DNA of 64,000 nt from an uncultured virus (IMG/VR IMGVR_UViG_3300005336_000021). Taxonomy: Duplodnaviria > Heunggongvirae > Uroviricota > Caudoviricetes. Positions 1-64,000 of this stretch are shown piece by piece. Under the pieces are notes generated by a model, which saw only the letters and a program-made list of their open reading frames with translations, searched no databases and had not been told where the DNA came from. How positions within the stretch are numbered: the stretch's first letter is position 1; each line of letters starts with the position of its first letter. The stretch lies in the IMG/VR virus record IMGVR_UViG_3300005336_000021. One strand, 5' to 3'. The position numbers and the translations under genes were made by a program.

Positions 1-196
1 ATTCAAACTCCCGCGGCTGGGCCATGAAGATCAGTTTAGCCCTCTCCTTCAACCCGAGCGCATCTGTCTCAACGAAGAAGTCAACCACCACATCGCTAAG
101 AGCCCTGAACCGCCTTCTCAGGTCCGCAATAAACCGTTTCGTGAGAGTGGTGGTGCGGGTGGGATCGGCCCGCAGTAGATGTAAGGCAAGAGCCAT
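1..196 (-). CDS. Head morphogenesis protein (Mu gpF/SPP1 gp7-like), 5' part, runs off window
   Basis: ATG overlaps portal stop (TGATG); MALALHLLRADPTRTTTLTKRFIADLRRRF, a DPTRT start typical of this family; position after portal. Confidence 0.6.
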   Translation of the reverse strand, partial: MALALHLLRADPTRTTTLTKRFIADLRRRFRALSDVVVDFFVETDALGLKERAKLIFMAQPREFE

Positions 197-1689
197 CAGT
201 TTGCAGTCGACGCAGGCTGCTTCTTGCCGGGCGTGCGACCTGTCCCTACTCCCATAGGATTGCTGCCCTTCGCTGCACCAGCGGCAGCGGCTTCTGCGGC
301 TGCTTTGGCTCCAGCAGCCGTGGACTGAATGTCCATGAGATCATCTCCCATCTCGTCAATGATGGACTGGGCTTCGGCGTCTGTATATCCCAGCACCAAG
401 GTGAGGAAAAGGAATGGTGGAACCAAAGCGTCCACTCCGCCCATGACGTATTTCATGAGAGCGTTCGTTCTTCGCTCGGCGACTTCGGCCTTGTCCCTGT
501 CACCAGGACTGTTCAGGTCCGGCCAATGCACGATGATGTTCTCAGGCTCGGGCAAGGTCCCGTAGGCGACGAGCCGTTCAATGAAAGGGGTGATGAGGAA
601 GGGAGTGATGTATCCCTCGCGACGGCGATTTACACGGCGGTTCCACGCCCTCTGGTCCTGTTCGGAAGCGAGCTGAGCCGCTTCGCTTCCAACTAAGATT
701 CTCCAAGGGATTCCCAGCGACATCGCGATAAGGCGAATCTGAACCTCCAAATGGGGCCCCGGATCAGCCACCTGCACGTTGAGGGATTTAGCACTCATCC
801 CTACCGTGGCGATGTATCGTTGGAGGCCGTTCATGTAAGCCTCAATCTGCTCTTTGGTCGCTTCCTCATCAAATTCAACATCCTCACCCGCGGCTGGAAG
901 TGACTCAAGAGACAATCCCGGAAAGCCACCCTTCCAAAACATCTCTCCGCTGCCACCGCCAATCTTTTGAACATCCAGCAGACGGTTGAAGACCTTCTCC
1001 ATTCTCGGCCTGCCGAAGATTTCTGATGTCGTCCGGTTGTCCGCTATATGAAGAACCCGCGACCAGTGGACCATCTGCTTCTGGTTCACCGTGGAGCCTT
1101 CGACACTATCAAAAGTCACCTCGTAGGTCTTGGGCATTCCATACCGCGGACTAGACGTGTTCGTTTCCATCGACTCAATCTTCACCACAGACTCATCGAA
1201 GACCCTCAGGTAAAGAAGCTGATGTTTGTTCCCTGCCGTCCCTTCCCCATCATCTTTAACACCCGGCACGGGCGCGTCTAGCTTGGCTCCGTCGTCGAGC
1301 CCCATCAAGATGATCCCATACTTACCAATGCCGCTCAGGATGTCAGCCCTGAGCAGAATGGAGAGGAGCCTGAATTCCTTTTCCAAATCTACCCAAGCCT
1401 TCTCAAAATCAGTTTCTTCCTGATCTTCATTCTCGAAGATCTGAGGGCTTTCGGCCCAGCTCTCTTCAGGAAACACGCTAACCACTCGTGTGGCTAGATC
1501 ATGGCGATGGAAGGCCAGCATGTAGTCCTCGATCTGTATCTCGATGGGATGCCCACATTCGGCGTCGATGTCGCGGCGAGGATCAATTTGCCGCCGGAGC
1601 CAGAGCTGCCGCTCCATAATGAGGTTTTGAACGAGGGCGTTCGTAACATGCGGACCGAACCGAGTCACAGGTGAACTCTTCGCAGTCAT
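196..1689 (-). CDS. Portal protein (DUF1073-like)
   Basis: 497 aa; SPRYGMPKTY, VHWSRVLH, GIPWRILVGSE motifs of DUF1073-type portals. Confidence 0.85.
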   Translation of the reverse strand: MTAKSSPVTRFGPHVTNALVQNLIMERQLWLRRQIDPRRDIDAECGHPIEIQIEDYMLAFHRHDLATRVVSVFPEESWAESPQIFENEDQEETDFEKAWVDLEKEFRLLSILLRADILSGIGKYGIILMGLDDGAKLDAPVPGVKDDGEGTAGNKHQLLYLRVFDESVVKIESMETNTSSPRYGMPKTYEVTFDSVEGSTVNQKQMVHWSRVLHIADNRTTSEIFGRPRMEKVFNRLLDVQKIGGGSGEMFWKGGFPGLSLESLPAAGEDVEFDEEATKEQIEAYMNGLQRYIATVGMSAKSLNVQVADPGPHLEVQIRLIAMSLGIPWRILVGSEAAQLASEQDQRAWNRRVNRRREGYITPFLITPFIERLVAYGTLPEPENIIVHWPDLNSPGDRDKAEVAERRTNALMKYVMGGVDALVPPFLFLTLVLGYTDAEAQSIIDEMGDDLMDIQSTAAGAKAAAEAAAAGAAKGSNPMGVGTGRTPGKKQPASTAN

Positions 1690-1725
1690 GGAAGAACTCT
1701 ACTGGACTATGAAGACGGACGCAAC

Positions 1726-2157
1726 CTAAATGTCGTGATGATGTATCGTATGAGAAACGTTCGTGGGAGTCACAGCCTTCGGCTCATCAGCGACCGCCGC
1801 AGTTTCGTTGAAACCCTTCGCAACCGCCTCCATCCTCGCTCTCTCGCGAGCAATCTTCAAGAGGACGAGATACCCCAGCAGATCATCAATAGTATCTTCG
1901 TGGAAGTCCTCACCGTTCCCTCTCATCAACCGGCTGAGCTTGTCATCGATCCTCACCTTGATGGCCTCGATCGAATCGGCCTTAGAGAAGATTCGTATGG
2001 GGTGAATCGCTGAGTCGCCGTAGCTCTGGTTCTTGGCGACGAGCATGTCGGAGATCCCATTGCATACCTTCCTGATGGCGATGTTCGTCGTATCGTGTGG
2101 TTGTATCTTGATCGTATCGTTGTTCATATTCGTATTCCTAACCTTCGTATCTTCCAC
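1726..2157 (-). CDS. DUF1599 / nucleotide-modification-associated domain 1 protein (start may be 2127)
   Basis: KNQSYGDS...VRIDDKLSRL...EDTIDDLLGYLVL. Confidence 0.75.
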   Translation of the reverse strand: MEDTKVRNTNMNNDTIKIQPHDTTNIAIRKVCNGISDMLVAKNQSYGDSAIHPIRIFSKADSIEAIKVRIDDKLSRLMRGNGEDFHEDTIDDLLGYLVLLKIARERARMEAVAKGFNETAAVADEPKAVTPTNVSHTIHHHDI

Positions 2158-2357
2158 AAAGCCATTCTTTCCAACTGGTGAACGCGCGACTTGTGAATTC
2201 CCATCTCTTTCGCTACCTCTGCCATGGTCCTGATTGCGTTGATCCCAAGCGGTCCTTTGAAATTACTCGCTCTTACCTCACCCGGCTGGAGTTTGTATCG
2301 CTGCCTCCTCTTCGCGCGATACCTCCGATTCGATGGGTAGTCGTAGAATCGTTTCAT
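2124..2357 (-). CDS. Small sigma70 region-4-like HTH protein
   Basis: RTMAEVAKEMGIHKSRVHQLERMALWKIR; start taken at MKRFYD. Confidence 0.65.
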   Translation of the reverse strand: MKRFYDYPSNRRYRAKRRQRYKLQPGEVRASNFKGPLGINAIRTMAEVAKEMGIHKSRVHQLERMALWKIRRLGIRI

Positions 2358-2365
2358 TTTGCTAC

Positions 2366-2842
2366 TCACGCCTCCTCCTTCTGCGTCGGCGCAAGGGCGG
2401 CGTCGATCTGGGCGAGCAGCGTGCGGTTCGACTCGCGCTTGTTCGTCGCTAAATAATCGCGGGCGACTTCCAGTGCCGCACGCAGCCTGTCCCGCTCGGC
2501 GGTGAGGCGGGCGACGGTAGCTCGCATACACACCGGGCACTCGCCGCTGGTCAGTTCGCGCTCCTTGTCATTGTGGTGAATGCACGTCGATTGCCACGAG
2601 GCCATAGCGGTTTCTTTGATGCGGTCAAGTAGGGCGACGGCACGGTCCCGCTCCTGCGCGAGTGCGGCGGCGTGGGCTTCGCAGGCTTCTTTGACAACCT
2701 GCTCGACGGCGGACACGGACATGCCTTCCAGCGTCTTCTCGTCCCACGACAGCGTGCGTGCCGCCACCACCCACGGCGGCTCCAAATTGAGGGTGGCCTG
2801 CTTCATGGCGACAGGTTCATCACGGCAATTAAGTGGTCGCAC
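2366..2842 (-). CDS. Hypothetical coiled-coil protein (start probably 2806)
   Basis: ORF in operon; C-x-HH...CPVC. Confidence 0.5.
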   Translation of the reverse strand: MRPLNCRDEPVAMKQATLNLEPPWVVAARTLSWDEKTLEGMSVSAVEQVVKEACEAHAAALAQERDRAVALLDRIKETAMASWQSTCIHHNDKERELTSGECPVCMRATVARLTAERDRLRAALEVARDYLATNKRESNRTLLAQIDAALAPTQKEEA

Positions 2843-3174
2843 TCTGCCACGTTCGCCGCGTTGAGTTCAACCCGCAGCTCTTTCGCGACTGCTGTGCAAG
2901 GCGCGATGGAGTTCTTATAGCGTGTGCGTAGCAGGCGACGGACTTTGCGGCGTAGCTTTAAGCGTGCGGCTCTACGCGCCTTGCGCTGTGCCCGTTTTGC
3001 TTCTCGCTGACGGTCTAATTCGCGCCATTCTTCCGCCGTGCGGGTGTTGTAAGCGATGTGGGGCTGTTGCGGTGGCCACGTTGAATTGCTGCCCAGCCCT
3101 GTAGCGATAAGTGCGGCTGCGGCCAGTCTGTCGGCTGTGCTCTGATACTTGATCTTTCTAGACGGTGCTGCCAT
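2803..3174 (-). CDS. Hypothetical basic protein
   Basis: First gene of the minus-strand unit; AGATAATA motif 8 nt upstream. Confidence 0.5.
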   Translation of the reverse strand: MAAPSRKIKYQSTADRLAAAALIATGLGSNSTWPPQQPHIAYNTRTAEEWRELDRQREAKRAQRKARRAARLKLRRKVRRLLRTRYKNSIAPCTAVAKELRVELNAANVAECDHLIAVMNLSP

Positions 3175-3292
3175 TATGACTCTATTATCTGATGATGAAA
3201 AAATTGGGAATTGAGAGAAAAATCTGAGAATACGAACAATGATGATCTGTAAGAGAGAGAATTCTTTAATTGAGAGAAATCACCTGAGAAAT

Positions 3293-3368
3293 TGAATTTT
3301 GACGACCGTCACCTTGACACCATGAATGAACCGATTGAGAAGATAGAAATGAATTTTGACGACCGTCA
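3293..3368. repeat. 19-bp direct repeat TGAATTTTGACGACCGTCA x2 (3293-3311, 3350-3368) with internal palindrome TGACG-AC-CGTCA
   Basis: Read directly; lies in the divergent intergenic region. Confidence 0.9.
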
Positions 3369-3534
3369 TCTAGAGGGCATGGCCACGCTGCGCGGGAAGG
3401 CGCGGAGGCGTGAGAAGGACGCCGGGTGCGTTGCAAGCACAGTGCAAGCACAGTGCAAAAGGCGTTTTGCACAAATGCAAACGCGTTTGTGTGTGTAACC
3501 TGTTGTTATGCAACAGGTGAATAAATTAAGCTTC

Positions 3535-3550
3535 CGGCATGTAGCCTGCT
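3535..3550 (+). promoter_or_regulatory. sigma54-type promoter 1 (CGGCATG-TAGC-CTGCT)
   Basis: GG-N10-GC spacing; upstream inverted repeat ACCTGTTG-N5-CAACAGGT. Confidence 0.6.
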
Positions 3551-3608
3551 ATATGTTAAGCGTATGTCGGAAATGCAAAAACAAAAACACAGTAACAAAA
3601 ACACTACT

Positions 3609-3788
3609 ATGCACACACAAAACGCAACGCGCTACATAAGCGTAAACAGCACACAGGAGGCGCGCAAAACAGCGCGTTTTTTACGCAAGTTAGGATACAC
3701 ACATACGCGCTACACGCAAGCGCAACGCGGACGCAGCGCGTTTAGCTATTACACACGCGGCGCGGAGGTAGTTGCTATTGTGCATTAG
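3609..3788 (+). CDS. First early gene, small basic protein
   Basis: Follows promoter 1 and an A/C-rich leader; strongly biased codons. Confidence 0.55.
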   Translation: MHTQNATRYISVNSTQEARKTARFLRKLGYTHTRYTQAQRGRSAFSYYTRGAEVVAIVH

Positions 3789-3838
3789 TTTTGCGTTGCG
3801 TGTTGCACGCAAGCGCAATGCACGCAACGCAGCACTAA
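3785..3838 (+). other. Long intergenic hairpin
   Basis: TTAGT..TGCGTTGCGTG / CACGCAACGCA..ACTAA arms. Confidence 0.6.
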
Positions 3839-3878
3839 CGCTGCAAAAACAAAAACGACAAAAACACAAAAACAGTAT

Positions 3879-4337
3879 ATGAAGAAAAACAAAAACAAAA
3901 ACTCGAACCCCGTCACCCCCGCTGTCCTCGACGCCGCTCCTGCCGCTGTCCTCGACCAAGCGCCCCAAGCGCCGCTGTCCGACTCGGAGCAAGCCGCCGC
4001 TGTCGCACAGTTGCAGGAGGAAGTGCCTGCTGCCGCGCCGGAAGCACCCGCACCCGCGCCGGCTACACCCGCAGTAAGCAGCAAGCGCGACGCGTTTGGA
4101 GGGCGTTTGGGAACACGCATGTCCAACATTAACGTCGCCGTAATTAACGCCGGCGCAACCGGCGCAACAATCGCGGAAGTCGCCGCTGCCACTGGGGAAT
4201 CCAAATCCTTAGTAAGCTCGCAGCTCTGCTGGATGGTTGCGCACAACAAAGGCGCTACCCGCACGCAGGAAACGGTAAACGGCAAAAAGCAATTCCGCTA
4301 CTTCGCCGCCAACGCCTTGCTCGCCGTCAACAACTAA
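3879..4337 (+). CDS. Ala/Pro-rich linker + C-terminal winged-HTH protein
   Basis: DAFG...ATIAEVAAATGESKSLVSSQL; resembles C-terminus of 28296-28913. Confidence 0.65.
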   Translation: MKKNKNKNSNPVTPAVLDAAPAAVLDQAPQAPLSDSEQAAAVAQLQEEVPAAAPEAPAPAPATPAVSSKRDAFGGRLGTRMSNINVAVINAGATGATIAEVAAATGESKSLVSSQLCWMVAHNKGATRTQETVNGKKQFRYFAANALLAVNN

Positions 4338-4343
4338 GTTTCT

Positions 4344-4382
4344 CGCCGCCGGCGCTTGCCTAACCCGCAAGCGCCGTAGGCG
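4344..4382 (+). other. GC-rich intergenic hairpin with GC/UA internal loop
   Basis: CGCC-GC-CGGCGCTTGC-loop-GCAAGCGCCG-TA-GGCG. Confidence 0.6.
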
Positions 4383-4407
4383 GTAAACATCAAACCAAAA
4401 CGACAAA

Positions 4408-4683
4408 ATGACAAAAATACTCATATCCTGCAAAAAGTGGCAGCTGGAGGCAGTCCGCCTCGCCCTCGACTGCAACCTCTACAAAACGACGGCGCTGTCC
4501 TACATGAATGTAGGTGAAGACCTCTACCTGCTCGAGGTCGCCAACAAACAAGAATGTGTGCTCTACGCGGAATGCCTCCGCTACATTTCCGGCTCAGATC
4601 CCGTCAACGGCCCTGAGTGGATCGAGCTCGCGGAAATGCTAGAAGACGCTGTGGCAGGGATTTGCAACGATTTCACCGCTTAA
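4408..4683 (+). CDS. Hypothetical early protein
   Basis: AAAACGACAAAATG leader. Confidence 0.65.
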   Translation: MTKILISCKKWQLEAVRLALDCNLYKTTALSYMNVGEDLYLLEVANKQECVLYAECLRYISGSDPVNGPEWIELAEMLEDAVAGICNDFTA

Positions 4684-4709
4684 CCCTCAACCCAAAACAA
4701 AACGACAAA

Positions 4710-4904
4710 ATGACACCTGAAGAAATCATCCAACTGGCGAAGTTGCTGGTGAAATACCACAACTCGATCACCAAAGCCAACGCGAGCATATACGGCGAGA
4801 AGATGGACAAGGCGCTGTGCCAAGACACCTTCACCACGCTGTTCTGCCAGGGCTTTCGCCAATGCGACGAGCTGGGCAAGCTCCAAAAGGAGTTCGTCAA
4901 ATGA
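4710..4904 (+). CDS. Hypothetical early protein
   Basis: AAAACGACAAAATG leader. Confidence 0.65.
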   Translation: MTPEEIIQLAKLLVKYHNSITKANASIYGEKMDKALCQDTFTTLFCQGFRQCDELGKLQKEFVK

Positions 4905-5233
4905 GAGCGACAACCAAACTATTCGCCTACGACAAGGGCACCAAAACCTTCTTCCAGGAGATGTCTACGCTAGAGGGAAATGCCGACGAAAGCGACCCCT
5001 CTCGCAAGACGAAAGCGAGGAGTCTCGTGTTCCACCAGGTGTATCCAGACGCTTGCGACGAGGGAATGACGCTCGTTTCAGCACGCACTGGTGAGGAAGT
5101 TGACTACGTGGTAATTGAACAAGAACGAGCTGTTGACGGTGAACTGGAGTCATGGACTTTGGTGCCGACTAAACAGGCATTGAAGCGGGTGCCTAGAGCA
5201 CGTGGAACGAAGATAATCATCTGGAACGACTAA
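4901..5233 (+). CDS. Hypothetical early protein
   Basis: ATGA overlap; QVYPDACDEG motif. Confidence 0.65.
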   Translation: MRATTKLFAYDKGTKTFFQEMSTLEGNADESDPSRKTKARSLVFHQVYPDACDEGMTLVSARTGEEVDYVVIEQERAVDGELESWTLVPTKQALKRVPRARGTKIIIWND

Positions 5234-5252
5234 ACAACCAATACCTAATAAA

Positions 5253-5289
5253 GAAAGGATATCCCACCCATCGCGAGGTGGGATTTTCT
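5253..5289. terminator. Probable (bidirectional) intrinsic terminator
   Basis: ATCCCACC/GGTGGGAT stem, A-rich before and TTTCT after, between convergent genes. Confidence 0.6.
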
Positions 5290-5449
5290 GTGGATGGTGA
5301 TAAGGTGAAGAACATGGGAAAGACTGCGGGGACGGCGAGCAAGCAGAGATTAGCAGATTCGGGTAGATTAGGTGATTTCGTTATTCGGGTCTTATCGGGG
5401 TTTCTTCTTTGTGTCCAGCTTTATTTTTCACTTTAGCATCTCCATTTGC

Positions 5450-6220
5450 CTATCCTTCTTCTTTTTTCTCCTCTACAATTTCAGCATCTGTCACCTCACC
5501 ACTTGTCAATCTTTTCGGCTCGAGCTCTCGTTTTCTTCGAACCGCGTCCAATATCTTCCTTCTGGTTTCGAAGTCAAGCTCGAGGTCATCTAAATTCAAT
5601 GCCGCATGGTGAATCGTCCCCGTATGTTCCACTTGCATCTTCTCGTTGTATCCCCTGTCGGCATTCTGTGTTCGGTTTGCGAATACTATCGCCCCTGGAT
5701 AACCCTCATCTACCAATCTCATCAATGCCGTCTCAAAATAATCTTTCTTCGCCTCTTGCAATTCCTTCATTGCCATCTTAAAATTCACCTGTTCCTTCCA
5801 ACGTTCAACTGTGTCTCGTGTCACCCCAGCCAAACGTGCAGATTTGCTTGTGTTCCAATTGGTTGACAACATCGCGTGGAGGAATATCTCTTGCCTCAAT
5901 TCATTCGCGAGGTCTCCATTCATCACGTCCGGCACCTCATTTTCATCAGCCTCTAAATACCACTCCACCCGGTTCCACATCTTCCTTGCAGGCTTGCTCA
6001 ATTTCCCTAACATGAATTCATTGAAGTCTGCCACTCTCTGTTTTCTCGCCTCAGCCACTTCATACACCGTCTTCACGTCTTCACGGTTCTTTCTCCACCA
6101 ATTCAAAGTGTCTTGGGGCACGTCTAGCGTGGCAGACAAGGCGCCCAATTTCATGCCTCTCAGGAGACAATCATACAGTGTGAGAAGGAATTTGAGGTTA
6201 ATCTTCTTATTCGCTTTCAT
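5450..6220 (-). CDS. Putative terminase small subunit (double HTH)
   Basis: SARLAGVTRDTVERWK HTH then DYFETALMRLVDEG..AIVFANRT..DRGYNEKMQVEHTG, a TerS-like pattern. Confidence 0.65.
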   Translation of the reverse strand: MKANKKINLKFLLTLYDCLLRGMKLGALSATLDVPQDTLNWWRKNREDVKTVYEVAEARKQRVADFNEFMLGKLSKPARKMWNRVEWYLEADENEVPDVMNGDLANELRQEIFLHAMLSTNWNTSKSARLAGVTRDTVERWKEQVNFKMAMKELQEAKKDYFETALMRLVDEGYPGAIVFANRTQNADRGYNEKMQVEHTGTIHHAALNLDDLELDFETRRKILDAVRRKRELEPKRLTSGEVTDAEIVEEKKEEG

Positions 6221-6375
6221 AAGTCGTTTTTCACAGTAAGATGTCTTTCAGCAGTGTGCAAGTAGTGATTTCATTCGCAAAGCAATCGCATACAATTTGC
6301 ATTGCAATTCGGCATAAATCGTTCACCACGAATCACGGTGAGCAAAATCCCTTAGCATATTTGCAAAATCAAAAT

Positions 6376-6419
6376 CGGCATGAATCTTGCTCATACAAAG
6401 CAAGTTTGCAACGGTGCAA
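6376..6419 (+). promoter_or_regulatory. sigma54-type promoter 2 + TTGCA-N4-TGCAA palindrome
   Basis: CGGCATGAATCTTGCT 6376-6391; TTGCAacggTGCAA 6406-6419. Confidence 0.75.
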
Positions 6420-6448
6420 ACGAAGCAGAGAATAAACAAAACGACAAA

Positions 6449-6655
6449 ATGAAAACAGAACAAAACGACAAACTCAGCAAGGTGCAGGCTTTGCTAGTGC
6501 AGGCCCGCGAGGCGCTTGCCGCAGTGCAATGGAGCACCTCCGTTGTGCTTAACAAGAGCCCCCTCGAACACGACATAGTCTGTTTAGACTTCTATGTCAA
6601 CAATGCCATCGGCCGCTGCGCCACCATCAACCGCACCGTCGGCAAACTCAAATAA
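6449..6655 (+). CDS. Hypothetical early protein
   Basis: AAAACGACAAAATG leader. Confidence 0.6.
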   Translation: MKTEQNDKLSKVQALLVQAREALAAVQWSTSVVLNKSPLEHDIVCLDFYVNNAIGRCATINRTVGKLK

Positions 6656-6660
6656 GACAT

Positions 6661-7038
6661 ATGAAATTATTTGGACATTTCCAAGACTTAGTCAACGCCT
6701 ACGTCGGCCCTTTCAAAAGTGAAAAGGCAGTCCGCGCCCACGCCAAGTGGTGCAAAGAAGTCAGAGGCGACGGTGGTGAACTTATCGAAATCGTCACTTC
6801 AGTGCCTGCTGGTGAATTCACAATTACTCCAGCCGAAGATAAAGCGCCAATCCTTAAGGTTGGTGACAAAGTCCACGTCACGTTTGAATCCGGCCACCGG
6901 ATGAAGGGACGGGTGACTGAGGTTGTTGGTGAACTTTACTTTGCTGAATTTGGCAAAGGTGAATTCAAATTCACATCCAAAATCTACTGGAGCGCGTGGG
7001 GTAACAAAAAGCCGTCATGGAAGGAGAACGCACACTGA
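6661..7038 (+). CDS. Hypothetical early protein
   Basis: Tightly packed ORF. Confidence 0.65.
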   Translation: MKLFGHFQDLVNAYVGPFKSEKAVRAHAKWCKEVRGDGGELIEIVTSVPAGEFTITPAEDKAPILKVGDKVHVTFESGHRMKGRVTEVVGELYFAEFGKGEFKFTSKIYWSAWGNKKPSWKENAH

Positions 7039-7039
7039 T

Positions 7040-7240
7040 ATGGAACTTCAAGACCTAGTCGAGATTGTGCGAGAGTTGGATGCACAGCAATTTGAAGAGC
7101 TGGTGCGTGCAATGTCCGCACAGTGTAGAGAGACAGCCGAGCACATGGAAGGTGACGGCAACGACAGCGGTGCGTGGCGCAAGGCTGCAGACGGGCTTGC
7201 AGACACGGCATATTGGCTGAGCAGGCGCAGTGGAAACTAA
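7040..7240 (+). CDS. Small helical protein (paralog of 9996-10292)
   Basis: QFEELVRA...RRSGN. Confidence 0.65.
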   Translation: MELQDLVEIVRELDAQQFEELVRAMSAQCRETAEHMEGDGNDSGAWRKAADGLADTAYWLSRRSGN

Positions 7241-7248
7241 GGAAATCT

Positions 7249-7482
7249 ATGAAGACATATAGCGCAAAACACGACGAAGACATCGAAATCCCAACATTGC
7301 AAGAAGACGATGACGGCAATGTGAAGGTGACGACGATTGAAGACATGCTCCTGCTAGTGCAGAGCATGGGTTACGAAGACATCGCTGAGTTCGAGGAAGA
7401 CACCACGGTAAAGGTAAATGAATTGATTGGAAAGTGGTGGAACCTGTGCCGGGACGACGTGAACATAATTGATAAGGAATGA
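7249..7482 (+). CDS. Hypothetical acidic protein
   Basis: Packed ORF. Confidence 0.6.
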   Translation: MKTYSAKHDEDIEIPTLQEDDDGNVKVTTIEDMLLLVQSMGYEDIAEFEEDTTVKVNELIGKWWNLCRDDVNIIDKE

Positions 7483-7483
7483 T

Positions 7484-7705
7484 ATGAAAGACTCAAAACT
7501 GTTTGGTAGGATTGGCAAGCGCGACGATGTTGTGCGTGCCAGCCGAGAAGTAAAGAAGGCTGGGGGTGTCGTCACCGAAAACCGAGACGCACAAACCACA
7601 GTCGCGACAAACCCACTTGATGGCGCTACCATATTCAAGGCTCTTCACAAGGGCAACGGTATTTGGCTCATCATGTATTCAACAGACTACTACCCAAAAA
7701 CATGA
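7484..7705 (+). CDS. Hypothetical protein
   Basis: Packed ORF. Confidence 0.6.
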   Translation: MKDSKLFGRIGKRDDVVRASREVKKAGGVVTENRDAQTTVATNPLDGATIFKALHKGNGIWLIMYSTDYYPKT

Positions 7706-7893
7706 AACTGAAACAAGAGGCGAAGAAGTTGAGACGGAAGCACTACATCGGCACCGAATGGACGAAGGAATTCGGCAACGTCCGGCTCTACCGATTTGAC
7801 ACAGTCGAGGAAAGTCAACATTTTCTCGACGTCGTAGGTGGTGCTCCCATCACCACAGGACTGAAAGGTTTTACCGTCGCAGTCAGCAAGTAA
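7702..7893 (+). CDS. Hypothetical protein
   Basis: ATGA overlap. Confidence 0.6.
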   Translation: MKLKQEAKKLRRKHYIGTEWTKEFGNVRLYRFDTVEESQHFLDVVGGAPITTGLKGFTVAVSK

Positions 7894-7898
7894 GCAAT

Positions 7899-8228
7899 AT
7901 GAAAACAATCAAACTTAGCGGCAAACCCTACCAGCACGTCGTCGTAGTTGAAGGACACTCCTACGAACGATTTGGTGACGGGGTCAGGTTCAAACGCACC
8001 TACAAAGGAACTGACTTGGTGAAGGTCCTGACACGAGTCTGCGAGAAACATTTCTACGGACTTGACGACGACTATGAAGAGGGAGTTCCTTGGACGCCCG
8101 AACTTATCTTGAAAGAGATCGAGGAGAGGAATGGTGACGGTTGCGACAGCATCAGCAAACTCACTGTCAACGGTGAGGTGAAAATCGAGATGGAAACGAT
8201 TGACGAAGGAGAAGAGGAAGTCGAATGA
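7899..8228 (+). CDS. Hypothetical protein
   Basis: Packed ORF. Confidence 0.65.
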   Translation: MKTIKLSGKPYQHVVVVEGHSYERFGDGVRFKRTYKGTDLVKVLTRVCEKHFYGLDDDYEEGVPWTPELILKEIEERNGDGCDSISKLTVNGEVKIEMETIDEGEEEVE

Positions 8229-8716
8229 ACAAGAATACCGCAGCACGGCGAGGCTACGAACACACTGGGCACTTCGCCTGGGGGTATGAACGTGAGACGC
8301 TAAAGCCGAAACTTGAGGAATACCGCAAGGCAGGATACAAGGCGATCATCGTCTCAATTCCTCCCGATCCTCTCAGCCGAGGACACCACGGGACATCCTA
8401 CGCCATCATGGTTGAGCCGAGATACGCTGTGGACCAGCGCGTCAAGGCTGCGAAAGCAGAAATCGACCGCTACGAGGACAGCATCTCTCGCATCCTAGAG
8501 CACCATCTTGGAAATGCCCTTAAGGAAGTAGAGAAAACGCGAGAGAAACAGAGAGAGAACGCGAGATGGCTAGCTAATAACGGACATGCCAGCGACGAGG
8601 TCAAAGAAATCCTATCCCAAGCGGAGAAAACCGCCGAAGAGCAGGCTTTCAGCAACCATCTCGAACTAATCGAAAAGGTGAGAGAAATCTTAGAAGAGAT
8701 TGGAGGCAGCATATGA
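8225..8716 (+). CDS. Hypothetical protein
   Basis: ATGA overlap. Confidence 0.65.
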   Translation: MNKNTAARRGYEHTGHFAWGYERETLKPKLEEYRKAGYKAIIVSIPPDPLSRGHHGTSYAIMVEPRYAVDQRVKAAKAEIDRYEDSISRILEHHLGNALKEVEKTREKQRENARWLANNGHASDEVKEILSQAEKTAEEQAFSNHLELIEKVREILEEIGGSI

Positions 8717-9090
8717 GCGACACTGACAAAGAGTTTTGGGACGCAATGGACAGCCGCGACAACGAGATTGCCAAGCAGCAGGCTGAGGTTTATCGCCTCT
8801 GTGGCATTCCTGAAGGAACTGAGGTGATAGACTACGACGGTGAAGATGAACTGCCAAAAACCGGCGTAGTGGTCGACTGCACTCAACACGAAGAGTTCTG
8901 TGTGCTCTACGTTGACGGAGTCGAAGTCGCTCAGTTCGCCGTTAGCTGTCGAGGTAGCTTGTGGATATTTGATGCTGTCGTTTGGGCGACAGGGAAATGC
9001 TACAAGGCGACCGACGAGAAGCCCAGCTTGCGCGAGGTGAAGACGGTAGACACGAACGACAAAGAAATTGGAGCGTGGTTTTTCACATGA
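8713..9090 (+). CDS. Hypothetical protein
   Basis: ATGA overlap, GGAGG upstream. Confidence 0.65.
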   Translation: MSDTDKEFWDAMDSRDNEIAKQQAEVYRLCGIPEGTEVIDYDGEDELPKTGVVVDCTQHEEFCVLYVDGVEVAQFAVSCRGSLWIFDAVVWATGKCYKATDEKPSLREVKTVDTNDKEIGAWFFT

Positions 9091-9179
9091 ATCATCTTAT
9101 CAACATCGACTCCTATCAACTCGCCAAAGCAGGACTAATCCTATTCAGCCTGCTGTGGCTAGCACTCATCATCTTATGA
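9087..9179 (+). CDS. 30-aa membrane peptide
   Basis: ATGA overlaps at both ends; hydrophobic C-terminus. Confidence 0.45.
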   Translation: MNHLINIDSYQLAKAGLILFSLLWLALIIL

Positions 9180-9364
9180 AGACAAACCTACGCAAATTGA
9201 GCACTCGTCAACTGACAAAACTCGCCATTCAAACCGGCGTGCTTCTCCCTTACATGACAGACAAAGAGAAGGTTGATGCCATCGCCAACTGGGCCGCAGG
9301 TTACAGTTTGAATTGGCAAGACTTCACCTCGCGATTCCCTTGGTTGGGAGAACCATTCGCCTAA
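9176..9364 (+). CDS. Hypothetical protein
   Basis: ATGA overlap. Confidence 0.55.
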   Translation: MKTNLRKLSTRQLTKLAIQTGVLLPYMTDKEKVDAIANWAAGYSLNWQDFTSRFPWLGEPFA

Positions 9365-9370
9365 TAGATT

Positions 9371-9556
9371 ATGTATAACATAACAGCACAGCAAATTGAA
9401 GCCGAGAAGAAACTCAAAAAGGAAGGATTCCGATTCTCGAATTGGATCTCCGCGCAAGAAGAAAACCCCGAACTGGGGTGCATGGTTATGAAACGAAAGC
9501 CGAACAAGTTCACGACAGAGTATCGCGAGATTTCGCCAGACGGGAGCGTGAACTGA
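9371..9556 (+). CDS. Hypothetical protein
   Basis: Packed ORF. Confidence 0.6.
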   Translation: MYNITAQQIEAEKKLKKEGFRFSNWISAQEENPELGCMVMKRKPNKFTTEYREISPDGSVN

Positions 9557-9564
9557 CTCAGATT

Positions 9565-9607
9565 CGGCACACAACCTGCTTATTTAATATCAGTTGCAAT
9601 AATGCAA
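9565..9607 (+). promoter_or_regulatory. sigma54-type promoter 3 + palindrome
   Basis: CGGCACACAACCTGCT 9565-9580; TTGCAataaTGCAA 9594-9607. Confidence 0.65.
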
Positions 9608-9617
9608 AACGACAAAC

Positions 9618-9821
9618 ATGAAAATCATCATCAAAGTAGGTAAGGATCACTTCGTCAAGGAGTATGACGTCCTTAAGGATGCGGTGATATTCACTCGTAA
9701 CGAAAGTGAAGCACTCGTGTTCAAATCCGAGGCAAGCGTCAACCACTGGCTCGACCAATATGCCAATTGTGGAACGGGTCTCAACTGGGGACAGGACATC
9801 AAACTGAGGAAGTTCGTATGA
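9618..9821 (+). CDS. Hypothetical protein
   Basis: AAAACGACAAACATG leader. Confidence 0.6.
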   Translation: MKIIIKVGKDHFVKEYDVLKDAVIFTRNESEALVFKSEASVNHWLDQYANCGTGLNWGQDIKLRKFV

Positions 9822-9991
9822 ACGAAGAATACCAAAAGGCTCTCGACCTGCTCGAACAAATCGAGCGCACCGCCAAGCGGGCCGCCGGGCTGACGAGCAA
9901 GGACACACCATCGCACGCACAAAAGATCCGGAATCTCAAACTGCTTGAGATTGTCGACTACTTGGAGAAACTGTGTGAAAAATCTGGCTAA
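9818..9991 (+). CDS. Hypothetical protein
   Basis: ATGA overlap. Confidence 0.55.
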   Translation: MNEEYQKALDLLEQIERTAKRAAGLTSKDTPSHAQKIRNLKLLEIVDYLEKLCEKSG

Positions 9992-9995
9992 GAAT

Positions 9996-10292
9996 ATGAC
10001 AAAGATAAACGAAATCATCGAGAGGATGAAATGCTGCCGGCCCGAAGACAAACCGGCGCTGGAAGCGATCCCCGCACAGGACAGTGGGTGCATCAAATTC
10101 AATGACGACTTTGCAAACCGCGCAGCGGACCTGATACTGGGAGCTGACGCGGATCAATTTGAAGAATTGGTGAGGGCTTTAGCAGGATTTAGCGGCTTAT
10201 ATGCTACCGACTGCGGTGATGACGCCTATGCCCAAGCAGCCACGCACCTCTTCAAAGCAGCCACAGCACTACGTGGCAGGATGGGAAACTAG
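9996..10292 (+). CDS. Small helical protein (paralog of 7040-7240)
   Basis: QFEELVRA...GRMGN. Confidence 0.65.
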   Translation: MTKINEIIERMKCCRPEDKPALEAIPAQDSGCIKFNDDFANRAADLILGADADQFEELVRALAGFSGLYATDCGDDAYAQAATHLFKAATALRGRMGN

Positions 10293-10294
10293 AT

Positions 10295-10489
10295 ATGACA
10301 ACACAAGAGATAATTGAAAAGATTCTAACGATGTCCGCCGATGAAATTGAGGAAGTTCTCAAAGCGGTGATAGATGTCACCTCCGAAGCCGCCGGCGAGG
10401 CTGTTGATCCGCAAGACGGACAGGCATTTGGTGAATGCACGTTGGCACTGAGGAAAGCGATTAAACATTTGGAGAAACGAACCAAGTAA
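10295..10489 (+). CDS. Small helical protein
   Basis: Weakly similar to the 7040 family. Confidence 0.6.
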   Translation: MTTQEIIEKILTMSADEIEEVLKAVIDVTSEAAGEAVDPQDGQAFGECTLALRKAIKHLEKRTK

Positions 10490-10497
10490 GGACAAAA

Positions 10498-10797
10498 ATG
10501 ACAACGAAACAAATCAGAGAGGCACTAGATGGTGTGGTAGACACACTAGGCAAGAACAAGGCGGGAAACTACGTAGCACGCCGCGGATTCTTTTACACAA
10601 ACGGCGGCACGGCGGACAAGTTCGCCGAGGAAATCAAACGACAGATTCCGGCGGCTAACATCCTCAACACTTGGGAGAGGTGGACGGCGTTCAGGGGTGG
10701 TGCGAGCACTGCCAACCAGTCACACTGGGGAGTTGAATTTGAGGTATCTGAGATTTTGGTGGAGAGGTTCGACTCCACCAACAAAGCGGTATCCTAA
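10498..10797 (+). CDS. Hypothetical protein
   Basis: RRGFFYTNG...FRGGASTANQSHW motif. Confidence 0.65.
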   Translation: MTTKQIREALDGVVDTLGKNKAGNYVARRGFFYTNGGTADKFAEEIKRQIPAANILNTWERWTAFRGGASTANQSHWGVEFEVSEILVERFDSTNKAVS

Positions 10798-10859
10798 TCG
10801 ATGCCGCCTGCGGCGCTGGTTCCTTTGTCGTTTCCGGCGCCGCAGTAGGCAGGGATTAG
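10794..10859 (+). ncRNA. Structured intergenic RNA, loop antisense to the AAACGACAAA leader motif
   Basis: Stems CTAATC/GATTAG, TGCC/GGCA, CTGCGGCGCTGG/CCGGCGCCGCAG; loop contains TTTGTCGTTT (10824-10833). Confidence 0.45.
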
Positions 10860-10881
10860 CCTGTAACAAACCAAGAAAGAC

Positions 10882-11121
10882 ATGAAGACCAAGACGAAGA
10901 AAGTGCTCATACCAAAAGTCACATCAATTGGTGACTTGTTCCACCGTGCCGCAACAGATCCTCGCTATGCAGAGCTGGCGATGATCAGCGCGTCAAACCT
11001 CGGTGGAACCTGCAAGGACCTCAAAGAGGCAAGGCAATGGCTTAATTGCAATGCAATGGAGAGTGACAGCGAGCAGGGGGTGGTGGACGAGATCAACTTC
11101 TGCCGAGACCTTGTGAAGTAG
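10882..11121 (+). CDS. Hypothetical protein
   Basis: ORF after hairpin. Confidence 0.6.
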   Translation: MKTKTKKVLIPKVTSIGDLFHRAATDPRYAELAMISASNLGGTCKDLKEARQWLNCNAMESDSEQGVVDEINFCRDLVK

Positions 11122-11130
11122 TCAACCTGT

Positions 11131-11252
11131 TTTGCAACCGCAGTGCAAAACATTGCGGTTGCAAACACCACCAATGAATTCATTTGCAAAACCGCAATAA
11201 AACACGTTCGGCATGAATCTTGCTCATACAAACTAGCTTTGCAATTATGCAA
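11131..11252 (+). promoter_or_regulatory. sigma54-type promoter 4 with upstream inverted repeat and downstream palindrome
   Basis: TTTGCAACCGCA/TGCGGTTGCAAA 11131-11165; CGGCATGAATCTTGCT 11209-11224; TTGCAattaTGCAA 11239-11252. Confidence 0.75.
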
Positions 11253-11277
11253 GGCGAAAAACAGAAAGAAACGACAA

Positions 11278-11889
11278 ATGAGACGACGAAAATTAACACC
11301 GCAAGAGCAGGCAACTGAAAATGCCAATGCTCAAGCCCGCGCCAAGGAACGCGCCGCAGCAGAGGCCCAGCGCAAACTCGAACGAAGAGAGAGATGCGTG
11401 AAGGAAGTGAGCGAATTGATGGAGAAGGCGAGAATCCTCTCCAACTGGCCCTTGACCGAAGAAGGTGAAGAAGCCTCGAAAATCCAATACGTCATGAGAG
11501 ACATCGGCAGGACCTGGTTCGGTCTGCACGAAGAATTGATTGAACGTCAAGTCGAGTTCATGGCACGCCCCGCCAACTACTTCGAGTGGGCCGAGAAAGA
11601 CATGATAAATGCCTGCAAGCGAGAAATCCTTGACAGCATTCTCTACCTGCTCAGCGAAGAAGGTCAAGAAGGTCAAAACATCCAGCCTAGCTTGAGACTG
11701 GTAGATATCTTGTCCGAGATTGCCGAGAGACTAACAGATGCCCTACTCAACAATGAGGACCGGCCCACATCCACAAACGTGGCACATAACGCCACGATGA
11801 TTGCGAAGAAGGAAGCTCAATCCTACATGCTACGCTGGCACTTGAACGGTTGGCTGCGGCTGCTCAAACCCGTCTACAAAGTCACATGA
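11278..11889 (+). CDS. Hypothetical protein
   Basis: AAACGACAAATG leader. Confidence 0.65.
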   Translation: MRRRKLTPQEQATENANAQARAKERAAAEAQRKLERRERCVKEVSELMEKARILSNWPLTEEGEEASKIQYVMRDIGRTWFGLHEELIERQVEFMARPANYFEWAEKDMINACKREILDSILYLLSEEGQEGQNIQPSLRLVDILSEIAERLTDALLNNEDRPTSTNVAHNATMIAKKEAQSYMLRWHLNGWLRLLKPVYKVT

Positions 11890-12359
11890 AAATGGATTAC
11901 GAAGACCAGAAGACTCTCGCCAAGATCGCCCGAGACCGGCGATACGTGAGAGGCTGGGCCGGAGGAGACGATCATCCATTCCAAGGTCCTGATGGTTACT
12001 CAGGATATACGGTGACTGACGCCCGCTGTCACATGACTCGCATCAAGCAGCAGATCGAAGAGAAGTATGGAATCACTCACACTCCCTCACCTGCAACACT
12101 CAAGCGGCAGCAGGAGGAGTGGATACGGAACCGTGACAAGCGAGCGAAGATCGATGCGAAGGTGAGAGAGGCCTTCCCACTCCTGAAGAAAGCCTACCAC
12201 GTGATTTGTGTCAACCAATGGGATGGACGCAAAGCCATGAGGCGAATCGTGAAGCGAATGGGCTTCGAGAACATCAGCGCGGCTTGCGCCTACCGGGCCC
12301 AAGCCAACAAGCTGAAAGACAGACTCCTGAGAAAGGCCGGATTGAGAGTCCGTTGGTAG
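11886..12359 (+). CDS. Hypothetical basic protein
   Basis: ATGA overlap. Confidence 0.6.
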   Translation: MKMDYEDQKTLAKIARDRRYVRGWAGGDDHPFQGPDGYSGYTVTDARCHMTRIKQQIEEKYGITHTPSPATLKRQQEEWIRNRDKRAKIDAKVREAFPLLKKAYHVICVNQWDGRKAMRRIVKRMGFENISAACAYRAQANKLKDRLLRKAGLRVRW

Positions 12360-12382
12360 ATAATACAGAAAGGAAAACGACA

Positions 12383-13144
12383 ATGAAAGTATCTGACGAA
12401 ATCATAGAGAAGCTGACAAAGATTCTCAGGCTGGCGACCGACCGGGCCGCACAGCCTGGTGAGGTTGAGGCCGCGATGGCCAAAGCGCGAGAGATGGCAA
12501 TGCGTCACAGCATCGACCTCGCCTCGGTGAACCTGAACCCGGACACCAAGGTAGAAGGTGGGATCCAAGTTGAGAAGAACTCAACACTGAAGACACGATC
12601 GAAATACAAGCAACCCTACCACTACTGGGTCTTCGCCGTTCTCCAAGAAGTCTTCGAGGTGAAGGTTATCATCTCAGAATGCAGTGACTACAACGGCGGG
12701 AAGGTCATCAGTGCGATTCACATCATCGGCGAAGCATTAGACGTTGCCATTGCTTGCGCGATTTATCCTTTCCTTGAGAAGGTGTTCCCTGCTACGCTGT
12801 CACGCGCCGTATCGGCTGGCACGCTAACATACTGCGCCGCCCATACCAACGGATGCTACCGCGGAATCCATTGGGGCATCATCGAAGCGAACAGGCGAGA
12901 AAGGGAAAAGTTCAAACCCGAAGAGCAGCAGACCCTCGCAATGGTAGTCAGGAAGAAAGAAGAGGTTGTCCAGGCTGCGATGCACGAGATGTTCCCAGCT
13001 ATAAAGAAGCGCGAGGAGTTGGAGGCGAAGAAGAAAGAAGAAGGAAAGGAAAAGAAAGCTCGCAGGGTGCAGATGAGTTGGGAGGCTGTGAGCTACGGGC
13101 ACCAAGAAGGGAAAAAGATCAACCTCAAGCAGGTGAAATCATGA
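12383..13144 (+). CDS. DUF2786 domain protein
   Basis: IIEKLTKILRLA...EVEAAMAKAREMAMRHSID. Confidence 0.75.
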   Translation: MKVSDEIIEKLTKILRLATDRAAQPGEVEAAMAKAREMAMRHSIDLASVNLNPDTKVEGGIQVEKNSTLKTRSKYKQPYHYWVFAVLQEVFEVKVIISECSDYNGGKVISAIHIIGEALDVAIACAIYPFLEKVFPATLSRAVSAGTLTYCAAHTNGCYRGIHWGIIEANRREREKFKPEEQQTLAMVVRKKEEVVQAAMHEMFPAIKKREELEAKKKEEGKEKKARRVQMSWEAVSYGHQEGKKINLKQVKS

Positions 13145-13521
13145 AACAAGAAACTGAAATTGCTCTGTTTGAGAGGCTCTCAGAGCACCACAAGCTCGGC
13201 TCGTTCAAGGTGAGGAAGAACGAGAAAGAGTCAAATGAACTCCACACCTGGTGGGACATCGGCCCGCTGGACAAGGAAGGGAAACTGATCGAGACATTCT
13301 ACGTCGTCGAAGACAAGGGAGAGAAATGGTTCGAAGCATTCCTTTGGGTCCAATACCCAGGCAACCGCGATGAACCCCCAAGCATGGACGAGAAGAGAAT
13401 TGGAGATACCTATGCCTCCCTAGGCTGGGCTTTGCGCTCCATCCTCCTTGAAAACCTCAATCAATTCATCGAGGAAGGCAATGAAGAGGCCTACTACGCA
13501 GAGATAGAAAAGGACTTATGA
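13141..13521 (+). CDS. Hypothetical protein
   Basis: ATGA overlap. Confidence 0.6.
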   Translation: MKQETEIALFERLSEHHKLGSFKVRKNEKESNELHTWWDIGPLDKEGKLIETFYVVEDKGEKWFEAFLWVQYPGNRDEPPSMDEKRIGDTYASLGWALRSILLENLNQFIEEGNEEAYYAEIEKDL

Positions 13522-13820
13522 CATCGAAACAATTCTTCGACACGCTAGAGTTTCACGAGTATGAATTCGTCAAGTGGGAAGGTGTGGTAGAGGCCATTGT
13601 CGCCAAAGACGGGAAAGAATTCTCCGCGAGACAAGACACAGCCTACCACTTGGAGGGGCTGCCACAGTCTATCGTCATCCATTCTCTACCGCGCGAGAAC
13701 GAACCTGTGCCGCCCGTTCAGATCATCCAAGAGAAAGATTTCTTCAGACGAGGCATGCAACGTGCCGAATCTCCTTCAGTTCAGCCTCAGAAGCCTCACC
13801 AGGATCCTTCGCAGAGATAA
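13518..13820 (+). CDS. Hypothetical protein (3' end overlaps primase)
   Basis: ATGA overlap. Confidence 0.45.
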   Translation: MTSKQFFDTLEFHEYEFVKWEGVVEAIVAKDGKEFSARQDTAYHLEGLPQSIVIHSLPRENEPVPPVQIIQEKDFFRRGMQRAESPSVQPQKPHQDPSQR

Positions 13821-14613
13821 CCAGGTTAGTCGTTTCTCCTGGGAAGCACGCGAGTTGTTCACACAGCTCGCGTGCCTTGCTTTGTGCTTCCTTCGATGAG
13901 TCGAAGCAGATGAATCTCCGAGGGATCTGAGCGAGCTGCTTTACCTGCGCCGTGGTGAAGGTAGTCCCTAAAAGAGCTCCCGCTCCCGGCCCTATCTTCC
14001 AGACATCAACCGGGCCCTCTACGACGACGATGGTGTGAGTGCAGTAGTCTAGGCCGTAGATGAAATCTTTTGGATTCTGTGCCATCTCTGCGGGAGCCGA
14101 GATGTATCTCAACGAGACACGATTACCTATCGCCCGAGTCGTCCAGCTGACAAGAACCCCACGATAGGTGATAGGGATGAAAAGTCTCCAAGATAGTTTC
14201 GCTGCGAGCGCGATTCCTCTTACTCCCCACACCTGAGAGATCTCTTCAGGATCCAACCCACGAGAACGCAAATATCTCTTGTGCGGACCGCCGATCGGCA
14301 CGATCCCGGCAGGTTCCTGCGTTGAGATTCGCGTTCTCTCGCGTTTGATTGCTGGTCCTGCGTGCTTATACTGTGCAAGTAGAGAGAACGCAATCTGACG
14401 TGGAATGCCCAAGGCCTCTAAGGTCTGCCAAGCCGAGTGACCTCCGCAGCGCCAGCAATTACACCACTTCGTCTGGAGATTCCAACCTAGGTGGTAATTC
14501 GTGCTCAAGCAGAAGGGACATCGCTGGATCTGTAACCAACCAGGTCTCGCATGATGATGACCAGATTTGAGATGGCTGATGCCTAAGTCGTCTAGAATCT
14601 CTTCAATTGTCAT
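13744..14613 (-). CDS. DNA primase (Zn finger + TOPRIM)
   Basis: CPFC..HLG..CNCWRCG; VVVEGPVDV; ICFDS; KDPG. Confidence 0.85.
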   Translation of the reverse strand: MTIEEILDDLGISHLKSGHHHARPGWLQIQRCPFCLSTNYHLGWNLQTKWCNCWRCGGHSAWQTLEALGIPRQIAFSLLAQYKHAGPAIKRERTRISTQEPAGIVPIGGPHKRYLRSRGLDPEEISQVWGVRGIALAAKLSWRLFIPITYRGVLVSWTTRAIGNRVSLRYISAPAEMAQNPKDFIYGLDYCTHTIVVVEGPVDVWKIGPGAGALLGTTFTTAQVKQLAQIPRRFICFDSSKEAQSKARELCEQLACFPGETTNLVISAKDPGEASEAELKEIRHVACLV

Positions 14614-14825
14614 AAAGGAATAGGCCCGGGAAGGTCAAGTTATGCAAAACCCCTTCCCGGGCCCAACCCGGAGGATGACAGGTGTGATACCGAGACCCGT
14701 CATCTCCAAGACTATTATCTTCATGTGCTACACTTTGCAATGCGTCCACGTTGCATTATTATATCTGCAAACGAGACGGTGAGCGACACTCATTGACTCT
14801 CAATGCTTCTTACGCTGAATGAAAT

Positions 14826-14867
14826 CGGCATGAATCTTGCTCATAAAAGTCAGTTGCAAACATGCAA
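14826..14867 (+). promoter_or_regulatory. sigma54-type promoter 5 + palindrome
   Basis: CGGCATGAATCTTGCT 14826-14841; TTGCAaacaTGCAA 14854-14867. Confidence 0.75.
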
Positions 14868-14894
14868 AACAAAACGACATAGAAAAGAAAAGAT

Positions 14895-15335
14895 ATGCCA
14901 AAGAATCGACAAACCACTTGCACCTGGAAGGACTGGTGCGCCGGAACCACAAGCGACGGAACCAAAGCTGTCGCCGGTCCGTTCAGAGTCATCAACGGAA
15001 AGCACTACGAAGGTGAAATTTACGGGAAAGAGTTCAAGAACAGCGACGAAGCCTTCGCCGAGATGCACGCTCGCGGCTACACCCAAATCTACTACCCACG
15101 AAGCAGCGTCGTAGAGGGATGCTTCAAGGGGCTCGAGTGCCAAGAGCGACAAGCGAAGTTCGACGCACTCTACCGGCTGTGGAAGTGGCGCAAGCGAAAC
15201 GGGTATTGCGCTCATTGCACCGACCTCCTGGAGAAGGAAATCGTCAAGCTCGCCGAGAAGGTCGGCATCTTCCACCCTTGCACGAAACAGTTCAGGAAGG
15301 AAAAACCGATCAAGGGAAGGACGAAGAAGGTATGA
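14895..15335 (+). CDS. Hypothetical protein
   Basis: After promoter 5. Confidence 0.6.
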   Translation: MPKNRQTTCTWKDWCAGTTSDGTKAVAGPFRVINGKHYEGEIYGKEFKNSDEAFAEMHARGYTQIYYPRSSVVEGCFKGLECQERQAKFDALYRLWKWRKRNGYCAHCTDLLEKEIVKLAEKVGIFHPCTKQFRKEKPIKGRTKKV

Positions 15336-15559
15336 ACATCTACACAATCACCGTCCACGCGGTGGGTTACACGACAGTCCAGTTCGACGTCACAGCCCGC
15401 AGCCTAGCAGAAGCTCGCAAGCAAGAATACAATGCGGTTTCCATGTGGCTGAAAGAAAATGACGTTGATGAAGACACACGAGGGTTGGCGTTCGTCAAAA
15501 CAACACGGTGGAAGGGGCCCATCGCCGGAGCCATCCGCAGCGGCCACATCACTCGATGA
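15332..15559 (+). CDS. Hypothetical protein
   Basis: ATGA overlap. Confidence 0.6.
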   Translation: MNIYTITVHAVGYTTVQFDVTARSLAEARKQEYNAVSMWLKENDVDEDTRGLAFVKTTRWKGPIAGAIRSGHITR

Positions 15560-15777
15560 AAACAGGAGAACGAATTTGGAAGCTATACGGTTCCTACGAG
15601 TGCGTAGTGAAGGTGAAGGGGGCTCTTTACCGAACCCATTCAGCCTTCTGTCAAAAAACCCTCGGTTACAAGCTCACCGGATCTTGGAATCCTCGCCGTC
15701 GTGGAATTGAGGATGGTCACCAACTGAGTGCTTGGCTTCAAAGCCTGCCGTGGTTGGAAGGAAAGGAATATAGATGA
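15556..15777 (+). CDS. Hypothetical protein
   Basis: ATGA overlap. Confidence 0.55.
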   Translation: MKTGERIWKLYGSYECVVKVKGALYRTHSAFCQKTLGYKLTGSWNPRRRGIEDGHQLSAWLQSLPWLEGKEYR

Positions 15778-16076
15778 ACCCTTTCTTCAACCCGGACGAC
15801 TGCCCGTTCGAGGTCTTAGGATTTAGGGAAGACCTGATGGACGCGGTGACGGGAGCGATGCTCGGCACGAGAGAGATCACCGAGCCGGATCGCCCGCTCG
15901 GATCAAATGGGATGAAAGAATATATCATCACCGAGACGATTGTGTTGATGAAAGGTCACAAAGAATTTACGTTGAAGGCGAGCCCACAGAGGCCTCGACG
16001 TGTAGTGGGAATGATTCAAATACTCTGCGGAAGAACCAAAAGGAAAAACGATGAAAGAAGAGAAAACATGGACTAA
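15774..16076 (+). CDS. Hypothetical protein
   Basis: ATGA overlap. Confidence 0.6.
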   Translation: MNPFFNPDDCPFEVLGFREDLMDAVTGAMLGTREITEPDRPLGSNGMKEYIITETIVLMKGHKEFTLKASPQRPRRVVGMIQILCGRTKRKNDERRENMD

Positions 16077-16623
16077 GAAGAGATTCGAGGTTCACCACAG
16101 TGGAGACAAGACCACCTGGTATCGGCTTGGTATGCTGGGATATCCCAACCTTCAAGATGCCAAAGTCGCCTACGAAAAAGCCAAGAAGGAATTCAGGTAT
16201 CTCCGGCTTGTCAAAGTAGAGCTGAACTACGAACTCCTCGAAACAGGAACCACAGCTGAGACCGGGCCAGAGAAGAGAGCGAAGATCGTCGCTCAAGCGC
16301 AGGCATTATTCAAAGACAGCCCGTCGGTTCACGTCTACGAAGGATCGTCAATCAGCTTTGGAGAGAAGGTTGAGATGAGTCCCTCCTACGTGATGGTCGA
16401 AGCGCGTCAGGACGTCCTTGCCGGTAAAGCACCAAAACGCATCAACTTCCCCAAAGATGATGCAGGCAAGGATGAATACATCAAACTCCATAAGGAGTGG
16501 GGAACCAAGGCTCACAACCTCGACGACATCCTTGCCGAAGAGATCAAGAAACGACTCACCGCAGCGGGTATCAGCTTCCGACACGGTAGGCAATACGGGT
16601 GGAACGTCTTCCGTCTCGCTTAA
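16051..16623 (+). CDS. Hypothetical protein
   Basis: Packed ORF. Confidence 0.6.
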   Translation: MKEEKTWTKKRFEVHHSGDKTTWYRLGMLGYPNLQDAKVAYEKAKKEFRYLRLVKVELNYELLETGTTAETGPEKRAKIVAQAQALFKDSPSVHVYEGSSISFGEKVEMSPSYVMVEARQDVLAGKAPKRINFPKDDAGKDEYIKLHKEWGTKAHNLDDILAEEIKKRLTAAGISFRHGRQYGWNVFRLA

Positions 16624-16632
16624 AAGAAACAC

Positions 16633-16660
16633 TTGCAAACCTAGTGGCCCACACTATACT
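16633..16660 (+). promoter_or_regulatory. sigma70-type promoter (TTGCAA-N16-TATACT)
   Basis: Directly upstream of the sigma-like gene. Confidence 0.5.
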
Positions 16661-16669
16661 CGATCTGTC

Positions 16670-17206
16670 ATGCAAAACCATATGAACCACATGCCTGCCG
16701 TCAATCCAGAAGAGGAATTTCCCAAGGTGGAAAAGATGCTTTACAACCTTGCTTGGAAATTCACAAACACCTACCCAATCGACTTCGAAGAGGCTAAGCG
16801 AGAGGCTTACTATGCCTTCGTCCGCGCCTGCTACGATTACAACCCTGCCCGAGAAACGAAGTTTTCGTCTTGGGCCTACACCTGGGTATGGTGCCACTTG
16901 AAGACTCTCATTACCAAGCGGACAACGGATCCGCTCACCTTCATCGAAGTGAAGGAGGAGATCTTCGGTGAAGCGGCTCCAGAGCGAAGCCCAACGCTGG
17001 ACATGATTGATGACTTGTCCGAGGACGCGAAGGAGATCATCGGGCTCTTGCTCGAGACACCAGGCGAGCTGATAGGCTCGAAGATGACGCCGCGTCAGTT
17101 CCTTTACAAAGTGAAGGAGATCCTGGTGCGTGGTGGCAAGCCCAAGGAAAGGGTCGACAAGGCCCACAAAGAGATTTGCGAGAAATTCCAAGCAGCCTGG
17201 GCATGA
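16670..17206 (+). CDS. Phage sigma-factor-like protein (region 2)
   Basis: MLYNLAWKF...DFEEAKREAYYAFVRACYDYNP..TKFSSWAYTWV. Confidence 0.7.
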   Translation: MQNHMNHMPAVNPEEEFPKVEKMLYNLAWKFTNTYPIDFEEAKREAYYAFVRACYDYNPARETKFSSWAYTWVWCHLKTLITKRTTDPLTFIEVKEEIFGEAAPERSPTLDMIDDLSEDAKEIIGLLLETPGELIGSKMTPRQFLYKVKEILVRGGKPKERVDKAHKEICEKFQAAWA

Positions 17207-17209
17207 CAA

Positions 17210-18568
17210 TTGAAAGAGACAAAACTTAGACCGTTTCAGATAGAAGGGGTCCAGCAGATCTACCACTTCAAAGGTCGCACTCTGCTGGCGGATGAAATGG
17301 GCCTGGGCAAGACGATCCAGGCACTCTACTGGGTGAAGAAGATCCCTAAGAGGAGACCTGTCGTCATCGTCACGCCGGCGAGTGTGAAATATGTCTGGCA
17401 GAGTGAGGCTGCTCTTCACTTCGGCATGAGAACCGAAGTCCTTGAAGGGCATCACAGAGGTGAGCGAACCCAACTCATCCCTGAAGAGATCATCATCGTC
17501 AACTACGACATTCTTCGCTCTTGGTTGCCGTCCTTGATGAAAGCCAAACCGCAGTGCGTGATCTTGGATGAGTGCCACTACATCAAGAACCCCAGTGCCA
17601 TGCGAACCAAAGCCGCGCTGAAGCTGGCGAAGAAGGCCTCTTCAGTGCTGGGCCTCAGCGGCACTCCCCTCACCAATCGGCCGATCGAATTGTGGACGAT
17701 CCTGAAAGCAATCAAACCTGATTTGTTCCCTTCCAGAGAAGAGTATGCTTGGCGCTATTGCAAGCCGAGATGGACGAGGTGGGGCTGGCTCTACGATGGT
17801 GCAGTAAGGATGCCAGAGCTCCACGCGATCTTGCGTCGATCTTGCATGATTCGACGCTTGAAAAAGGATGTCCTAGCAGAACTGCCCAATAAAACACGAT
17901 GCATGGTCCCCTTCAAGCTCAAGTCTTATGAAGAGTATGACCAAGCCGAGAACGACTTCCTGCTCTGGCTCAGACGAATCAGTCCACAGAGAGCGGTGCG
18001 AGCCAAGCGAGCCGAAGCACTAGCGAAGATGGGCTACCTGATACGACTCGCAGCAAGGTTGAAGCTGGTGTGGACCGAGCGTTGGATTGAAGAGTTCTAT
18101 GAATCCCATCCCGGCGAGAAACTCGTTGCGTTGACGTGCTGGACGTTCGTCATAGATCATTTGAAACAGAAGTTCGGCAATCGCGCCGTCATCATCGACG
18201 GTCGGGTGACTGGAAGGAAACGAGAGGAGACTCGTAGATGCTTTCAATCCAACCGAAGAGTCGATTTGCTTCTCGGCAACTGGCGAGCGGCAGGGGTAGG
18301 TATCACACTCACAGCGGCATCCAACGCGGCGGCACTGGACCTTCCATGGACACCAGGAGACTTGCTTCAGGGAGAAGATCGCATTCATCGCATTGGACAG
18401 AAGAAGAAGGTCATGATCCATTACCTGATGGCCTTGGACACCATCGAGGAGAAGCAAGTCACCATCCTTAAGAAGAAGACGAAGATTCTCGACGCGATCT
18501 TAGACGGCAAGAAATACACCGGTCAGTTGAATATGTTCGACGAGTTGATTGAAAGGATGGCCGCGTGA
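17210..18568 (+). CDS. SNF2-family helicase (SMARCAL1/HARP-like)
   Basis: LLADEMGLGKT, DECH, LSGTP, QGEDRIHRIGQ. Confidence 0.92.
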   Translation: MKETKLRPFQIEGVQQIYHFKGRTLLADEMGLGKTIQALYWVKKIPKRRPVVIVTPASVKYVWQSEAALHFGMRTEVLEGHHRGERTQLIPEEIIIVNYDILRSWLPSLMKAKPQCVILDECHYIKNPSAMRTKAALKLAKKASSVLGLSGTPLTNRPIELWTILKAIKPDLFPSREEYAWRYCKPRWTRWGWLYDGAVRMPELHAILRRSCMIRRLKKDVLAELPNKTRCMVPFKLKSYEEYDQAENDFLLWLRRISPQRAVRAKRAEALAKMGYLIRLAARLKLVWTERWIEEFYESHPGEKLVALTCWTFVIDHLKQKFGNRAVIIDGRVTGRKREETRRCFQSNRRVDLLLGNWRAAGVGITLTAASNAAALDLPWTPGDLLQGEDRIHRIGQKKKVMIHYLMALDTIEEKQVTILKKKTKILDAILDGKKYTGQLNMFDELIERMAA

Positions 18569-18714
18569 AGGATGTCCTCCTAGTTCAAGGTCTTCCAGAA
18601 GGGGTGAAGAGCTCATTCAAAGCCGCTTGCGCCCGGCGAGGCAAGACAATGAAATCTGTCATCTTGAAGCTCATGCAGGACTTTGTAAAGCGTCAGAAAG
18701 ATAATAACTCGTGA
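18565..18714 (+). CDS. Small ribbon-helix-helix (ParG/CopG-like) protein, not in ORF track
   Basis: VKDVLLVQGLPEGVKSSFKAACARRGKTMKSVILKLMQDFV; GTGA overlaps at both ends. Confidence 0.55.
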   Translation: MKDVLLVQGLPEGVKSSFKAACARRGKTMKSVILKLMQDFVKRQKDNNS

Positions 18715-19757
18715 GAATCGTCTCCATCAAACTGGTGAATTTCCAGGCGCATGACGAGCTCGTCATAGAGCTTGATCCTCGCATCACGACGATCAAAGGA
18801 CCGACCGATGTGGGGAAGTCTTCAGTGCTTCGGGCCCTACGGTGGCTGTGCTTGAATGACATCGCAGGTGAAGCTTTCATCAAAGAAGGCGAGAAGAAGA
18901 CAGTCATCAAGCTGACAGTCGAAGAGGAAGGGAACCCAGGTCAGTGGTCTATCAAACGAGTCAGAGGAACGGGCGGAAGCGTCAACACCTACGAGTTAGA
19001 CGGCGAGGAATTCAAAGCCTTTGGTTCCGGCGTGCCGAAGCAGATTCGCGATGTCCTCCATCTCAACGAAATCAATTTCCAAGCACAGCATGACAGTCCC
19101 TTCTGGTTCAACGAGACGGCCGGCGAGGTATCTCGTCGTCTCAATTCAGTCATCGACCTCAGCGTCATCGACGATGTGCTCGGCAACATAGCATCAGAAG
19201 TGAGAAGGTCTCAAGAGAGAATCGACCTCACCAACGAGCGTCTCACCGAAGCGAAAGAAGAGTATGAGAAGCTCAAGCCGATGGAGGGTAGGATTGACGA
19301 CTTTCAATACCTCAAGCTCGATCTCGAGATCCTGACTACTGCTGAGGAACGATTCACCAGGCTCAGCAGTCTCATCACCAGAGTGAGAGAAGTGAAGACC
19401 CGCATCACCGAGTTTGAAGAGAAGCACGAGGAAGGGAAGGAAGTCGTCAGGTTGGGGAGTGATGCTATTGCATTCGACAACTCGGCTGACTCTCTGAGAG
19501 ATCTTATCAAGGACATTCAAGCCTTGCAGAAGGTGAAAGCCCCACCTCCCTTCGATTCTGTCACGACTGCTTACGATGAGTGGCAGACTGCGAATGCGAA
19601 AGTCACCAACCTGCGCTTCATCTATATCCGTCTCGTTGATGCTCACAATGCCGAGTCAAGTTGGAAAGAGAAGCTTCGGCTCGCCGAGAACAAGTTTCAC
19701 AAAGAAGTCAAAGGAAAGGAATGTCCGCTGTGCCATCAGCCACTCCCATCGCAATAG
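18711..19757 (+). CDS. SbcC/Rad50-like ATPase, N-terminal half
   Basis: LVNFQAH, Walker A GPTDVGKS, Q-loop QAQHD, coiled coil, ends at Zn-hook CPLC. Confidence 0.85.
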   Translation: MRIVSIKLVNFQAHDELVIELDPRITTIKGPTDVGKSSVLRALRWLCLNDIAGEAFIKEGEKKTVIKLTVEEEGNPGQWSIKRVRGTGGSVNTYELDGEEFKAFGSGVPKQIRDVLHLNEINFQAQHDSPFWFNETAGEVSRRLNSVIDLSVIDDVLGNIASEVRRSQERIDLTNERLTEAKEEYEKLKPMEGRIDDFQYLKLDLEILTTAEERFTRLSSLITRVREVKTRITEFEEKHEEGKEVVRLGSDAIAFDNSADSLRDLIKDIQALQKVKAPPPFDSVTTAYDEWQTANAKVTNLRFIYIRLVDAHNAESSWKEKLRLAENKFHKEVKGKECPLCHQPLPSQ

Positions 19758-20668
19758 CCATCTCCGACCTTCACCTCTCGCTCTTGCAGCCTGCTTGCCG
19801 GGCCGACAAGGACTGGATGGCAGTGCAAGCGGGCTACCTCGATCAGGTGAAGAAGATGGCCGATGAGCTTCGCGTTCCCGTTTTGTGTGCCGGGGATGTT
19901 TTTGATCGATGGAACGCGCCACCAGAGCTCATCAACTTCGCTCTCAAACACTTGCCGGATGGAATGATCTGTGTGCCAGGCCAGCACGATCTTCCAAATC
20001 ATCGTGTAGATCAGATCCATCGCAGTGGTTATGGTGTGCTCAAGCAAGTGGGCAAGATCGTGGACATCAACGAAGAATATTCTCCGAATAGAGGAACGAA
20101 GTGGGTGTTCATCATTTCTGGGTTTGGCTGGGGGAGGGAGATCAAATCACCACCGAAAGTAGATGAGGTTTACACGGAGTCAAACTTCCCTCAAATAGCT
20201 CTCATCCATCGCTATTGCTGGACCGAATTCCATTCCTACCCCGGCGCACCTGAAGATTCAAATCTCAGCAAGTTTGCAAAGTCCCTCAAAGGCTACGACG
20301 TCGCTATCTTCGGCGACAATCACAAGGGCTTCCTGAGCGAGTTGAAGTCAGGAACGACTGTGCTCAATGTCGGCGGATTCATCCGTCGCAAGTCTGACGA
20401 AGTCGGTTACAATCCCAGCGTGGGCATCATCTATTCAGACGGCACAGTGAAGCGTCGCAAGCTAGACACGTCGGCCGATGTCTTCCATGAAGAGATTGCC
20501 GGGCGTGAAGAAGTCCCGTTGAACATGAAAGAGTTTATCGACGGGCTAGAGGGACTCGGCGAGCACGGGCTGAACTTCAGAGAGGCCGTTGAAAACCATC
20601 TGCGAGATGAAGAACTGACACCTGCTGTGAAGCAGATCATACGATCATGCCTAGAGCAACCAAAGTAA
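19721..20668 (+). CDS. SbcD/Mre11-like metallophosphoesterase
   Basis: SDLH, AGDVFD, PGQHD, GDNH. Confidence 0.85.
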   Translation: MSAVPSATPIAIAISDLHLSLLQPACRADKDWMAVQAGYLDQVKKMADELRVPVLCAGDVFDRWNAPPELINFALKHLPDGMICVPGQHDLPNHRVDQIHRSGYGVLKQVGKIVDINEEYSPNRGTKWVFIISGFGWGREIKSPPKVDEVYTESNFPQIALIHRYCWTEFHSYPGAPEDSNLSKFAKSLKGYDVAIFGDNHKGFLSELKSGTTVLNVGGFIRRKSDEVGYNPSVGIIYSDGTVKRRKLDTSADVFHEEIAGREEVPLNMKEFIDGLEGLGEHGLNFREAVENHLRDEELTPAVKQIIRSCLEQPK

Positions 20669-20868
20669 TACCGGCGGGATATGTTTGCGTCACCAACAAT
20701 GGTGAAACCTACATCCAACCCGATGATTTCGTGGACAAAGGGAAGAGGATCTTCTACATCGAGTGTGAAGACCTCACCGTCCAAGTCAACAGCAACCTGG
20801 ACGCGGCGATGAGAGTGTGGGTGTTGGTGGGTCAGCCCAAAGTCTTCTCAGTTGGAACTGTGGGATGA
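20647..20868 (+). CDS. Hypothetical protein
   Basis: Packed ORF. Confidence 0.45.
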   Translation: MPRATKVIPAGYVCVTNNGETYIQPDDFVDKGKRIFYIECEDLTVQVNSNLDAAMRVWVLVGQPKVFSVGTVG

Positions 20869-21071
20869 GGAACTGGTGTCAACATATTCAGTGGGGTTCA
20901 CCGATGGACCAGCCGAAGGGGGGTTGGGTTATCTTCTTAGAGCAAACCATCCCACAAGTAATTGTCATTCCCAGGACATGGAAAGTCTGCCCGATCTGCC
21001 AAGCCGAGCGCCCAACCAAAGAGAATGTCAGGGCAGCAAGACTGAGACACAGAATGGACAATGACGGATGA
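20865..21071 (+). CDS. Small Zn-binding protein
   Basis: WCQHI...WKVCPICQAERP. Confidence 0.55.
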   Translation: MRNWCQHIQWGSPMDQPKGGWVIFLEQTIPQVIVIPRTWKVCPICQAERPTKENVRAARLRHRMDNDG

Positions 21072-21328
21072 AACCTACTCATTGTGCCACCCTCGGAAAC
21101 AAGCAAGACGTGACTGCTTGGCAGTTCAGTCACACGGCTCCCATCCCTGTCTGGGTGGCGAGGAAGTTTCACCAAGTCTCAGATAAGAAGGGATGGACTG
21201 CGATAGATCTGTATGGGAAGGTGATAGAGGCGAATGAAGGCGATTGGGTGGTGGCACCCAACGTGGGAACTTGCTTCGTCCTCACCGACAAAGAATTCAA
21301 CGAGTGTTTCAAACCTCTAATACCATGA
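21068..21328 (+). CDS. Hypothetical protein (GDW-motif phage family)
   Basis: ANEGDWVV...EFNECF. Confidence 0.6.
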   Translation: MKPTHCATLGNKQDVTAWQFSHTAPIPVWVARKFHQVSDKKGWTAIDLYGKVIEANEGDWVVAPNVGTCFVLTDKEFNECFKPLIP

Positions 21329-21474
21329 ATCCCATCTTCGCCGGCATTCTCATCGTAGGAATCTGCCTCATAGGCATCCTCTGCTGTCATGTTATGATTG
21401 GATTGGCGAAGCTGGAGATGAGAATCGTCAAACTTGAAGCAATGATAGAGCATATCACAGGAAAGAAACCATGA
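21325..21474 (+). CDS. Small membrane protein
   Basis: One TM segment; ATGA overlap. Confidence 0.45.
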   Translation: MNPIFAGILIVGICLIGILCCHVMIGLAKLEMRIVKLEAMIEHITGKKP

Positions 21475-21616
21475 AGCAGTTGATAGAATTCATAGAATCC
21501 CCCGCAGGGATCTTTGTGATAGGCACGACCCTCATCGTGATAGGCACGATCGTTGATTTGATGAAACTGAAGAAAAAGAAATGACCCCTGGGAACTGGGA
21601 TCTACCACAAGGACGT

Positions 21617-21865
21617 ATGAGCGAAGTGATAAATGAAGAAACATATCGGCGTCTCAAGCGAGATGTAGAGAACGCGAAGACTGAAGCCGATCGAGCGAAG
21701 GGTGCTCTCACGACTATCACAGCCCAGCTGGAAGAGGAATTCGGAGTCGACAATCTGAAGGAGGCCAAGGAAGCTCTCGCCGAGCTAGAAGCCAAGCGCG
21801 ACAAAGCCAAAGAGAAGTTCGACACCGCACTGAAAGACTATCAGAAGAAATGGTCACCTGAATAG
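21617..21865 (+). CDS. Small coiled-coil protein (candidate Rad50 middle segment)
   Basis: Heptad-rich, EEFGVDNLKEA turn. Confidence 0.65.
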   Translation: MSEVINEETYRRLKRDVENAKTEADRAKGALTTITAQLEEEFGVDNLKEAKEALAELEAKRDKAKEKFDTALKDYQKKWSPE

Positions 21866-21967
21866 TCGCAAAGCGGCCGCGTTGCAAGGACAATGCGGTT
21901 TGCAAGTTTAAGAATCAATTCGTTCACCACTACATTGCGGATCAACACTTTACGCTCTCTCTGAGTT

Positions 21968-22010
21968 CGGCATGAGTCTTGCTCATATAAGTCCAGTTGC
22001 ATGTTTGCAA
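21968..22010 (+). promoter_or_regulatory. sigma54-type promoter 6 + palindrome
   Basis: CGGCATGAGTCTTGCT 21968-21983; TTGCAtgttTGCAA 21997-22010. Confidence 0.75.
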
Positions 22011-22069
22011 CAAGTAATAAGAACAAACAGAAAGACGCAAAGAACGTCAGGAAGATAATAGAACGAGAT

Positions 22070-22960
22070 ATGAATACCACAATCATACAAACGCAAGGGG
22101 TCGAGGCAACCGCGCTCGACGAAACCATCAAGAATGCGGATCTCAACTGGGAGCCGATCGCCGATACCATCACAGGAGGGGACAGCGGAGTCATCATGCC
22201 CGGCAAGAAACTCCTCTACCGCAGCGACACCAAAGCACCTCTCGGAGTCGTGGGCGCGGACTACGAGCCCTCCAATCCGAGGGACTTCATCAACAGGCAG
22301 TATGCCCTTGCTGAGTCGATGGGCGGGAAGGTCGTCCGCGCCGGGTTCCTCGAAGAGAGGGCGAGGGCTTTCGCCTTCGTGCAGATCGGCGAGAAGATCG
22401 AGATCCCCCGCGGCAAGCGCAAAGTGGGCGATCCGGTGCAGGCCTACATCTACTCCACCGATGGGTGGGACGGTGGGACGCCCGTTCGCAGCCGCTTGTT
22501 CATCGAGCGCCTCAAATGCGCGAACGGGATGACCAGCCGCGAGATTCACGCGAAGCTTTGGATCTCTCACACGTCCGGCATGAGCAAGCGGGCCGAACCG
22601 CGGCACGCGACATTCCAGGGCGAAGTCACCAAGATGGTCGACGCCATCCGCGTCGAATTCACCAAGCTGGCGCAAGCCCGCATGACGGTCGAAGAGGCGA
22701 AAGCATTCGTCGAGAAGCTCATCCCCGGTGAAGCGACGATGTCAGTCAACCGCCGCACAAAGATCCTCGGCTTGTTCGAGACCGGCGTAGGTAATCAGGC
22801 AGCGACCCGATGGGACGCCTACAATGCGGTGACAGAGTTCATCACGCATCACCGGACCTACCGGACGACGGAGGTCACCAGCATTGAAACCAACCGGTTC
22901 CTGGGGGTTCTCGAAACCGACACACTCGGACGACAGGCGCTGAATCTGCTGCTGAATTAA
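22070..22960 (+). CDS. DUF932/DUF945 family protein
   Basis: ADLNWE, YRSDT..PLGVVG.DY, RLKCANG, TRWDAYNAVTEFITH. Confidence 0.8.
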   Translation: MNTTIIQTQGVEATALDETIKNADLNWEPIADTITGGDSGVIMPGKKLLYRSDTKAPLGVVGADYEPSNPRDFINRQYALAESMGGKVVRAGFLEERARAFAFVQIGEKIEIPRGKRKVGDPVQAYIYSTDGWDGGTPVRSRLFIERLKCANGMTSREIHAKLWISHTSGMSKRAEPRHATFQGEVTKMVDAIRVEFTKLAQARMTVEEAKAFVEKLIPGEATMSVNRRTKILGLFETGVGNQAATRWDAYNAVTEFITHHRTYRTTEVTSIETNRFLGVLETDTLGRQALNLLLN

Positions 22961-23011
22961 CAGATCATAATGCAACGCGGGCCGGCCAACCCGGCCCGCA
23001 TTCTAAACAAT

Positions 23012-23239
23012 ATGAATAATTCAATAGGTCGACGAGAGAACCGGATCCTCCGCGAGCTCCCTGTGAAAGAGATGAAAGCAGATGAGTGTCGCCGGATGTT
23101 GGTTCACCATCACGGGAAGGCTCTTCACCCGATGCGCCGCAAGGCTTACTTGCTCAAGGCTCACCCCGGCAAGGAAATGGCTTACTTCAAAGCAGGTGAA
23201 ATCTCTGTCATCGAGCGTGCTATTGAGGAGGGCATATGA
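23012..23239 (+). CDS. Hypothetical protein
   Basis: After GC hairpin at about 22978-22999. Confidence 0.5.
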   Translation: MNNSIGRRENRILRELPVKEMKADECRRMLVHHHGKALHPMRRKAYLLKAHPGKEMAYFKAGEISVIERAIEEGI

Positions 23240-23466
23240 GTCCTGTAGCATCTGGAATCATGTTTGCGATGGTGCTCGTGATGTGTGGAGCGATCTACCT
23301 CCTTCCAACTATCATTGCACACTGTCGCAACCACAGGCAAGAGGGCCCGATCTGCGTCATCAACATGCTGCTCGGCTGGACGTTCCTAGCATGGGTGGGA
23401 TGCCTAGCTTGGTCACTCTCGTCAGACGTGAAAGAACAATGCAGGCGAAAACCTCCCATTATATGA
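23236..23466 (+). CDS. Superinfection immunity protein (T4 Imm-like)
   Basis: YLLPTIIAHCRNH...INMLLGWTFLAWVGCLAWSL. Confidence 0.85.
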   Translation: MSPVASGIMFAMVLVMCGAIYLLPTIIAHCRNHRQEGPICVINMLLGWTFLAWVGCLAWSLSSDVKEQCRRKPPII

Positions 23467-23792
23467 AAAACCCACCCAAAGGATATCGAATCATCACCGA
23501 AGGTCAAATTGAACAAGGTGACCTGCTGTGGGAGGAACTGGGAGGATGGGGCCCGGCAATAGGAGGAGAGATTGGCACCCCCCGTCAAGGCATACAAAGG
23601 GGTTGCGAGGAGGCAGAAGTGAAGCTCATCACAATCCCAATCACGTGGCTCCAGCGTATGAGTGACGCCACTATAATAAGCCTGAAAACAATTCACCGAA
23701 CCGAAAGCAATCTCACAGTCGAGGTGGATGACTCAACCTACCGCGACTGGCGCCGTCGCTTGCAACGTGAGAACAACCTGAAAACATCATGA
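23463..23792 (+). CDS. Hypothetical protein (possibly two genes joined at a C6 tract)
   Basis: ATGA overlap. Confidence 0.45.
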   Translation: MKNPPKGYRIITEGQIEQGDLLWEELGGWGPAIGGEIGTPRQGIQRGCEEAEVKLITIPITWLQRMSDATIISLKTIHRTESNLTVEVDDSTYRDWRRRLQRENNLKTS

Positions 23793-23980
23793 ATGTAATC
23801 GTCACACTCAACAACGGGCAAGTCATCACAGTCGAGAAGGTCGAACAAGTTCACGTCAGCGGCCACGGCACGATGATCTGGATCAAGGGATCCGTCGATC
23901 CTCTCGTCTACGTCGCTGCCGACGTCAAATGCGCGGAGACGAGATTCAACGAGCAAGCCCCACGAATTGAGTTCGAATGA
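23789..23980 (+). CDS. Hypothetical protein
   Basis: ATGA overlap. Confidence 0.55.
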   Translation: MNVIVTLNNGQVITVEKVEQVHVSGHGTMIWIKGSVDPLVYVAADVKCAETRFNEQAPRIEFE

Positions 23981-24879
23981 AAGTCTTCCCAATACACTCA
24001 TTCAAGGGCAAGGAGTATTCCCTACCCTACTACCTGCCTGAGCGCAAGAGCCACAAGTGCAGCATCACGATTGACTTCAAGAAGCCTGGTACCACACTGC
24101 CCGTCGTCTCGATGAGAAATTCTCTCTTCATGGGACTGCCGATGGTATCTCTCAAAGTAGACCGCCCGCTAGGGATTCACACCCTCAAGCAGGAAGGGAT
24201 GGGCACGTGGATGACGTCTATGCCACAAGAGATCGAACAGCACTCACGTCAGCTCACAGGCATGAGCGGGCGGGTGCTAGTCGGCGGTCTTGGGCTCGGG
24301 CTCGCTGTCGCCTACTTGGAAGGCAACGAAGACGTGACCGAAATCGTCTGTGTCGAAAAGAGTCAGAGCATCATTCACATGGTGCTGCCGTTCATGCCGA
24401 AGAAGAAGACGAAAGTCATCAACATGGATCTCTTCAAATACCTGGAATCCCAACGTGCAATCACCATCTGCAATCCTCCCGCGAAGGAGACATTCGACCA
24501 CGCCTTCTACGACATCTGGTGCCCTACAGGAGAAACAGTTCACTCGAAGTATGTCATTCCGTTGCGAAAGCTCTCACAGGGATTGATCCCTCAAGAGAAC
24601 ATCCAGTGCTGGAACGAAGATGAAATGATTGGACAGCTGGCACTGGCATGTCAAACGTCGCTCATGTATCTTGACATGCCGGTAGGGGACAAGTTTCGGA
24701 CCATACTTGACGAGCCCGAAGATCGCTTTGATCGCTACAAGAAAGTCCAGGGCTTAGTTTGGTACTGGTACCGATTTCTCCGCAGAGAGAAGCTAACGAT
24801 CGCGCAAGCTCACGCACAGATGGGCCGCTATTTAGCCGATCTTAAAGACCCAGAACGATTTGAAAGGAATTGGATGTGA
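23977..24879 (+). CDS. Class I SAM-dependent transferase (spermidine-synthase-like fold)
   Basis: WMTS..QE, GRVLVGGLGLG, CVEKS, FDHAFYDIW. Confidence 0.75.
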   Translation: MKVFPIHSFKGKEYSLPYYLPERKSHKCSITIDFKKPGTTLPVVSMRNSLFMGLPMVSLKVDRPLGIHTLKQEGMGTWMTSMPQEIEQHSRQLTGMSGRVLVGGLGLGLAVAYLEGNEDVTEIVCVEKSQSIIHMVLPFMPKKKTKVINMDLFKYLESQRAITICNPPAKETFDHAFYDIWCPTGETVHSKYVIPLRKLSQGLIPQENIQCWNEDEMIGQLALACQTSLMYLDMPVGDKFRTILDEPEDRFDRYKKVQGLVWYWYRFLRREKLTIAQAHAQMGRYLADLKDPERFERNWM

Positions 24880-24984
24880 TATGGACCAAATAGATCGAGT
24901 TGTATTCAGCTTCTTGGGAAGCGTGATATTGATTGTGATATTCCTCTTCGTGGGTAGTTTATTCATCAAGAAGGACGATGACAA

Positions 24985-25251
24985 ATGAGCGATCAACCTA
25001 GCTACCTACCACGACCTGGTGACCTTACTCGGGAGAAACTCATCGCACTGGCAAATGATACCATCGCAGCAAACGGTGGCCCCGACCGGTGTCGCGTCTT
25101 CTTCAAATTCACCTGCATCTACTGTGGAACGCGATGCACGATGGTCGACGCCAACACACTTTACGAGACCGCCGAGTGCGCGAACTGTAAGAAGGTGAAT
25201 CAGATAATATGCGGCGGAATTAGACTGGAACTAAAAATGAAAGAAACATGA
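24985..25251 (+). CDS. Small Zn-ribbon protein
   Basis: FKFTCIYCG...CANC. Confidence 0.6.
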   Translation: MSDQPSYLPRPGDLTREKLIALANDTIAANGGPDRCRVFFKFTCIYCGTRCTMVDANTLYETAECANCKKVNQIICGGIRLELKMKET

Positions 25252-25829
25252 CAAAAGTAAGCAGAATCAAACTCAGGAAGACCTTCGGGCCCTACGTGTT
25301 TAGGGTCTTAGGGACCAGACTCAAGTATGTCAGCAAGGGCTGGTATGAAGTCGAATCCCTTCCGACGGTCGAAGAATACAGGGGAATCGAGAAAACAGCA
25401 TTCTCCACTCTCATCATCGATGCCGTCGAGAACGCGAAGTCTGAATTGGAGTCGCTGCGCGATGAGCTTCAGGATTGGTATGACAACCTACCCGAAAGCT
25501 TTCAGAACGGCGACAAAGGTGATCAGCTTCAAGAAGCGATCAGCCAACTCGAGACTGCGGTTGACAACATTCAGGACGTGCCGGATTGCCTGTCCGAGGT
25601 GAGGGTGTTCATCAAACCTCTCATCAAGCCCAGCGCCAGCCGGGCCGACCGAGGCAGTCAAGCCGCGTATGAATTGCGTCAGGTTGCCGAGCATCTCGAG
25701 GGTGAGGGTTTCATGCCGGAGGGTGTCAAGCTCGACCAAGAGCAGGAAGACGAAGTGAAGGAATTCCAAGAGACCTTAGCCTCAGCCGCAGATGACGCGG
25801 ACTCCGTAGAGTATCCAGGGATGTATTGA
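25248..25829 (+). CDS. Hypothetical helical protein
   Basis: LRDELQDWYDNLPESFQNG motif. Confidence 0.65.
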   Translation: MTKVSRIKLRKTFGPYVFRVLGTRLKYVSKGWYEVESLPTVEEYRGIEKTAFSTLIIDAVENAKSELESLRDELQDWYDNLPESFQNGDKGDQLQEAISQLETAVDNIQDVPDCLSEVRVFIKPLIKPSASRADRGSQAAYELRQVAEHLEGEGFMPEGVKLDQEQEDEVKEFQETLASAADDADSVEYPGMY

Positions 25830-26039
25830 GCGGCGCTTGCAATTCAATCGTCGCTGTGTAAGATAATACCAGTGCGTCCATTCTAGGGCGCACCCAGGCC
25901 TAAGAAACCTGAAGACTAGAGCGAGACGGATTTAGAATTTTGGTCGTTGTTTTCTTGGTGCGCGGTCACGCGGCGGGGCAGCTCTAGGCCTTTTCTTACA
26001 CCAAAGGATGACGACCAATTTTTTGGTTCAGTCTCTTCT

Positions 26040-26807
26040 ATGAAAAGCGAACGCGACGTCAAAGGCATCTGGATTCCGATTGAAGTTTGGGAAGACAAAA
26101 ACCTTACACTCTTTGAAACGGCACTCCTCGCCGAAATCGATTCATTGGATTGCGGCGAGGGGTGCTGGAAGAGTGATGAGGCTCTAGCAGTCAGGATGAG
26201 GTGTTCCCTTAGCCATCTGAGCAATAGCATCTACTCCCTAAAAAAGCGGAAGTATCTGAAAACAATCAAACAAGATAGGAAGAATCACAGGCGGTTTTTG
26301 CGGACCACTTTTTCACGTTTTCGCAGGCAACCACCACCTACTGTAGAAAGTAGGAGCCACCTACTGAGAAAAGTAGGTCACGATCTATCTACGATAGATC
26401 TAGAGAATACAAGTGGAGGGAAGTGTCCCTCCACAAATGGCTTTTTTGAAATCAATGGTGAATATACTCCATTCATAACGAAGTGTTCCCACCGATTGGA
26501 GGACTACATCAGATCCTCCAGAAAGATTAGTCCAAGATTCAATCGCAAGAAATGGTATAACGAATTCCGCCTCCTTCTCCAATCACTTGATGGTGACAAA
26601 GCTCGTATCAGAAGAGCACTCAAGATATTCACCACTCATCCACACGATCCGGAGTCCCACCCTCCAGAAGTAGAGTGTGCCGAATCGTTTCGTAAGAAGT
26701 TCCTCAAAATCGAATCCTGGATCAAACGAATCTCCGACCAACTCCCACCAGAGGAAGAGAATAACCAAGACGGTCCCATCGTCACTCGGACAAGGACCTT
26801 TGCGTGA
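26040..26807 (+). CDS. Replication initiator-like HTH protein
   Basis: GIWIPIEVW..KNLT..E..LLAEIDSL...GCWKS..LA; directly upstream of helicase. Confidence 0.7.
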   Translation: MKSERDVKGIWIPIEVWEDKNLTLFETALLAEIDSLDCGEGCWKSDEALAVRMRCSLSHLSNSIYSLKKRKYLKTIKQDRKNHRRFLRTTFSRFRRQPPPTVESRSHLLRKVGHDLSTIDLENTSGGKCPSTNGFFEINGEYTPFITKCSHRLEDYIRSSRKISPRFNRKKWYNEFRLLLQSLDGDKARIRRALKIFTTHPHDPESHPPEVECAESFRKKFLKIESWIKRISDQLPPEEENNQDGPIVTRTRTFA

Positions 26808-28201
26808 AATCTGAAAAGTTCCAGAACAATGAAGAGAGAACAATCCTCATCGCATCGATTGTCCATTCCGGTGTGCTGGAACAGATCTGTGGAAGCCTCC
26901 AGAGTGAGAAACCATTCAGGAGCAGATGGTCCAATCTAGTCTTCGGATGGTGCGCCGAGCACTGGAAGGAATTCCAGAAGGCACCCGGCCGAGCCATTGA
27001 GGAGTATCACTCCCGCTTTGCTCGGTCCTCTGCCGACAAGGAAGCGGCTGAATTGATCGATTCCTTCCTCAGCGGTTTGAGCGACGAATACAGGTCATCC
27101 AAAGGTATCAATGAGGAGTTCACCGTCAAGCTCGCATCGACCTATTTCAGGGTAGTCAGGATGGAGCGCCTGAGGGACTCTATCGACGGGGCTCTTGAAA
27201 TGAGCGATGTAGAGGAAGCCGAGACCCGAGTGTCCACCTACGAAGCCCTCCATCTCCAAAACGGAGACGACTGGCTCAATCCATTCAAACGGGAATTCCT
27301 GACCAAGCCGAGGGAGAGCCGTGAAGAACTTGTTTCGTTTCCAAATGACTTGGGGAGATTCTTTCACAATCAATTTGTCCGCTACGGTTTCATCTGCTTC
27401 GTAGGCCCATCCAAAAGAGGCAAGTCCTACTGGCTGCAAGAAGTGGTTTATCGCGCATTGCGGCAGCGGCGCCGGGTCCTCTACTACGTCTTAGGGGATC
27501 TGTCCGAGGACGACATCCACGACCGTCTGGTTCCGAGGATAGCCAGAGCCCCAATTGAACCGGACAAATTCATCTTCCCAAAAGAGATCCTCAAAGGAGA
27601 CGGTAAACGACCGAAAGTGAGAGGTGAGATGAGGGAGTATGAGAAAGGAATCACCAACAAGCAGAAGATCGCTTGCGTGGAGAAATTCCTCAAGTCGATA
27701 TCATCCACGGTTGAGAATCCTCGTTTGAAGATCAAGCTCAAAGGAGGTGGAGTCATCTCAGCGAGCGACATCGAGCGGGATGTGAAACACTTCTCTAGAA
27801 AAGGGTGGGTGCCGGACGTAGTGGTGATTGACTATGCTGACCTCTTAGCGCCAGAGCTTCATACGAAGAACCAAGACCTGCGTCACCAGATGAACGCGAG
27901 CTGGATGGTTCTGAGACGAATCGCTCTAAGCCTTCACTGCCTCGTAGTCACCGGATCCCAGTCTGCACGGACCGCCTACGACTCGTGGCTCATCAGGAAG
28001 AGGGACTTCTCAGAGGACAGAAGGAAGAACGACCACATCACCGGCATGGTGGGCATCAATCAAACCGAGTATGAAAAGAAGCAGGGGATCTATCGTCTGA
28101 ACTGGGTCAACATCAGAAGAGGCAAGTGGACAGAGAACCAAGTCGTCTGGTGTGCTGGAAATCTTTCCATCGCTTGCCCTTGCATTATTTCCAGTCTTTG
28201 A
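26804..28201 (+). CDS. DnaB-like replicative helicase
   Basis: GPSKRGKS, VVVIDYADLL, VTGSQS, FSEDRRK. Confidence 0.85.
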   Translation: MKSEKFQNNEERTILIASIVHSGVLEQICGSLQSEKPFRSRWSNLVFGWCAEHWKEFQKAPGRAIEEYHSRFARSSADKEAAELIDSFLSGLSDEYRSSKGINEEFTVKLASTYFRVVRMERLRDSIDGALEMSDVEEAETRVSTYEALHLQNGDDWLNPFKREFLTKPRESREELVSFPNDLGRFFHNQFVRYGFICFVGPSKRGKSYWLQEVVYRALRQRRRVLYYVLGDLSEDDIHDRLVPRIARAPIEPDKFIFPKEILKGDGKRPKVRGEMREYEKGITNKQKIACVEKFLKSISSTVENPRLKIKLKGGGVISASDIERDVKHFSRKGWVPDVVVIDYADLLAPELHTKNQDLRHQMNASWMVLRRIALSLHCLVVTGSQSARTAYDSWLIRKRDFSEDRRKNDHITGMVGINQTEYEKKQGIYRLNWVNIRRGKWTENQVVWCAGNLSIACPCIISSL

Positions 28202-28295
28202 CTGAATCCATTTTGTAAATGGCCAGATAATAGTCCAAGATGCTTCAGTTAATTGTGACTGGGGCGAAGAAAACAAACAACGAAAGGTAAAGTAA

Positions 28296-28913
28296 ATGAA
28301 ACTGAATAAGTCAGCTGCCATTGCTTTCTTCGTCGCCCTCGGATTCAGCAAAGCCAAAGGGTGGGATGAAAGTCAATTGCAAAGTCGGGCCAACGTGGTA
28401 TCCGAGAAGGTCACAGCCGAAACTGCCGCCGAAAAAGGGGTGAGCGAACTCTACGCCAAGCTCGCCGAGGCGAAGGGTCAAGTCGAAATCGTCGCCGATG
28501 AGGGAGAAGCCGAGAAGCCGGCCAAAGCAGCCAAAGCCGAGAAGCCGGCCAAAGCCGAGAAGCCCGCGAAGGCTGAAAAGGCTGAAAAGCCCGCGAAGGC
28601 CGAGAAGGCCGAGAAGGCTGAAAAGGAGAAGAAACCCAAAGCCGAGAAAAAGGAGAACGGCAAAGTGGAGAAGGATGCCTTCGGTTGCACCAAGGGTTCG
28701 ATCAGCGCGAAGGTGAATGCGGTCCTGAGCGAAGACTGGGTCACCGAGCAGGCTGTCGCCGAGAAGGCAGGTGTCACGCTCGACCAAGCTCGCGGTCGCC
28801 TCTACTACGCCTCCGAAGAGAAGGTGGGTATCCTGGAACGCCGCCGGCTCATCCAGTATCGGATCAAGCCGAGGTCGGCCAAAGCAGCCAAGACCAGCAA
28901 GAGCAAGGACTGA
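28296..28913 (+). CDS. Histone-like AKAEKP-repeat protein with C-terminal wHTH
   Basis: (K)AEKPA repeats; DAFG..GS.SA.VN..L. Confidence 0.7.
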   Translation: MKLNKSAAIAFFVALGFSKAKGWDESQLQSRANVVSEKVTAETAAEKGVSELYAKLAEAKGQVEIVADEGEAEKPAKAAKAEKPAKAEKPAKAEKAEKPAKAEKAEKAEKEKKPKAEKKENGKVEKDAFGCTKGSISAKVNAVLSEDWVTEQAVAEKAGVTLDQARGRLYYASEEKVGILERRRLIQYRIKPRSAKAAKTSKSKD

Positions 28914-29020
28914 TCGCGTGCGAGATTCGCGTTCTCTCGCATTAGACGCTTAGACCTGTAGCAGAGCCGCGTAGGACCATTCCTACGCGGCTCAAACGCG
29001 AAAGACGCAGATAACAACCT

Positions 29021-29464
29021 GTGCAAACCGTAACCAAAACCTATCAGGATCTCCCAGCCGCACACCGCCAACACAACCACAGCGGTCATTGTCGTCTGAT
29101 TCACGGTCACAACTGGCGCTTCGACATCACCTTCGCTTGCGACACTCTTGACGAATGTGGGTTCGTCATTGACGTGGGCAAGCTGGAGAACGTGAAGCAT
29201 TTCTTGGAGACTACCTTCGACCATACCCTGCTGCTCAACTCAGACGATCCTACCCTCACCGACCTCTGTTTCAGTTTGAAACATCTCGCCGACATCGTCA
29301 CCGTTCCCAATTGCGGGATGGAAGGACTGGCCCGATTTGTCCAAGCTGAAGTAGAGAATATCATCAGGAAGCCAGCAGGCGCCAAAGAGCGCGGTTTGGT
29401 GGTGAGCGAAGTGACCTGCTGGGAAGACTCAAAGAACCGGGCAACCTACCTATTTGGCAAATGA
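29021..29464 (+). CDS. queD: 6-carboxy-tetrahydropterin synthase
   Basis: AAHR...HCRLIHGHNW, FDHTLL, CWEDSKN. Confidence 0.9.
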   Translation: MQTVTKTYQDLPAAHRQHNHSGHCRLIHGHNWRFDITFACDTLDECGFVIDVGKLENVKHFLETTFDHTLLLNSDDPTLTDLCFSLKHLADIVTVPNCGMEGLARFVQAEVENIIRKPAGAKERGLVVSEVTCWEDSKNRATYLFGK

Positions 29465-30159
29465 CCCAAATCCTGCCGATCCACGAAATCTTTCACACGT
29501 TTCAGGGAGAGGGTCAATGGATGGGCTCCTCAGCTTTCTTCGTGAGGACGTTTGGATGCCCCGTTCAGTGCCCGTGGTGCGATAGCGCGGGCACCTGGCA
29601 CCCCAATTGGGTGCCGAAAGAGATCCAGCGAATGTCAGTCGAGGATATCGTCAAAGCAGTGATGGTTTCCTTCGCTCCAATTGTCGTTGTCACCGGCGGA
29701 GAGCCTGCTGTGCATGACCTAGAGTTCCTAGTGAACGCTCTTCACGCTCTAGCCTCTGTCCGAGTCCACTTGGAAACCAGCGGAGGATTCCCCATCAAAG
29801 GCGACTTCGATTGGGTCACACTCAGTCCGAAGAAGTGGGGACCACCGTTGAAAGAGAATGTGATAGTGGCAAGTGAATTTAAGATCATCGTTGAGGAGAA
29901 GGACGACATCAGACTCTATCTAGACATGCTCACCACGAGAGGGATGACACCCAAGGACACCCGGCCGATATGGCTTCATCCAGAGTGGAGCAAGCGAGAG
30001 GATCCAGTCGTCCTCGGTGCCATCGCCGACGCTGCAAAGCACGGCAGGGGATTCCTTCGTGCGGGCTGGCAACTCCACAAGCTCTACCGGGTCGATTCTC
30101 GCGATACCAGAACCCAACCGCTAGTCCCGCTCGGAGGCGATCTGAGGAAAGGCTATTGA
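29461..30159 (+). CDS. queE: 7-carboxy-7-deazaguanine synthase (radical SAM)
   Basis: EIFHTFQGEG, GCPVQCPWCDS, VTGGEP, LETSG, LSPK. Confidence 0.92.
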   Translation: MTQILPIHEIFHTFQGEGQWMGSSAFFVRTFGCPVQCPWCDSAGTWHPNWVPKEIQRMSVEDIVKAVMVSFAPIVVVTGGEPAVHDLEFLVNALHALASVRVHLETSGGFPIKGDFDWVTLSPKKWGPPLKENVIVASEFKIIVEEKDDIRLYLDMLTTRGMTPKDTRPIWLHPEWSKREDPVVLGAIADAAKHGRGFLRAGWQLHKLYRVDSRDTRTQPLVPLGGDLRKGY

Positions 30160-30744
30160 ATGTTTCTACCGTCCGACCACGACATCGTCATCAATCTTCT
30201 CAAGTTCATTGGTGAAAATCCTGACCGGGAAGGATTAAAAGAGACCCCATCGAGAGTGCTCAAATCGTGGATGGAGATGACACAAGGATACAAGCAGAAG
30301 CCTGAAGAGATTCTAACCAAAGACTTCTACGTAGGTCCCTACGATGAGATCATCGGCCTTCCTTGGATTGAATTCTGTTCAAATTGTGAGCATCATCTCC
30401 TGCCTTTCATGGGAGCTGCTCACGTGGCTTACCTTCCTTCTCTTCCAAATCCTCGGGTGGTTGGTGTGTCGAAGCTTGCGCGGTTGGTTGACTGCTTTGC
30501 TCGCCGGCTTCAAGTCCAAGAGAGGATGGCGATCCAGATAGCAGACGCGATGGAAGAACATCTCAAGCCGCGTGGAGTCGCTGTGGTGATTCAAGCAAAG
30601 CACCTCTGCATGGCTTGTCGCGGTGTCCAGAAACATCAACCTGTCATGATCACCAGTGCCATGCGAGGCGTGTTCAGGGATGAAGGACCTGCGCGAGCCG
30701 AATTCTTTCGACTGGTAGAACTCACCCGGCCCAATGGAAGATAA
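30160..30744 (+). CDS. folE: GTP cyclohydrolase I
   Basis: [41 protein letters not shown]. Confidence 0.95.
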
Positions 30745-31741
30745 GAAAATCCATTCAGAATCCATCTTCGTTGACTCCGGCGCTCACACGATTTACAACC
30801 TTGAGACGCTGAAGCTTGGGAAGGAAGACCGGCAGTCAAAGAACCCGAATTTCAAGGGTCGCAGAGGTCACAATCTGCTGGACAAGCCTCCGGTGAGATG
30901 GAGCCAAGGGGACTTCTCATACTTCGATCTCAGCAAGGGATCTGAGTTCCGTCAATACTGCGACCGATACGCAAGCTTCATCAAACGATTTAGCAACAGA
31001 GGGATATTCTTCGCCAACGTGGACGCAATTTCCAATCCTGACTTGACTTGGCAGATCCAGAAGTATTTCGAAGATGAGCACGGAGTGGTTCCGATTCCCA
31101 TTGTTCACTTTGGAACGCCGATGGGCTACGTGGACCGGTATCTCAACGAAGAGAAGTATGACATTCTCGGCGTAGGTGGGCTAGGGCAGGGTGTCAGCAG
31201 ACATGAATACTTCTCATGGGCCGACACGTTCTTCACTCACATCTGCCCTGAATCAAACGACAGGAAGCCTATCATCAAGACGCACGGCTTCGCAATGACG
31301 TCATGGGAATTGATTTGTCGCTACCCTTGGTGGTCGGTGGATTCAGCTACATGGGTGAAACTCTCAGCCTACGGATGGCTCTACATCCCACGCTGGAACA
31401 AGCGGCAGGGATTCAGGTTTGACTGTCCGCCGATGATGGTGAACTTCTCCTTCCGGTCACCCAGGAAGAAGGAGCGGCAGAAGCACTTCGACAACGCCAC
31501 CGAAGAGGTTAGAGAGACTTCGCTGAGATGGCTCAAACATATCGGACTAGAGATGGGATCGGTGGACGATGAGGGAGAGGTGAAGGTATTTGGGGTATCG
31601 TCCCACCACCGCGCCAGGAGCACCGCCAACCTGCGATATCTCATAGATCTACAGGACAGTCGACCAAAGTGGCCTTGGGCGTTAGATAATAGCATTGTAG
31701 AACAGCAATCAGTCAAATACAATCGCGGTTTCGGACTATGA
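30734..31741 (+). CDS. dpdA: DpdA-like DNA 7-deazaguanine transglycosylase (TGT fold)
   Basis: [40 protein letters not shown]; coupled to folE. Confidence 0.75.
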
Positions 31742-31911
31742 CAGCAAACCAAATTCAAAGAGCAATTGAAACAATTCAAACGGCTCTTGATGACTTTGGC
31801 GGTGGAACCATTCACATCACTCCAGAGGGTGTTTCTGTAGACAATGAGGAAGCTGATGTCCTCTTGGATGAAGGAACTGCTGAGCAAGCCACTAGAATTC
31901 TTAAACCATGA
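31738..31911 (+). CDS. Hypothetical 57-aa protein (not in ORF track)
   Basis: ATGA overlaps at both ends. Confidence 0.5.
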   Translation: MTANQIQRAIETIQTALDDFGGGTIHITPEGVSVDNEEADVLLDEGTAEQATRILKP

Positions 31912-32210
31912 AAGCCTATCAAGAACCCAAATATCGTGTCTCCATACCAGATGGGGCCCTAGTCAATCGGCAAAGTGGTGAGGCTATTCCTGATGACGAG
32001 CCCGTGTTCATCCTCAGGGCGCGTGACATTCACGCCCACGCCGTCCTGGTTCACTATTCCACCATCTGTGTTGAACCCGCTCACCGTGAGGCCGTCAGGA
32101 TGAGAGCAGCTCAATTCGCCAACTGGGCCCTCCAACACAGAGCCAGGATGAAGGAACCTGACACCCAAATGGACCAGGGCTGGTCTGCGTCTGGCACTCC
32201 GAATCCGTAA
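31908..32210 (+). CDS. Hypothetical protein
   Basis: PDDEPVFILRARD motif. Confidence 0.65.
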   Translation: MKAYQEPKYRVSIPDGALVNRQSGEAIPDDEPVFILRARDIHAHAVLVHYSTICVEPAHREAVRMRAAQFANWALQHRARMKEPDTQMDQGWSASGTPNP

Positions 32211-32392
32211 TGGATGAGCCCTTAACAAAGGAGAAGAAGATGAGACCCGTATGCCCTATCTGTAGGGGATATGGTGAGGTCTGTCTTCATTGCACAGAGC
32301 CCTCAAATTCCTGTAGGTGTGATGTCCCTCATTACACCAGGTGCAGACCTTGCTCTGGAACCGGCTTTAGGGAGGAGGACGACCATCGATGA
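32210..32392 (+). CDS. Small Cys-rich protein
   Basis: CPICRG..C..C..C.C..CRPCSGTG. Confidence 0.5.
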   Translation: MDEPLTKEKKMRPVCPICRGYGEVCLHCTEPSNSCRCDVPHYTRCRPCSGTGFREEDDHR

Positions 32393-32577
32393 GAATCTAC
32401 TTCAGTGGCGGGGGTGGGCTGGTGGACACTCCCGAAGTCCTCCTTCCTGATCGTAAACCTCACATCATGCTGACGTTCCACCAGATCTCCCAGAAACAAA
32501 CATCGGCGACAGACCGATTAAAAGCATACCTGAAACGAAAGAAGAATGAAAATAAACAGAGAAAACTTCCTGCGTGA
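32389..32577 (+). CDS. Small protein resembling the DpdA-family N-terminus
   Basis: MRIYFSG...HIMLTF. Confidence 0.5.
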   Translation: MRIYFSGGGGLVDTPEVLLPDRKPHIMLTFHQISQKQTSATDRLKAYLKRKKNENKQRKLPA

Positions 32578-33592
32578 CCTGTCAATGGTTAAAGCCGGCC
32601 TGTCGCCGAGGGAATTCATCGAGCAGAGTTCCTGCTTGGTATTCCAGAACGGGCAGGTGATGACATTCAACGATGAGGTTGCCTGCCGGAAAGAGATTGA
32701 AGGGCTCAACTTCACCGGCGCCATCCAAGCCAACTCCCTCTTTGACATCTTAGAGAAGCTGGAGGATCCAGAGCTGGAGGCGACCGAGAATGACCGAGGT
32801 GAACTCGAGTTCAGGGGCAAGCGCAAGAAGTTCGGCATCACCAAGGATGCCGAGATCTTCCTGCCCATCGACAAAGTTGAGATCCCAAGCAAGTGGCACA
32901 AGCTACCTGAAGAGTTCACAGAGGCTATCAAAGTCGTCCAACACTGTGTCAGCACAGACGAGAGCAAGTTCCTGCTCACTTGCGTGCATCTCCATCCGGA
33001 CCACGTGGAAGCCTGCGATAACCTCCAGATCATGCGAGTCAGGTTCGAGACAGGACTGCCCAAGCCAATGCTGGCCCGTGGCACGTCCATTGCTCATGTT
33101 GCCGATCTTGAGATGAATCAGATTGCGATGACCAAAGCCTGGATCCACTTCAAGAACGAGAAGGGGTTGATGTATTCATGCCGTCGGCACAATGACGAGT
33201 ATCCCATCCTCGACAAGCTCATCCAGTTTGAGGGTCATCCCATCAAGCTCACCAAAGGCCTTGCCGCAGCGAGCGACAGGGCAGCAATCTTCGCAATGGA
33301 CAAGTCAGGCGACCCTCTAGTTAAGGTCACGATCAAGCCCGGCATGGTGCGAGTGATGGGGCAGGGATTGACGGGCTGGTATAAGGAAGTGAAGAAAGTA
33401 ACCTACGAAGGGCCGGCGATGGAATTCGTGATCGCTCCTGACCTCCTGAAATACATCAGTGAAAAATACACTGACGCGCAAATCATCCAGGGCAAGCAGA
33501 GCAAGCTGAAGGTCGTCGGAGGGAGCTGGGAATACGTCACCGTCTTAGGACGGCCAGAAGAGGACAAAAAAGATGACAACGAGAAAGATTGA
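32546..33592 (+). CDS. Sliding clamp (DNA pol III beta-like)
   Basis: MKINRENF..., VSTDESKFLLTCVHL, EACDN, EYP; 348 aa. Confidence 0.75.
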   Translation: MKINRENFLRDLSMVKAGLSPREFIEQSSCLVFQNGQVMTFNDEVACRKEIEGLNFTGAIQANSLFDILEKLEDPELEATENDRGELEFRGKRKKFGITKDAEIFLPIDKVEIPSKWHKLPEEFTEAIKVVQHCVSTDESKFLLTCVHLHPDHVEACDNLQIMRVRFETGLPKPMLARGTSIAHVADLEMNQIAMTKAWIHFKNEKGLMYSCRRHNDEYPILDKLIQFEGHPIKLTKGLAAASDRAAIFAMDKSGDPLVKVTIKPGMVRVMGQGLTGWYKEVKKVTYEGPAMEFVIAPDLLKYISEKYTDAQIIQGKQSKLKVVGGSWEYVTVLGRPEEDKKDDNEKD

Positions 33593-33595
33593 CCT

Positions 33596-34291
33596 ATGCC
33601 TAACTCGATGGACAGTGTGGAGAAGACTCTCACGCGTCATTTTGCAACTCTCACCAAAGAAGAGTTCGCCTATGACGGTAAGACTTACACCCCAAAGATT
33701 CTAATTGTTTCACCTCTCCTTCTCAGGGGAGTCAGTTGTCCGCCCGGCTGCGGCGGGTGTTGCAGACGGTTCACCTTAGATTGGTTGCCTTCCGAGAGGG
33801 AGAAGCTGATCGAATATGGCTACCCAATGGAACGGGTGAAAGAGAGAATGATTGAATTCAATGGGAAGAGTATTCCAATCCTTTCCGATCTCCAAGAGGA
33901 CCACCAAAGCTACTGGTGCCGGAACCTCAATCCGAAGGACGGTCGGTGTGGCGTGCATGAATTCTCTCCCTTTTCATGCGACTTTGAATTGATCAGGACC
34001 ATCCAAACCAGAGAAGACCTCCCCAATCGACTCACGCAGAAGCTCTTCGGACGGGGCTGGGCGATGAAGCGGATCGTGGATGGGAAGAGAGGTTCCATGT
34101 GCTCTATGCTTCCGGTGACAAAGGAGTCTATCCAAAGCGTGATCAGAAGATTGGGTAGATTCATAGACTGGGCAAATCACTTCGGCATCAAAACCTGGGC
34201 TCCAGAAATCATCAGGATTGTTCAATCGAAGAGGCTCAACTCCCAAATCGAATTGAATCCAAATCCACACAAACTTGGATTTGGATTATGA
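33596..34291 (+). CDS. YkgJ/FliB-like Cys-cluster protein
   Basis: CPPGCGGCC, CRNL...GRCGVHEFSPFSC. Confidence 0.7.
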   Translation: MPNSMDSVEKTLTRHFATLTKEEFAYDGKTYTPKILIVSPLLLRGVSCPPGCGGCCRRFTLDWLPSEREKLIEYGYPMERVKERMIEFNGKSIPILSDLQEDHQSYWCRNLNPKDGRCGVHEFSPFSCDFELIRTIQTREDLPNRLTQKLFGRGWAMKRIVDGKRGSMCSMLPVTKESIQSVIRRLGRFIDWANHFGIKTWAPEIIRIVQSKRLNSQIELNPNPHKLGFGL

Positions 34292-34497
34292 AATATGCGG
34301 AATGCGATAACTGTGGAGCGAAGGACGATGCGAGCTATGGTAAGGGACCGATCCTTGTAGCTGGCCTAGTAATTCAGGTCAGGAAAGAAGATGGCGACGG
34401 AATCTCGGTTGAACTTGAAGTCTGCGAGAAGTGCAGGGAAGCAATTCTCGAGGCGTTCCCAGATTTGTGGAAAGCCATCAACAAAACGACAACATGA
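34288..34497 (+). CDS. Small Zn-binding protein
   Basis: CDNCG...EVCEKC. Confidence 0.6.
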   Translation: MKYAECDNCGAKDDASYGKGPILVAGLVIQVRKEDGDGISVELEVCEKCREAILEAFPDLWKAINKTTT

Positions 34498-35963
34498 ATC
34501 TCCAACTCAGCGAAGAGAATGTCATCGCCTCTGTCGTCAAAGAGTCATTCTTTGAATTCCTGAAAGAGTTCTGGGAGGTGATCGTCGAAGAGGAACCTGT
34601 GTTCAACTGGCACGTGAAGTTCCTTTGCGACGAGCTTCAGACGGTCGCAGAGAGAGTGTTTGCTGGCAAGTCCAAAGAATATGACCTCGTCATCAACGTG
34701 CCGCCCGGCAGCACAAAGTCAACCATCTGTTCGCAAGCCTTTCCGGCGTGGTGCTGGACGCGGATGCCCTCAGCTAAGTTCATCTGCGGGTGCTACGCTC
34801 ACCCTGTCGCGCTAAAGGACTCACTAAAGACACGTGACATCGTCCAATCTGAAAAGTATAAGAGATGCTTTGACATCCAGCTTCGAGAGGACGAGAACAC
34901 CAAAGGTCTCTTCACCAACACTAGCATGGGCTTCAGGTTGTCCGTCGGAGTCGGTGGATTGGTGACGGGGTTTCACGGTCACTTCCTCATCGTTGACGAT
35001 CCAATCAACCCTGAAGAGTCCTTCAGCGAAGTTGAGCTGAAGGCTACTAACCGCTGGATGAGGACTACTCTGCTGTCAAGGAAAGTCGACAAGAAGGTAA
35101 CTCCCTTGATTCTCATTCAGCAGAGACTTCACCAGGCTGATCCTTCCGGAGAGGTGTTAGAGCGAGCGAAGACCAAAGGGAACGCGAAGAGTGTGAGGCA
35201 CATCTGCCTGCCGGGTGAAATCACAAAGAATGTCTCTCCCCCAGAGGTTGTTGGTTTCTACAAGGAAGGGCTGCTCGACCCGATCAGATTGCCGAGGACT
35301 GTCCTGGAAGAATTGATGGAGGATCTAGGTGCTTACGGCTATGCCAGCCAAATCCTTCAGGAGCCCGTCCCATTGGGCGGTGGAATGTTTGAGGTCGACA
35401 AGATCCACATCATGGATGAGGCACCTCCACCCAAACACTTCGTGAAGATTGTCAGGTCATGGGACAAAGCAGGCACGCAAGACGCAGGGATGTTCTCGGT
35501 GGGAGTGAAGATGGGTGTGGACAAAGACAAGCGATACTGGATTCTTGATGTCCGACGCGGGCAGTGGGGAAGTCACAAGCGCGAGGAGATGATCAAATCT
35601 ACTGCCCAGGACGACGGATACGATATTGAAGTCCTTGTTGAAATTGAAGGTGGCAGCGGTGGAAAAGAGTCAGGTGAAAACACAGTCATCAACCTCGCAG
35701 GTTCTCGCGTCCTTGCCTACCACCCTACGGGCGACAAGGAAGCTCGTGCCTACCCACTCTCATCTCAAGTCGGCGCTGGAAACGTCTATTGCCTCAACCG
35801 GCGCTGGACTGAAGCATTCATCGAAGAGCTCAAACACTTCCCTGCCTCGCGATACAAGGATCAGGTCGACGCGGTCGCAGCCGCTTTCAACCGGATCGCC
35901 CGCAAGCGGAGAAGGGTAGGAGGGGCTTGGAGTGTGAACACGAGAGGGAATAAAGCGGCATGA
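34494..35963 (+). CDS. Terminase large subunit
   Basis: INVPPGSTKS, LIVDDP, IQQRLH, RSWDKA, KDQVDA. Confidence 0.92.
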   Translation: MNLQLSEENVIASVVKESFFEFLKEFWEVIVEEEPVFNWHVKFLCDELQTVAERVFAGKSKEYDLVINVPPGSTKSTICSQAFPAWCWTRMPSAKFICGCYAHPVALKDSLKTRDIVQSEKYKRCFDIQLREDENTKGLFTNTSMGFRLSVGVGGLVTGFHGHFLIVDDPINPEESFSEVELKATNRWMRTTLLSRKVDKKVTPLILIQQRLHQADPSGEVLERAKTKGNAKSVRHICLPGEITKNVSPPEVVGFYKEGLLDPIRLPRTVLEELMEDLGAYGYASQILQEPVPLGGGMFEVDKIHIMDEAPPPKHFVKIVRSWDKAGTQDAGMFSVGVKMGVDKDKRYWILDVRRGQWGSHKREEMIKSTAQDDGYDIEVLVEIEGGSGGKESGENTVINLAGSRVLAYHPTGDKEARAYPLSSQVGAGNVYCLNRRWTEAFIEELKHFPASRYKDQVDAVAAAFNRIARKRRRVGGAWSVNTRGNKAA

Positions 35964-36142
35964 AAACGATTCAAATCAGCGACGGTAGCTTCAAGATGCT
36001 AGAAGAGATGTGCAAGAGCTACTACGTGGTTAAAGGGGAGAAACCTGCGGACCCCAACAAGATCGTAGAGAGGATGATCAATGACGAGTGGAATAACTAC
36101 TCTCCACCGGAGTATCAAACCCCAGGATTTGATCGCCAATGA
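35960..36142 (+). CDS. Hypothetical protein
   Basis: ATGA overlaps. Confidence 0.5.
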   Translation: MKTIQISDGSFKMLEEMCKSYYVVKGEKPADPNKIVERMINDEWNNYSPPEYQTPGFDRQ

Positions 36143-37344
36143 GAGGATTCTTCTCATCCTCTACCGTTCAACGCGACAGCCCTGGGACTCTAATACCGCG
36201 TTGCGGGGCTTGCGGACTCTTCAAGACTTGCGAGTCTCCCAAGATGAAGCCCTACGGGAAAGGGAAGATGGGAATTCTCGTCGTAGGCGAAGCACCTGGG
36301 CAAACAGAGGATGAAGAGGGCCGACCATTCGTCGGCAAGGCTGGACAGCATCTGCGGCAAGTCTTGGGTGAGATCGGCATAGACCTGGACCGAGATGCGT
36401 GGACAACTAATGCCCTTATATGTCGCCCACCCAAAAACAAAACGCCTGACTCAAACCAGATCTCGCATTGTCGGCCCAACCTCCTCAACACGATCAGGGA
36501 ATACCAACCGCAGGTTGTCATCACGCTCGGCCGGTCGGCGCTGGACAGCATTCTCCCTCAGTATTGGAAAGGCGACATTGGGCCGATGGAACGATGGGCA
36601 GGTTGGCGAATCCCACTCCCGGACTTCTGGCTCTGCCCAACTTTCCATCCCTCTTACCTGCTACGGATGAAGAATTCGCTCATGGATCGTCTCTTCGACA
36701 ATCACCTCACCATGGCATTCGGAATCTCGATCGCTCCACCTGAGCAGACCAATTGGAGTGAGAAAGTTCAAGTCCTTTACGACGAGAAAGAGATTTGCAG
36801 AGAGATCCAGGGGGCTCACGATTCCGCCTTATCGAAGGACGGTTGCAACGGATGGCTCGCGGTAGATTATGAAACGAACTGTCTCAAACCGGAGTGGCCA
36901 GAAGCGAAGATATTCTCCTGCGCGATTTCCAACGCCCACCGGACCATCAGCTACCCCTGGGTTGGTGAGGCAATCGCTGCGACAGGGAAGCTCCTCAAGT
37001 CAAACCGGACGAGAAAGATCGCGTCAAACCTCAAAATGGAAGAGCGTTGGACGTTGATGGAATTCGGTCACGGGGTCAGCAATTGGAATTGGGATACGAT
37101 GATCGCTGCTCATTGCCTCGACAACCGGCCCGGCATCTGCGGGCTGAAGTTCCAAATGTTCGTGAAGATGGGAGTCTGCTCCTACAATGAATCTGTCGAA
37201 CCCTACCTGGAGAACAGGAACGGACCCTACAATCGAATTGGTGAGATTTCATGGAAGGACCTGCTGCTCTACGGTGGTATAGACGCCCTTGGAGAATATA
37301 AGCTCGCAATGATCCAGCGAAAAGAGATGGGCTATGAAGATTGA
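36139..37344 (+). CDS. Uracil-DNA glycosylase family-4 domain + 3'-5' exonuclease (N-part of SPO1-type polymerase)
   Basis: GEAPG..ED..GRPFVGKAG, CRPP.N, TFHPSY; Exo DYET, NLKME, YGGID. Confidence 0.85.
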   Translation: MRGFFSSSTVQRDSPGTLIPRCGACGLFKTCESPKMKPYGKGKMGILVVGEAPGQTEDEEGRPFVGKAGQHLRQVLGEIGIDLDRDAWTTNALICRPPKNKTPDSNQISHCRPNLLNTIREYQPQVVITLGRSALDSILPQYWKGDIGPMERWAGWRIPLPDFWLCPTFHPSYLLRMKNSLMDRLFDNHLTMAFGISIAPPEQTNWSEKVQVLYDEKEICREIQGAHDSALSKDGCNGWLAVDYETNCLKPEWPEAKIFSCAISNAHRTISYPWVGEAIAATGKLLKSNRTRKIASNLKMEERWTLMEFGHGVSNWNWDTMIAAHCLDNRPGICGLKFQMFVKMGVCSYNESVEPYLENRNGPYNRIGEISWKDLLLYGGIDALGEYKLAMIQRKEMGYED

Positions 37345-39535
37345 CGCGCTTCGCCAAGAAGGGTATCAACTCCTTCACGATGGGATAGTCGAGCTCTCCA
37401 GGGTAGAGGCGAATGGCATCCGCGTGGACGTTCCACGATTGGTCAAGACAAAAGAGACCCTGAAAGTCATGATGAGGGATCTCAGGAATTCGATTGAAGC
37501 CGATGATATTTGGAAGGTGTGGCGCAAGCGATACGGTGAAAAGTCTAACCTTACCTCCAGAGATCAACTAGGAACCATCCTCCACAAGGAACTAGGATAT
37601 GAGGTGACCGATGAAACTGAGACCGGACGACCTGCCACCGATGAGGAAGCCCTCCAGAAGATCGATAATCCATTCGTCACGAAGCTCATTCGGTTTCTTA
37701 AATACGATAAGACTCTTGGTACGTTCGTTAAAGGAATCGAGAAAGAGACGATTGATGGTCGTCTTCATCCTGTTTTCAATCTTCACTTTGCTAGGACATA
37801 TCGTTCTTGTGTTGCTAAGGGGACGATGGTGGAGATCATTCGCGACGTTTCTAGAGAACCTAAGGGCGTTCCTATTGAGGAGGTGAAGGCAGGAGATTAT
37901 GCCTATTGCTATGATAACAATTTGAATCTCTGTCTCAGGAAGGTGGTGTGGGCAGGGAAGACTGGCCATCGAAAGGTTGTCAGGGTCCATTGGAATGCAC
38001 GAGGGAAGAGGGGATTCATTGACCTCACTCCAGAACATCTTGTCAGACTAGCTGACGGGAGATACACCCCTGCCCATTTCCTAAACAGAGACTTTCGAAA
38101 GTTGACGGACCACCTTCGATCCCCTCGAGCCAGAGTCCTTGCAATGGGAAGAGATGGGGAATATATCTACCAAACAGGATGTCCACTGAAGATACTCGAT
38201 CACAGATTCATCTATTCCCAACTCAAAGGGAATGTCTCAAAGAAAGAGGTTGTCCACCACAAAGATGGAAACCACTTGAATAATGGGAACCTGAAAAATC
38301 TACAGAAGAAAACGAGGTCAAAGCACTCAAAGGATCATGCTTTGAATGGAGACTATTGGACTCTCGAGGATAGACAAAGAGGTGGGAGGATTGGGAATTA
38401 CAAAAGGTGGGGGAGGAAATGGATTCACAATCACAGGATCACCAAGGTAGAGGAAGTTGATGAGGAAGTTGATGTCTACGACATAGAAGTCGAAGAGTTC
38501 CACAATTTCATCGCCAATGAAATCTGTGTGCATAATTCAAGTGACTCACCTAATTTCCAAAACTTTCCGGTTCGTGACAAAGAGATGTCGGAGATAGTCC
38601 GCAGCCTGTTCATCGCATCCAAAGGTCACGTCCTAGTCGAGAATGACTTCAAAGGAGCCGAGGTTGTAGTGTCTGCGTGCTACCACAAAGATCCGAATTT
38701 CATCTCCTACATCACCACCCCTGGGAAAGACATGCACAAGGACATGGCAGCCCAGATCTACATGCTCAAGCCTGAACAGGTTGACAAGGATACTAGATAC
38801 GGTGCTAAGAACAGATTCGTCTTCCCTCAGTTCTATGGGGACTTCTACGTAGCCTGCGCTCGCAATCTGTGGGAGTGGGTTCAGAAGAGCAAGCTAAAAG
38901 GACCGGACGGGAAGTCCCTCTACAAACATCTCCAGCGAAAAGGGATCAATGAGCTGGGTGACTGCAATCCTGAAGAGGAACCTCGCGACGGCACGTTTGA
39001 GAAACACCTGAAAGAAGTTGAGGATGACTTCTGGAATAATCGCTTTATGGCCTACGGCAAGTGGCGAAAGGATTGGTACCGCCGATATCTTGACAAGGGT
39101 TACTTCGACTTGCTGACAGGATTCAGAGTCCACGGGTCTTTCAATCGAAACTCGGCTGTGAACTATCCTGTCCAAGGAAGCGCCTTTCACTGTCTTCTTT
39201 GGGCTCTGATACGTGTGAACAGGATGTTAGTAAGTCGCGGGATGAAGTCGATGGTGGTCGGTCAAATCCACGACAGTTTGATAGGCGACGTCGCTATCGA
39301 CGAGCTCAAAGACTATCTCGAGATCGTGGAGAGAGTAGTCACCGTTGACTTGCCGAAAGCCTACCGGTGGCTCATCGTGCCGCTGGAGATCGAATATGAA
39401 ATCGCTCCAGAGAGAGGCAATTGGTTCCAGAAGAAAGAGACTAAGTTCAAGAAGGGAAAGTTTTTCCATCCAGACAACCCAAACCGGTTCACGACTGATC
39501 CAGTCGCGTTCCTCAAAACACTAAACCACAAATGA
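37334..39535 (+). CDS. Family A DNA polymerase domain, intein-containing
   Basis: RS/SSDSPNFQN, DFKGAE, RYGAKNRFVFPQFYG, NYPVQGSA, QIHDS. Confidence 0.9.
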   Translation: MKIDALRQEGYQLLHDGIVELSRVEANGIRVDVPRLVKTKETLKVMMRDLRNSIEADDIWKVWRKRYGEKSNLTSRDQLGTILHKELGYEVTDETETGRPATDEEALQKIDNPFVTKLIRFLKYDKTLGTFVKGIEKETIDGRLHPVFNLHFARTYRSCVAKGTMVEIIRDVSREPKGVPIEEVKAGDYAYCYDNNLNLCLRKVVWAGKTGHRKVVRVHWNARGKRGFIDLTPEHLVRLADGRYTPAHFLNRDFRKLTDHLRSPRARVLAMGRDGEYIYQTGCPLKILDHRFIYSQLKGNVSKKEVVHHKDGNHLNNGNLKNLQKKTRSKHSKDHALNGDYWTLEDRQRGGRIGNYKRWGRKWIHNHRITKVEEVDEEVDVYDIEVEEFHNFIANEICVHNSSDSPNFQNFPVRDKEMSEIVRSLFIASKGHVLVENDFKGAEVVVSACYHKDPNFISYITTPGKDMHKDMAAQIYMLKPEQVDKDTRYGAKNRFVFPQFYGDFYVACARNLWEWVQKSKLKGPDGKSLYKHLQRKGINELGDCNPEEEPRDGTFEKHLKEVEDDFWNNRFMAYGKWRKDWYRRYLDKGYFDLLTGFRVHGSFNRNSAVNYPVQGSAFHCLLWALIRVNRMLVSRGMKSMVVGQIHDSLIGDVAIDELKDYLEIVERVVTVDLPKAYRWLIVPLEIEYEIAPERGNWFQKKETKFKKGKFFHPDNPNRFTTDPVAFLKTLNHK
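37808..38536 (+). mobile_element. Intein (243 aa) with HNH homing endonuclease
   Basis: CVAKGT start, TPEH block B, VYDIEV..HNFIAN.ICVHN/S end; VHHKDGNHLNN. Confidence 0.92.
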
Positions 39536-39885
39536 TCACTCATCCTGAATTAGTAAAGGCCCTGGTGAAGCCAGGGGAAGAGATAATCAGAGAACTCACC
39601 GCGCACGAAGCAAACCTGCTTCACATGGCAGTGGGCATCGCTGGAGAGGCTTCAGGTGAACTGCTTGACGCAATCAAAGCCCGTGTCATCTACCGGAAGC
39701 CACTGGACCTTGATAACGTAGTCGAAGAGCTCGGCGACCTCGAGTTTTACATGGAAGGGTTGAGGCAAGAATTGAATGTCACTCGCCAGCAGTGCCTTGA
39801 CGCAAACATCAAGAAGCTCAGCAAACGATACGAAGGACTGAAGTTTTCAAATCAAGCCGCAGTAGAGAGAGCAGACAAGCAATGA
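39532..39885 (+). CDS. MazG-like NTP pyrophosphohydrolase
   Basis: GIAGEASGELLD, EELGDLEFY, NIKKLSKRY. Confidence 0.85.
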   Translation: MITHPELVKALVKPGEEIIRELTAHEANLLHMAVGIAGEASGELLDAIKARVIYRKPLDLDNVVEELGDLEFYMEGLRQELNVTRQQCLDANIKKLSKRYEGLKFSNQAAVERADKQ

Positions 39886-40808
39886 GTATCTACCGTAAGT
39901 ATCGGCCGAAGACTCTCAAGGGGGTTGTAGGACAAGATGGCGCAATCCGGTCCATCCAGAAGTTGATGGATCGGAATGAACTCCCTCATGCGATTCTGCT
40001 GACCGGGCCTTCCGGCACGGGCAAGACGACCATCGCACGAATCATCAGAGATCACCTTCAGTGTGAAGAGGCCGACTACTCAGAGATCGATTGTGCCGTT
40101 GCCGAGAGCCCAATTGATGTCGTCAGGAAGCTCTCCAGGGCTGCTCACTTGTCTCCTATGGTGAGTCCAGTCCGTGTGTTCTTCCTCGAAGAGGTTCAGT
40201 CGCTCAGCCGGGCTGGTTTCTCTCAGCAAGCCTTCCTGAAGATGCTTGAGGAGATTCCAGCCCACGCCTACTTCATCTTAGCCACAACGGATGCAGGCAA
40301 ACTCCACAAAGCAATCATCACTCGATGCACAGAGGTGAAACTCTTCCCGCTCGATGCCTCCTCGTTGCAACGAGTCATCCGCCGGGTCATTGACAAGGAA
40401 GGGATGAAGGTAGAGGACGAGATCGTTTCTGAAATCATCGATGCATCAGATGGTTCAGCCCGCAAAGCACTCGTCATCCTTGAACAAGTTGGGTGGTTGG
40501 AGACGAAAGAGGAGCAATTCAAAGCCGTTCAGTCCTCTTCAATCGACAAGGACCAAGCTATCATGATCGCTCGGGCCCTCTTCAAACCTGGCGTTGGGTG
40601 GCCCGAGGTCGCTAAGATCCTGCGCGACTGCAAAGATGATCCGGAAGGGGTGAGACACTTGATCTTGAGCTATGCGAGGACCATCTTGTTGTCAGGGAGT
40701 AAACTCTCTCCGAGAGCATTCAGAATCATTGACGTGTTCAGCGATAACTTCTACGACTCAAAACAAGCAGGGTTGGCCGCAGCCTGTTATGAATGCGTTG
40801 AATCCTAG
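39882..40808 (+). CDS. Clamp loader (DnaX gamma/tau-like)
   Basis: YRKYRP, GPSGTGKTT, LKMLEE, ITRC, GSARKA. Confidence 0.9.
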   Translation: MSIYRKYRPKTLKGVVGQDGAIRSIQKLMDRNELPHAILLTGPSGTGKTTIARIIRDHLQCEEADYSEIDCAVAESPIDVVRKLSRAAHLSPMVSPVRVFFLEEVQSLSRAGFSQQAFLKMLEEIPAHAYFILATTDAGKLHKAIITRCTEVKLFPLDASSLQRVIRRVIDKEGMKVEDEIVSEIIDASDGSARKALVILEQVGWLETKEEQFKAVQSSSIDKDQAIMIARALFKPGVGWPEVAKILRDCKDDPEGVRHLILSYARTILLSGSKLSPRAFRIIDVFSDNFYDSKQAGLAAACYECVES

Positions 40809-40820
40809 ATAATAAAGTGC

Positions 40821-41300
40821 ATGAGTGATGAGGAACAATCTATTAGCGTCGAGATCGACAAGAATAATCTCGATAAAGAATGTATTCACCTGCCGAACGA
40901 CTACATGGTGGCGGCACGCCATGCCGCAGACGTTAGGATGGAAATGGATGAGCGGAAAGCCGCGCTGGACGTGATCGAAGCTGAACTGGCAAAGGCGATC
41001 CGGGCAGACCCTGAATCATTCGAAATTGAAAAGCTCACCGAAGCGACACTCTCCTCAACAATTTTACTTCAGCCCCGCTACCAAAAGGCCCGGGGTATCT
41101 ACCAAAAGGCAAAGCACGAATCTGATTTAGCTCAGGCCCTTGTCTGGGCGCTGGAGCACAAGAAACGCTCACTGACTCTCCTAGTAGAACTCCACGGTTT
41201 GGGATACTTTTCAGATGTGAAGGTATCCGATAAAGGCCGTGAAGCAGTGAACGAAATGCTTCGAAAGAAGGTCCACCGGAAGTTCAGAGATGATGACTAA
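40821..41300 (+). CDS. UvsY-like recombination mediator
   Basis: Helical, KLTEATL, ALEHKKRSL..LV.L..GYF; upstream of SSB and RecA. Confidence 0.55.
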   Translation: MSDEEQSISVEIDKNNLDKECIHLPNDYMVAARHAADVRMEMDERKAALDVIEAELAKAIRADPESFEIEKLTEATLSSTILLQPRYQKARGIYQKAKHESDLAQALVWALEHKKRSLTLLVELHGLGYFSDVKVSDKGREAVNEMLRKKVHRKFRDDD

Positions 41301-41470
41301 TGAATGCTTTCACTATTTTGGCCCTTTTATTCGCAGGATTGATAATACTACCTATCACTGCCTACATGGTAGTGAAATTTGGTGCGGCCGGCTATTTTAG
41401 GGCGCGCCGCAGAGAACAGAACAGACAAAACACCGAGAAAGGAAACCTAAATGAGTCGTGCCAAAAGTGA
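41300..41470 (+). CDS. Small membrane protein (not in ORF track)
   Basis: MNAFTILALLFAGLIILPITAYMVVKFG. Confidence 0.45.
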   Translation: MNAFTILALLFAGLIILPITAYMVVKFGAAGYFRARRREQNRQNTEKGNLNESCQK

Positions 41471-42737
41471 AAAACGGCGATACACCAACGCCCGTGAGCA
41501 GGCGAATAAACAGTCGCTGGGCTTCGTGCCTGCTTACCTGAAACTGCCAAAGGGTGCCAGCCTATTCAAACCCAAAACAGGAGTCATGCTTCTGGACATC
41601 TTGCCCTTCGAAGCGGGCAAGGGCAATCCAAACGCAGATGAAGGGATGCTCCACTGGGAGAGAACTTTCAGTGCCCATCGCGGAATCGGAGCCAACAGTG
41701 ACAGTTTCCTCTGCCCGCGGCTGCTAAACAAGAAGCCTTGCCCCGTCTGCGAGCACCGGCTCCACTTGGTGAAAGCAGGGGACGAGGATGACGAGGATCT
41801 CATCAAGGATCTCGCGCCGAAGACGCGTCAGCTGTTCAACGTCCTCAACTTGAAGGACCCAGACAAGGGAGTGCAGATTTGGGATATGTCCTACTTCCTG
41901 TTCGGCGAGTCGCTTTACAAGCGGCTGCGAGATGCCGACGAAGGGGACGAGTGGGAGAACTTCTTCTTCCTGGAGGGCGGGTTGACATTGAAGATCGGAT
42001 TCAGTGAACGGTCTTTCGGTGGCGCATCCTTCCACGAGGTAGACACCATCGACTTCAAACCCCGCAAGCGGGATTACGATGACGACATCCTGGAACAGGT
42101 TCACGTCCTGGACGACCTCCTTGTCATTCCTGATTACGATGAGCTCAAGGAGACCTTCCTCGAGACCACCGGCGATGACGATGACGATGATGAACCCAAG
42201 GCTAAAAAGCGTCACAGCGACGACGATGATGATGACGATGACGAACCAAAAGCCAAGCGCCGCAGTCTACCTGCTGATGACGATGATGATGATGACGATG
42301 ACGACGATGAGCCCAAGGCGAAAAAGCGCCATGTCGAGGAAGACGATGATGACGAACCGCCGAAGAAAAAAGCAGCCAGGAACGGCGACGATGACGACGA
42401 TGACGAGCCGCCCAAGGCCAAGAAAAAGACCCCAACCGACGATGACGACGATTGGGATGACGTAGACGGCGATGATGATGACGAGCCCAAGGCTAAAAAG
42501 AAAGCCAAGGACGACGATGACGACGATTCGGACGATGACGATGACGAACCGAAAGGTAAGAAGTCCAAATCGGACGATGACGACGATGACGATGACGATG
42601 ATGAGCCGCCCAAGAAAAAGAAGAACATGTTCGCCAAGCAGAAGGGCGACAAGGGCTGGGAAAAGGACGATGACGATGATGAACCCAAAGCAAAGAAAAA
42701 GGTCGCCGCGTCGGACGATGATGATGACGATGACTGA
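41451..42737 (+). CDS. gp32-like ssDNA-binding protein with very long D/K tail
   Basis: ILPF, H..IG, CP..CPVCE, GVQIWD; about 190-aa acidic/basic tail. Confidence 0.8.
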   Translation: MSRAKSEKRRYTNAREQANKQSLGFVPAYLKLPKGASLFKPKTGVMLLDILPFEAGKGNPNADEGMLHWERTFSAHRGIGANSDSFLCPRLLNKKPCPVCEHRLHLVKAGDEDDEDLIKDLAPKTRQLFNVLNLKDPDKGVQIWDMSYFLFGESLYKRLRDADEGDEWENFFFLEGGLTLKIGFSERSFGGASFHEVDTIDFKPRKRDYDDDILEQVHVLDDLLVIPDYDELKETFLETTGDDDDDDEPKAKKRHSDDDDDDDDEPKAKRRSLPADDDDDDDDDDDEPKAKKRHVEEDDDDEPPKKKAARNGDDDDDDEPPKAKKKTPTDDDDDWDDVDGDDDDEPKAKKKAKDDDDDDSDDDDDEPKGKKSKSDDDDDDDDDDEPPKKKKNMFAKQKGDKGWEKDDDDDEPKAKKKVAASDDDDDDD

Positions 42738-43840
42738 TGAGTCCGAAGGCAATACTCACCAAGCGGCGCGAAAAGGTGCTGCTTAACGGGGAGAGTGCTC
42801 TCAGCACAGGGAGCACTCTCCTCAATCTCGCTTGCACAGGCCATCCTGATCTTGGATTTCTCAAAGGGGGCTACTACTACCTAGTTGGAGACAGCACCAG
42901 CGGCAAAACGTGGCTCTCTCTTACCTGCTTCGCAGAGGCCTGCCAAAGCAAGTCCTTCCGCAATTACCGGCTCATCTTCGACGACGTGGAGAACGGTGCG
43001 CTGATGGACATTGAGCACTACTTCGGCAAAGCAGTGGCACAGCGAATGGAACCACCCGCTACCAAGAAGGGGTTGGCTGCTTATAGCGACACGGTTGAAT
43101 CTTTCTACTACAACATCACCGACCGGCTGAAGGAGGGAGAACCTCTCATCTACGTGCTCGACTCTCAGGATGCTCTCACCTCCACCGCAGCCGCTAAGAA
43201 ATTTCAACAGCAGAAGAAAGCATCTGAAGAAGATGAAGATACCAAAGGGTCCTATGGTGACGGAAAAGCAAAGTATCACAGTGAGAACATCCGCCATGTC
43301 ATCGCCGGACTGAGGAAGACGCGAAGCATTCTCATCATCATTGGGCAGACGCGTGACAATCTCGGCTTTGGATTTGATCCCAAGACCCGTTCAGGCGGTC
43401 GTGCTTTGCGCTTCTACGCCAACCTCGAGATTTGGACTTCGGTCAAAGAGAAGATCCGCAAGCTAGTCCGCGCACGAGAACGCACGATCGGCGTGCGATG
43501 TTTAGCCGAGATACGCAAGAACCGTGTGACCGGCAAGATTGGTAAGGACCGGTCGGTTGAGTTGCCGATCTACTACGATCTCGGCATTGACGATTTAGGC
43601 TCGTGCGTAGACTTCCTCATCGCCGAGAAGCATTGGGCCAGGGTGAAGCAGGAAGGTGAAGAACCCAAGAAGAAAAAGATTTACGATGCCCACGACTTGC
43701 TGTTCACTGGCTCACGGGACAAAATCATAAGACATGCCGAAGCTGAAGATCTCGAGCAGAAGGTGAGAGAGGTCACAGCCCAAGTTTGGAGAGAGATTGA
43801 GGAGGAGAGTAAGCCTCACCGAAAGAGACGATACGAATGA
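42737..43840 (+). CDS. RecA/UvsX-like recombinase
   Basis: STGS..LN, GDSTSGKT, VLDS, QTRDN, SGGRALRFYA, KNRV. Confidence 0.9.
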   Translation: MSPKAILTKRREKVLLNGESALSTGSTLLNLACTGHPDLGFLKGGYYYLVGDSTSGKTWLSLTCFAEACQSKSFRNYRLIFDDVENGALMDIEHYFGKAVAQRMEPPATKKGLAAYSDTVESFYYNITDRLKEGEPLIYVLDSQDALTSTAAAKKFQQQKKASEEDEDTKGSYGDGKAKYHSENIRHVIAGLRKTRSILIIIGQTRDNLGFGFDPKTRSGGRALRFYANLEIWTSVKEKIRKLVRARERTIGVRCLAEIRKNRVTGKIGKDRSVELPIYYDLGIDDLGSCVDFLIAEKHWARVKQEGEEPKKKKIYDAHDLLFTGSRDKIIRHAEAEDLEQKVREVTAQVWREIEEESKPHRKRRYE

Positions 43841-44100
43841 GCCCAGTTAATTTCCCAAAGTCGAATTCGACATTTGGTCCACCTCCTGATCTGACCGAAC
43901 AGCAAGTGAACACAGTCCATGCCTTCACCGGAGTGGTTGATGGAGGGAGCCTAGATGGGATGCCCATGGTAGTGGTAGCTTGGAAACCTGACGAGCAGGA
44001 TCTTGAAATCCTCAAGAGAGGTGGAGCCATCTACCTCGCTGTCATGGGAGGACTACCACCTCACGTGCTCACAACTGAATTCCCAACAAGGATAGGATGA
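43837..44100 (+). CDS. Hypothetical protein
   Basis: AWKPDEQDL..L..GG.IYL. Confidence 0.6.
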   Translation: MSPVNFPKSNSTFGPPPDLTEQQVNTVHAFTGVVDGGSLDGMPMVVVAWKPDEQDLEILKRGGAIYLAVMGGLPPHVLTTEFPTRIG

Positions 44101-44780
44101 AGAAGCACCACGCCGATCAGTTTGAATTAGGTCTCCTTCCTGCGGATCAGATCAAGAATCCTGGTGCTGGTGAAGTTTGGAAGAAGGGTGAACGGGACAA
44201 GGCGCTAGATGAATACTTTGCCGGTGCTCACCCGAAGCAGATTGGGATCAAGTTCAAAGGAGCTCCTAAGGCTTTCATGAATTCGATCCTGAACAAGCTC
44301 AAATACAATTACAAGAAGAAGGGGAAAGAGGATCAGCCCGGCCGAGCCGAACGATACGAACCTGTTCGTCGCGTCAGCCGGAAAGGAAAGAAGCTCACCC
44401 CTAACGAGGTAGACTTCCTCAGGGCTCATCAAGAGCTAGGACTTGACCCCAAGATCACCTGCAAGATTATTTGCCGTCCCGTCCTTGAGCTCTTCCCAGA
44501 TCTCAAGAGCGAGAAACGCGTCAACGATCTGAAAGAGATCGTCCCATCATTGGAGGTGGTGCTCGCTTACCGCTACGTCTTTCACGTTTACGAGAAACAA
44601 ATCATCTCAGACAAAAAGTATGACGACCTGAAGTTTGCTGAGATCGAGTATGGCACAGGCTACGCAGAGCTGAAGAAAGCCCCCAAGGACTGCCCGCACT
44701 ACATCAAGACGCTTGCGCTCTACTTGGTCGAGAAGTATGATGCGACGAATGGTAAGGAATCAAAGAAGGATGAGTCGTGA
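44097..44780 (+). CDS. Hypothetical protein; C-terminus resembles NAD-ligase N-terminal motif
   Basis: YRY..HVY...IISDKKYDDL. Confidence 0.55.
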   Translation: MKKHHADQFELGLLPADQIKNPGAGEVWKKGERDKALDEYFAGAHPKQIGIKFKGAPKAFMNSILNKLKYNYKKKGKEDQPGRAERYEPVRRVSRKGKKLTPNEVDFLRAHQELGLDPKITCKIICRPVLELFPDLKSEKRVNDLKEIVPSLEVVLAYRYVFHVYEKQIISDKKYDDLKFAEIEYGTGYAELKKAPKDCPHYIKTLALYLVEKYDATNGKESKKDES

Positions 44781-45604
44781 GTGAGTCTCTTTTAGTCCTC
44801 GACGTTCACCTCCTGTGTCACCGAGCGTTCCATACCATGAAGAATCTCTCATGGGAGGGGAAGTCAACCGGTGTTATTTTCGGATTCCTCAAAACTCTCA
44901 ACTTCCTCAGAGACGAGCTCCAAACCGATCGCGTTGCATTCTGCTTTGAGCATCCTCACCTTTTCAGGAAGGATATCTACCCGGCCTACAAAGAGAGACG
45001 AGCTTCGCAGAGATCACCTGAAGAGAAGATGGCTCGCAAGCAACTATCTCGTCAGATCAGTCGTCTTAGGGATCAGTATCTTCCGATGATAGGATTCAAA
45101 AACATCTTCTGCTTTCACGGGTATGAATCAGATGACTTGATGGCACGGATTGCCCTCAATGAACCGGATGTCATCCTCGTGACGTCTGACTCAGATCTCT
45201 TTCAGTGCCTTAGATCTGACGTGATGATATATTCACCATCAGCTGGGCGAATCCTCAACGAAGCGTGGTTTAGAAAGAAGTATGGTCTTCATCCTCACTA
45301 CTGGGCAAGAGTGAAAGCCATTGCAGGTTGTGCCACCGATGAGGTGAAAGGGATTCCTAGGATCGGCGAGCTGACAGCTCTCAAGTTCCTGCGTGGCGAG
45401 CTCAAAGAGTCTAGTGCAGCCTATAAAGCTATAGATTCCGCACGAGGCCAGGCTATCGCGCTTAGAAACATGCGTCTAGTAAGATTGCCCTACGAGGATT
45501 GCCCGGTGCCGATCATACAAAGAGACAAGCTGAGCAGGAAGGGATGGGAAAAGGTTTGCGATATGCTAGGAATGAAATCATTGGCAGGAGGCTTTCGTGG
45601 GTAA
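44777..45604 (+). CDS. 5'-3' exonuclease / flap endonuclease
   Basis: RKDIYPAYKERR, YESDD, TSDSDL, GIPRIGELTA. Confidence 0.9.
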   Translation: MSESLLVLDVHLLCHRAFHTMKNLSWEGKSTGVIFGFLKTLNFLRDELQTDRVAFCFEHPHLFRKDIYPAYKERRASQRSPEEKMARKQLSRQISRLRDQYLPMIGFKNIFCFHGYESDDLMARIALNEPDVILVTSDSDLFQCLRSDVMIYSPSAGRILNEAWFRKKYGLHPHYWARVKAIAGCATDEVKGIPRIGELTALKFLRGELKESSAAYKAIDSARGQAIALRNMRLVRLPYEDCPVPIIQRDKLSRKGWEKVCDMLGMKSLAGGFRG

Positions 45605-46193
45605 GGCTGCGAAGGGATCAGACTTTGAGCGTGAGCTTTGTCGCCGTCTCTCTCGGTGGTGGACGGATGGTGAACGCGACGATATCTTCTGGCGCACCTC
45701 TCAGTCAGGCGGACGTGCTACCCAAAGGTCAAAGAAGGACTTGAAGACATTCGGCTCGTATGGCGACATCGCGGCGGTAGATCCTATCGGCCAGCCGCTG
45801 ATGAAGATGTTTACGATCGAGCTGAAGCGAGGGTCCTCATATAGCACCCCAGGTGATCTGCTCGACTTCAAACCAATCAATTCAAAGCACCCTTGGGTCG
45901 TGTGTCTTGAGCAAGCAATCCGCAGTCACGAGCAGGCTGGTAGTCTTGCATGGATGATGATATGTCGCAGAGACCATCGCATCCCTATCGTATTCCTAGA
46001 AGCACGAATACTCAAATTGATAAGAGATGGAAATCCAATAGCCACCGATTCTAATTTTATGAGATTCAATCTCAATGTCCAACAAGAAAAAGGACCTATG
46101 CTACGCATCTCCTTCGCGGGCCTCCCACTGGAAACCTTCTTGGAGTCCATTAGCCCCAAGCAGATAATACAAGCGGTCAAAAATCACAAATGA
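45597..46193 (+). CDS. Holliday-junction resolvase (PD-(D/E)xK)
   Basis: KGSDFERE, RTSQSGG, GDI, IELKRG. Confidence 0.8.
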   Translation: MGKAAKGSDFERELCRRLSRWWTDGERDDIFWRTSQSGGRATQRSKKDLKTFGSYGDIAAVDPIGQPLMKMFTIELKRGSSYSTPGDLLDFKPINSKHPWVVCLEQAIRSHEQAGSLAWMMICRRDHRIPIVFLEARILKLIRDGNPIATDSNFMRFNLNVQQEKGPMLRISFAGLPLETFLESISPKQIIQAVKNHK

Positions 46194-46552
46194 AAATGAA
46201 ATCCCTAGGGAAGAAGGTCACCAAATTTCAAGGATTCGATACCTTCCCAACTCCTCTTGGAGTCAATAAAGTCACTTGCATCTCCGATGAGGTGACAGCC
46301 GTCTGCCCGGTGACAGGACAGCCAGACTGGTATGTAGTCAAGATCGAATACCTTCCTCAAAAACTCTGCGTTGAATCCAAATCACTGAAATTGTTCTTGC
46401 AGAGCTTTCGCAACGATGGTCATTTCTGCGAAGCTTTCGCCAGCATCATTGCCCACAAACTCGAGAAGGCCCTCACACCATTCAACGTCAAAGTCACCGT
46501 CGAACAAAAACCCCGTGGCGGCGTCGCCATCGAAGCTATCTGCGCTCTATGA
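46190..46552 (+). CDS. queF: preQ0 reductase (unimodular QueF)
   Basis: CPVTGQPD, QueF motif ESKSLKLF, PRGG. Confidence 0.9.
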   Translation: MKMKSLGKKVTKFQGFDTFPTPLGVNKVTCISDEVTAVCPVTGQPDWYVVKIEYLPQKLCVESKSLKLFLQSFRNDGHFCEAFASIIAHKLEKALTPFNVKVTVEQKPRGGVAIEAICAL

Positions 46553-47235
46553 AAAACGTCTTAGTCCTCACCTCGGGTGGAATTGATTCCACTACCCTCC
46601 TCTACTACCACGCCAAAAGGAAACAACTCGCCGGCGCCATTGCATTCAACTATGGGCAGCGACATCTGAAAGAATTGGAGTTTGCAGGGTTGAACGCTCA
46701 GGCTCTCGGCGTCCCAATCACCACTGTGAATATTTCATCCTTGGGACCAATCCTGTCTGGCAGCTCGCAAACAGATGCCAGTGTGCCCGTGCCGGAGGGT
46801 CACTATTCTGAAGAGTCGATGAAGGCCACGGTGGTGCCCAACCGAAACATGATCCTGCTGTCCATCGCGATTGGCGCGGCGATCGCGAAGAAGATAGACT
46901 TCGTCGCCTACGCTGCCCACGCAGGAGATCACGCCATCTACCCTGACTGCCGACCCGAGTTCACCAAAGCGATGGGATCCGCTGCTCGACTTTGTGATTG
47001 GAGAAAGATCACTTTGTTAAGACCATTCATCAAGATGACCAAAGGATGGATCGTCGCCGAAGGGGAAGAACTGGGAGTTGACTTTACGAAGACATGGTCG
47101 TGCTACCAAGGTGGGGCACTGCACTGTGGCCGCTGCGGCACTTGCGTTGAGCGCCGACTTGCGTTCATCGAAGCGAAGGTAGTTGACCCTACCACCTACC
47201 AGGATCCAGACTTCGCTCTGCAATACCAGAAGTGA
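46549..47235 (+). CDS. queC: 7-cyano-7-deazaguanine synthase
   Basis: SGGIDS, YGQRH, VPNRNMI, YPDCRPEF, SCY..HCGRCGTCVER. Confidence 0.95.
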   Translation: MKNVLVLTSGGIDSTTLLYYHAKRKQLAGAIAFNYGQRHLKELEFAGLNAQALGVPITTVNISSLGPILSGSSQTDASVPVPEGHYSEESMKATVVPNRNMILLSIAIGAAIAKKIDFVAYAAHAGDHAIYPDCRPEFTKAMGSAARLCDWRKITLLRPFIKMTKGWIVAEGEELGVDFTKTWSCYQGGALHCGRCGTCVERRLAFIEAKVVDPTTYQDPDFALQYQK

Positions 47236-47367
47236 TCACCAAATCCCAATCCAACATCGCGAACATGCTTCGCAAGGCCGGTCGGAAGGTGACCGTCATT
47301 GACGCGACGAATCCTCGTGAAGTCAAGGTAAAAGAATTCAAGCCAAAGAAGCAACCACCCAGACCCC

Positions 47368-47934
47368 GTGGACATTGAACAAGAGCAACAGGAGATAGAT
47401 CATCTTCAGTCTCGCCTCACTCTGTCGAAGCAGACAGTCGAGAAGGAAGAGAAGGAACTGAAGATTGCCGAGCAGAAGTTGAAAGACTCTCAGACGGCCC
47501 AAGAGGTCCTTCAGTACCTCGCGCAAGCTGTCCAGCAGAAGGCTCACCAACGCATCAGCGAGGTGGTCAGTTCTTGTCTCTCGACGGTCTTCGAAGACCC
47601 TTATCAATTCAAAATCGAGTTTGAGCGCAAGCGTGGGCGCACAGAAGCGAGCTTGCGCTTCGTGCGTCGAGGATTGGATATCGACCCGATGACCGCTTCG
47701 GGCGGTGGTGCTGTTGATATTGCCGCATTCGCGCTGAGAGTAGCCTGTCTCGTAATGCATCGACCCAGACTCAGCCGCGTGCTAGTGATCGACGAAGGGT
47801 TCAAGTTCGTTTCAGAGCAGTATAGGGAGAACGTTCGGGTGATGCTGGAGGAGCTCGCCAAAGAGATGGACGTTCAAATTATCCAGGTTTCTCATATTGA
47901 AGAGCTCTCAACTGGAAAGGTAGTTGAGTTGTAA
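47368..47934 (+). CDS. SbcC/Rad50-like ATPase, C-terminal half
   Basis: Coiled coil, signature ASGGG, Walker B VLVIDEG, H-loop QVSH; no Walker A. Confidence 0.85.
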   Translation: MDIEQEQQEIDHLQSRLTLSKQTVEKEEKELKIAEQKLKDSQTAQEVLQYLAQAVQQKAHQRISEVVSSCLSTVFEDPYQFKIEFERKRGRTEASLRFVRRGLDIDPMTASGGGAVDIAAFALRVACLVMHRPRLSRVLVIDEGFKFVSEQYRENVRVMLEELAKEMDVQIIQVSHIEELSTGKVVEL

Positions 47935-48109
47935 TGGACCTCAAAGAATATCAGAGAATCCAAGATCAAATGACAAAGGATCTATCAAAAGATCCCATGG
48001 GCAAAGGCCATGTCTATGAAATCGATCTAGAGTGCATGGATAGAGTATGCTCTTGTGGTGCCGTCTTTGGTAGGGGACAGAGATGGAAACAACCATGCCC
48101 AAATAAGAA

Positions 48110-48325
48110 ATGAAGATTCTCCAAGACACCGATCCCATGCCGTTCGGAAAGCACGGGCCCAAAGGTGAAGAGCCCTGCATGATGCAAGACGTCCCTGCGA
48201 GCTATCTTCACTACCTCTGGCACAGCGGACTCAAGAACGAAACGAAGACCTCAAACGTCGCCGACTACATCAAGAGGAACATTGAAGCCCTCAAGAAGGA
48301 ACATACTGACTTGATCTGGGACTAG
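48110..48325 (+). CDS. DUF3820-like small protein
   Basis: MPFGKH...MQDVPASYLHYL. Confidence 0.7.
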   Translation: MKILQDTDPMPFGKHGPKGEEPCMMQDVPASYLHYLWHSGLKNETKTSNVADYIKRNIEALKKEHTDLIWD

Positions 48326-48861
48326 GCGATAGATACCTGAACGATGCTCACACGAGCAGCCCACTCAAAAGCGGTGCTGACATAGCCGGTGGCTGTGACC
48401 CGGATCCGCAGCGATGAATTCCCAACGTCAGCGTCTACCTGGGGATCTCCGAAAGTATTCGACGTGTCGCCCACTATAACCGTCACCGTCAAATGATCAC
48501 CTTGATCCTTCGCGGGATCATAAAGTCCGCCCGTGCTATAGGTGGGGTTGGAGGAATCCCACTTCTGGCCAAGACTCACCGTTCCTGCATCATTGAAGAT
48601 GGCTCCTTCGACCTTCCACACACCAACGAACAACCCAGAAGGAACCTGGAAGCAGAGAATGTCAATCTCAAAAGCCCAAGCCGTGTCCACAGGAACGACC
48701 AACCGCGGCTCTGTCTCATCTGGAATGAGCATCTCGGTTTGGGTGTCATCAATGGTAGACGCTGTGAGGAAGCTCTCCACAGTCATCGCCGTAATCAACC
48801 GATTCAGCTTCGCACGGACCGAACTCCCTGCCTCGTTATTTTCAATTGGTTCAATATTCAT
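48322..48861 (-). CDS. Tail fibre-associated protein
   Basis: N-terminal IENNEAGSSVRAKLN; beta-rich; last gene of tail operon. Confidence 0.55.
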   Translation of the reverse strand: MNIEPIENNEAGSSVRAKLNRLITAMTVESFLTASTIDDTQTEMLIPDETEPRLVVPVDTAWAFEIDILCFQVPSGLFVGVWKVEGAIFNDAGTVSLGQKWDSSNPTYSTGGLYDPAKDQGDHLTVTVIVGDTSNTFGDPQVDADVGNSSLRIRVTATGYVSTAFEWAARVSIVQVSIA

Positions 48862-48862
48862 A

Positions 48863-49003
48863 TCAATCTTTCCACCGAGATTTGTCCACCCACCGGCCCC
48901 TGTCATTCCACGCTCTGGATGAGAGAATCCAAGGATCTGCGACAGTCAATGTGCTGCACCCCGCCAGCAGCATCAAAGCAGTGATGAATTGTCGTCTAGT
49001 CAT
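48863..49003 (-). CDS. 46-aa Tat-type lipoprotein with WxDxGxWxD motif
   Basis: MTRRQFITALMLLAG/C; DPWILSSRAWNDRGRWVDKSRWKD; fills the gap between flanking genes exactly. Confidence 0.6.
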   Translation of the reverse strand: MTRRQFITALMLLAGCSTLTVADPWILSSRAWNDRGRWVDKSRWKD

Positions 49004-51818
49004 CATACCAGAAATCACCATCAACCCAAATGCCGTCATCATCCCAATTCCCATCTTCAAGAATCCAGAAGGTGGTGGTTCCCACTTTCCATGGTCCCTG
49101 CCCGTTGTTGATTCCTGCCACCCTGACGTAAAGGAAGCCGGGCGAGATAGACATCGTGAGACTCGGCCGGACTGGAGTCCCTCGATTCTCCCAATTCTCT
49201 CCATCCACCGAAGTTTGGACGACGTAGCTTTGAGCCCCTAGTGCTGCCGGCCAATTCACTGTGAGCATTAGAGAAGGGATTCTCGTGCGTGTCATGAAGA
49301 GCGCCGAGATGATGGGAAGGTCAGGAATGGTAGGTGGAATGGAAGGAGCAGAGAGGGCAGGAGCCTCTATTTCATCAAAGGAGTGAATGACAGGGGATTC
49401 ATTCACCACTGTAATACGAACCCTCTCACCTCCTTGGGGTTCGATCTTCACCACCCTACCGTATTTGGTGATGTTTCCTGTCTTGCCGAAGAGGAACAGC
49501 ATCGGCTCATTCTGTCCGCCGAGCAAGAAGTCTGGGGGTTCTTCGAGTGTGACAAGGACCTGTTTGGAGTCACCTGTCTTCGTCACTGGAACAGGTCCTT
49601 CAACTTCACCTAGCTTATTCCTCAGAAGAATGTCATAATCGTAACCATCCTCAAACACAACGGGCTCGGACAAATAGAGGAGAAAGTTATCACCTACCTG
49701 ATCCAATGAGACGATATAGCCGGACTGACCCCATTGAGGAAGATCGTGAGAGATAGCAACCAAATCACCAAAGCTCGGCAGGAAGCCTTCCATGCCTGTC
49801 TCGAAGGTGATGTTCTCTCTTAGATAACGTCTCGTTGCGAGCATGTAGAGACCTTCACGGTAGGCGTGTTGGCGGTCTTGTATCCCAGGAAAGCGAATCT
49901 CTTCAGGATGATCAGAGGTGGCATCTGAATCCGGCAGAGTAGCTATAACCTGCTCTTGCTTGTAGCCTGTAGAGACCTCAGTGTATTCGATGGAGACACT
50001 GTCAAAGTCTTCAGGTTCCCATAACTTGATGGACCACTCAAACGAACCCTTGACGATATTGTCAGGAGTGAACATCGTCACTGGGAGATCTAGAGGACCA
50101 TCTCGCTTCATGGTGACGAGCGATCCTACTAGCATCGGCAGCGACCGACCGACCCGAGCTACCATCCTAGCAGCCTCCCAAACTGTCTGTGGGTCTCTGA
50201 ACGTCCAATCAAAATGGTCACCTCGACTCTCAAAGAGGGCGTCGAGCGCCATAAGAGCATCCCAGTCATAGAAGTTTTCATCTGTCAGCCGACCACCGTA
50301 GTGATCGTTTCTGAAGATGTCCACAAAAGCCCAGACGACAGACCGGGTAACAACTGGATCACTGAAACCCCCAGACTCATAGATAGGGAGTTTCCGCGTT
50401 GCAATGACATTGAACTTCCTCTGGGTGTTGGCGTTGAGATTGCTCGTAGCTCTAATCTTCACCGCCAGCATCGTGACGTCTCCATAATCGGGTTCATCAC
50501 CTGCAACGAACCCCCGAAGGCCTTCCCATATCGTTTCGCTGTTCGTCCTCGCGTCAATTGTAGCGGTGCTCGTCCTTCGGGCCCTCACCTCATATCGACC
50601 CAACGGCAATTCGGCTTCTGGCCCCGCTGGTAGGATCTGAACTTTACCACCGCCATCGGGAGTGAAAAGCACATCAGGCCCTGCGTTGGGGTAGGTAAAT
50701 TCTCCTGGACCAACCTCAGTCAAAGTGATTACGGCATCATCATCGTCGAAGCTTGAATCTCCCATGCCCGTGATCTTGACATGCTGCCCAGTGACGAATA
50801 GATCTTGATCAAACCCCGGCCCTATGTAAGCTGTGCCGCCGTCGCGAGATCGGTAGAGGGTAGCGACTGGAACGTAGTTCGCAAATTCACCTTCGCTTGA
50901 ATATGTCCTCCGAATAGGTGTCGTGGTGCCAGCTGTGACAGTCGGGTTGAATAAGGTGAACCAATCCCCTAAAGGACTCCCGGCATCATCGATCAGCCGG
51001 GCTTGGAACTCAACGGTGACTGAGATATTTTCAATTCTCCCCTTGCTGTTCTGGGTGTAAACCCCTCTGGGGAACGTCACGTCCACTTCAATGCGAAAGA
51101 TTTCAGTTCCTGATGGATTAGCAGGAAACGGTCCCACCCAACCATCGGGCAAGGGATAGTTGTCTTCTCCAGGTTGGTAAAGTATCTGTGAAGCAACCTC
51201 AATAGAAGTCTGCACGTTGGCGTGAAACAGAGTGGTGTTCTCTCCCGGAGGGAGGAGTTCCCACTGGACTTCTTCGAAATCTGTGATTGCAGTGTCACCT
51301 ATCTGGATCGCATGAATGTCGTAGATCCCTTGCCCGATGCAGAGCAGCGAATACTGAAACTGATCATTGCCCTGATACCGATAGAAGGGACGGGCAGCAA
51401 AGGAGGGGTAGATCCGATTGCGACCGTAGTTCACCTCAATCGGTTCTCCCAGACGAATCTCATTCTGTTGGCCCTTGATGGAGAACACTGGATCAGAAGC
51501 AGGAAGCGTCCCAGGTATCGGAGGACTCAAAATAAGCGCGAGCACAATCGCGACGATGATGACAATGATGACGACGACCCACGCCCAGCCCGCCACAGCC
51601 ACAAAATTCACGATGTCGTCTGAGCCGATCTCTCTATCCCAATCCCTCCTCATGACTGGCTTCCCATTCAACAAGCAGATGGTGGGGTCAGCAAATTCAA
51701 TGAAACCTGGGTAGGTCATTTGAAGCCAACCCCTGATTGAAATCCCTCCAGGATGGCGATGCTTCTTCAGCCCCTCAAACGGCTGGAAAGGATTCTTGGT
51801 TTCAATGATGAAGGCCAT
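48996..51818 (-). CDS. Tail tip / host-specificity protein (lambda J-like)
   Basis: 940 aa; N.IRLGEPI..YGR, LCIGQG, GRYEVRARR, FGDLVAISHD, FN3-like C-terminus. Confidence 0.85.
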   Translation of the reverse strand: MAFIIETKNPFQPFEGLKKHRHPGGISIRGWLQMTYPGFIEFADPTICLLNGKPVMRRDWDREIGSDDIVNFVAVAGWAWVVVIIVIIVAIVLALILSPPIPGTLPASDPVFSIKGQQNEIRLGEPIEVNYGRNRIYPSFAARPFYRYQGNDQFQYSLLCIGQGIYDIHAIQIGDTAITDFEEVQWELLPPGENTTLFHANVQTSIEVASQILYQPGEDNYPLPDGWVGPFPANPSGTEIFRIEVDVTFPRGVYTQNSKGRIENISVTVEFQARLIDDAGSPLGDWFTLFNPTVTAGTTTPIRRTYSSEGEFANYVPVATLYRSRDGGTAYIGPGFDQDLFVTGQHVKITGMGDSSFDDDDAVITLTEVGPGEFTYPNAGPDVLFTPDGGGKVQILPAGPEAELPLGRYEVRARRTSTATIDARTNSETIWEGLRGFVAGDEPDYGDVTMLAVKIRATSNLNANTQRKFNVIATRKLPIYESGGFSDPVVTRSVVWAFVDIFRNDHYGGRLTDENFYDWDALMALDALFESRGDHFDWTFRDPQTVWEAARMVARVGRSLPMLVGSLVTMKRDGPLDLPVTMFTPDNIVKGSFEWSIKLWEPEDFDSVSIEYTEVSTGYKQEQVIATLPDSDATSDHPEEIRFPGIQDRQHAYREGLYMLATRRYLRENITFETGMEGFLPSFGDLVAISHDLPQWGQSGYIVSLDQVGDNFLLYLSEPVVFEDGYDYDILLRNKLGEVEGPVPVTKTGDSKQVLVTLEEPPDFLLGGQNEPMLFLFGKTGNITKYGRVVKIEPQGGERVRITVVNESPVIHSFDEIEAPALSAPSIPPTIPDLPIISALFMTRTRIPSLMLTVNWPAALGAQSYVVQTSVDGENWENRGTPVRPSLTMSISPGFLYVRVAGINNGQGPWKVGTTTFWILEDGNWDDDGIWVDGDFWYDD

Positions 51819-52215
51819 ACGTTAGGAACTTGATAGTCCTAAATCCCTTCAAACGCAAGAACAGAATTGTCTCGGCGATGACATAGCCAACGTGTTCGTA
51901 GGCATGAACGACCTTGCCTCCGTCCGCATCCGCCCAAACCCCTGCGTGATGTAGTGCGTCGCTCTGGCTCATTGCTACTAGACAACCATCGACGGGCTTT
52001 GCTACCTCCGTCCAGCTCTCCTGCGTCTGAGCTAAGATCTCGCGGCAGACCTCCATAATAGGCTTCTCGGCTATCCCTGGGAGATCTGGAAGAGAGATCC
52101 TCCTCTGCTCCAAGTAAACGAGCTTGACCAGCCCATAGCAGTCAAGCCCTCCAGAATCTCTCCCTCCCAGACGGTAGGGTATCCCAATATATTTAGCAGC
52201 CCAGTGATAACTCAT
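51802..52215 (-). CDS. NlpC/P60 tail assembly protein
   Basis: YIGIPY..GGRD..GLDCYGLV, HAGV, VVHA. Confidence 0.85.
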   Translation of the reverse strand: MSYHWAAKYIGIPYRLGGRDSGGLDCYGLVKLVYLEQRRISLPDLPGIAEKPIMEVCREILAQTQESWTEVAKPVDGCLVAMSQSDALHHAGVWADADGGKVVHAYEHVGYVIAETILFLRLKGFRTIKFLTYGLHH

Positions 52216-52715
52216 CCCAGTGCAGGGAATCTCTTTCGTGTATAGAGCTCAGTTGGAAATTTGCGATTGACGAGATCAATGAAAGTTGCCCTACCTGTCA
52301 CCTGATAGGATGTTATTTGAATGTCTTTCAAATAAAGCACCAGCGGTGGATTCATCTGAGGAACTTCAAGATTGTCACTGACGTAGGGACGAAAGACGAC
52401 CTCCACCGGCACCTCTTCAGCCATGGCTGCTTCTGCAAATCGGCTGGCAACGCGGTCAATGTTATCAACCGCAATGTTCAGGCTTCTGAATCCTTCCTCG
52501 TTCTCTGGTGGAAGCGTGAACTGAAACCCAGAAGGTAGGAAGGTCCTGGTGACATTATTCTCGTCCTTTGCCACGATCCCTTTCGGAGACCTGACGATGA
52601 ATATAGGATCCTGGACTCCTGTTTGACGAATCTCCAGTGTCTCGTAGATGACCTTGTTCGCGGGCGCCACAGCATAGGCCTCCTTAATCGCATCTTCAAG
52701 TGAAGGGTTTGGCAT
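52212..52715 (-). CDS. DUF1833 tail protein
   Basis: AIKEAYAVAP..YETLEI, NRKFP...Y....FPAL. Confidence 0.8.
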   Translation of the reverse strand: MPNPSLEDAIKEAYAVAPANKVIYETLEIRQTGVQDPIFIVRSPKGIVAKDENNVTRTFLPSGFQFTLPPENEEGFRSLNIAVDNIDRVASRFAEAAMAEEVPVEVVFRPYVSDNLEVPQMNPPLVLYLKDIQITSYQVTGRATFIDLVNRKFPTELYTRKRFPALG

Positions 52716-52796
52716 GTCAAATCTGCGCCAGCAATGAGAACAGGACCACCCCTATTCCTACCTGAAGCAGGAGGACGGCGTAGTCTGCTCGTGCCT

Positions 52797-52982
52797 TCAT
52801 CTGTGCAGCGGAGGACCGAACACCTGCCATGCAAGGAGGAGGAGCAACACCAGAAGAACGATGCCCGCGCCCACGAAGCCTGCTCCATGATCCCTCAGCT
52901 TCGCCCTCTGTTGCCACGAGCCGAACAAGCCGAAAACAATCCAGATCAGAAACACTATCCAAAATGCGGTTCCAAGAGACAT
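52797..52982 (-). CDS. Small 2-TM membrane protein
   Basis: MSLGTAFWIVFLIWIVFG...LLLLAWQVFGPPLHR. Confidence 0.65.
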   Translation of the reverse strand: MSLGTAFWIVFLIWIVFGLFGSWQQRAKLRDHGAGFVGAGIVLLVLLLLLAWQVFGPPLHR

Positions 52983-52992
52983 ATGATCCTTT

Positions 52993-53361
52993 CTATGACG
53001 AGATGACACTTCCAGCGGCATACGTGCCGAGCTTGACTCCAATCGGGAGGGTCGCTGTGCTCGGTGACCCAACGGCGGTCGCATCATACACTTCTCCTAT
53101 CACGGGCTTCACCGTCCCTCCCTTGAGGTAATCTGAGACAGTCGTGATTGTGACGACTTGTCCAGTGCCTTGTTTGTTCTCCAGTGCCCACTGATCCTTC
53201 GCACCCTCGATGATCCGAAGGTTGTTGAAGATTGAGTTGAGCTGAGCATTTTCACGAGCCTTCACGAAGTTTGGAATTGCTATCGCGGCGAGCAGGCCGA
53301 TGATGGCGACAACGATCATGATTTCTACGAGGGTGAATCCGGCAGTGTGTTTTGTTTTCAT
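52993..53361 (-). CDS. Type IV pilin-like protein
   Basis: Class III signal G/FTLVEIMIVVAIIGLLAAIAIPNF; NNLRIIEGAKDQWALE. Confidence 0.9.
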   Translation of the reverse strand: MKTKHTAGFTLVEIMIVVAIIGLLAAIAIPNFVKARENAQLNSIFNNLRIIEGAKDQWALENKQGTGQVVTITTVSDYLKGGTVKPVIGEVYDATAVGSPSTATLPIGVKLGTYAAGSVISS

Positions 53362-53366
53362 AGGTT

Positions 53367-54188
53367 TTAATAGACAGCATATTTCGTGTTCAGGTAGTTC
53401 TCAATAGAAGTTCTTTCAGTATCATCAACGGCCCGGTTGTAAACGAGGCAAGCGCCAAAGTCGATATTCAACGGAGTGTAGGCGTTGCCGAGATTAGTAG
53501 CAACCGGCCAGCCACTCGCATAACCCGTGTTGGATAAGGATGGAGAAGTCCCATTCTGCCGGAAGGTCGTGGTGCTATACGTCATGTCACTGGATCGAAT
53601 AATGGTCACAAGTTTGGTGCCTATCGTGATCGTTGTATTCGTATCACGAGCCTGACCCACTCCCACATATTGCATGTGAGTCCAATACTTTCCAGAGCTG
53701 ACATTATTATCAATCTCCCCATAGATGAAAGGGGTTCCCGATCCAGGCTGCCAAGTGATAGGACCTGAGTAAGCGTCACCCCCCGGCCACGTGATCGCAT
53801 TCCACACCATCGCTAGTGTGAGAGCCGAGATTCCTGTCCCGGTGAAATCCAACTGGTCATTGCTTCCGTCGAATCGCACGGATGCCTGTGATCCGAAAAT
53901 CCCGGTCTTGAACAAGGGTCTCTTCGATGAATCAGATTGAGTTGCATCCCGTGAACTTCCGCTCGTGTCCGGCCATGTAGCGACTGCATCACCGTCGTTC
54001 AGACCTACAATGTTGTCGCTCTCCCACCGAGCAATAAGACCTGAAGTGACAGTAAGGGCGTCGCCAGAAGCGACGACTGTGTGCCGAGCGAGCGGACCTG
54101 GGATGATTGTCGTCGCAGCATGAACGAGCGCGGCAGATGGGACGTAAATCAGCCCAGTCTTGATGAACTTGCGCCTAGATAGTTTCAT
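53367..54188 (-). CDS. Tat-signal LamG/ConA-like lectin protein
   Basis: MKLSRRKFIKTG...VHA; W.D.SG, VRFDGSND, VYNRAV...IENYLNTKY. Confidence 0.7.
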   Translation of the reverse strand: MKLSRRKFIKTGLIYVPSAALVHAATTIIPGPLARHTVVASGDALTVTSGLIARWESDNIVGLNDGDAVATWPDTSGSSRDATQSDSSKRPLFKTGIFGSQASVRFDGSNDQLDFTGTGISALTLAMVWNAITWPGGDAYSGPITWQPGSGTPFIYGEIDNNVSSGKYWTHMQYVGVGQARDTNTTITIGTKLVTIIRSSDMTYSTTTFRQNGTSPSLSNTGYASGWPVATNLGNAYTPLNIDFGACLVYNRAVDDTERTSIENYLNTKYAVY

Positions 54189-55222
54189 TGAGTGCTTCCA
54201 TAACTGATGACGAGCGGGCCGGAATAAGCAGCGACAGTGGATGTGTCATTCGCTCCATCTCTATTGACACGAATCACCCAAAGCCGGCCCGCTGTGACAT
54301 TTGACTTCCAATCGGTCAGTGTGACATTGCTCACCGTTTCAACGTCACCTGAAGCGCCGGAAGCATCAGCGCCGATGTCAATGGCTACCCACTGACCCAA
54401 TGTAGGTGAATCGTAACCTGCTGAATCGGCGACACTAGCCATCGCGATGTTGTATTTATGCGCCGAAGTATCAGTGTTGCTCAGCCTGATCTTCCACCGC
54501 TCCACCTTCAGATCGACGGCTGTGTCAATGTCTTCAGGAACAGTGAGACGGTATTCAACGAAATTAGCATTCGTCGCTGCCGTGCCAGAAAACAAAGCCT
54601 GACCGAAAAACTTCTGAGTGTTGTCATTTGTGGCAATGATGGCCCCGGCTCCGTCACACAAATGAGGAAACGCGAGCACGATGTAGTTCTTCACCTTCAG
54701 CGAGTGACTGCCACCATCTGCTGTCGTCGTGATCGTCCCAAAACGAGCGGCCGCGAGTGTTCCACTCGACAGATCTCCGGCCGATCGTGTGTCGAGGTCT
54801 GCGAGAGAGCTGCCCGTCTTGCTGACCTTTGCCCACGGTAGCGTAGGAACATCATCTGCTACGATAGCACGCAACCCAACTATCCCAGTCGTTCCATCTG
54901 GAGTAGCGAGAAAGCGATTCGCCGTCTGTCCGGTTGTCGCTGAAATAGCGAGCGTCCCACTGGATGTGACTGGGCTCCCTGACACAGTCAGCCATGACGG
55001 GACGCTCGCGCCAACGCTGGTTACCGTTCCTACCCCTCCTGCTGTGGAGTCCACGTATCCCTTCGTGGCGTAGTCGGTTGACAAAGAAGGAGCCGCCCCG
55101 TTGGTAGCTCTGAGGCCGTTCAGGTTCAGATGACTCTGAAGCTTCCCATTGTTGATGAGTGTTGGAGTTTGCGCGGACACCAGCAACGGAAAAGCCAAAA
55201 GCAAAAGAATGAGATTTTTCAT
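54185..55222 (-). CDS. Sec-signal fibre-like protein
   Basis: MKNLILLLLAFPLLVSA/Q; DYATKGYVD, GTVTSVG...VSGSPVTSSGTLAIS fibre motifs. Confidence 0.7.
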   Translation of the reverse strand: MKNLILLLLAFPLLVSAQTPTLINNGKLQSHLNLNGLRATNGAAPSLSTDYATKGYVDSTAGGVGTVTSVGASVPSWLTVSGSPVTSSGTLAISATTGQTANRFLATPDGTTGIVGLRAIVADDVPTLPWAKVSKTGSSLADLDTRSAGDLSSGTLAAARFGTITTTADGGSHSLKVKNYIVLAFPHLCDGAGAIIATNDNTQKFFGQALFSGTAATNANFVEYRLTVPEDIDTAVDLKVERWKIRLSNTDTSAHKYNIAMASVADSAGYDSPTLGQWVAIDIGADASGASGDVETVSNVTLTDWKSNVTAGRLWVIRVNRDGANDTSTVAAYSGPLVISYGSTQ

Positions 55223-55599
55223 AGGAAGAATAGATGGTAGTGAAGGACGTAGGTGGTTGCATCTGTCATGCCGGTTAGAGCAAAGTCGAAACCATCCGTG
55301 GTGGGAGCGCCGATGATTGCCGCTGCTATGACTCCCCCTCCCACTGGGCTCTGGACAGTCAGCAAGACAGAGGTGGGAGCATCGTCAAGGTCAAGTCCTT
55401 CAACAGATCCATCGCTCACTCCATTCCCAAGAGCGAGAGTCCCGTGAACCCCTGTCGCCGTGTCAATGAAAGTCGCTAAGTCCGCGAGCGACATTCTGAA
55501 GTCGTCACCTATATCGTAAGGCGACCTTGTCAGATACAATTCGTCGGTGGCTAAGCCCGGCGCACCATTATCCATTTCATGAATGTTTTTACCCGCCAT
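55219..55599 (-). CDS. Tail-associated hypothetical protein
   Basis: MAGKNIHEM..ATDELY; ATGA coupling. Confidence 0.55.
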   Translation of the reverse strand: MAGKNIHEMDNGAPGLATDELYLTRSPYDIGDDFRMSLADLATFIDTATGVHGTLALGNGVSDGSVEGLDLDDAPTSVLLTVQSPVGGGVIAAAIIGAPTTDGFDFALTGMTDATTYVLHYHLFFL

Positions 55600-56029
55600 A
55601 GGTTACTCCTGATTGAAGGATGTTACCGTCATCCCCCGCCAATAGAATTGGCTCGTTAGATTCACCTGATAGAGCAAGGAAAGTATGAAGATCTGTCACG
55701 ATCTGAAGAGATCCTTTTACCGTCACAACCCCATCCAAATGGGCAGTGGAATACCTTGCTTCCATGAAGGCCACCACCTTGTCCTCTCCGTAGAGTGTGA
55801 TGATAAAAGTCTCCGACCCGTTGCTAAGAGTGTCATCAAAGAACGATTTGAAAGTAACGAACTGATCAACCCTGAAGACCCATTCAACATCACTCACCAA
55901 AAAAGGATTGGTGTAGAAACGGCGCTTGCGAATCCGCCCGCTTTCCATTTCTGTCTGCCCACCCCTTGGGGATGTTTCCACTTGAGAACTCATCATCGGC
56001 AGCGGCAAGGATGATGGCCAATTGTTCAT
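55589..56029 (-). CDS. Distal-tail (lambda M-like) protein, paralog of the 58363 N-terminus
   Basis: WPSSLPLP, TEMESGRIRKRRFY, FKSFF...LSNGS. Confidence 0.65.
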   Translation of the reverse strand: MNNWPSSLPLPMMSSQVETSPRGGQTEMESGRIRKRRFYTNPFLVSDVEWVFRVDQFVTFKSFFDDTLSNGSETFIITLYGEDKVVAFMEARYSTAHLDGVVTVKGSLQIVTDLHTFLALSGESNEPILLAGDDGNILQSGVTYGG

Positions 56030-56070
56030 ATTGCCAGTTAAGACAGGTCAAGTAGACAGGGCAAGCAAAA

Positions 56071-57174
56071 TCATCTGATAGTAAAGTAAGCTGAAAAGAT
56101 AGAACCTTTCACCTCGGCTGGGACCACATCTACAAAACCCCCAAAGTGATGAACTATATTCCGCACAGCCGCCAATCCCATTCCTGTCCCTTTGTCCGGA
56201 GACTTGGTGGTGAAGAAGGGTTGGAAGATGTTTTTCAAGACATCTGGATGGATGCCGCTTCCATCGTCCTCAACACTGATCCTGCAAAATCTTCCTGATA
56301 CGGGGCCTCCGTTCACCGTAGGTTTGTGGTTCGTGAGATTCACATCTTCCCCTTTTAGGATGATGGTCTTGGCTCCTGCATCCCTCGCGTTCACACAGAA
56401 GTTCAAGATCACCTGGCGAATCCCCACAGGGTCAATAGCGAAGACGGCTCCCGTTGTCACTTCAGATTTAATCATAACCCCTGGTATCATCCTGGGCAAA
56501 TCTTGAAGGAATTCTAGGATAACCACCTTCACCGAGACATCGTCCCGGAAGCCATTCCTTCCTGAGACGAAACGCATCATCCTGTTCACCATCTCTACAA
56601 TCCTATCGGCCGACCGCTGAGCCGACTTCAAAAGGGCCATCCTGTTTGCTGGAGTGTATTCCTCAGAAAGATGAAGAACTCCCATTATGGGAGTGAGCAT
56701 GTTCCTCATGTCATGCGCGATTCCAGTGGCCACTTCACCTACCAGTTTCTGACGCTGAACCTCTAGCACCTTTCTCTGAGCCTCAAGAATTGTTTCGTGG
56801 GCTTCAACGAGCTTCCTCTCCCGCTCCCTGTCCCTCAAGGCTTTGCGAATGGCCCACGCTAGACGATGAGGCCTGTCTTTGAGCAGAACGTCATCAACCT
56901 GCTCTAACTCCAAACTAGGGATCATCGAATCATCAATCGTCCCAGAAAGAATCAGGACGGGGATATTGGGCCACTGTTTTCGAACCATCGTGGTCGCATG
57001 AACCCCACCCCAGCCTGGAATGTTGTAATCTAGGATGACGAGGTCAAACCTTTCAACGATAGCCTTCTCAAACTCTGCCTTCGTCTTGACGTCAATCAAT
57101 TCGACATTCTCTGGAAGGTAATGCCGAGTCAGGATGATGTCATTCTCGGAGTCTTCCAGTATCAGAATTCTCAT
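56071..57174 (-). CDS. Hybrid histidine kinase (REC-HisKA-HATPase_c)
   Basis: ILILED, DLVILDYNIP, H-box GIAHDMRN, N-box NFCVNARDA, DDGSGI, FQPFFTTK, GTGMGL. Confidence 0.92.
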   Translation of the reverse strand: MRILILEDSENDIILTRHYLPENVELIDVKTKAEFEKAIVERFDLVILDYNIPGWGGVHATTMVRKQWPNIPVLILSGTIDDSMIPSLELEQVDDVLLKDRPHRLAWAIRKALRDRERERKLVEAHETILEAQRKVLEVQRQKLVGEVATGIAHDMRNMLTPIMGVLHLSEEYTPANRMALLKSAQRSADRIVEMVNRMMRFVSGRNGFRDDVSVKVVILEFLQDLPRMIPGVMIKSEVTTGAVFAIDPVGIRQVILNFCVNARDAGAKTIILKGEDVNLTNHKPTVNGGPVSGRFCRISVEDDGSGIHPDVLKNIFQPFFTTKSPDKGTGMGLAAVRNIVHHFGGFVDVVPAEVKGSIFSAYFTIR

Positions 57175-57530
57175 GTCTCGTCAGTGGGTTTTGGTTTTTG
57201 GATGAACTGAAGAGGATCACCTGGAACATGGGGATGGATGTGGACATCATCGTCAGGAGTCAGTTCGCGCTTGATAGAAGGCAAGGGAGATTGTTTCAGA
57301 TAGAGAATAGCACCTCCCATTCCGCTCCCAAGGAACACAAGCCCCATCTGTTTGATATCTAGCAGCTCAGTTCCCATCCCCATCGCGTAACCAAGCCCCA
57401 GTCCCCCCTGTGTCGTTCCTACCGTCATTCCACCTGAAATGAAGGCACCAACCAATCCATGAGCCCAGCGAGCTGTTCGGCGCTTCACCACCTTGCGCCA
57501 AAACATCGTTGTCTCGCTGGGCTTGGCCAT
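57171..57530 (-). CDS. Holin-like membrane protein
   Basis: Two hydrophobic segments, basic N-terminus, YLKQSPLP. Confidence 0.5.
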   Translation of the reverse strand: MAKPSETTMFWRKVVKRRTARWAHGLVGAFISGGMTVGTTQGGLGLGYAMGMGTELLDIKQMGLVFLGSGMGGAILYLKQSPLPSIKRELTPDDDVHIHPHVPGDPLQFIQKPKPTDET

Positions 57531-57672
57531 AAGAGAATTCTACCACTGCCACCCCTACACGGGATGGAGCAAAGGGACAATCAGAGAACCCTGGGGTTTT
57601 CCTGAAACCATGACAGTTTGAAGGGCCAGGGCCTTTTAACCCTTTGCCGATCGATCCAGTGGTAGAAAGTTT

Positions 57673-57870
57673 TCAACTTGGCTCGATCTTCCACTCCGGC
57701 CCGGCAAAAGCAGTTCCACCTGGTCGGAGGGAGGCGATGCGATCGTCCCTCGCTGCCTGTTCTTCAATGCTGATCTCCCCCGTCTTCACCATCTCCTGAA
57801 GGAGAGGACCAAGACCCTCGAGTAGATCGAGAGCCCCATCAATTGCTGTCAATACGGTTTGAGCTTTCAT
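57673..57870 (-). CDS. Hypothetical protein coupled to lipoprotein
   Basis: ATGA overlap. Confidence 0.6.
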   Translation of the reverse strand: MKAQTVLTAIDGALDLLEGLGPLLQEMVKTGEISIEEQAARDDRIASLRPGGTAFAGPEWKIEPS

Positions 57871-58292
57871 GGTTTTGGAGTCACTGCGGGTGGTATGTTC
57901 ATTTCTCGACTGGCTAAGTAACCAGTCGCCTCACGGACAGCCTGACGGATTGTATCGAGCGCCTTCTGAAAGGCCGTCCGATTTTCCTCAGTTGGATTTG
58001 CTTTGTAGGCATCCCTGAGTTTGATGGCGCTGGCGATCCATTCAGGGGCTCCTGCCCTAACCCTGTCAGCAGCCTTCTTGATCTCCGGTGTCTCCTTCAA
58101 GACCGCCCGGTTCTCGTATTCCCATTTGACGAACCGATGCATCACTTCATACCCCGTTGTGATGGCTAGATCAGCGTCATAGAGGAATTTGTCTCCTTGA
58201 TAAACCCCTTGGGGGGCCAACGTGCCACAACCATTGGTGCATCCACCAATGAGAGCGACTGATAACATCAGCAATATGATTGACTTTTTCAT
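57867..58292 (-). CDS. Lipoprotein (possible spanin component)
   Basis: MKKSIILLMLSVALIGG/C lipobox; helical body. Confidence 0.65.
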   Translation of the reverse strand: MKKSIILLMLSVALIGGCTNGCGTLAPQGVYQGDKFLYDADLAITTGYEVMHRFVKWEYENRAVLKETPEIKKAADRVRAGAPEWIASAIKLRDAYKANPTEENRTAFQKALDTIRQAVREATGYLASREMNIPPAVTPKP

Positions 58293-58362
58293 GATTCAGA
58301 CTTTCTAGTTTCCAACCATCCACCATACCCTAACAACACCTCCCAAAGATTACTAGAAGAAA

Positions 58363-59430
58363 TTAGTAAATTGAATATCTTGAATTCAATTGATTCGTCA
58401 CAACCTCCACCTCATCGTCCGTGAGTGCGTAGTCATAAACCTTGATGTCCGCGATGTAGCAATGAATGTAATCTTGACCACGACCGATACGAGCTACGGA
58501 TGGAAAACCTGTAAAACCATTCAACGTGTAGATAGCAGGAGCGGTTCCATTCATCGCCCACGCATGAGCACTGGTAAGGTTGTTCCAACGGTGCATGTGA
58601 ATGGCCTTCTCAGAAGGGAAGGGAGTGCTGTAAAGTCCATGACTATACTTAGAAACGATCTCAGCATCGGAGGCATTAGTCACAATAAGGTCGGCGCTCC
58701 AAGCAGAAGGGTTTCCCACTCCATCCATGAAGATGAACCCTGCACCATTCCCACGCCAGGAAAGAGGACAGCTGAATTCTTTGTAGGTCAGGATCTGCCA
58801 GACGATGAACATCGTCCAGCTAGGAATCGACGAAGCCGTGAAATCCATGAAGTCATCGACACCATCAAACATGACAGCAGGCTCGGTTCCGAAGATGCCC
58901 TCCTTGAAGAGAGGTCTCCTAGCAGACTCTATTTGAACAGCCGAGCGCGAGTATCCGCTAATGTCCGGCCAGACACTGAACTGAGCATTGTCTGCCACCC
59001 CTGTGATTGAACTAGCTTCCCAGCTCGCCACCAGCCCTGGAGTCACCGCCGAAGAGGGGACAGTCTCAATCAGTTCAAGACCAGCCTTTACATGGAAGAT
59101 GCCTTCATCATACTCCCGCTGATAGCCTCCCTCAAACCTGACAGTCCACTCTGACAATATCGAGGTCTCAGGGTATCTCAATTCGATCTTGAACTGGCCA
59201 GTCCCATTGCCGAGATCGTCTTGGAAGAAGTCTACGAAGGTCTGCATCTGAACAGCCGAGAAGCACCAGGCCACTGATAGTGTAGTATAGGACCGGGTAA
59301 AGCGAGATCGACGGACGATCGCAGCATTCTCAGTGGGACTCGTGAGGGTTGCATTCCTAGGCCTCCCTGAGAACTCTACTTTCGGCAACGGCAGGCTTGT
59401 CGGCCAGGTATTGTCAACTTGGAGGATCAT
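58363..59430 (-). CDS. Distal-tail protein fused to a LamG-like domain
   Basis: Directly after TMP; WPTSLPLP, RRSRFT; C-terminal WPDISG, VMFDGVDD, VYDYALTD. Confidence 0.75.
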   Translation of the reverse strand: MILQVDNTWPTSLPLPKVEFSGRPRNATLTSPTENAAIVRRSRFTRSYTTLSVAWCFSAVQMQTFVDFFQDDLGNGTGQFKIELRYPETSILSEWTVRFEGGYQREYDEGIFHVKAGLELIETVPSSAVTPGLVASWEASSITGVADNAQFSVWPDISGYSRSAVQIESARRPLFKEGIFGTEPAVMFDGVDDFMDFTASSIPSWTMFIVWQILTYKEFSCPLSWRGNGAGFIFMDGVGNPSAWSADLIVTNASDAEIVSKYSHGLYSTPFPSEKAIHMHRWNNLTSAHAWAMNGTAPAIYTLNGFTGFPSVARIGRGQDYIHCYIADIKVYDYALTDDEVEVVTNQLNSRYSIY

Positions 59431-62261
59431 TTGCCTCTCCTCAACCCATAGCTAGATTCTACGGCGCGAGTCACATCACCTCTCCCATCTCGTATCTCAG
59501 AACTGATCTCACCTTTGACACGACGGAGGACGATTTCCACGACCCTTTCTTCACCGTCAGTTCTTTCCTTCACCTCTGGTCGGACGTCTGTGTAATTGTT
59601 GATGACGACTCGAGTCCCTCCACCCAGTTTGTCATTTGGGACGATCGTTCCATTGCTTGATGGAGAGAAGATCTCAGGACCTCTTTCACCCACCAGGTAA
59701 TTCTGCCCACGAGAGACCATTCCACCTGTTGCTCGCTCACCACTAACCTCGAGATTGATTGACTGAATGGTCGACATGATACTCGCCGCCGCGGCGACGA
59801 CCGAAGCTATCGCAGCCAAATTAGCGGGCCACGGAAGGGCGAGGGCCTCGGCGATACCCTGTTGGATCTTGATGGCTGACGTAGCAATAGCCATCGCTTT
59901 GGACGCGGCGAACATCGCTTTGTAGGCTGCCGTCTGCCTACCCCCAAACGATTCAATCGTTTTGGCCAGTTCGTCGAACATGTTCTGACCGGACTGAATA
60001 AGAATCTGGGCCTGGGCCATCTGAAGTTGCTGGAGGCGACGGTTGTAGGCTTCGACGGCTGCGAGCTTCTCCTTGTTCGCCTTGTCCCCTAAATCGATGC
60101 CCTTCTTTTCAATCTCCGCTAAGATCCTGAGTTTGTTCTGATTCATCTCGATCTCGCGGGCGATTGCAGATTCCTGAGCCACCAAACGATCCGAAAACAA
60201 ATCTTCAGTCACCCCACCTGCTCCTGCATTATGACCAATGATCCCATGAGCCCTGAGCAAATCTGCTGTCTTCTCAGAACTGAGTTCACCCTGCTGCCCA
60301 AGCTTCATCGAATCGATCAACTCGGAACCGCTGATGTTCCTCATCATCGCTGCCTCTCCTCTGGAGAAGAGTTGGGACTTAGGAGGCTGGCCGAGGAGTT
60401 TCAACAGTTCAGTCACCTGGAGATCGTTCAGCATCCGCCGGATCTTCTCGCCGCCTCCTTTAGCAGCATCACCCACCCTAGCCACTGCCTCCTCGAGTCC
60501 CTTGGTGCTCTTGGTCGCGTCGTCGATGCCCTTTGTCATGTCCTTCAGGTGAGGATCCAACTCAGGGAAAAGGGCGGTAGCAAACTTCAGAAAACCACTC
60601 CACTCCCCCAGCAACTCTTTCACCGCCTCCTTGCTACCGTCTGCAAATTTCTTATTGATGTCACTAGACTTCTGACTAGCTTCATCCAAAACCTTGAGAG
60701 AATCTACCACACCATCCTTGATAGCCCTCCCGGCATTCCTGACCGAGTTCATCCTCTCCACTTGCATCTTGACGTAGGCCCCTGCGGCTCCTGCAAAATC
60801 CCGCTTGAACAGTGCCTCCATCACGTCCGCTGTTCCTGACGCGGCTCCACCCAGCGCAAACAAACCGTCAATGATAGCACCAATCGAATCCCACCAGATC
60901 TTGAAGAGTTTGATCTGGACGCTGACGGAAAGTTCTAAGCGAGCGAGATCCCTGGATATCAATACATCAAGAACGATGGTGAGGGACTTGATGGCTGTCC
61001 AAGCCATTCCCACCCCCAGCGCAAAAAACTTGAAGATGTCAATCAACGTCATCAAGATTGCAGTCAACCAGCCACTCTCCTTCTGAGTTTCAACAAGCCA
61101 CCTTATGACTTGCCTCATATTCGTGTTGAGTTCTTCCAGCGCAGGGACGAGACTCTCTCCGAGAGTGATCAAGAAATTCTTCAACTGATTGGATGTGATT
61201 GTCCACTGATTGGCAAAGGATTTCAATTGCCTTTCAGAGACATCCTCTACCGTCCCACCTGCCGCCCGCAGATCCTTCTCAAACCCCCGGACTCTTTCAG
61301 AAAATCCAATCAAGGCAAGAAGAGCCGACAATGAACGATCATGGAAACCAAGCAATTGAAAAGCCGTCCTTCTCAACTCGACCGAAGCACCAGACATGAC
61401 GTCCTCAAGATCCTTCAGGATGTCAGCAGTGTTCCTCATGTTGCCCTGAGCATCGAACACACTGATACCCAGTTCCTTGAAAGCCTCTTTGTTGGTGATT
61501 GCTGTTCTCTGGAGATCACGAAGAACAATAGCAAGAGCTTCACCAGCCGCTTCACCACGCAGACCCTGCTCGGCGAAAGCGGCTAGGACAGCCACACCCT
61601 CTTCAACATCCTTGTTCGCCATCCTCAACGCGGCAGCGGCTTTGTTCGACAAGGCCTCAGCAAACTGTTCAACTGTGCCTTGCGCTAAGATATCTGCCTT
61701 CACTAAGACATCGGCCACCCTAGCCATGTTCTTCATATACTGGGTGGTATCACCCACCTTCAATCCCAAAGCCGCCTGGGCGCTGGTAAGAAGTGAGGTG
61801 GCCTTCTCCATCTCAAAAGCACCTGCGGTGGCGAACTTCATCGCAACGGGCAAAGCCACCATCTGCTGCTCAACAGTCAAACCGGCCGATGCGAGGAAGT
61901 AGTAAGAATGGGCAAGTTCCTCGGCTGATTTGATACCTTCACCTGAAAGAGACAGAGCCAACTCTTCCATCTTCTTCTTGGTCCTGTCACTCAGGTTCCC
62001 CATGATGGCAGTGGACTCCGTCATGGCTTTGTTGAACCGAGCAAATTCAGCAACCGCCGCCGCTCCTATGACACTGAACGCCACTGTCATCCCAGCCGAC
62101 AGTCTCGTGGCTGTCCTCAGCATCATATCCGCCGTGGAAATCATTCCACGCTCGGCATCCATCAATCCGCTCAAGAGACTGGATGGATCAGCAGACAACC
62201 GAACGAAGAGGGTGCCTAGCGCAATCCCACCAACCCCTCCTCCAATTGATGAAGATATCAT
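59427..62261 (-). CDS. Tape measure protein (TP901 family)
   Basis: 944 aa; LASAGL, GEAAGEAL, RATGG...YLVGERGPEIF. Confidence 0.92.
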   Translation of the reverse strand: MISSSIGGGVGGIALGTLFVRLSADPSSLLSGLMDAERGMISTADMMLRTATRLSAGMTVAFSVIGAAAVAEFARFNKAMTESTAIMGNLSDRTKKKMEELALSLSGEGIKSAEELAHSYYFLASAGLTVEQQMVALPVAMKFATAGAFEMEKATSLLTSAQAALGLKVGDTTQYMKNMARVADVLVKADILAQGTVEQFAEALSNKAAAALRMANKDVEEGVAVLAAFAEQGLRGEAAGEALAIVLRDLQRTAITNKEAFKELGISVFDAQGNMRNTADILKDLEDVMSGASVELRRTAFQLLGFHDRSLSALLALIGFSERVRGFEKDLRAAGGTVEDVSERQLKSFANQWTITSNQLKNFLITLGESLVPALEELNTNMRQVIRWLVETQKESGWLTAILMTLIDIFKFFALGVGMAWTAIKSLTIVLDVLISRDLARLELSVSVQIKLFKIWWDSIGAIIDGLFALGGAASGTADVMEALFKRDFAGAAGAYVKMQVERMNSVRNAGRAIKDGVVDSLKVLDEASQKSSDINKKFADGSKEAVKELLGEWSGFLKFATALFPELDPHLKDMTKGIDDATKSTKGLEEAVARVGDAAKGGGEKIRRMLNDLQVTELLKLLGQPPKSQLFSRGEAAMMRNISGSELIDSMKLGQQGELSSEKTADLLRAHGIIGHNAGAGGVTEDLFSDRLVAQESAIAREIEMNQNKLRILAEIEKKGIDLGDKANKEKLAAVEAYNRRLQQLQMAQAQILIQSGQNMFDELAKTIESFGGRQTAAYKAMFAASKAMAIATSAIKIQQGIAEALALPWPANLAAIASVVAAAASIMSTIQSINLEVSGERATGGMVSRGQNYLVGERGPEIFSPSSNGTIVPNDKLGGGTRVVINNYTDVRPEVKERTDGEERVVEIVLRRVKGEISSEIRDGRGDVTRAVESSYGLRRGK

Positions 62262-62264
62262 AGG

Positions 62265-62585
62265 TTAATTGAGACTGATTCCCAAAGCAGCCGCCCAGGC
62301 CTGCTTAGACATTTTGGACTTCTCTTCTCCTTTATTTCTATCACCAAGGAGAAAATGATCCACTTTGACATTCCCTGGATGCTTCACGTAACCCCGTCTC
62401 ACCTCGGCAGCGATTTGGGCGAGATACATATCGCGTTTGGAATCCCTGCGGTGAACGAGTTTGATGTATTCGAGCCATTCAAGAAATTCAGTGAATGTCA
62501 TCCGAGACATCAACTCCCGCACTGGAATCCCGAGGTGGGAGGCTACTTCAAACCAGCACAGCCTCTCACCTCTCAGTCTTTTTTT
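62265..62585 (-). CDS. Tail assembly chaperone GT extension (-1 frameshift)
   Basis: -1 frame KKRLRGERLCWFEVASHLG.PV.EL..RM...EF.EW. Confidence 0.7.
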   Translation of the reverse strand, partial: KKRLRGERLCWFEVASHLGIPVRELMSRMTFTEFLEWLEYIKLVHRRDSKRDMYLAQIAAEVRRGYVKHPGNVKVDHFLLGDRNKGEEKSKMSKQAWAAALGISLN

Positions 62586-62941
62586 GCTTCGTCGACAGCC
62601 TTCTTCGCTTCGGGTTCGTTCAGGTAGTTGATTACCTGCGCCTGCTTGTAGAGCTCCGAAACCACCGAAGAAGGCCAGCCTTGGATTTCCTTCACCTCGA
62701 CGAGCTTTCCATCGCGGTAAAGGCACCGGCTGAGAAGGTCAGACTGCAAACCTTCGAATTTGTTGAGTCCAACGGGACGCCCCTGGGCATCCATCCGCGT
62801 CCTCGTTGCCAGTTTGTCCAAGAATTGATCTCGCATCAAACTGGTCATTTCACGAAGTTCATAAGCGACCTCGCCCTCCCCGTTCTTGAGGGTAACAGGG
62901 AGGACCTTCGTGGTGAGGTCAAGTGAGATGACGTTATCCAT
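62573..62941 (-). CDS. Tail assembly chaperone G
   Basis: Between tail tube and TMP; ends GCA AAA AAA GAC TGA. Confidence 0.8.
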   Translation of the reverse strand: MDNVISLDLTTKVLPVTLKNGEGEVAYELREMTSLMRDQFLDKLATRTRMDAQGRPVGLNKFEGLQSDLLSRCLYRDGKLVEVKEIQGWPSSVVSELYKQAQVINYLNEPEAKKAVDEAKKD

Positions 62942-62960
62942 ACGGCAAATGAATTAAGGA

Positions 62961-63407
62961 TTAGGTGTCAACGTTCGAGTGGTAAACCGGCGCCACCTCT
63001 GCTCCATCTCCGTCGACGTTGCCCGGCTGGATGGTGATAGTGGCAGTAGGCTGCTCACCTTCGGACATCGCGCCCGGAGTGAATGATTCGATCCATCCCC
63101 AGAACACAATAAACGACCCGTCTGGGAAGGTGATGGTGCATATCTGATTGATCCCTACCTGACCCATGAGGTCTGGTATCGCTTCGGTCGCGTAGGCCAC
63201 CGTTGCGGTGACAGGAGTGAGGGACTTCAGATTCCTGGGTGACATCGTCCGCCACGTCGTGTTTCGCATGGTGGTGGTATCGATGGCGCCGCCAGCGGTC
63301 ATCCCAGGAGGGGTTATTTCCTTCTCAAAGAGTCTTACGTCTGGAAGGTTAGCGAACGAGATGATGGTTGCGAAGCCATCATCTAGTCTGATTTGATTTG
63401 GATCCAT
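62961..63407 (-). CDS. Major tail tube protein
   Basis: TPPG..GGAIDTTTM, ITFPDGS...FWG. Confidence 0.8.
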   Translation of the reverse strand: MDPNQIRLDDGFATIISFANLPDVRLFEKEITPPGMTAGGAIDTTTMRNTTWRTMSPRNLKSLTPVTATVAYATEAIPDLMGQVGINQICTITFPDGSFIVFWGWIESFTPGAMSEGEQPTATITIQPGNVDGDGAEVAPVYHSNVDT

Positions 63408-63435
63408 GTTTCCTTTCTTCGGTTTAGGGGTTCAT

Positions 63436-63912
63436 TCATTGGCCAGACAAGAGGAGACCACCGCCCTCACCGCTCAACTCTACGTTGAACGGTTCACCTC
63501 TTTCAAGAGTCAGTATCATGTTAATGGTGAAATGGTGGCGCCGCCCACGAGTGTTTTCTTCAATCCCCAATGGGATGATTGCCCCAGTTCGTGAAACATT
63601 ATGGACAATGTATTCCTCCTCATCGGTGGTTACAACAGAATTCTGCACCGCGTCGAGCGTCAGGGCAATAGCTTGAGCTTTCAACCAAGTCTCTTCATAA
63701 GTGGGCCCGCGCACACGAATTTGGATACCAGGGTGCTCAATCTGTTCACCTGTCCTCATCATCCGTCCGTCAAGTTTGCCTGCCGTGTCATAGATGCAGA
63801 TCGCCTTGTCTGGAAGGTCGGGAAGAAAGGAGATGAAGATGCTCCAGTCTTCCCCCTCCCCTAAATCCAGGTCAAGCATGAGCTGATGAATTGCAACAGA
63901 AGGGGCTTTCAT
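63436..63912 (-). CDS. Tail terminator (minor capsid-like family)
   Basis: PDLPD.AICIYDT.G, PGIQIRVRG, RHHFTIN. Confidence 0.7.
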   Translation of the reverse strand: MKAPSVAIHQLMLDLDLGEGEDWSIFISFLPDLPDKAICIYDTAGKLDGRMMRTGEQIEHPGIQIRVRGPTYEETWLKAQAIALTLDAVQNSVVTTDEEEYIVHNVSRTGAIIPLGIEENTRGRRHHFTINMILTLERGEPFNVELSGEGGGLLLSGQ

Positions 63913-64000
63913 ACCTGGATGCGTGGAGTCCAGTTGAGGAGGGCTCGATCCCTGATGATCCTCAACATCTCCGGTCGGAGGCGACGGGAGGGTTCCTCAA
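63909..64000 (-). CDS. 3' end of tail-completion (HK97 gp10-like) gene
   Basis: EEPSRRLRPEMLRII...; ATGA overlap with next gene. Confidence 0.45.
   Translation of the reverse strand, partial: EEPSRRLRPEMLRIIRDRALLNWTPRIQV

Follow-up and report, generated by a model that had tools for sequence, protein, structure and literature searches.

Sigma-54-type elements in the early region

The window, by which we mean the whole stretch of 64,000 nucleotides analysed from an uncultured tailed phage, carries six 16-nucleotide elements of the sigma-54 (-24/-12) type, each heading small, early-type genes. A first-pass annotation had proposed that these elements drive the early region. All six 16-mers were found on the + strand where it had placed them, with exact GG-N10-GC spacing. 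After seven called ORFs were removed by hand, including an overlapping one starting at 6380, every element lay in an intergenic gap facing the downstream gene. We call the genes behind them early on the basis of gene content and position.

3535..3550, + strand: sigma-54-type element 1; predicted start about 3561-3562; without the full downstream palindrome
6376..6391, + strand: element 2; predicted start 6402
9565..9580, + strand: element 3, in a 61-bp gap without upstream boxes; predicted start 9591-9592
11209..11224, + strand: element 4; predicted start 11235
14826..14841, + strand: element 5, heading the unit with the phage sigma gene; predicted start 14852
21968..21983, + strand: element 6, heading the long replication arm; predicted start 21994-21995

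The pattern YGGCAYR-N4-YTGCW matched seven times in the 75,148-bp genome, compared to a mean of 0.2 (maximum 2) in 200 third-order Markov simulations. The seventh match lies at 33079, inside the sliding-clamp gene, and the pattern was absent among the matches listed for the clamp genes of three distant relatives. When inner spacers of 0 to 9 were compared, enrichment occurred only at N4 (7 matches, versus 1 each at N0 and N2 and 0 at the other seven), and no match with another inner spacer was found in close relatives. Across 19 distinct sites, a pyrimidine-purine step fell at +1 in 12 and at +2 in 7, the starts being predicted from sequence only, and the base before GG was C rather than T in all 19. 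The search pattern itself accounts for part of the invariance of GGCA and TGC among the collected sites, and sites from relatives are not independent. A sigma-70-type scan of the six gaps revealed no repeated promoter able to serve instead. Reading the downstream element as a Bacteroidota-type -7 box fit only one of the six sites and was rejected. Taken by itself, the reading of the six sites as working sigma-54 promoters appears very probable from these sequence features.

Half-site boxes and the IHF-like core

The half-sites TTGCA and TGCAA occur 43 times in the 936 bp around the six promoters (45.9 per kb, a 27-fold enrichment), versus 1.7 per kb elsewhere and 2.9 per kb in 22 other intergenic gaps. 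Five of the six promoters have box arrays upstream at -75 to -130, with none at the 9565 promoter, and five of six have a TTGCA-N4-TGCAA palindrome at +3 to +19.

3431..3480, no strand: candidate enhancer upstream of promoter 1, a box array at -130 to -81 with TGCA-N7-TGCA repeats, conserved in both close relatives
3467-3480: perfect TTGCA-N4-TGCAA inside the promoter 1 array
6286..6366, no strand: upstream half-site cluster of promoter 2, about -115 to -95, with a one-mismatch N4 box at 6353-6366
6406..6419, no strand: downstream TTGCA-N4-TGCAA palindrome of promoter 2, at +5
9594..9607, no strand: downstream palindrome of promoter 3, at +4; its sole box
11132..11197, no strand: upstream N7 array of promoter 4, -103 to -71, with a one-mismatch N4 box at 11184-11197
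11239..11252, no strand: downstream palindrome of promoter 4, at +5; flanks extend to an 8-bp stem if RNA
14735..14770, no strand: upstream half-site cluster of promoter 5, -117 to -82
14854..14867, no strand: downstream palindrome of promoter 5, at +3
21882..21905, no strand: upstream half-site cluster of promoter 6, -112 to -89
21940..21952, + strand: IHF-like site of promoter 6, TCAA-N4-TTA core at -52; same position as in distant relatives
21997..22010, no strand: downstream palindrome of promoter 6, at +4

TGCA-N7-TGCA appears 12 times across 19 upstream regions, versus 0.04 in shuffles. TTGCA-N4-TGCAA has seven copies in the genome, and the palindrome occurs in upstream, untranscribed DNA at 3467, 6353 and 11184. 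Among 22 distinct sites in this genome and two close relatives, the downstream palindrome is perfect in 16 and has one mismatch in 2. A genome-wide search for TTGCA-N3-TGCAA, the spacing of LuxO and OrpR sites, returned no copies. The NtrC4 site has N4 spacing like the phage boxes; we count neither this nor a PilR consensus as evidence. We call the site at 21940..21952 IHF-like from its resemblance to the IHF consensus. Its core recurs at -52 or -51 in 8 of 28 sites (0.5 in shuffles), with an exact core in only one of the six promoters of this genome.

Candidate phage-encoded regulators and a second motif

The first-pass annotation saw no bacterial enhancer-binding protein, and our searches agree: a GAFTGA-type motif is absent from all ORFs of at least 40 amino acids, and the only Sigma54_activat match is the clamp loader, covering profile positions 9-61 of 168. 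The genome is 98% complete and encodes neither a sigma-54 activator nor sigma-54; neither was found when both were sought in four phage genomes of 90-100% completeness. It does encode two other candidate regulators, together with a repeated motif.

3879..4337, + strand: winged-helix protein, a candidate phage regulator; its gene is the first long one after promoter 1
16691..17206, + strand: phage sigma-70-like factor, 171 aa, matching Pfam region 2 only; in the fifth unit
3183..3190, - strand: AGATAATA heading the leftward (virion) arm; candidate phage-sigma promoter
14720, - strand: another AGATAATA copy
12358, 18699, 22053, 25202, 25861, 28225, 31684, 40807, 46162, + strand: other AGATAATA copies

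The winged-helix fold was assigned with a best Z of 9.7 and Atlas TM scores of 0.65-0.75. Its gene occurs only in the clade with TGCA boxes and was not found in the distant relatives G522, G523 and G524. We rejected a Z-alpha identity because Z-alpha rows tie with many other winged helices and the protein lacks the Z-alpha signature residues.

The 8-nucleotide motif AGATAATA is AT-rich and promoter-like, lacks an evident -35 element, and heads replication and late genes (11 copies versus 0.65 expected). TTGCAA was considered as its -35 element and dropped because the spacing to AGATAATA varies between relatives. The motif tracks the sigma gene across genomes, with 11-16 copies where the gene is present and 1 in G525, which lacks it. 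The sigma homologs of G522-G524 are 48-57% identical to that of this phage. In G523 and G524, AGATAATA is immediately upstream of the -24 element, and the start codon follows a Shine-Dalgarno-like run. The phage sigma-70-like factor is a candidate reader of AGATAATA promoters. The arrangement resembles T4 late transcription, in which gp55 reads TATAAATA promoters of the -10-only kind with activation by the clamp: both have a short phage sigma, an 8-nucleotide AT-rich promoter-like motif without an evident -35, and a sliding clamp with its loader. This comparison is by features, and the clamp of this phage differs in being DnaN-like.

Conservation among relatives

The first-pass annotation had suggested a motif search in related phages, and two close relatives were found to keep the layout of promoters and boxes. 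They carry extra copies at other gene boundaries. The distant family members G522, G523 and G524, sharing 53-62 of 130 proteins, have 3, 2 and 3 intergenic GG-N10-GC cassettes, respectively, which were found only with a looser pattern. Their boxes lie at -92 to -126 and are unrelated to the TGCA boxes, being TGTATA in G522 and GAGACA/TGTCT in G523-G524, and the IHF-like core is kept at -52. Distant relatives retain the promoter type with different boxes, and it is likely that phages of this kind depend on a signal-controlled host activator for starting infection. G525, which shares 28 of 130 proteins and has no sigma homolog, had no GG-N10-GC match. Applying the strict pattern to 80 helicase and 80 portal loci gave no promoter cluster outside the close clade; one apparent cluster (L385) was a 21-bp tandem repeat. 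A search of 50,697 annotated phages gave no near match, and polymerase matches were all below 30% identity.

Candidate hosts

The host is probably a member of the Verrucomicrobiota. RpoN was present in all five candidate host genomes, along with several activators. The RpoN pattern matched 514 times in 151 Verrucomicrobiota genomes, versus 179 for the reversed control, with C-GG variants being common among the matches; in four Limisphaerales/Verrucomicrobiia genomes it was not above control. Portal relatives in GTDB comprised 3 contigs in three unrelated bins and gave no host signal.

The spacing of the N4 and N7 boxes is not a general host layout. N7 boxes upstream of host sites were found in 15 of 401 Verrucomicrobiota genomes (9 control matches), the downstream N4 box in 3 of 401, and a half-site pattern in 1 of 121 in the order of G001. 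Two Verrucomicrobiota genomes have TTGCA-N3-TGCAA ahead of a sigma-54 site, one of which adjoins a GAFTGA activator gene. In 201 host genomes, half-sites 11-16 nt downstream gave 23 matches versus 8 at 24-29 nt (p 0.011), an excess that is weak because reversed controls ran 11 versus 24. We also considered whether the boxes were copied from a host pilin enhancer and found no support for this: across 14 loci, three close host pilin genes had sigma-54-type sites, without TGCA arrays.

A model for early transcription

Promoter opening by sigma-54 polymerase requires an ATP-driven activator (PMC8528422). A phage with its first genes behind such promoters would therefore let a host signalling protein decide whether it starts. 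In the model that we favor, host RNA polymerase with host RpoN would start early transcription at the six sites, and a host enhancer-binding protein would switch them on via the flanking TTGCA/TGCAA boxes. Bound to the upstream arrays, this activator would contact polymerase across a DNA bend. The same factor would probably occupy the +3 to +19 palindrome, serving as a compact enhancer where there is no upstream room, or as a limiter; the palindrome would also fold as an RNA 5' hairpin. The fifth unit would yield the phage sigma, by which the AGATAATA promoters of replication and virion genes would be read. Judging from sequence features, we put the probability of this full model, in which host RpoN and a host activator on the flanking boxes start early transcription, at roughly 0.6. 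Against the full model, upstream boxes are missing at promoter 3 and its counterparts, and a protein at +3 to +19 would overlap polymerase and could equally repress.

An alternative that we consider unlikely keeps the sigma-54 promoters and makes the TGCA boxes operators of a phage repressor, most likely the winged-helix protein (3879-4337), that shuts early transcription down, with activation by a host activator needing no enhancer. Its fold, the position of its gene after the first promoter, and its restriction to the TGCA-box clade fit this role, as do the boxes at -51 to -38 and +3 to +19, which bracket the polymerase site, and the rarity of the box layout in candidate host genomes. However, the majority of half-sites fall within -75 to -130, where enhancers usually lie, and distant relatives without the winged-helix gene fill that zone with other boxes. 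The first promoter, which drives that gene, has no downstream palindrome. Moreover, gene and boxes co-occur in one clade only, and therefore count as a single observation.

Somewhat less likely again, the +3 to +19 palindrome might act only in RNA, as a 5'-terminal hairpin protecting early transcripts, leaving the upstream arrays as the only DNA sites and the promoter reading unchanged. Predicted transcripts start 1-4 nt before the stem at most sites, and the flanks add 23 pairs, versus 14.3 with flanks permuted (15 distinct, non-independent sites; p 0.004). Stem extensions show G-U pairs and a matched T/A insertion. The same palindrome also occurs at some bacterial promoters with different likely activators, the genes there being, by our recognition of the ORFs, presumably glnK (twice), nirB and flgM. 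Against a purely RNA role, the TTGCA/TGCAA core shows no compensatory change in 18 sites, both variants breaking a pair. In addition, the folding energy is only -3.3 to -3.5 kcal/mol for 7 of the 18 stems, and the copies at 3467, 6353 and 11184 are in untranscribed DNA.

It is very unlikely that the six sites hold sigma-54 polymerase as non-firing closed complexes, with other promoters being timed or damped by these decoys or roadblocks. The phage encodes no activator, and in G523 and G524, which also have the Shine-Dalgarno-like run, AGATAATA abuts the -24 element, so bound sigma-54 polymerase could block a AGATAATA promoter; yet all six sites point into genes and share one spacing, accompanied by dinucleotides typical of starts, boxes in the enhancer zone and an IHF-like core, and the sigma-70-type scan showed no repeated alternative at these gaps. 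That a phage sigma or other phage protein reads the repeat, its likeness to the RpoN consensus being chance, is scarcely credible: the phage does encode a sigma-70-like protein and all 19 sites have C instead of T before GG, but the sigma gene is itself downstream of the fifth site, a separate motif tracks that gene across genomes, and C-GG variants are common in Verrucomicrobiota RpoN-pattern matches.

Returning to the model of a host activator acting on flanking boxes, we tentatively extend it, at a little short of even odds, to a phage family of 67-77 kb. In such phages, infection would begin only when a host sigma-54 activator allows it. The promoter scaffold would stay fixed while the enhancer boxes are exchanged from genus to genus, each genus thus responding only to the host state in which its particular activator is switched on. 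In the genus of the phage studied here, the box just past the start would be a portable enhancer that fits promoters into 60-bp gaps. If true, the phage would sense host state without a phage-made sensor. The family offers a natural comparison of one promoter scaffold with three enhancer types, testable by short reporters without phage culture, and, should the host assignment be right, would supply candidate parts for gene regulation in Verrucomicrobiota.

Comparison with known systems

Pseudomonas phage YuA has three sigma-54 promoters, which serve virion and lysis genes. Sigma-54 promoters in YuA were reportedly described by Ceyssens et al. 2008, as cited by later papers. In two of these, a sigma-54-like start in YuA was mapped by ONT-cappable-seq and its development is called strictly sigma-54 dependent (PMC5053324; bioRxiv 10.1101/2023.10.13.562163). 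Sigma-54 use by a phage is already published in this case, so the first-pass remark that no such phage strategy was known to it is only partly right. What survives is narrower: in a limited library, we found no description of an early programme that is entered through sigma-54 promoters. YuA is likewise a tailed phage without its own RNA polymerase that uses host sigma-54, and differs in also using sigma-70 promoters. In the phage studied here, by contrast, sigma-54-type sites head early-type genes and a sigma gene, with enhancer-like boxes, and late genes carry AGATAATA. No strict sigma-54 match was found at the head of its leftward virion arm; one close relative has a single leftward site.

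The bacterial LuxO site is given as TTGCA-W3-TGCAA at -89 to -120 (PMC11443567). LuxO regulation of qrr genes shares with the phage a -24/-12 element, TTGCA...TGCAA half-sites at about -90 to -120, and an IHF-like site between. The LuxO spacer is 3 nt, whereas the phage boxes have 4 and 7 and none has 3; the phage also has no nearby activator gene and has an extra box after the start. FleQ reportedly uses downstream enhancers (Jyot et al. 2002), a precedent for activator sites downstream of an RpoN site. Its box sequence differs, and the phage box begins at +3 to +6.

The promoters of the PeSL cassettes in T4-like phages are of the sigma-70 type, whereas those here are sigma-54 type, with the stem after the start. 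PeSL cassettes are units of a terminator and an early promoter (PMC4122927). No repeated unit with a terminator-like stem-loop immediately ahead of the -24/-12 elements was called. The two systems are alike as repeated regulatory cassettes among small, variable early genes that are gained and lost between relatives, and both repetition and gain or loss between relatives were seen here.

Sigma-54-type promoters and their TGCA boxes

The six sigma-54-type (-24/-12) elements proposed in the first-pass annotation were all present, at 3535, 6376, 9565, 11209, 14826 and 21968 on the + strand (promoters 1-6), and, once seven called ORFs had been removed by hand, their intergenic, gene-facing placement was confirmed. 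Across the genome (75,148 bp), YGGCAYR-N4-YTGCW had 7 matches versus a mean of 0.2 in 200 Markov simulations, with enrichment confined to the canonical spacer. The seventh match lies within the clamp gene, unlike the six intergenic ones. A genome scan with a matrix built from the six sites (21.8-34.4 bits) returned nothing else above 12.5 bits. Sites were also collected from the phage and its close relatives; they are not independent, and the search pattern itself demanded GGCA and TGC. Among them, the eight bases separating GGCA from TGC took 12 forms, and all 19 sites examined had a start-type pyrimidine-purine dinucleotide at +1 or +2. Promoter 1 is followed by:

3564-3878, +, first-unit leader with many alternating purine-pyrimidine runs

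This leader contains an ORF of 59-74 aa that is ~52% identical in one close relative and absent from the other.

A perfect TTGCA-N4-TGCAA palindrome, not mentioned in the first-pass annotation, occurs in 7 copies versus 0.04 expected in the genome. Promoters 2-6 each have one starting between +3 and +5, promoter 1 has one at -94, and the seventh is inside a late gene; promoters 2 and 4 additionally have a copy with one mismatch near -50. Half-site arrays, chiefly TGCA-N7-TGCA, occupy -75 to -130 (12 N7 boxes in 19 upstream regions versus 0.04 expected in shuffles). Near promoters, half-site density was 45.9/kb; elsewhere it was 1.7/kb, and 22 other intergenic gaps had 2.9/kb. Across 22 distinct sites in this phage and two close relatives, the downstream palindrome was perfect at 16, had one mismatch at 2 and was missing from 4, namely a single leftward site and the first promoter of each of the three phages. 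Covariation is seen in the flanks of the palindrome (23 pairs versus 14.3 with permuted flanks) but never in its core, which makes a double role plausible, as a DNA element and as a predicted fold at the RNA 5' end.

A conserved scaffold with exchanged putative enhancer boxes

Searching viral and metagenome contigs for the compound motif gave 24 and 28 stretches. The multi-copy stretches came from this phage and two close relatives, each in several contigs (~70-90% nucleotide identity over aligned pieces), and wherever single-copy stretches from other sources were tested, none of their proteins matched this genome. The suggested motif search in related phages found sigma-54-type sites kept in two close relatives, which carry extra ones at further gene boundaries.

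Three distant family members, G522, G523 and G524, have 62, 54 and 53 of 130 proteins in common with the phage, the sigma factor, clamp and loader being common to all; the winged-helix, pilin and kinase genes were not found in these three. Intergenic GG-N10-GC sites stand in repeated cassettes before small genes (3, 2 and 3, respectively), two of those in G522 being back to back about one common block. A looser pattern with one extra spacer base gave 3 matches in G523 and 4 in G524, similar to the canonical-spacer counts, so the case for these two genomes rests on repetition, placement and flanks rather than on counts. Upstream boxes at -92 to -126 read TGTATA/TATACA in G522 and GAGACA/TGTCT in G523 and G524. 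Eight of 28 family sites, promoter 6 among them, have a TCAA-N4-TTA core at -52 or -51, versus 0.5 in shuffles; we take this core to match the IHF consensus. A fixed scaffold with exchangeable enhancer-zone boxes is how sites for host activators would be expected to look, and provides the strongest support for the earlier proposal that host sigma-54 and a host activator drive the early region.

Back-to-back sigma-54-type sites about one common box block occur at L080:8589 (-) and 8726 (+), and at G522:C1:4102 (-) and 4279 (+); both pairs apparently arose by inverted duplication. Separately, a portal relative has a tandem repeat of 21 bp (L385:5201-5450) that holds six RpoN-pattern matches and is probably unrelated.

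Proposed dependence on the host

Genome completeness was estimated at 98% (75,148 bp). Annotation of 76, 27 and 30 selected proteins out of ~130 called revealed a tailed-phage gene set with a long tape-measure gene, clamp and loader, and the following:

29021-31741 and 46190-47235, +, QueD, QueE, FolE, tRNA-guanine-transglycosylase-like, QueF and QueC; likely 7-deazaguanine DNA modification
37334-39535, +, family A DNA polymerase split by an HNH-domain intein
52993-53361, -, type IV prepilin-like gene surrounded by tail genes; pilins of Verrucomicrobiota and Omnitrophota are its nearest relatives
56071-57174, -, late-arm hybrid receiver-histidine kinase, which could feed a host response regulator

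As first reported, no GAFTGA activator signature was found among phage ORFs. The sole Sigma54_activat match falls on the Walker A portion of the loader, and G522-G524 yielded nothing beyond this same partial match. None of the four phage genomes encodes sigma-54. From the promoter reading, the missing phage activator and the family scaffold, we infer dependence on host sigma-54 and a host activator; overall, this interpretation is mostly supported but unproven.

The host probably belongs to Verrucomicrobiota, although the evidence is suggestive rather than proof. Prepilin relatives were from Verrucomicrobiota (6/14) and Omnitrophota (5/14), and three related pilin genes in these groups have sigma-54-type promoters. 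Leaders resembling the phage's AAACGACAAA-ATG precede two host pilin genes (L066 and L070). Counted from titles, 29 of 80 kept kinase matches were from Verrucomicrobiota; the best matches were Blastocatellia at 34%.

Which protein binds the TGCA boxes was considered next to known activator sites. The LuxO site is TTGCA-W3-TGCAA at -89 to -120 (PMC11443567). Half-sites at this 3-nt spacing precede a sigma-54 site in two Verrucomicrobiota genomes, one adjoining a GAFTGA activator gene. Against a host activator of this kind, neither the upstream N7 spacing (15 matches versus 9 in the control) nor the downstream N4 spacing (3 versus 0) was general across 401 Verrucomicrobiota genomes. The compound motif had 40 scattered matches across GTDB, close to the ~26 of a rough chance estimate, although T precedes GG in 18 of the 40 and several resemble genuine promoters. 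No N4 or N7 box under those spellings was found in a literature search of mostly open-access papers. The main alternative to a host activator is that the phage winged-helix protein (3879-4337, +), for whose gene 28 relatives were found, may bind the boxes itself. TTGCA-N4-TGCAA also lies just past the predicted start at bacterial sigma-54-type promoters (L040, L056, L037 and L049), of genes we recognized as presumably glnK, nirB and flgM-like.

The initial remark that this is not known as a described phage strategy holds only in part. The sigma-54 promoter of Pseudomonas phage YuA reportedly has a late position. Sigma-54 use by a phage is already known, since YuA uses and depends on it according to bioRxiv 10.1101/2023.10.13.562163 and PMC5053324 (for related literature, see PMC8528422, PMC12316311 and PMC4122927). 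For early genes, no description of their being driven by sigma-54 was found in a search of mostly open-access papers. What would be new here is that sigma-54 opens the early programme, on a conserved scaffold whose putative enhancer boxes are swapped across a phage family.

Likely order of expression and early leaders

A second putative promoter class, AGATAATA, has 11 copies in the genome versus 0.65 expected, always in the sense of the neighbouring gene, and one heads the virion arm. There are 13-16 copies in G522-G524, which carry the sigma gene, and 1 in G525, a further relative without it. The phage sigma gene (sigma-70-like; 16691-17206, +) belongs to the promoter 5 unit. This membership and the distribution of AGATAATA make a two-step order likely, in which sigma-54 promoters would act first and the phage sigma would act on AGATAATA promoters second. 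Such an order supports calling the region behind the sigma-54-type promoters "early", a term based on gene content and position: the rightward arm opens at 3.9 kb with small genes lacking assigned function, followed by replication genes, and virion genes run leftward. A sigma-70-like match directly before the sigma gene (16633-16660) could be a second entry to it.

Two further features are a shared leader and an intergenic hairpin:

4400-4410, 4700-4712, 6440-6451, 11268-11280 and 12373-12385, AAACGACAAA-ATG leaders of early genes, with no Shine-Dalgarno
10803-10860, +, long intergenic hairpin with a 14-nt loop complementary to the AAACGACAAA leader of many early start codons

The hairpin, a candidate small RNA or processing site, is conserved in the two close relatives, where stem changes are paired and the loop is nearly constant.

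Follow-up and report, generated by a model that had tools for sequence, protein, structure and literature searches.

A conserved intercistronic hairpin of an uncultured tailed phage carries in its loop the reverse complement of a leader motif found at several translation starts

To our knowledge, the antisense RNAs known from phages act on one gene, often the gene opposite, and the known multi-gene early shut-offs (RegA and RegB of T4) use proteins. In T4, one factor, the RegA repressor or the RegB endoribonuclease, acts at a short sequence shared by many early translation starts and brings about shut-off; these effectors are proteins, while the effector proposed here is an RNA loop. The RNase III hairpins of the T7 early genes are irregular helices of ~20 bp with internal loops and no U-tails that lie between early cistrons, several per operon. 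Phages P1 and P7 make the c4 antisense RNA from the operon transcript that also carries its target. As described in the available excerpt of one account, the complementary sequences of c4 are thought to lie in loops, and the RNA binds around the ribosome-binding site of ant and blocks its translation (PMC12197685). In the control of fepA, the excerpted report states that the loops of sRNA terminator hairpins carry the regulatory determinant, not a linear seed, and that they act “likely without base-pairing” in an Hfq-dependent system (PMC11979758). A keyword search of open-access text on phage small RNAs found no phage RNA aimed at a leader common to many of the phage's own genes, which is not proof that none is in print, and a literature search on the P4 CI RNA returned nothing relevant.

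The locus studied here is an intergenic hairpin (10794–10859) in the genome of an uncultured tailed phage from soil. By analogy, and as far as the excerpted description goes, c4 of P1 and P7 is the closest described precedent: a phage RNA displays in a loop a sequence complementary to an initiation region of phage mRNA, the pairing here being predicted. However, c4 has one target (ant) and serves the immunity of temperate phages, whereas here 6–9 targets carry one leader and none of the scanned ORFs was identified as an integrase. No sequence or Rfam relation between c4 and the hairpin was found, and the present host seemingly makes no use of Shine-Dalgarno (SD) sequences. As in a T7 RNase III site, the helix is intercistronic and irregular (22 bp), with two 2 × 2 internal loops and no U-tail, a likeness in predicted structure; unlike this hairpin, the T7 sites are not known to us to carry antisense of the phage's own leaders. 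The hairpin resembles an intrinsic terminator in being a G+C-rich stem-loop just downstream of a gene, beginning at its stop codon (10795–10797), but it has no U-tract and its loop measures 14 nt, compared with 3–8 nt in our terminator scan. In contrast to the fepA loops, as portrayed in that excerpt, an exact 10-nt complementarity is the whole case here.

The analysed stretch of 64,000 nt (IMG/VR record IMGVR_UViG_3300005336_000021; hereafter the window) covers most of a ~75-kb tailed-phage genome, the whole of which is made up by two fragments together. In addition to the proteins listed in Table 1, helicases and a primase are encoded in the window, and the phage, a tailed one, is probably lytic. 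The + strand from 3564 to 13521 is a dense run of small ORFs without a Pfam family, which is called the early region here from its position alone. The hairpin sits within this run, intergenic between two genes. No promoter-like repeat was found ahead of the hairpin in the window; since it has none of its own and lies inside the + strand ORF run, a hairpin RNA could only come from the operon transcript. SD-like 4-mers are present upstream of 20 of the 98 predicted genes (background 16%), compared with 47 of 91 (background 14%) in G005, a terminase relative that uses SD sequences. Judged by these counts, SD sequences do not seem to be used by the host of the phage. The best cultured matches of the terminase are phages of Croceibacter, Cellulophaga, and Riemerella (36–39% identity). 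Because the SD-like 4-mers are near background and the terminase has these matches, a Bacteroidota host is likely.

Table 1 Coordinates of the hairpins, leader motifs, and marker genes in the window.
Feature	Coordinates	Strand	Remarks
Portal	196–1689	−	
Hairpin I2	3782–3841	+	Intercistronic; begins at stop codon; leader motif follows
Leader copy	3853–3862	+	16 nt before ATG 3879 (−26 to −17); follows hairpin I2
Paralogous hairpin I3	4338–4388	+	4 + 5 + 10 bp; 2 × 2 internal loop GC/UA; 7-nt loop; leader motif follows
Leader copy	4398–4407	+	Adjoins ATG 4408; follows hairpin I3
Leader copy	4700–4709	+	Adjoins ATG 4710
Leader copy	6439–6448	+	Adjoins ATG 6449; follows promoter-like module
Second copy	6463–6472	+	Codons 5–8 of the ORF starting at 6449; local leader duplication (repeat D3)
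Leader copy	9607–9616	+	1 nt before ATG 9618; follows promoter-like module
Conserved block	10751–10864	+	Last ~15 codons of the upstream ORF and structured intergenic RNA
Hairpin A	10756–10781	+	9-bp stem, 8-nt loop; inside coding tail LVERFDSTNKAVS (followed by stop); minimum-energy fold
Hairpin B	10786–10807	+	Stop codon TAA 10795–10797 in loop
Three-part stem	10794–10859	+	6 + 4 + 12 bp, two 2 × 2 internal loops; alternative conformation
Central hairpin C	10808–10845	+	12-bp G+C-rich stem, 14-nt loop; −25.0 kcal/mol, z = −4.85
Loop	10820–10833	+	14 nt, DNA TTCCTTTGTCGTTT, UUCCUUUGUCGUUU; spacer between arms
Anti-leader 10-mer TTTGTCGTTT	10824–10833	+	Last ten loop bases; abuts the 3′ strand of the stem
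Hairpin D	10849–10864	+	5-bp stem, 6-nt loop
Leader copy	11269–11278	+	Last A is the A of ATG 11278; follows promoter-like module
One-mismatch leader AAACGACAAT	12375–12384	+	Runs into ATG 12383
One-mismatch leader AAACGACAAC	34484–34493	+	Adjoins large-terminase ATG 34494
Large terminase	34494–35963		
Family-A DNA polymerase	37334–39535		
One-mismatch leader			Start codon 39532
Tape-measure protein	59427–62261	−	

From 10794 to 10859, the element reads CTAATCGATGCCGCCTGCGGCGCTGG (arm), TTCCTTTGTCGTTT (loop), and CCGGCGCCGCAGTAGGCAGGGATTAG (arm). The arms (10794–10819 and 10834–10859; 26 nt each, 81% complementary) are the longest of the 48 inverted-repeat pairs in the window. An earlier note on this DNA, made from the sequence alone, had drawn a three-part stem, and this structure was recovered as the minimum-energy fold of the 66 nt folded alone (−39.4 kcal/mol), as it was in all three sequence variants described below. 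The same note had read in the loop the reverse complement of a leader motif, and the last ten loop bases (10824–10833) are exactly that of AAACGACAAA. With nine extra upstream bases, the minimum changes to three separate hairpins (−45.2 kcal/mol, z = −5.3, matched by none of 200 shuffles), among which the central 12-bp stem and its 14-nt loop are unchanged. When 136 nt were folded, a row of separate hairpins designated as A, B, C, and D was obtained (−59.4 kcal/mol, z = −5.2). In the three-part form, the outer and middle stems cannot coexist with hairpin B. Hairpin C, with 10 G–C pairs among its 12 bp, is the part common to both folds. A ribosome that stops at 10795–10797 would cover the 5′ portions of both hairpin B and the three-part stem, and it could decide which lower fold forms.

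Several G–U pairs, including those in hairpins B and D, are possible on the + strand only, and the + strand folds better than the − strand by 3.1–7.0 kcal/mol in all three variants; both observations fit an RNA with the same orientation as the genes. The G–U pair that the earlier note had placed in + strand RNA alone is 10817–10836 in hairpin C, which is U–G in two of the three variants and U–A in the third. The orientation proposed on that ground is further borne out by compensatory changes among the three phage variants. Taken together with the comparisons below, the sequences make it very probable that the element is a real, conserved RNA-level structure on the + strand.

No U-run follows the stem on its 3′ side, where the flank reads GUAGGCAGGGAUUAGCCUGUAACAAACC, and the hairpin was not listed by a terminator scan of the window for loops of 3–8 nt. 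U-tailed hairpins were found by the same scan at 5261–5284 and 13846–13875. Rfam gave no match at gathering score in the whole window and only noise (E = 5–8) in 10650–10950. A tRNA-like or tmRNA nature of hairpin A, which contains GGTTCGA, was considered and rejected: ARAGORN found nothing, the hairpin has 7–9 bp with an 8-nt loop and not the 5 bp with 7 nt of a T-arm, and the L134 sequence is GGTTTGA. Read-through or a mini-ORF across the hairpin (UAG to UGA in L134) was likewise rejected, as the amino-acid changes track the stem compensations and not codon logic.

Three variants of the sequence were found, namely that of the window (identical to IMG/VR record G001), that of L135, L006, and L136, and that of L134 and L137. 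The phages carrying them are syntenic with the window, and their alignable segments are 74–86% identical to it in L006 and 78% in L134 as a length-weighted mean. The conserved block around the hairpin is 93% identical to the window in L135 and L006 and 87% in L134. Its conservation exceeds that of neighbouring coding DNA only moderately: in L134 the block has 87% and the mean is 78%, and other segments there reach 85–87%. The ORF bodies that flank the block are unrelated or replaced between the three phages. Three unrelated upstream ORFs, of 99 aa in the window, 255 aa in L134, and 19 codons (a mini-ORF) in L135, share their last 13 residues, LV(E/D)RF(D/E)STNKA(V/A)(S/T), and each ends at the stop codon embedded in the structure. 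On the other side, the downstream gene of the window differs from that of the other two phages. From these alignments, the block is a conserved island at a cassette boundary.

Across the three variants, the four-hairpin fold has standard pairs in 102 of 102 pair cells, compared with 32–66% when the partners were slid by 1–3 columns as a control. Three of its pairs changed on both sides (shuffle mean 1.0; 13 of 500 shuffles reach 3). Pair 10816–10837 of hairpin C is C–G, G–C, and U–A in the three variants. One pair of hairpin A changed on both sides, from G–C to U–G; two of the other changes in this region are synonymous, which indicates that a coding constraint is also present. Hairpin B keeps 8 of 8 pairs in all three variants, with one compensatory change (U–A to A–U) and three one-sided changes to G–U or C–G, and hairpin D has one change from G–U to G–C. 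Standard pairs fill 92 of the 93 pair cells of the three-part fold, in which three pairs changed on both sides; a pair of the middle stem shows a compensatory change from C–G to U–A, and the outermost pair is broken in L134. On these counts, both of the mutually exclusive lower folds are supported by the three sequences.

Thirteen of the 14 loop positions are invariant, the sole change (C to G at 10822) being outside the 10-mer, and the leader motif and the anti-leader are both invariant across the only three variants. As the block has 17 variable columns among 110, the probability that none falls in the 10-mer is 0.17, and the invariance of the 10-mer by itself is not significant given the conservation of the block. 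Twelve of the 17 variable columns are at positions paired in the minimum-energy fold and every pair is kept, suggesting that the block is evolving under constraint and is not frozen.

All three variants with the leader motif carry the anti-leader loop, and none of four distant relatives, with large terminases 59–70% identical, has either; these four genomes have their own repeated promoter/leader modules without antisense copies. The block was also absent by BLAST from four near-complete relatives and one fragment reached via the large terminase. A search of viral contigs with the loop pattern gave 118 stretches, only two of them in a hairpin and both in known contigs, and the same pattern in genome contigs gave 18 stretches (about 17 expected by chance), none in a hairpin. 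The pattern of hairpin A matched two stretches, and the 3′-flank pattern with a free loop matched four stretches, the three known variants and one chance match. Searches with the neighbouring ORFs and a 203-aa protein found only the same clade, and blastn of 9500–12500 against the phage collection gave no match. The search for sequencing runs carrying the region returned seven DNA runs, one of them with at least half of the words, and no RNA runs. From four DNA runs, reads on 10650–10950 yielded a single 177-nt contig that is identical from position 10790 onwards; no new variant was obtained. Within these searches, the element is confined to one small clade.

The leader motif is present in eight copies in the 64 kb, seven on the + strand and one on the − strand (the loop), against an expectation of 0.15, and none of 100 shuffles reached eight copies. 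The ~75-kb genome, both fragments included, has the same 7 + 1 copies and no more. Antisense copies on the + strand number one compared with 0.023 expected, and this copy is sited in the loop of the longest inverted repeat; the chance of a given 14-nt loop containing the 10-mer is about 1.8e-6 from base composition. Five of the seven sense copies lie 0–1 nt before an ATG or overlap it, and three start codons (12383, 34494, and 39532) have the motif with one mismatch. In agreement with the earlier claim that the loop is antisense to many translation starts of the phage, it is the exact complement of about −10 to −1 at five start codons and of −26 to −17 at one more. The motif is preceded by a hairpin (3853 and 4398) or by a repeated module ending in TTGCA-N4-TGCAA (6439, 9607, and 11269; 14872 with one mismatch). 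Between 0 and 20 nt separate the motif from the TTGCA-N4-TGCAA palindrome, depending on the copy, whereas the spacing from motif to ATG is constant, which argues that the motif is a feature of translation starts and not of promoters. The same tie to start codons, and not to promoters, was seen in L134 and L135. The sense copies span 7.4 kb without iteron-like clustering, and the gene directly downstream of the hairpin (10882) has no motif.

The hairpin is one of a clade-specific family of intercistronic hairpins, and is neither unique nor an isolated sRNA gene. Hairpins I2 and I3 are the next-longest inverted repeats of the window, and both likewise begin at stop codons of the same operon system. 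The family architecture consists of an outer stem, a middle stem GCCGC/GGCGG, a 2 × 2 internal loop, and a 10–12-bp inner stem, and the internal loop is 5′ GC and 3′ UA in four of seven members. The lower architecture is common to the window hairpin, I3, the I3 orthologues in L134 and L135, and a further L135 hairpin. The shared sequence is GCCGC-CUGC...GCAG-UA-GGC(G/A)G, with GCAG-UA-GGC(G/A)G on the 3′ side. Two members are present in the window, two in L134, and three in L135; each is on the + strand and begins at a stop codon or beside one. No member turned up when four more distant relatives were scanned. In the I3 orthologues of L134 and L135, the fold is kept and the stem and loop sequences differ (inner stems with 73% mean column identity). 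The paralogue loops are 6–7 nt long and wholly different among the three phages (CUAACCC, UCCGACC, and CCAAUUC), and their complements were found nowhere else. Only the 10794–10859 hairpin has an enlarged 14-nt loop with an anti-leader, twice as long and with 13 of 14 positions kept. Its family membership makes a partly generic function (processing or stability) probable, and by analogy with the T7 early RNase III sites the family hairpins are most likely processing or 3′-stabilising signals. Given this membership, a hairpin at this place is explicable without an antisense role.

The accessibility of the loop and its pairing with the leaders were calculated. The 10-mer was predicted to be fully unpaired with P = 0.51, at an opening cost of 0.41 kcal/mol (contexts of 136–651 nt), and the predicted opening costs of the six exact leaders were 0.12–1.17 kcal/mol. 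Net energies were taken as the loop-only duplex energy plus the target opening energy; whole-hairpin cofold and duplexfold calculations were uninformative, as the loop–target pairing is a pseudoknot in those models. The predicted net pairing energies of five leaders were −9.8, −10.3, −10.9, −11.0, and −9.4 kcal/mol, and that of the leader of 9618 was −6.0 kcal/mol, the weakest of the six. Only one of 20 other start regions in the operons (8225, without the motif; −10.7 kcal/mol) reached −9.4 kcal/mol; 9996 had −8.6 kcal/mol and the rest −6.8 kcal/mol or weaker. Calculated net energies near −10 kcal/mol are modest. With the 10-mer abutting the 3′ strand of the stem and four nucleotides left on the 5′ side of the loop, this geometry suggests that the target duplex could stack on the stem in an H-type pseudoknot-like arrangement. 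In the excerpted account, translation initiation in Bacteroidetes relies on unstructured leaders and upstream adenines (PMC6847099), and a 10-bp duplex at the leader should therefore matter.

Several explanations of the hairpin were weighed. It is quite possible that it is a generic intercistronic processing, stability, or pause hairpin, cut by a host double-strand RNase or blocking a 3′ exonuclease, with a loop constrained otherwise, e.g. by protein binding; the cistrons of a polycistronic early RNA would then be separated and stabilised, as with the paralogues. Such a role is what the family suggests, with its same lower architecture and shared sequence, all on the + strand at or next to a stop codon, and so does a 22-bp helix with internal loops that has no U-tail although U-tailed hairpins exist elsewhere in the window. 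It leaves unexplained, however, why this member alone has a doubled loop with an exact antisense of the most over-represented start-codon motif. The best explanation builds on this generic role, and the two are compatible. Alternatively, the loop might pair within one transcript with the leader at 9607 or 11269, closing the mRNA and tuning the translation or decay of one cistron with no multi-target switch. Pairing between a 3′UTR and a 5′UTR is known for icaR of Staphylococcus aureus. Leader 9607 lies some 1.2 kb upstream of the hairpin, directly after a promoter-like palindrome where the unit probably begins, the hairpin closes the ORF run 9618–10797, and leader 11269 is 436 nt downstream; moreover, the L134 ORF just upstream of the hairpin (8396–9163) starts with the motif. 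We nevertheless consider this pairing distinctly unlikely to be the explanation, as the window ORF just upstream (10498) has no exact motif, leader 9607 is the one with the weakest predicted net energy, and the distance from the hairpin to the nearest leader varies among the three phages.

A signal at the DNA level, either a 10-bp protein-binding site used in either orientation or an extruded single-stranded hairpin that serves as an origin or nicking site with the motif in the − strand loop, would recall the hairpin origins of rolling-circle replicons, which likewise have a G+C-rich stem and an A/T-rich 14-nt loop. The phage encodes its own primase, helicases, and polymerase, and the central stem of L134 is fully Watson–Crick on both strands. 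However, the motif is locked to start codons with seven of its eight copies in the mRNA sense and its sense copies do not form iteron-like clusters over their 7.4 kb, the G–U pairs (in two of three variants, and in hairpins B and D) suit the + strand only, and the hairpin family tracks gene orientation and stop codons, all of which make a DNA signal very unlikely. It is hardly credible that the loop is a coincidence or neutral relic, i.e. an inverted leader fragment that was trapped there and kept by recombination-driven uniformity of the block. The block does sit at a mosaic junction, where the ORFs flanking it in the three phages are unrelated, and an unchanged 10-mer is not in itself significant (P = 0.17), but the per-loop chance is about 1e-6, and all pairs were kept through 17 variable columns, 12 of them in paired positions. 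To judge from the sequence composition, an exact anti-leader in the enlarged loop is too improbable to have arisen by chance.

Pairing of the anti-leader with the shared translation-start leaders as a multi-target control is the best-supported explanation, which we put forward tentatively. Taking pairing in trans and pairing within its own transcript jointly, the sequence data give about an even chance that the enlarged loop is a pairing surface for the shared leader. In the proposed mechanism of multi-target control, the family-shared lower part of the hairpin would be a processing or 3′-end-protecting signal, and a stable hairpin-bearing RNA would survive as the 3′ end of the upstream mRNA or as an excised stem-loop. 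In the loop of 4 + 10 nt, the 10-mer UUUGUCGUUU would stack directly on the stem; its pairing partner would be AAACGACAAA, the A-rich leader that occupies −10 to −1 of whichever cistron comes first downstream of a promoter-like module or hairpin. The putative targets would be the six exact copies and the three with one mismatch. Pairing would cover the region needed for the 30S subunit and lower the translation of those cistrons, making the hairpin an RNA counterpart of a multi-target translational repressor. Transcription, processing, accumulation, in vivo pairing, and the direction of the effect are what we infer here. Since each genome has one anti-leader and at least seven leaders, repression in trans would need a hairpin RNA that outlasts the mRNAs.

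A bolder form of multi-target control, which we regard as rather unlikely, would make the hairpin a master anti-leader RNA. It would survive the processing of the early transcript, accumulate, and titrate the Kozak-like AAACGACAAA-AUG leader on all promoter-proximal early and middle cistrons, giving an RNA-only, genome-wide early translational shut-off in a host that seemingly makes no use of Shine-Dalgarno pairing. Ribosomes that terminate at the internal stop codon would switch between the exclusive lower folds, coupling release of the regulator to translation of the upstream gene.

If multi-target control is true, one loop acting against a leader common to many cistrons would be a very compact timing device, and it would provide a natural probe of the dependence on short A-rich leaders in the ribosomes of SD-less bacteria, probably Bacteroidota. 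Independent of pairing, cassette boundaries in these phages are recognisable by hairpins of this family, with their conserved internal loop, and this offers a handle on RNA processing in an uncultured phage–host pair.

The upstream ORFs in the window and the two syntenic related phages (L134 and L135) are unrelated and of 99, 255, and 19 aa, and all three end in the same 13 C-terminal residues, which are encoded by the conserved block. Their common stop codon is located within the RNA structure. This sharing of an end and a stop codon by unrelated ORFs suggests that cassettes have been exchanged at this boundary. The three phages also contain a clade-specific family of intercistronic hairpins lacking U-tails, and the stems and loops covary freely among the phages. 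Several members have in common a 2x2 internal loop (5' GC / 3' UA) and the 3' sequence GCAG-UA-GGCGG. The coordinates are shown in the table.

Coordinates of the features in the window and its relatives.
Feature	Genome	Position	Strand
Shared ORF end	Window	10751-10797	
Shared ORF end	L134	9117-9163	
Shared ORF end	L135	8082-8128	
Intercistronic hairpins	Window	4338-4388, 3782-3841, 11131-11165	
Intercistronic hairpins	L134	2745-2800	
Intercistronic hairpins	L135	2297-2348, 9157-9207	
54-nt repeated module	Window	6366-6419, 11199-11252, 14816-14869	
54-nt module, partial copy	Window	about 9585-9606	
Module region	G002 (L192)	about 12800-20150	-
Module region	G005 (L204)	about 4800-11800	+
Small protein matching sigma-70 region 2	Window	16457-17206	+
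Small protein matching sigma-70 region 4	Window	2124-2357	-

The 54-nt module, which is also present in L134 and L135, has the pattern ..ATCGGCATGAATCTTGCTCATA.AA...TTGCAA-N3/4-TGCAA and is followed 0-20 nt downstream (3') by the leader motif, the 10-mer adjacent to several start codons. Such modules are likely to be promoters of the phage itself that include a palindromic operator. Judging from their matches, the two small sigma-70-like proteins could be sigma factors that the phage encodes for use at later promoters.

The more distant terminase relatives G002 and G005 have their own repeated modules 5' of start codons: AGCTAAAGTAT...CCCTAAGGGCTGACGATA...GTATG in G002 (9 copies) and GAAAGGAGCTA, which contains an SD, in G005 (7 copies, four of them preceded by GGACCTGGTGACCGTT). 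Leader/promoter modules therefore vary from relative to relative and match the initiation mode of the host.

Elsewhere in the window, 29461-30744 and 46190-47235 hold 7-deazaguanine synthesis genes, namely radical-SAM QueE-like, GTP cyclohydrolase I, QueF-like, and QueC, which suggest a modified guanine in the phage DNA. The DNA polymerase ORF (37334-39535) has an HNH-endonuclease-like stretch at residues 290-370, flanked by polymerase matches.

The leader and start codon are tandemly duplicated at 6434-6488, and therefore a second AAACGACAAA is located inside the first 8 codons of the 6449 ORF. This duplication would offer two neighbouring sites to the anti-leader, the exact antisense of the leader motif.
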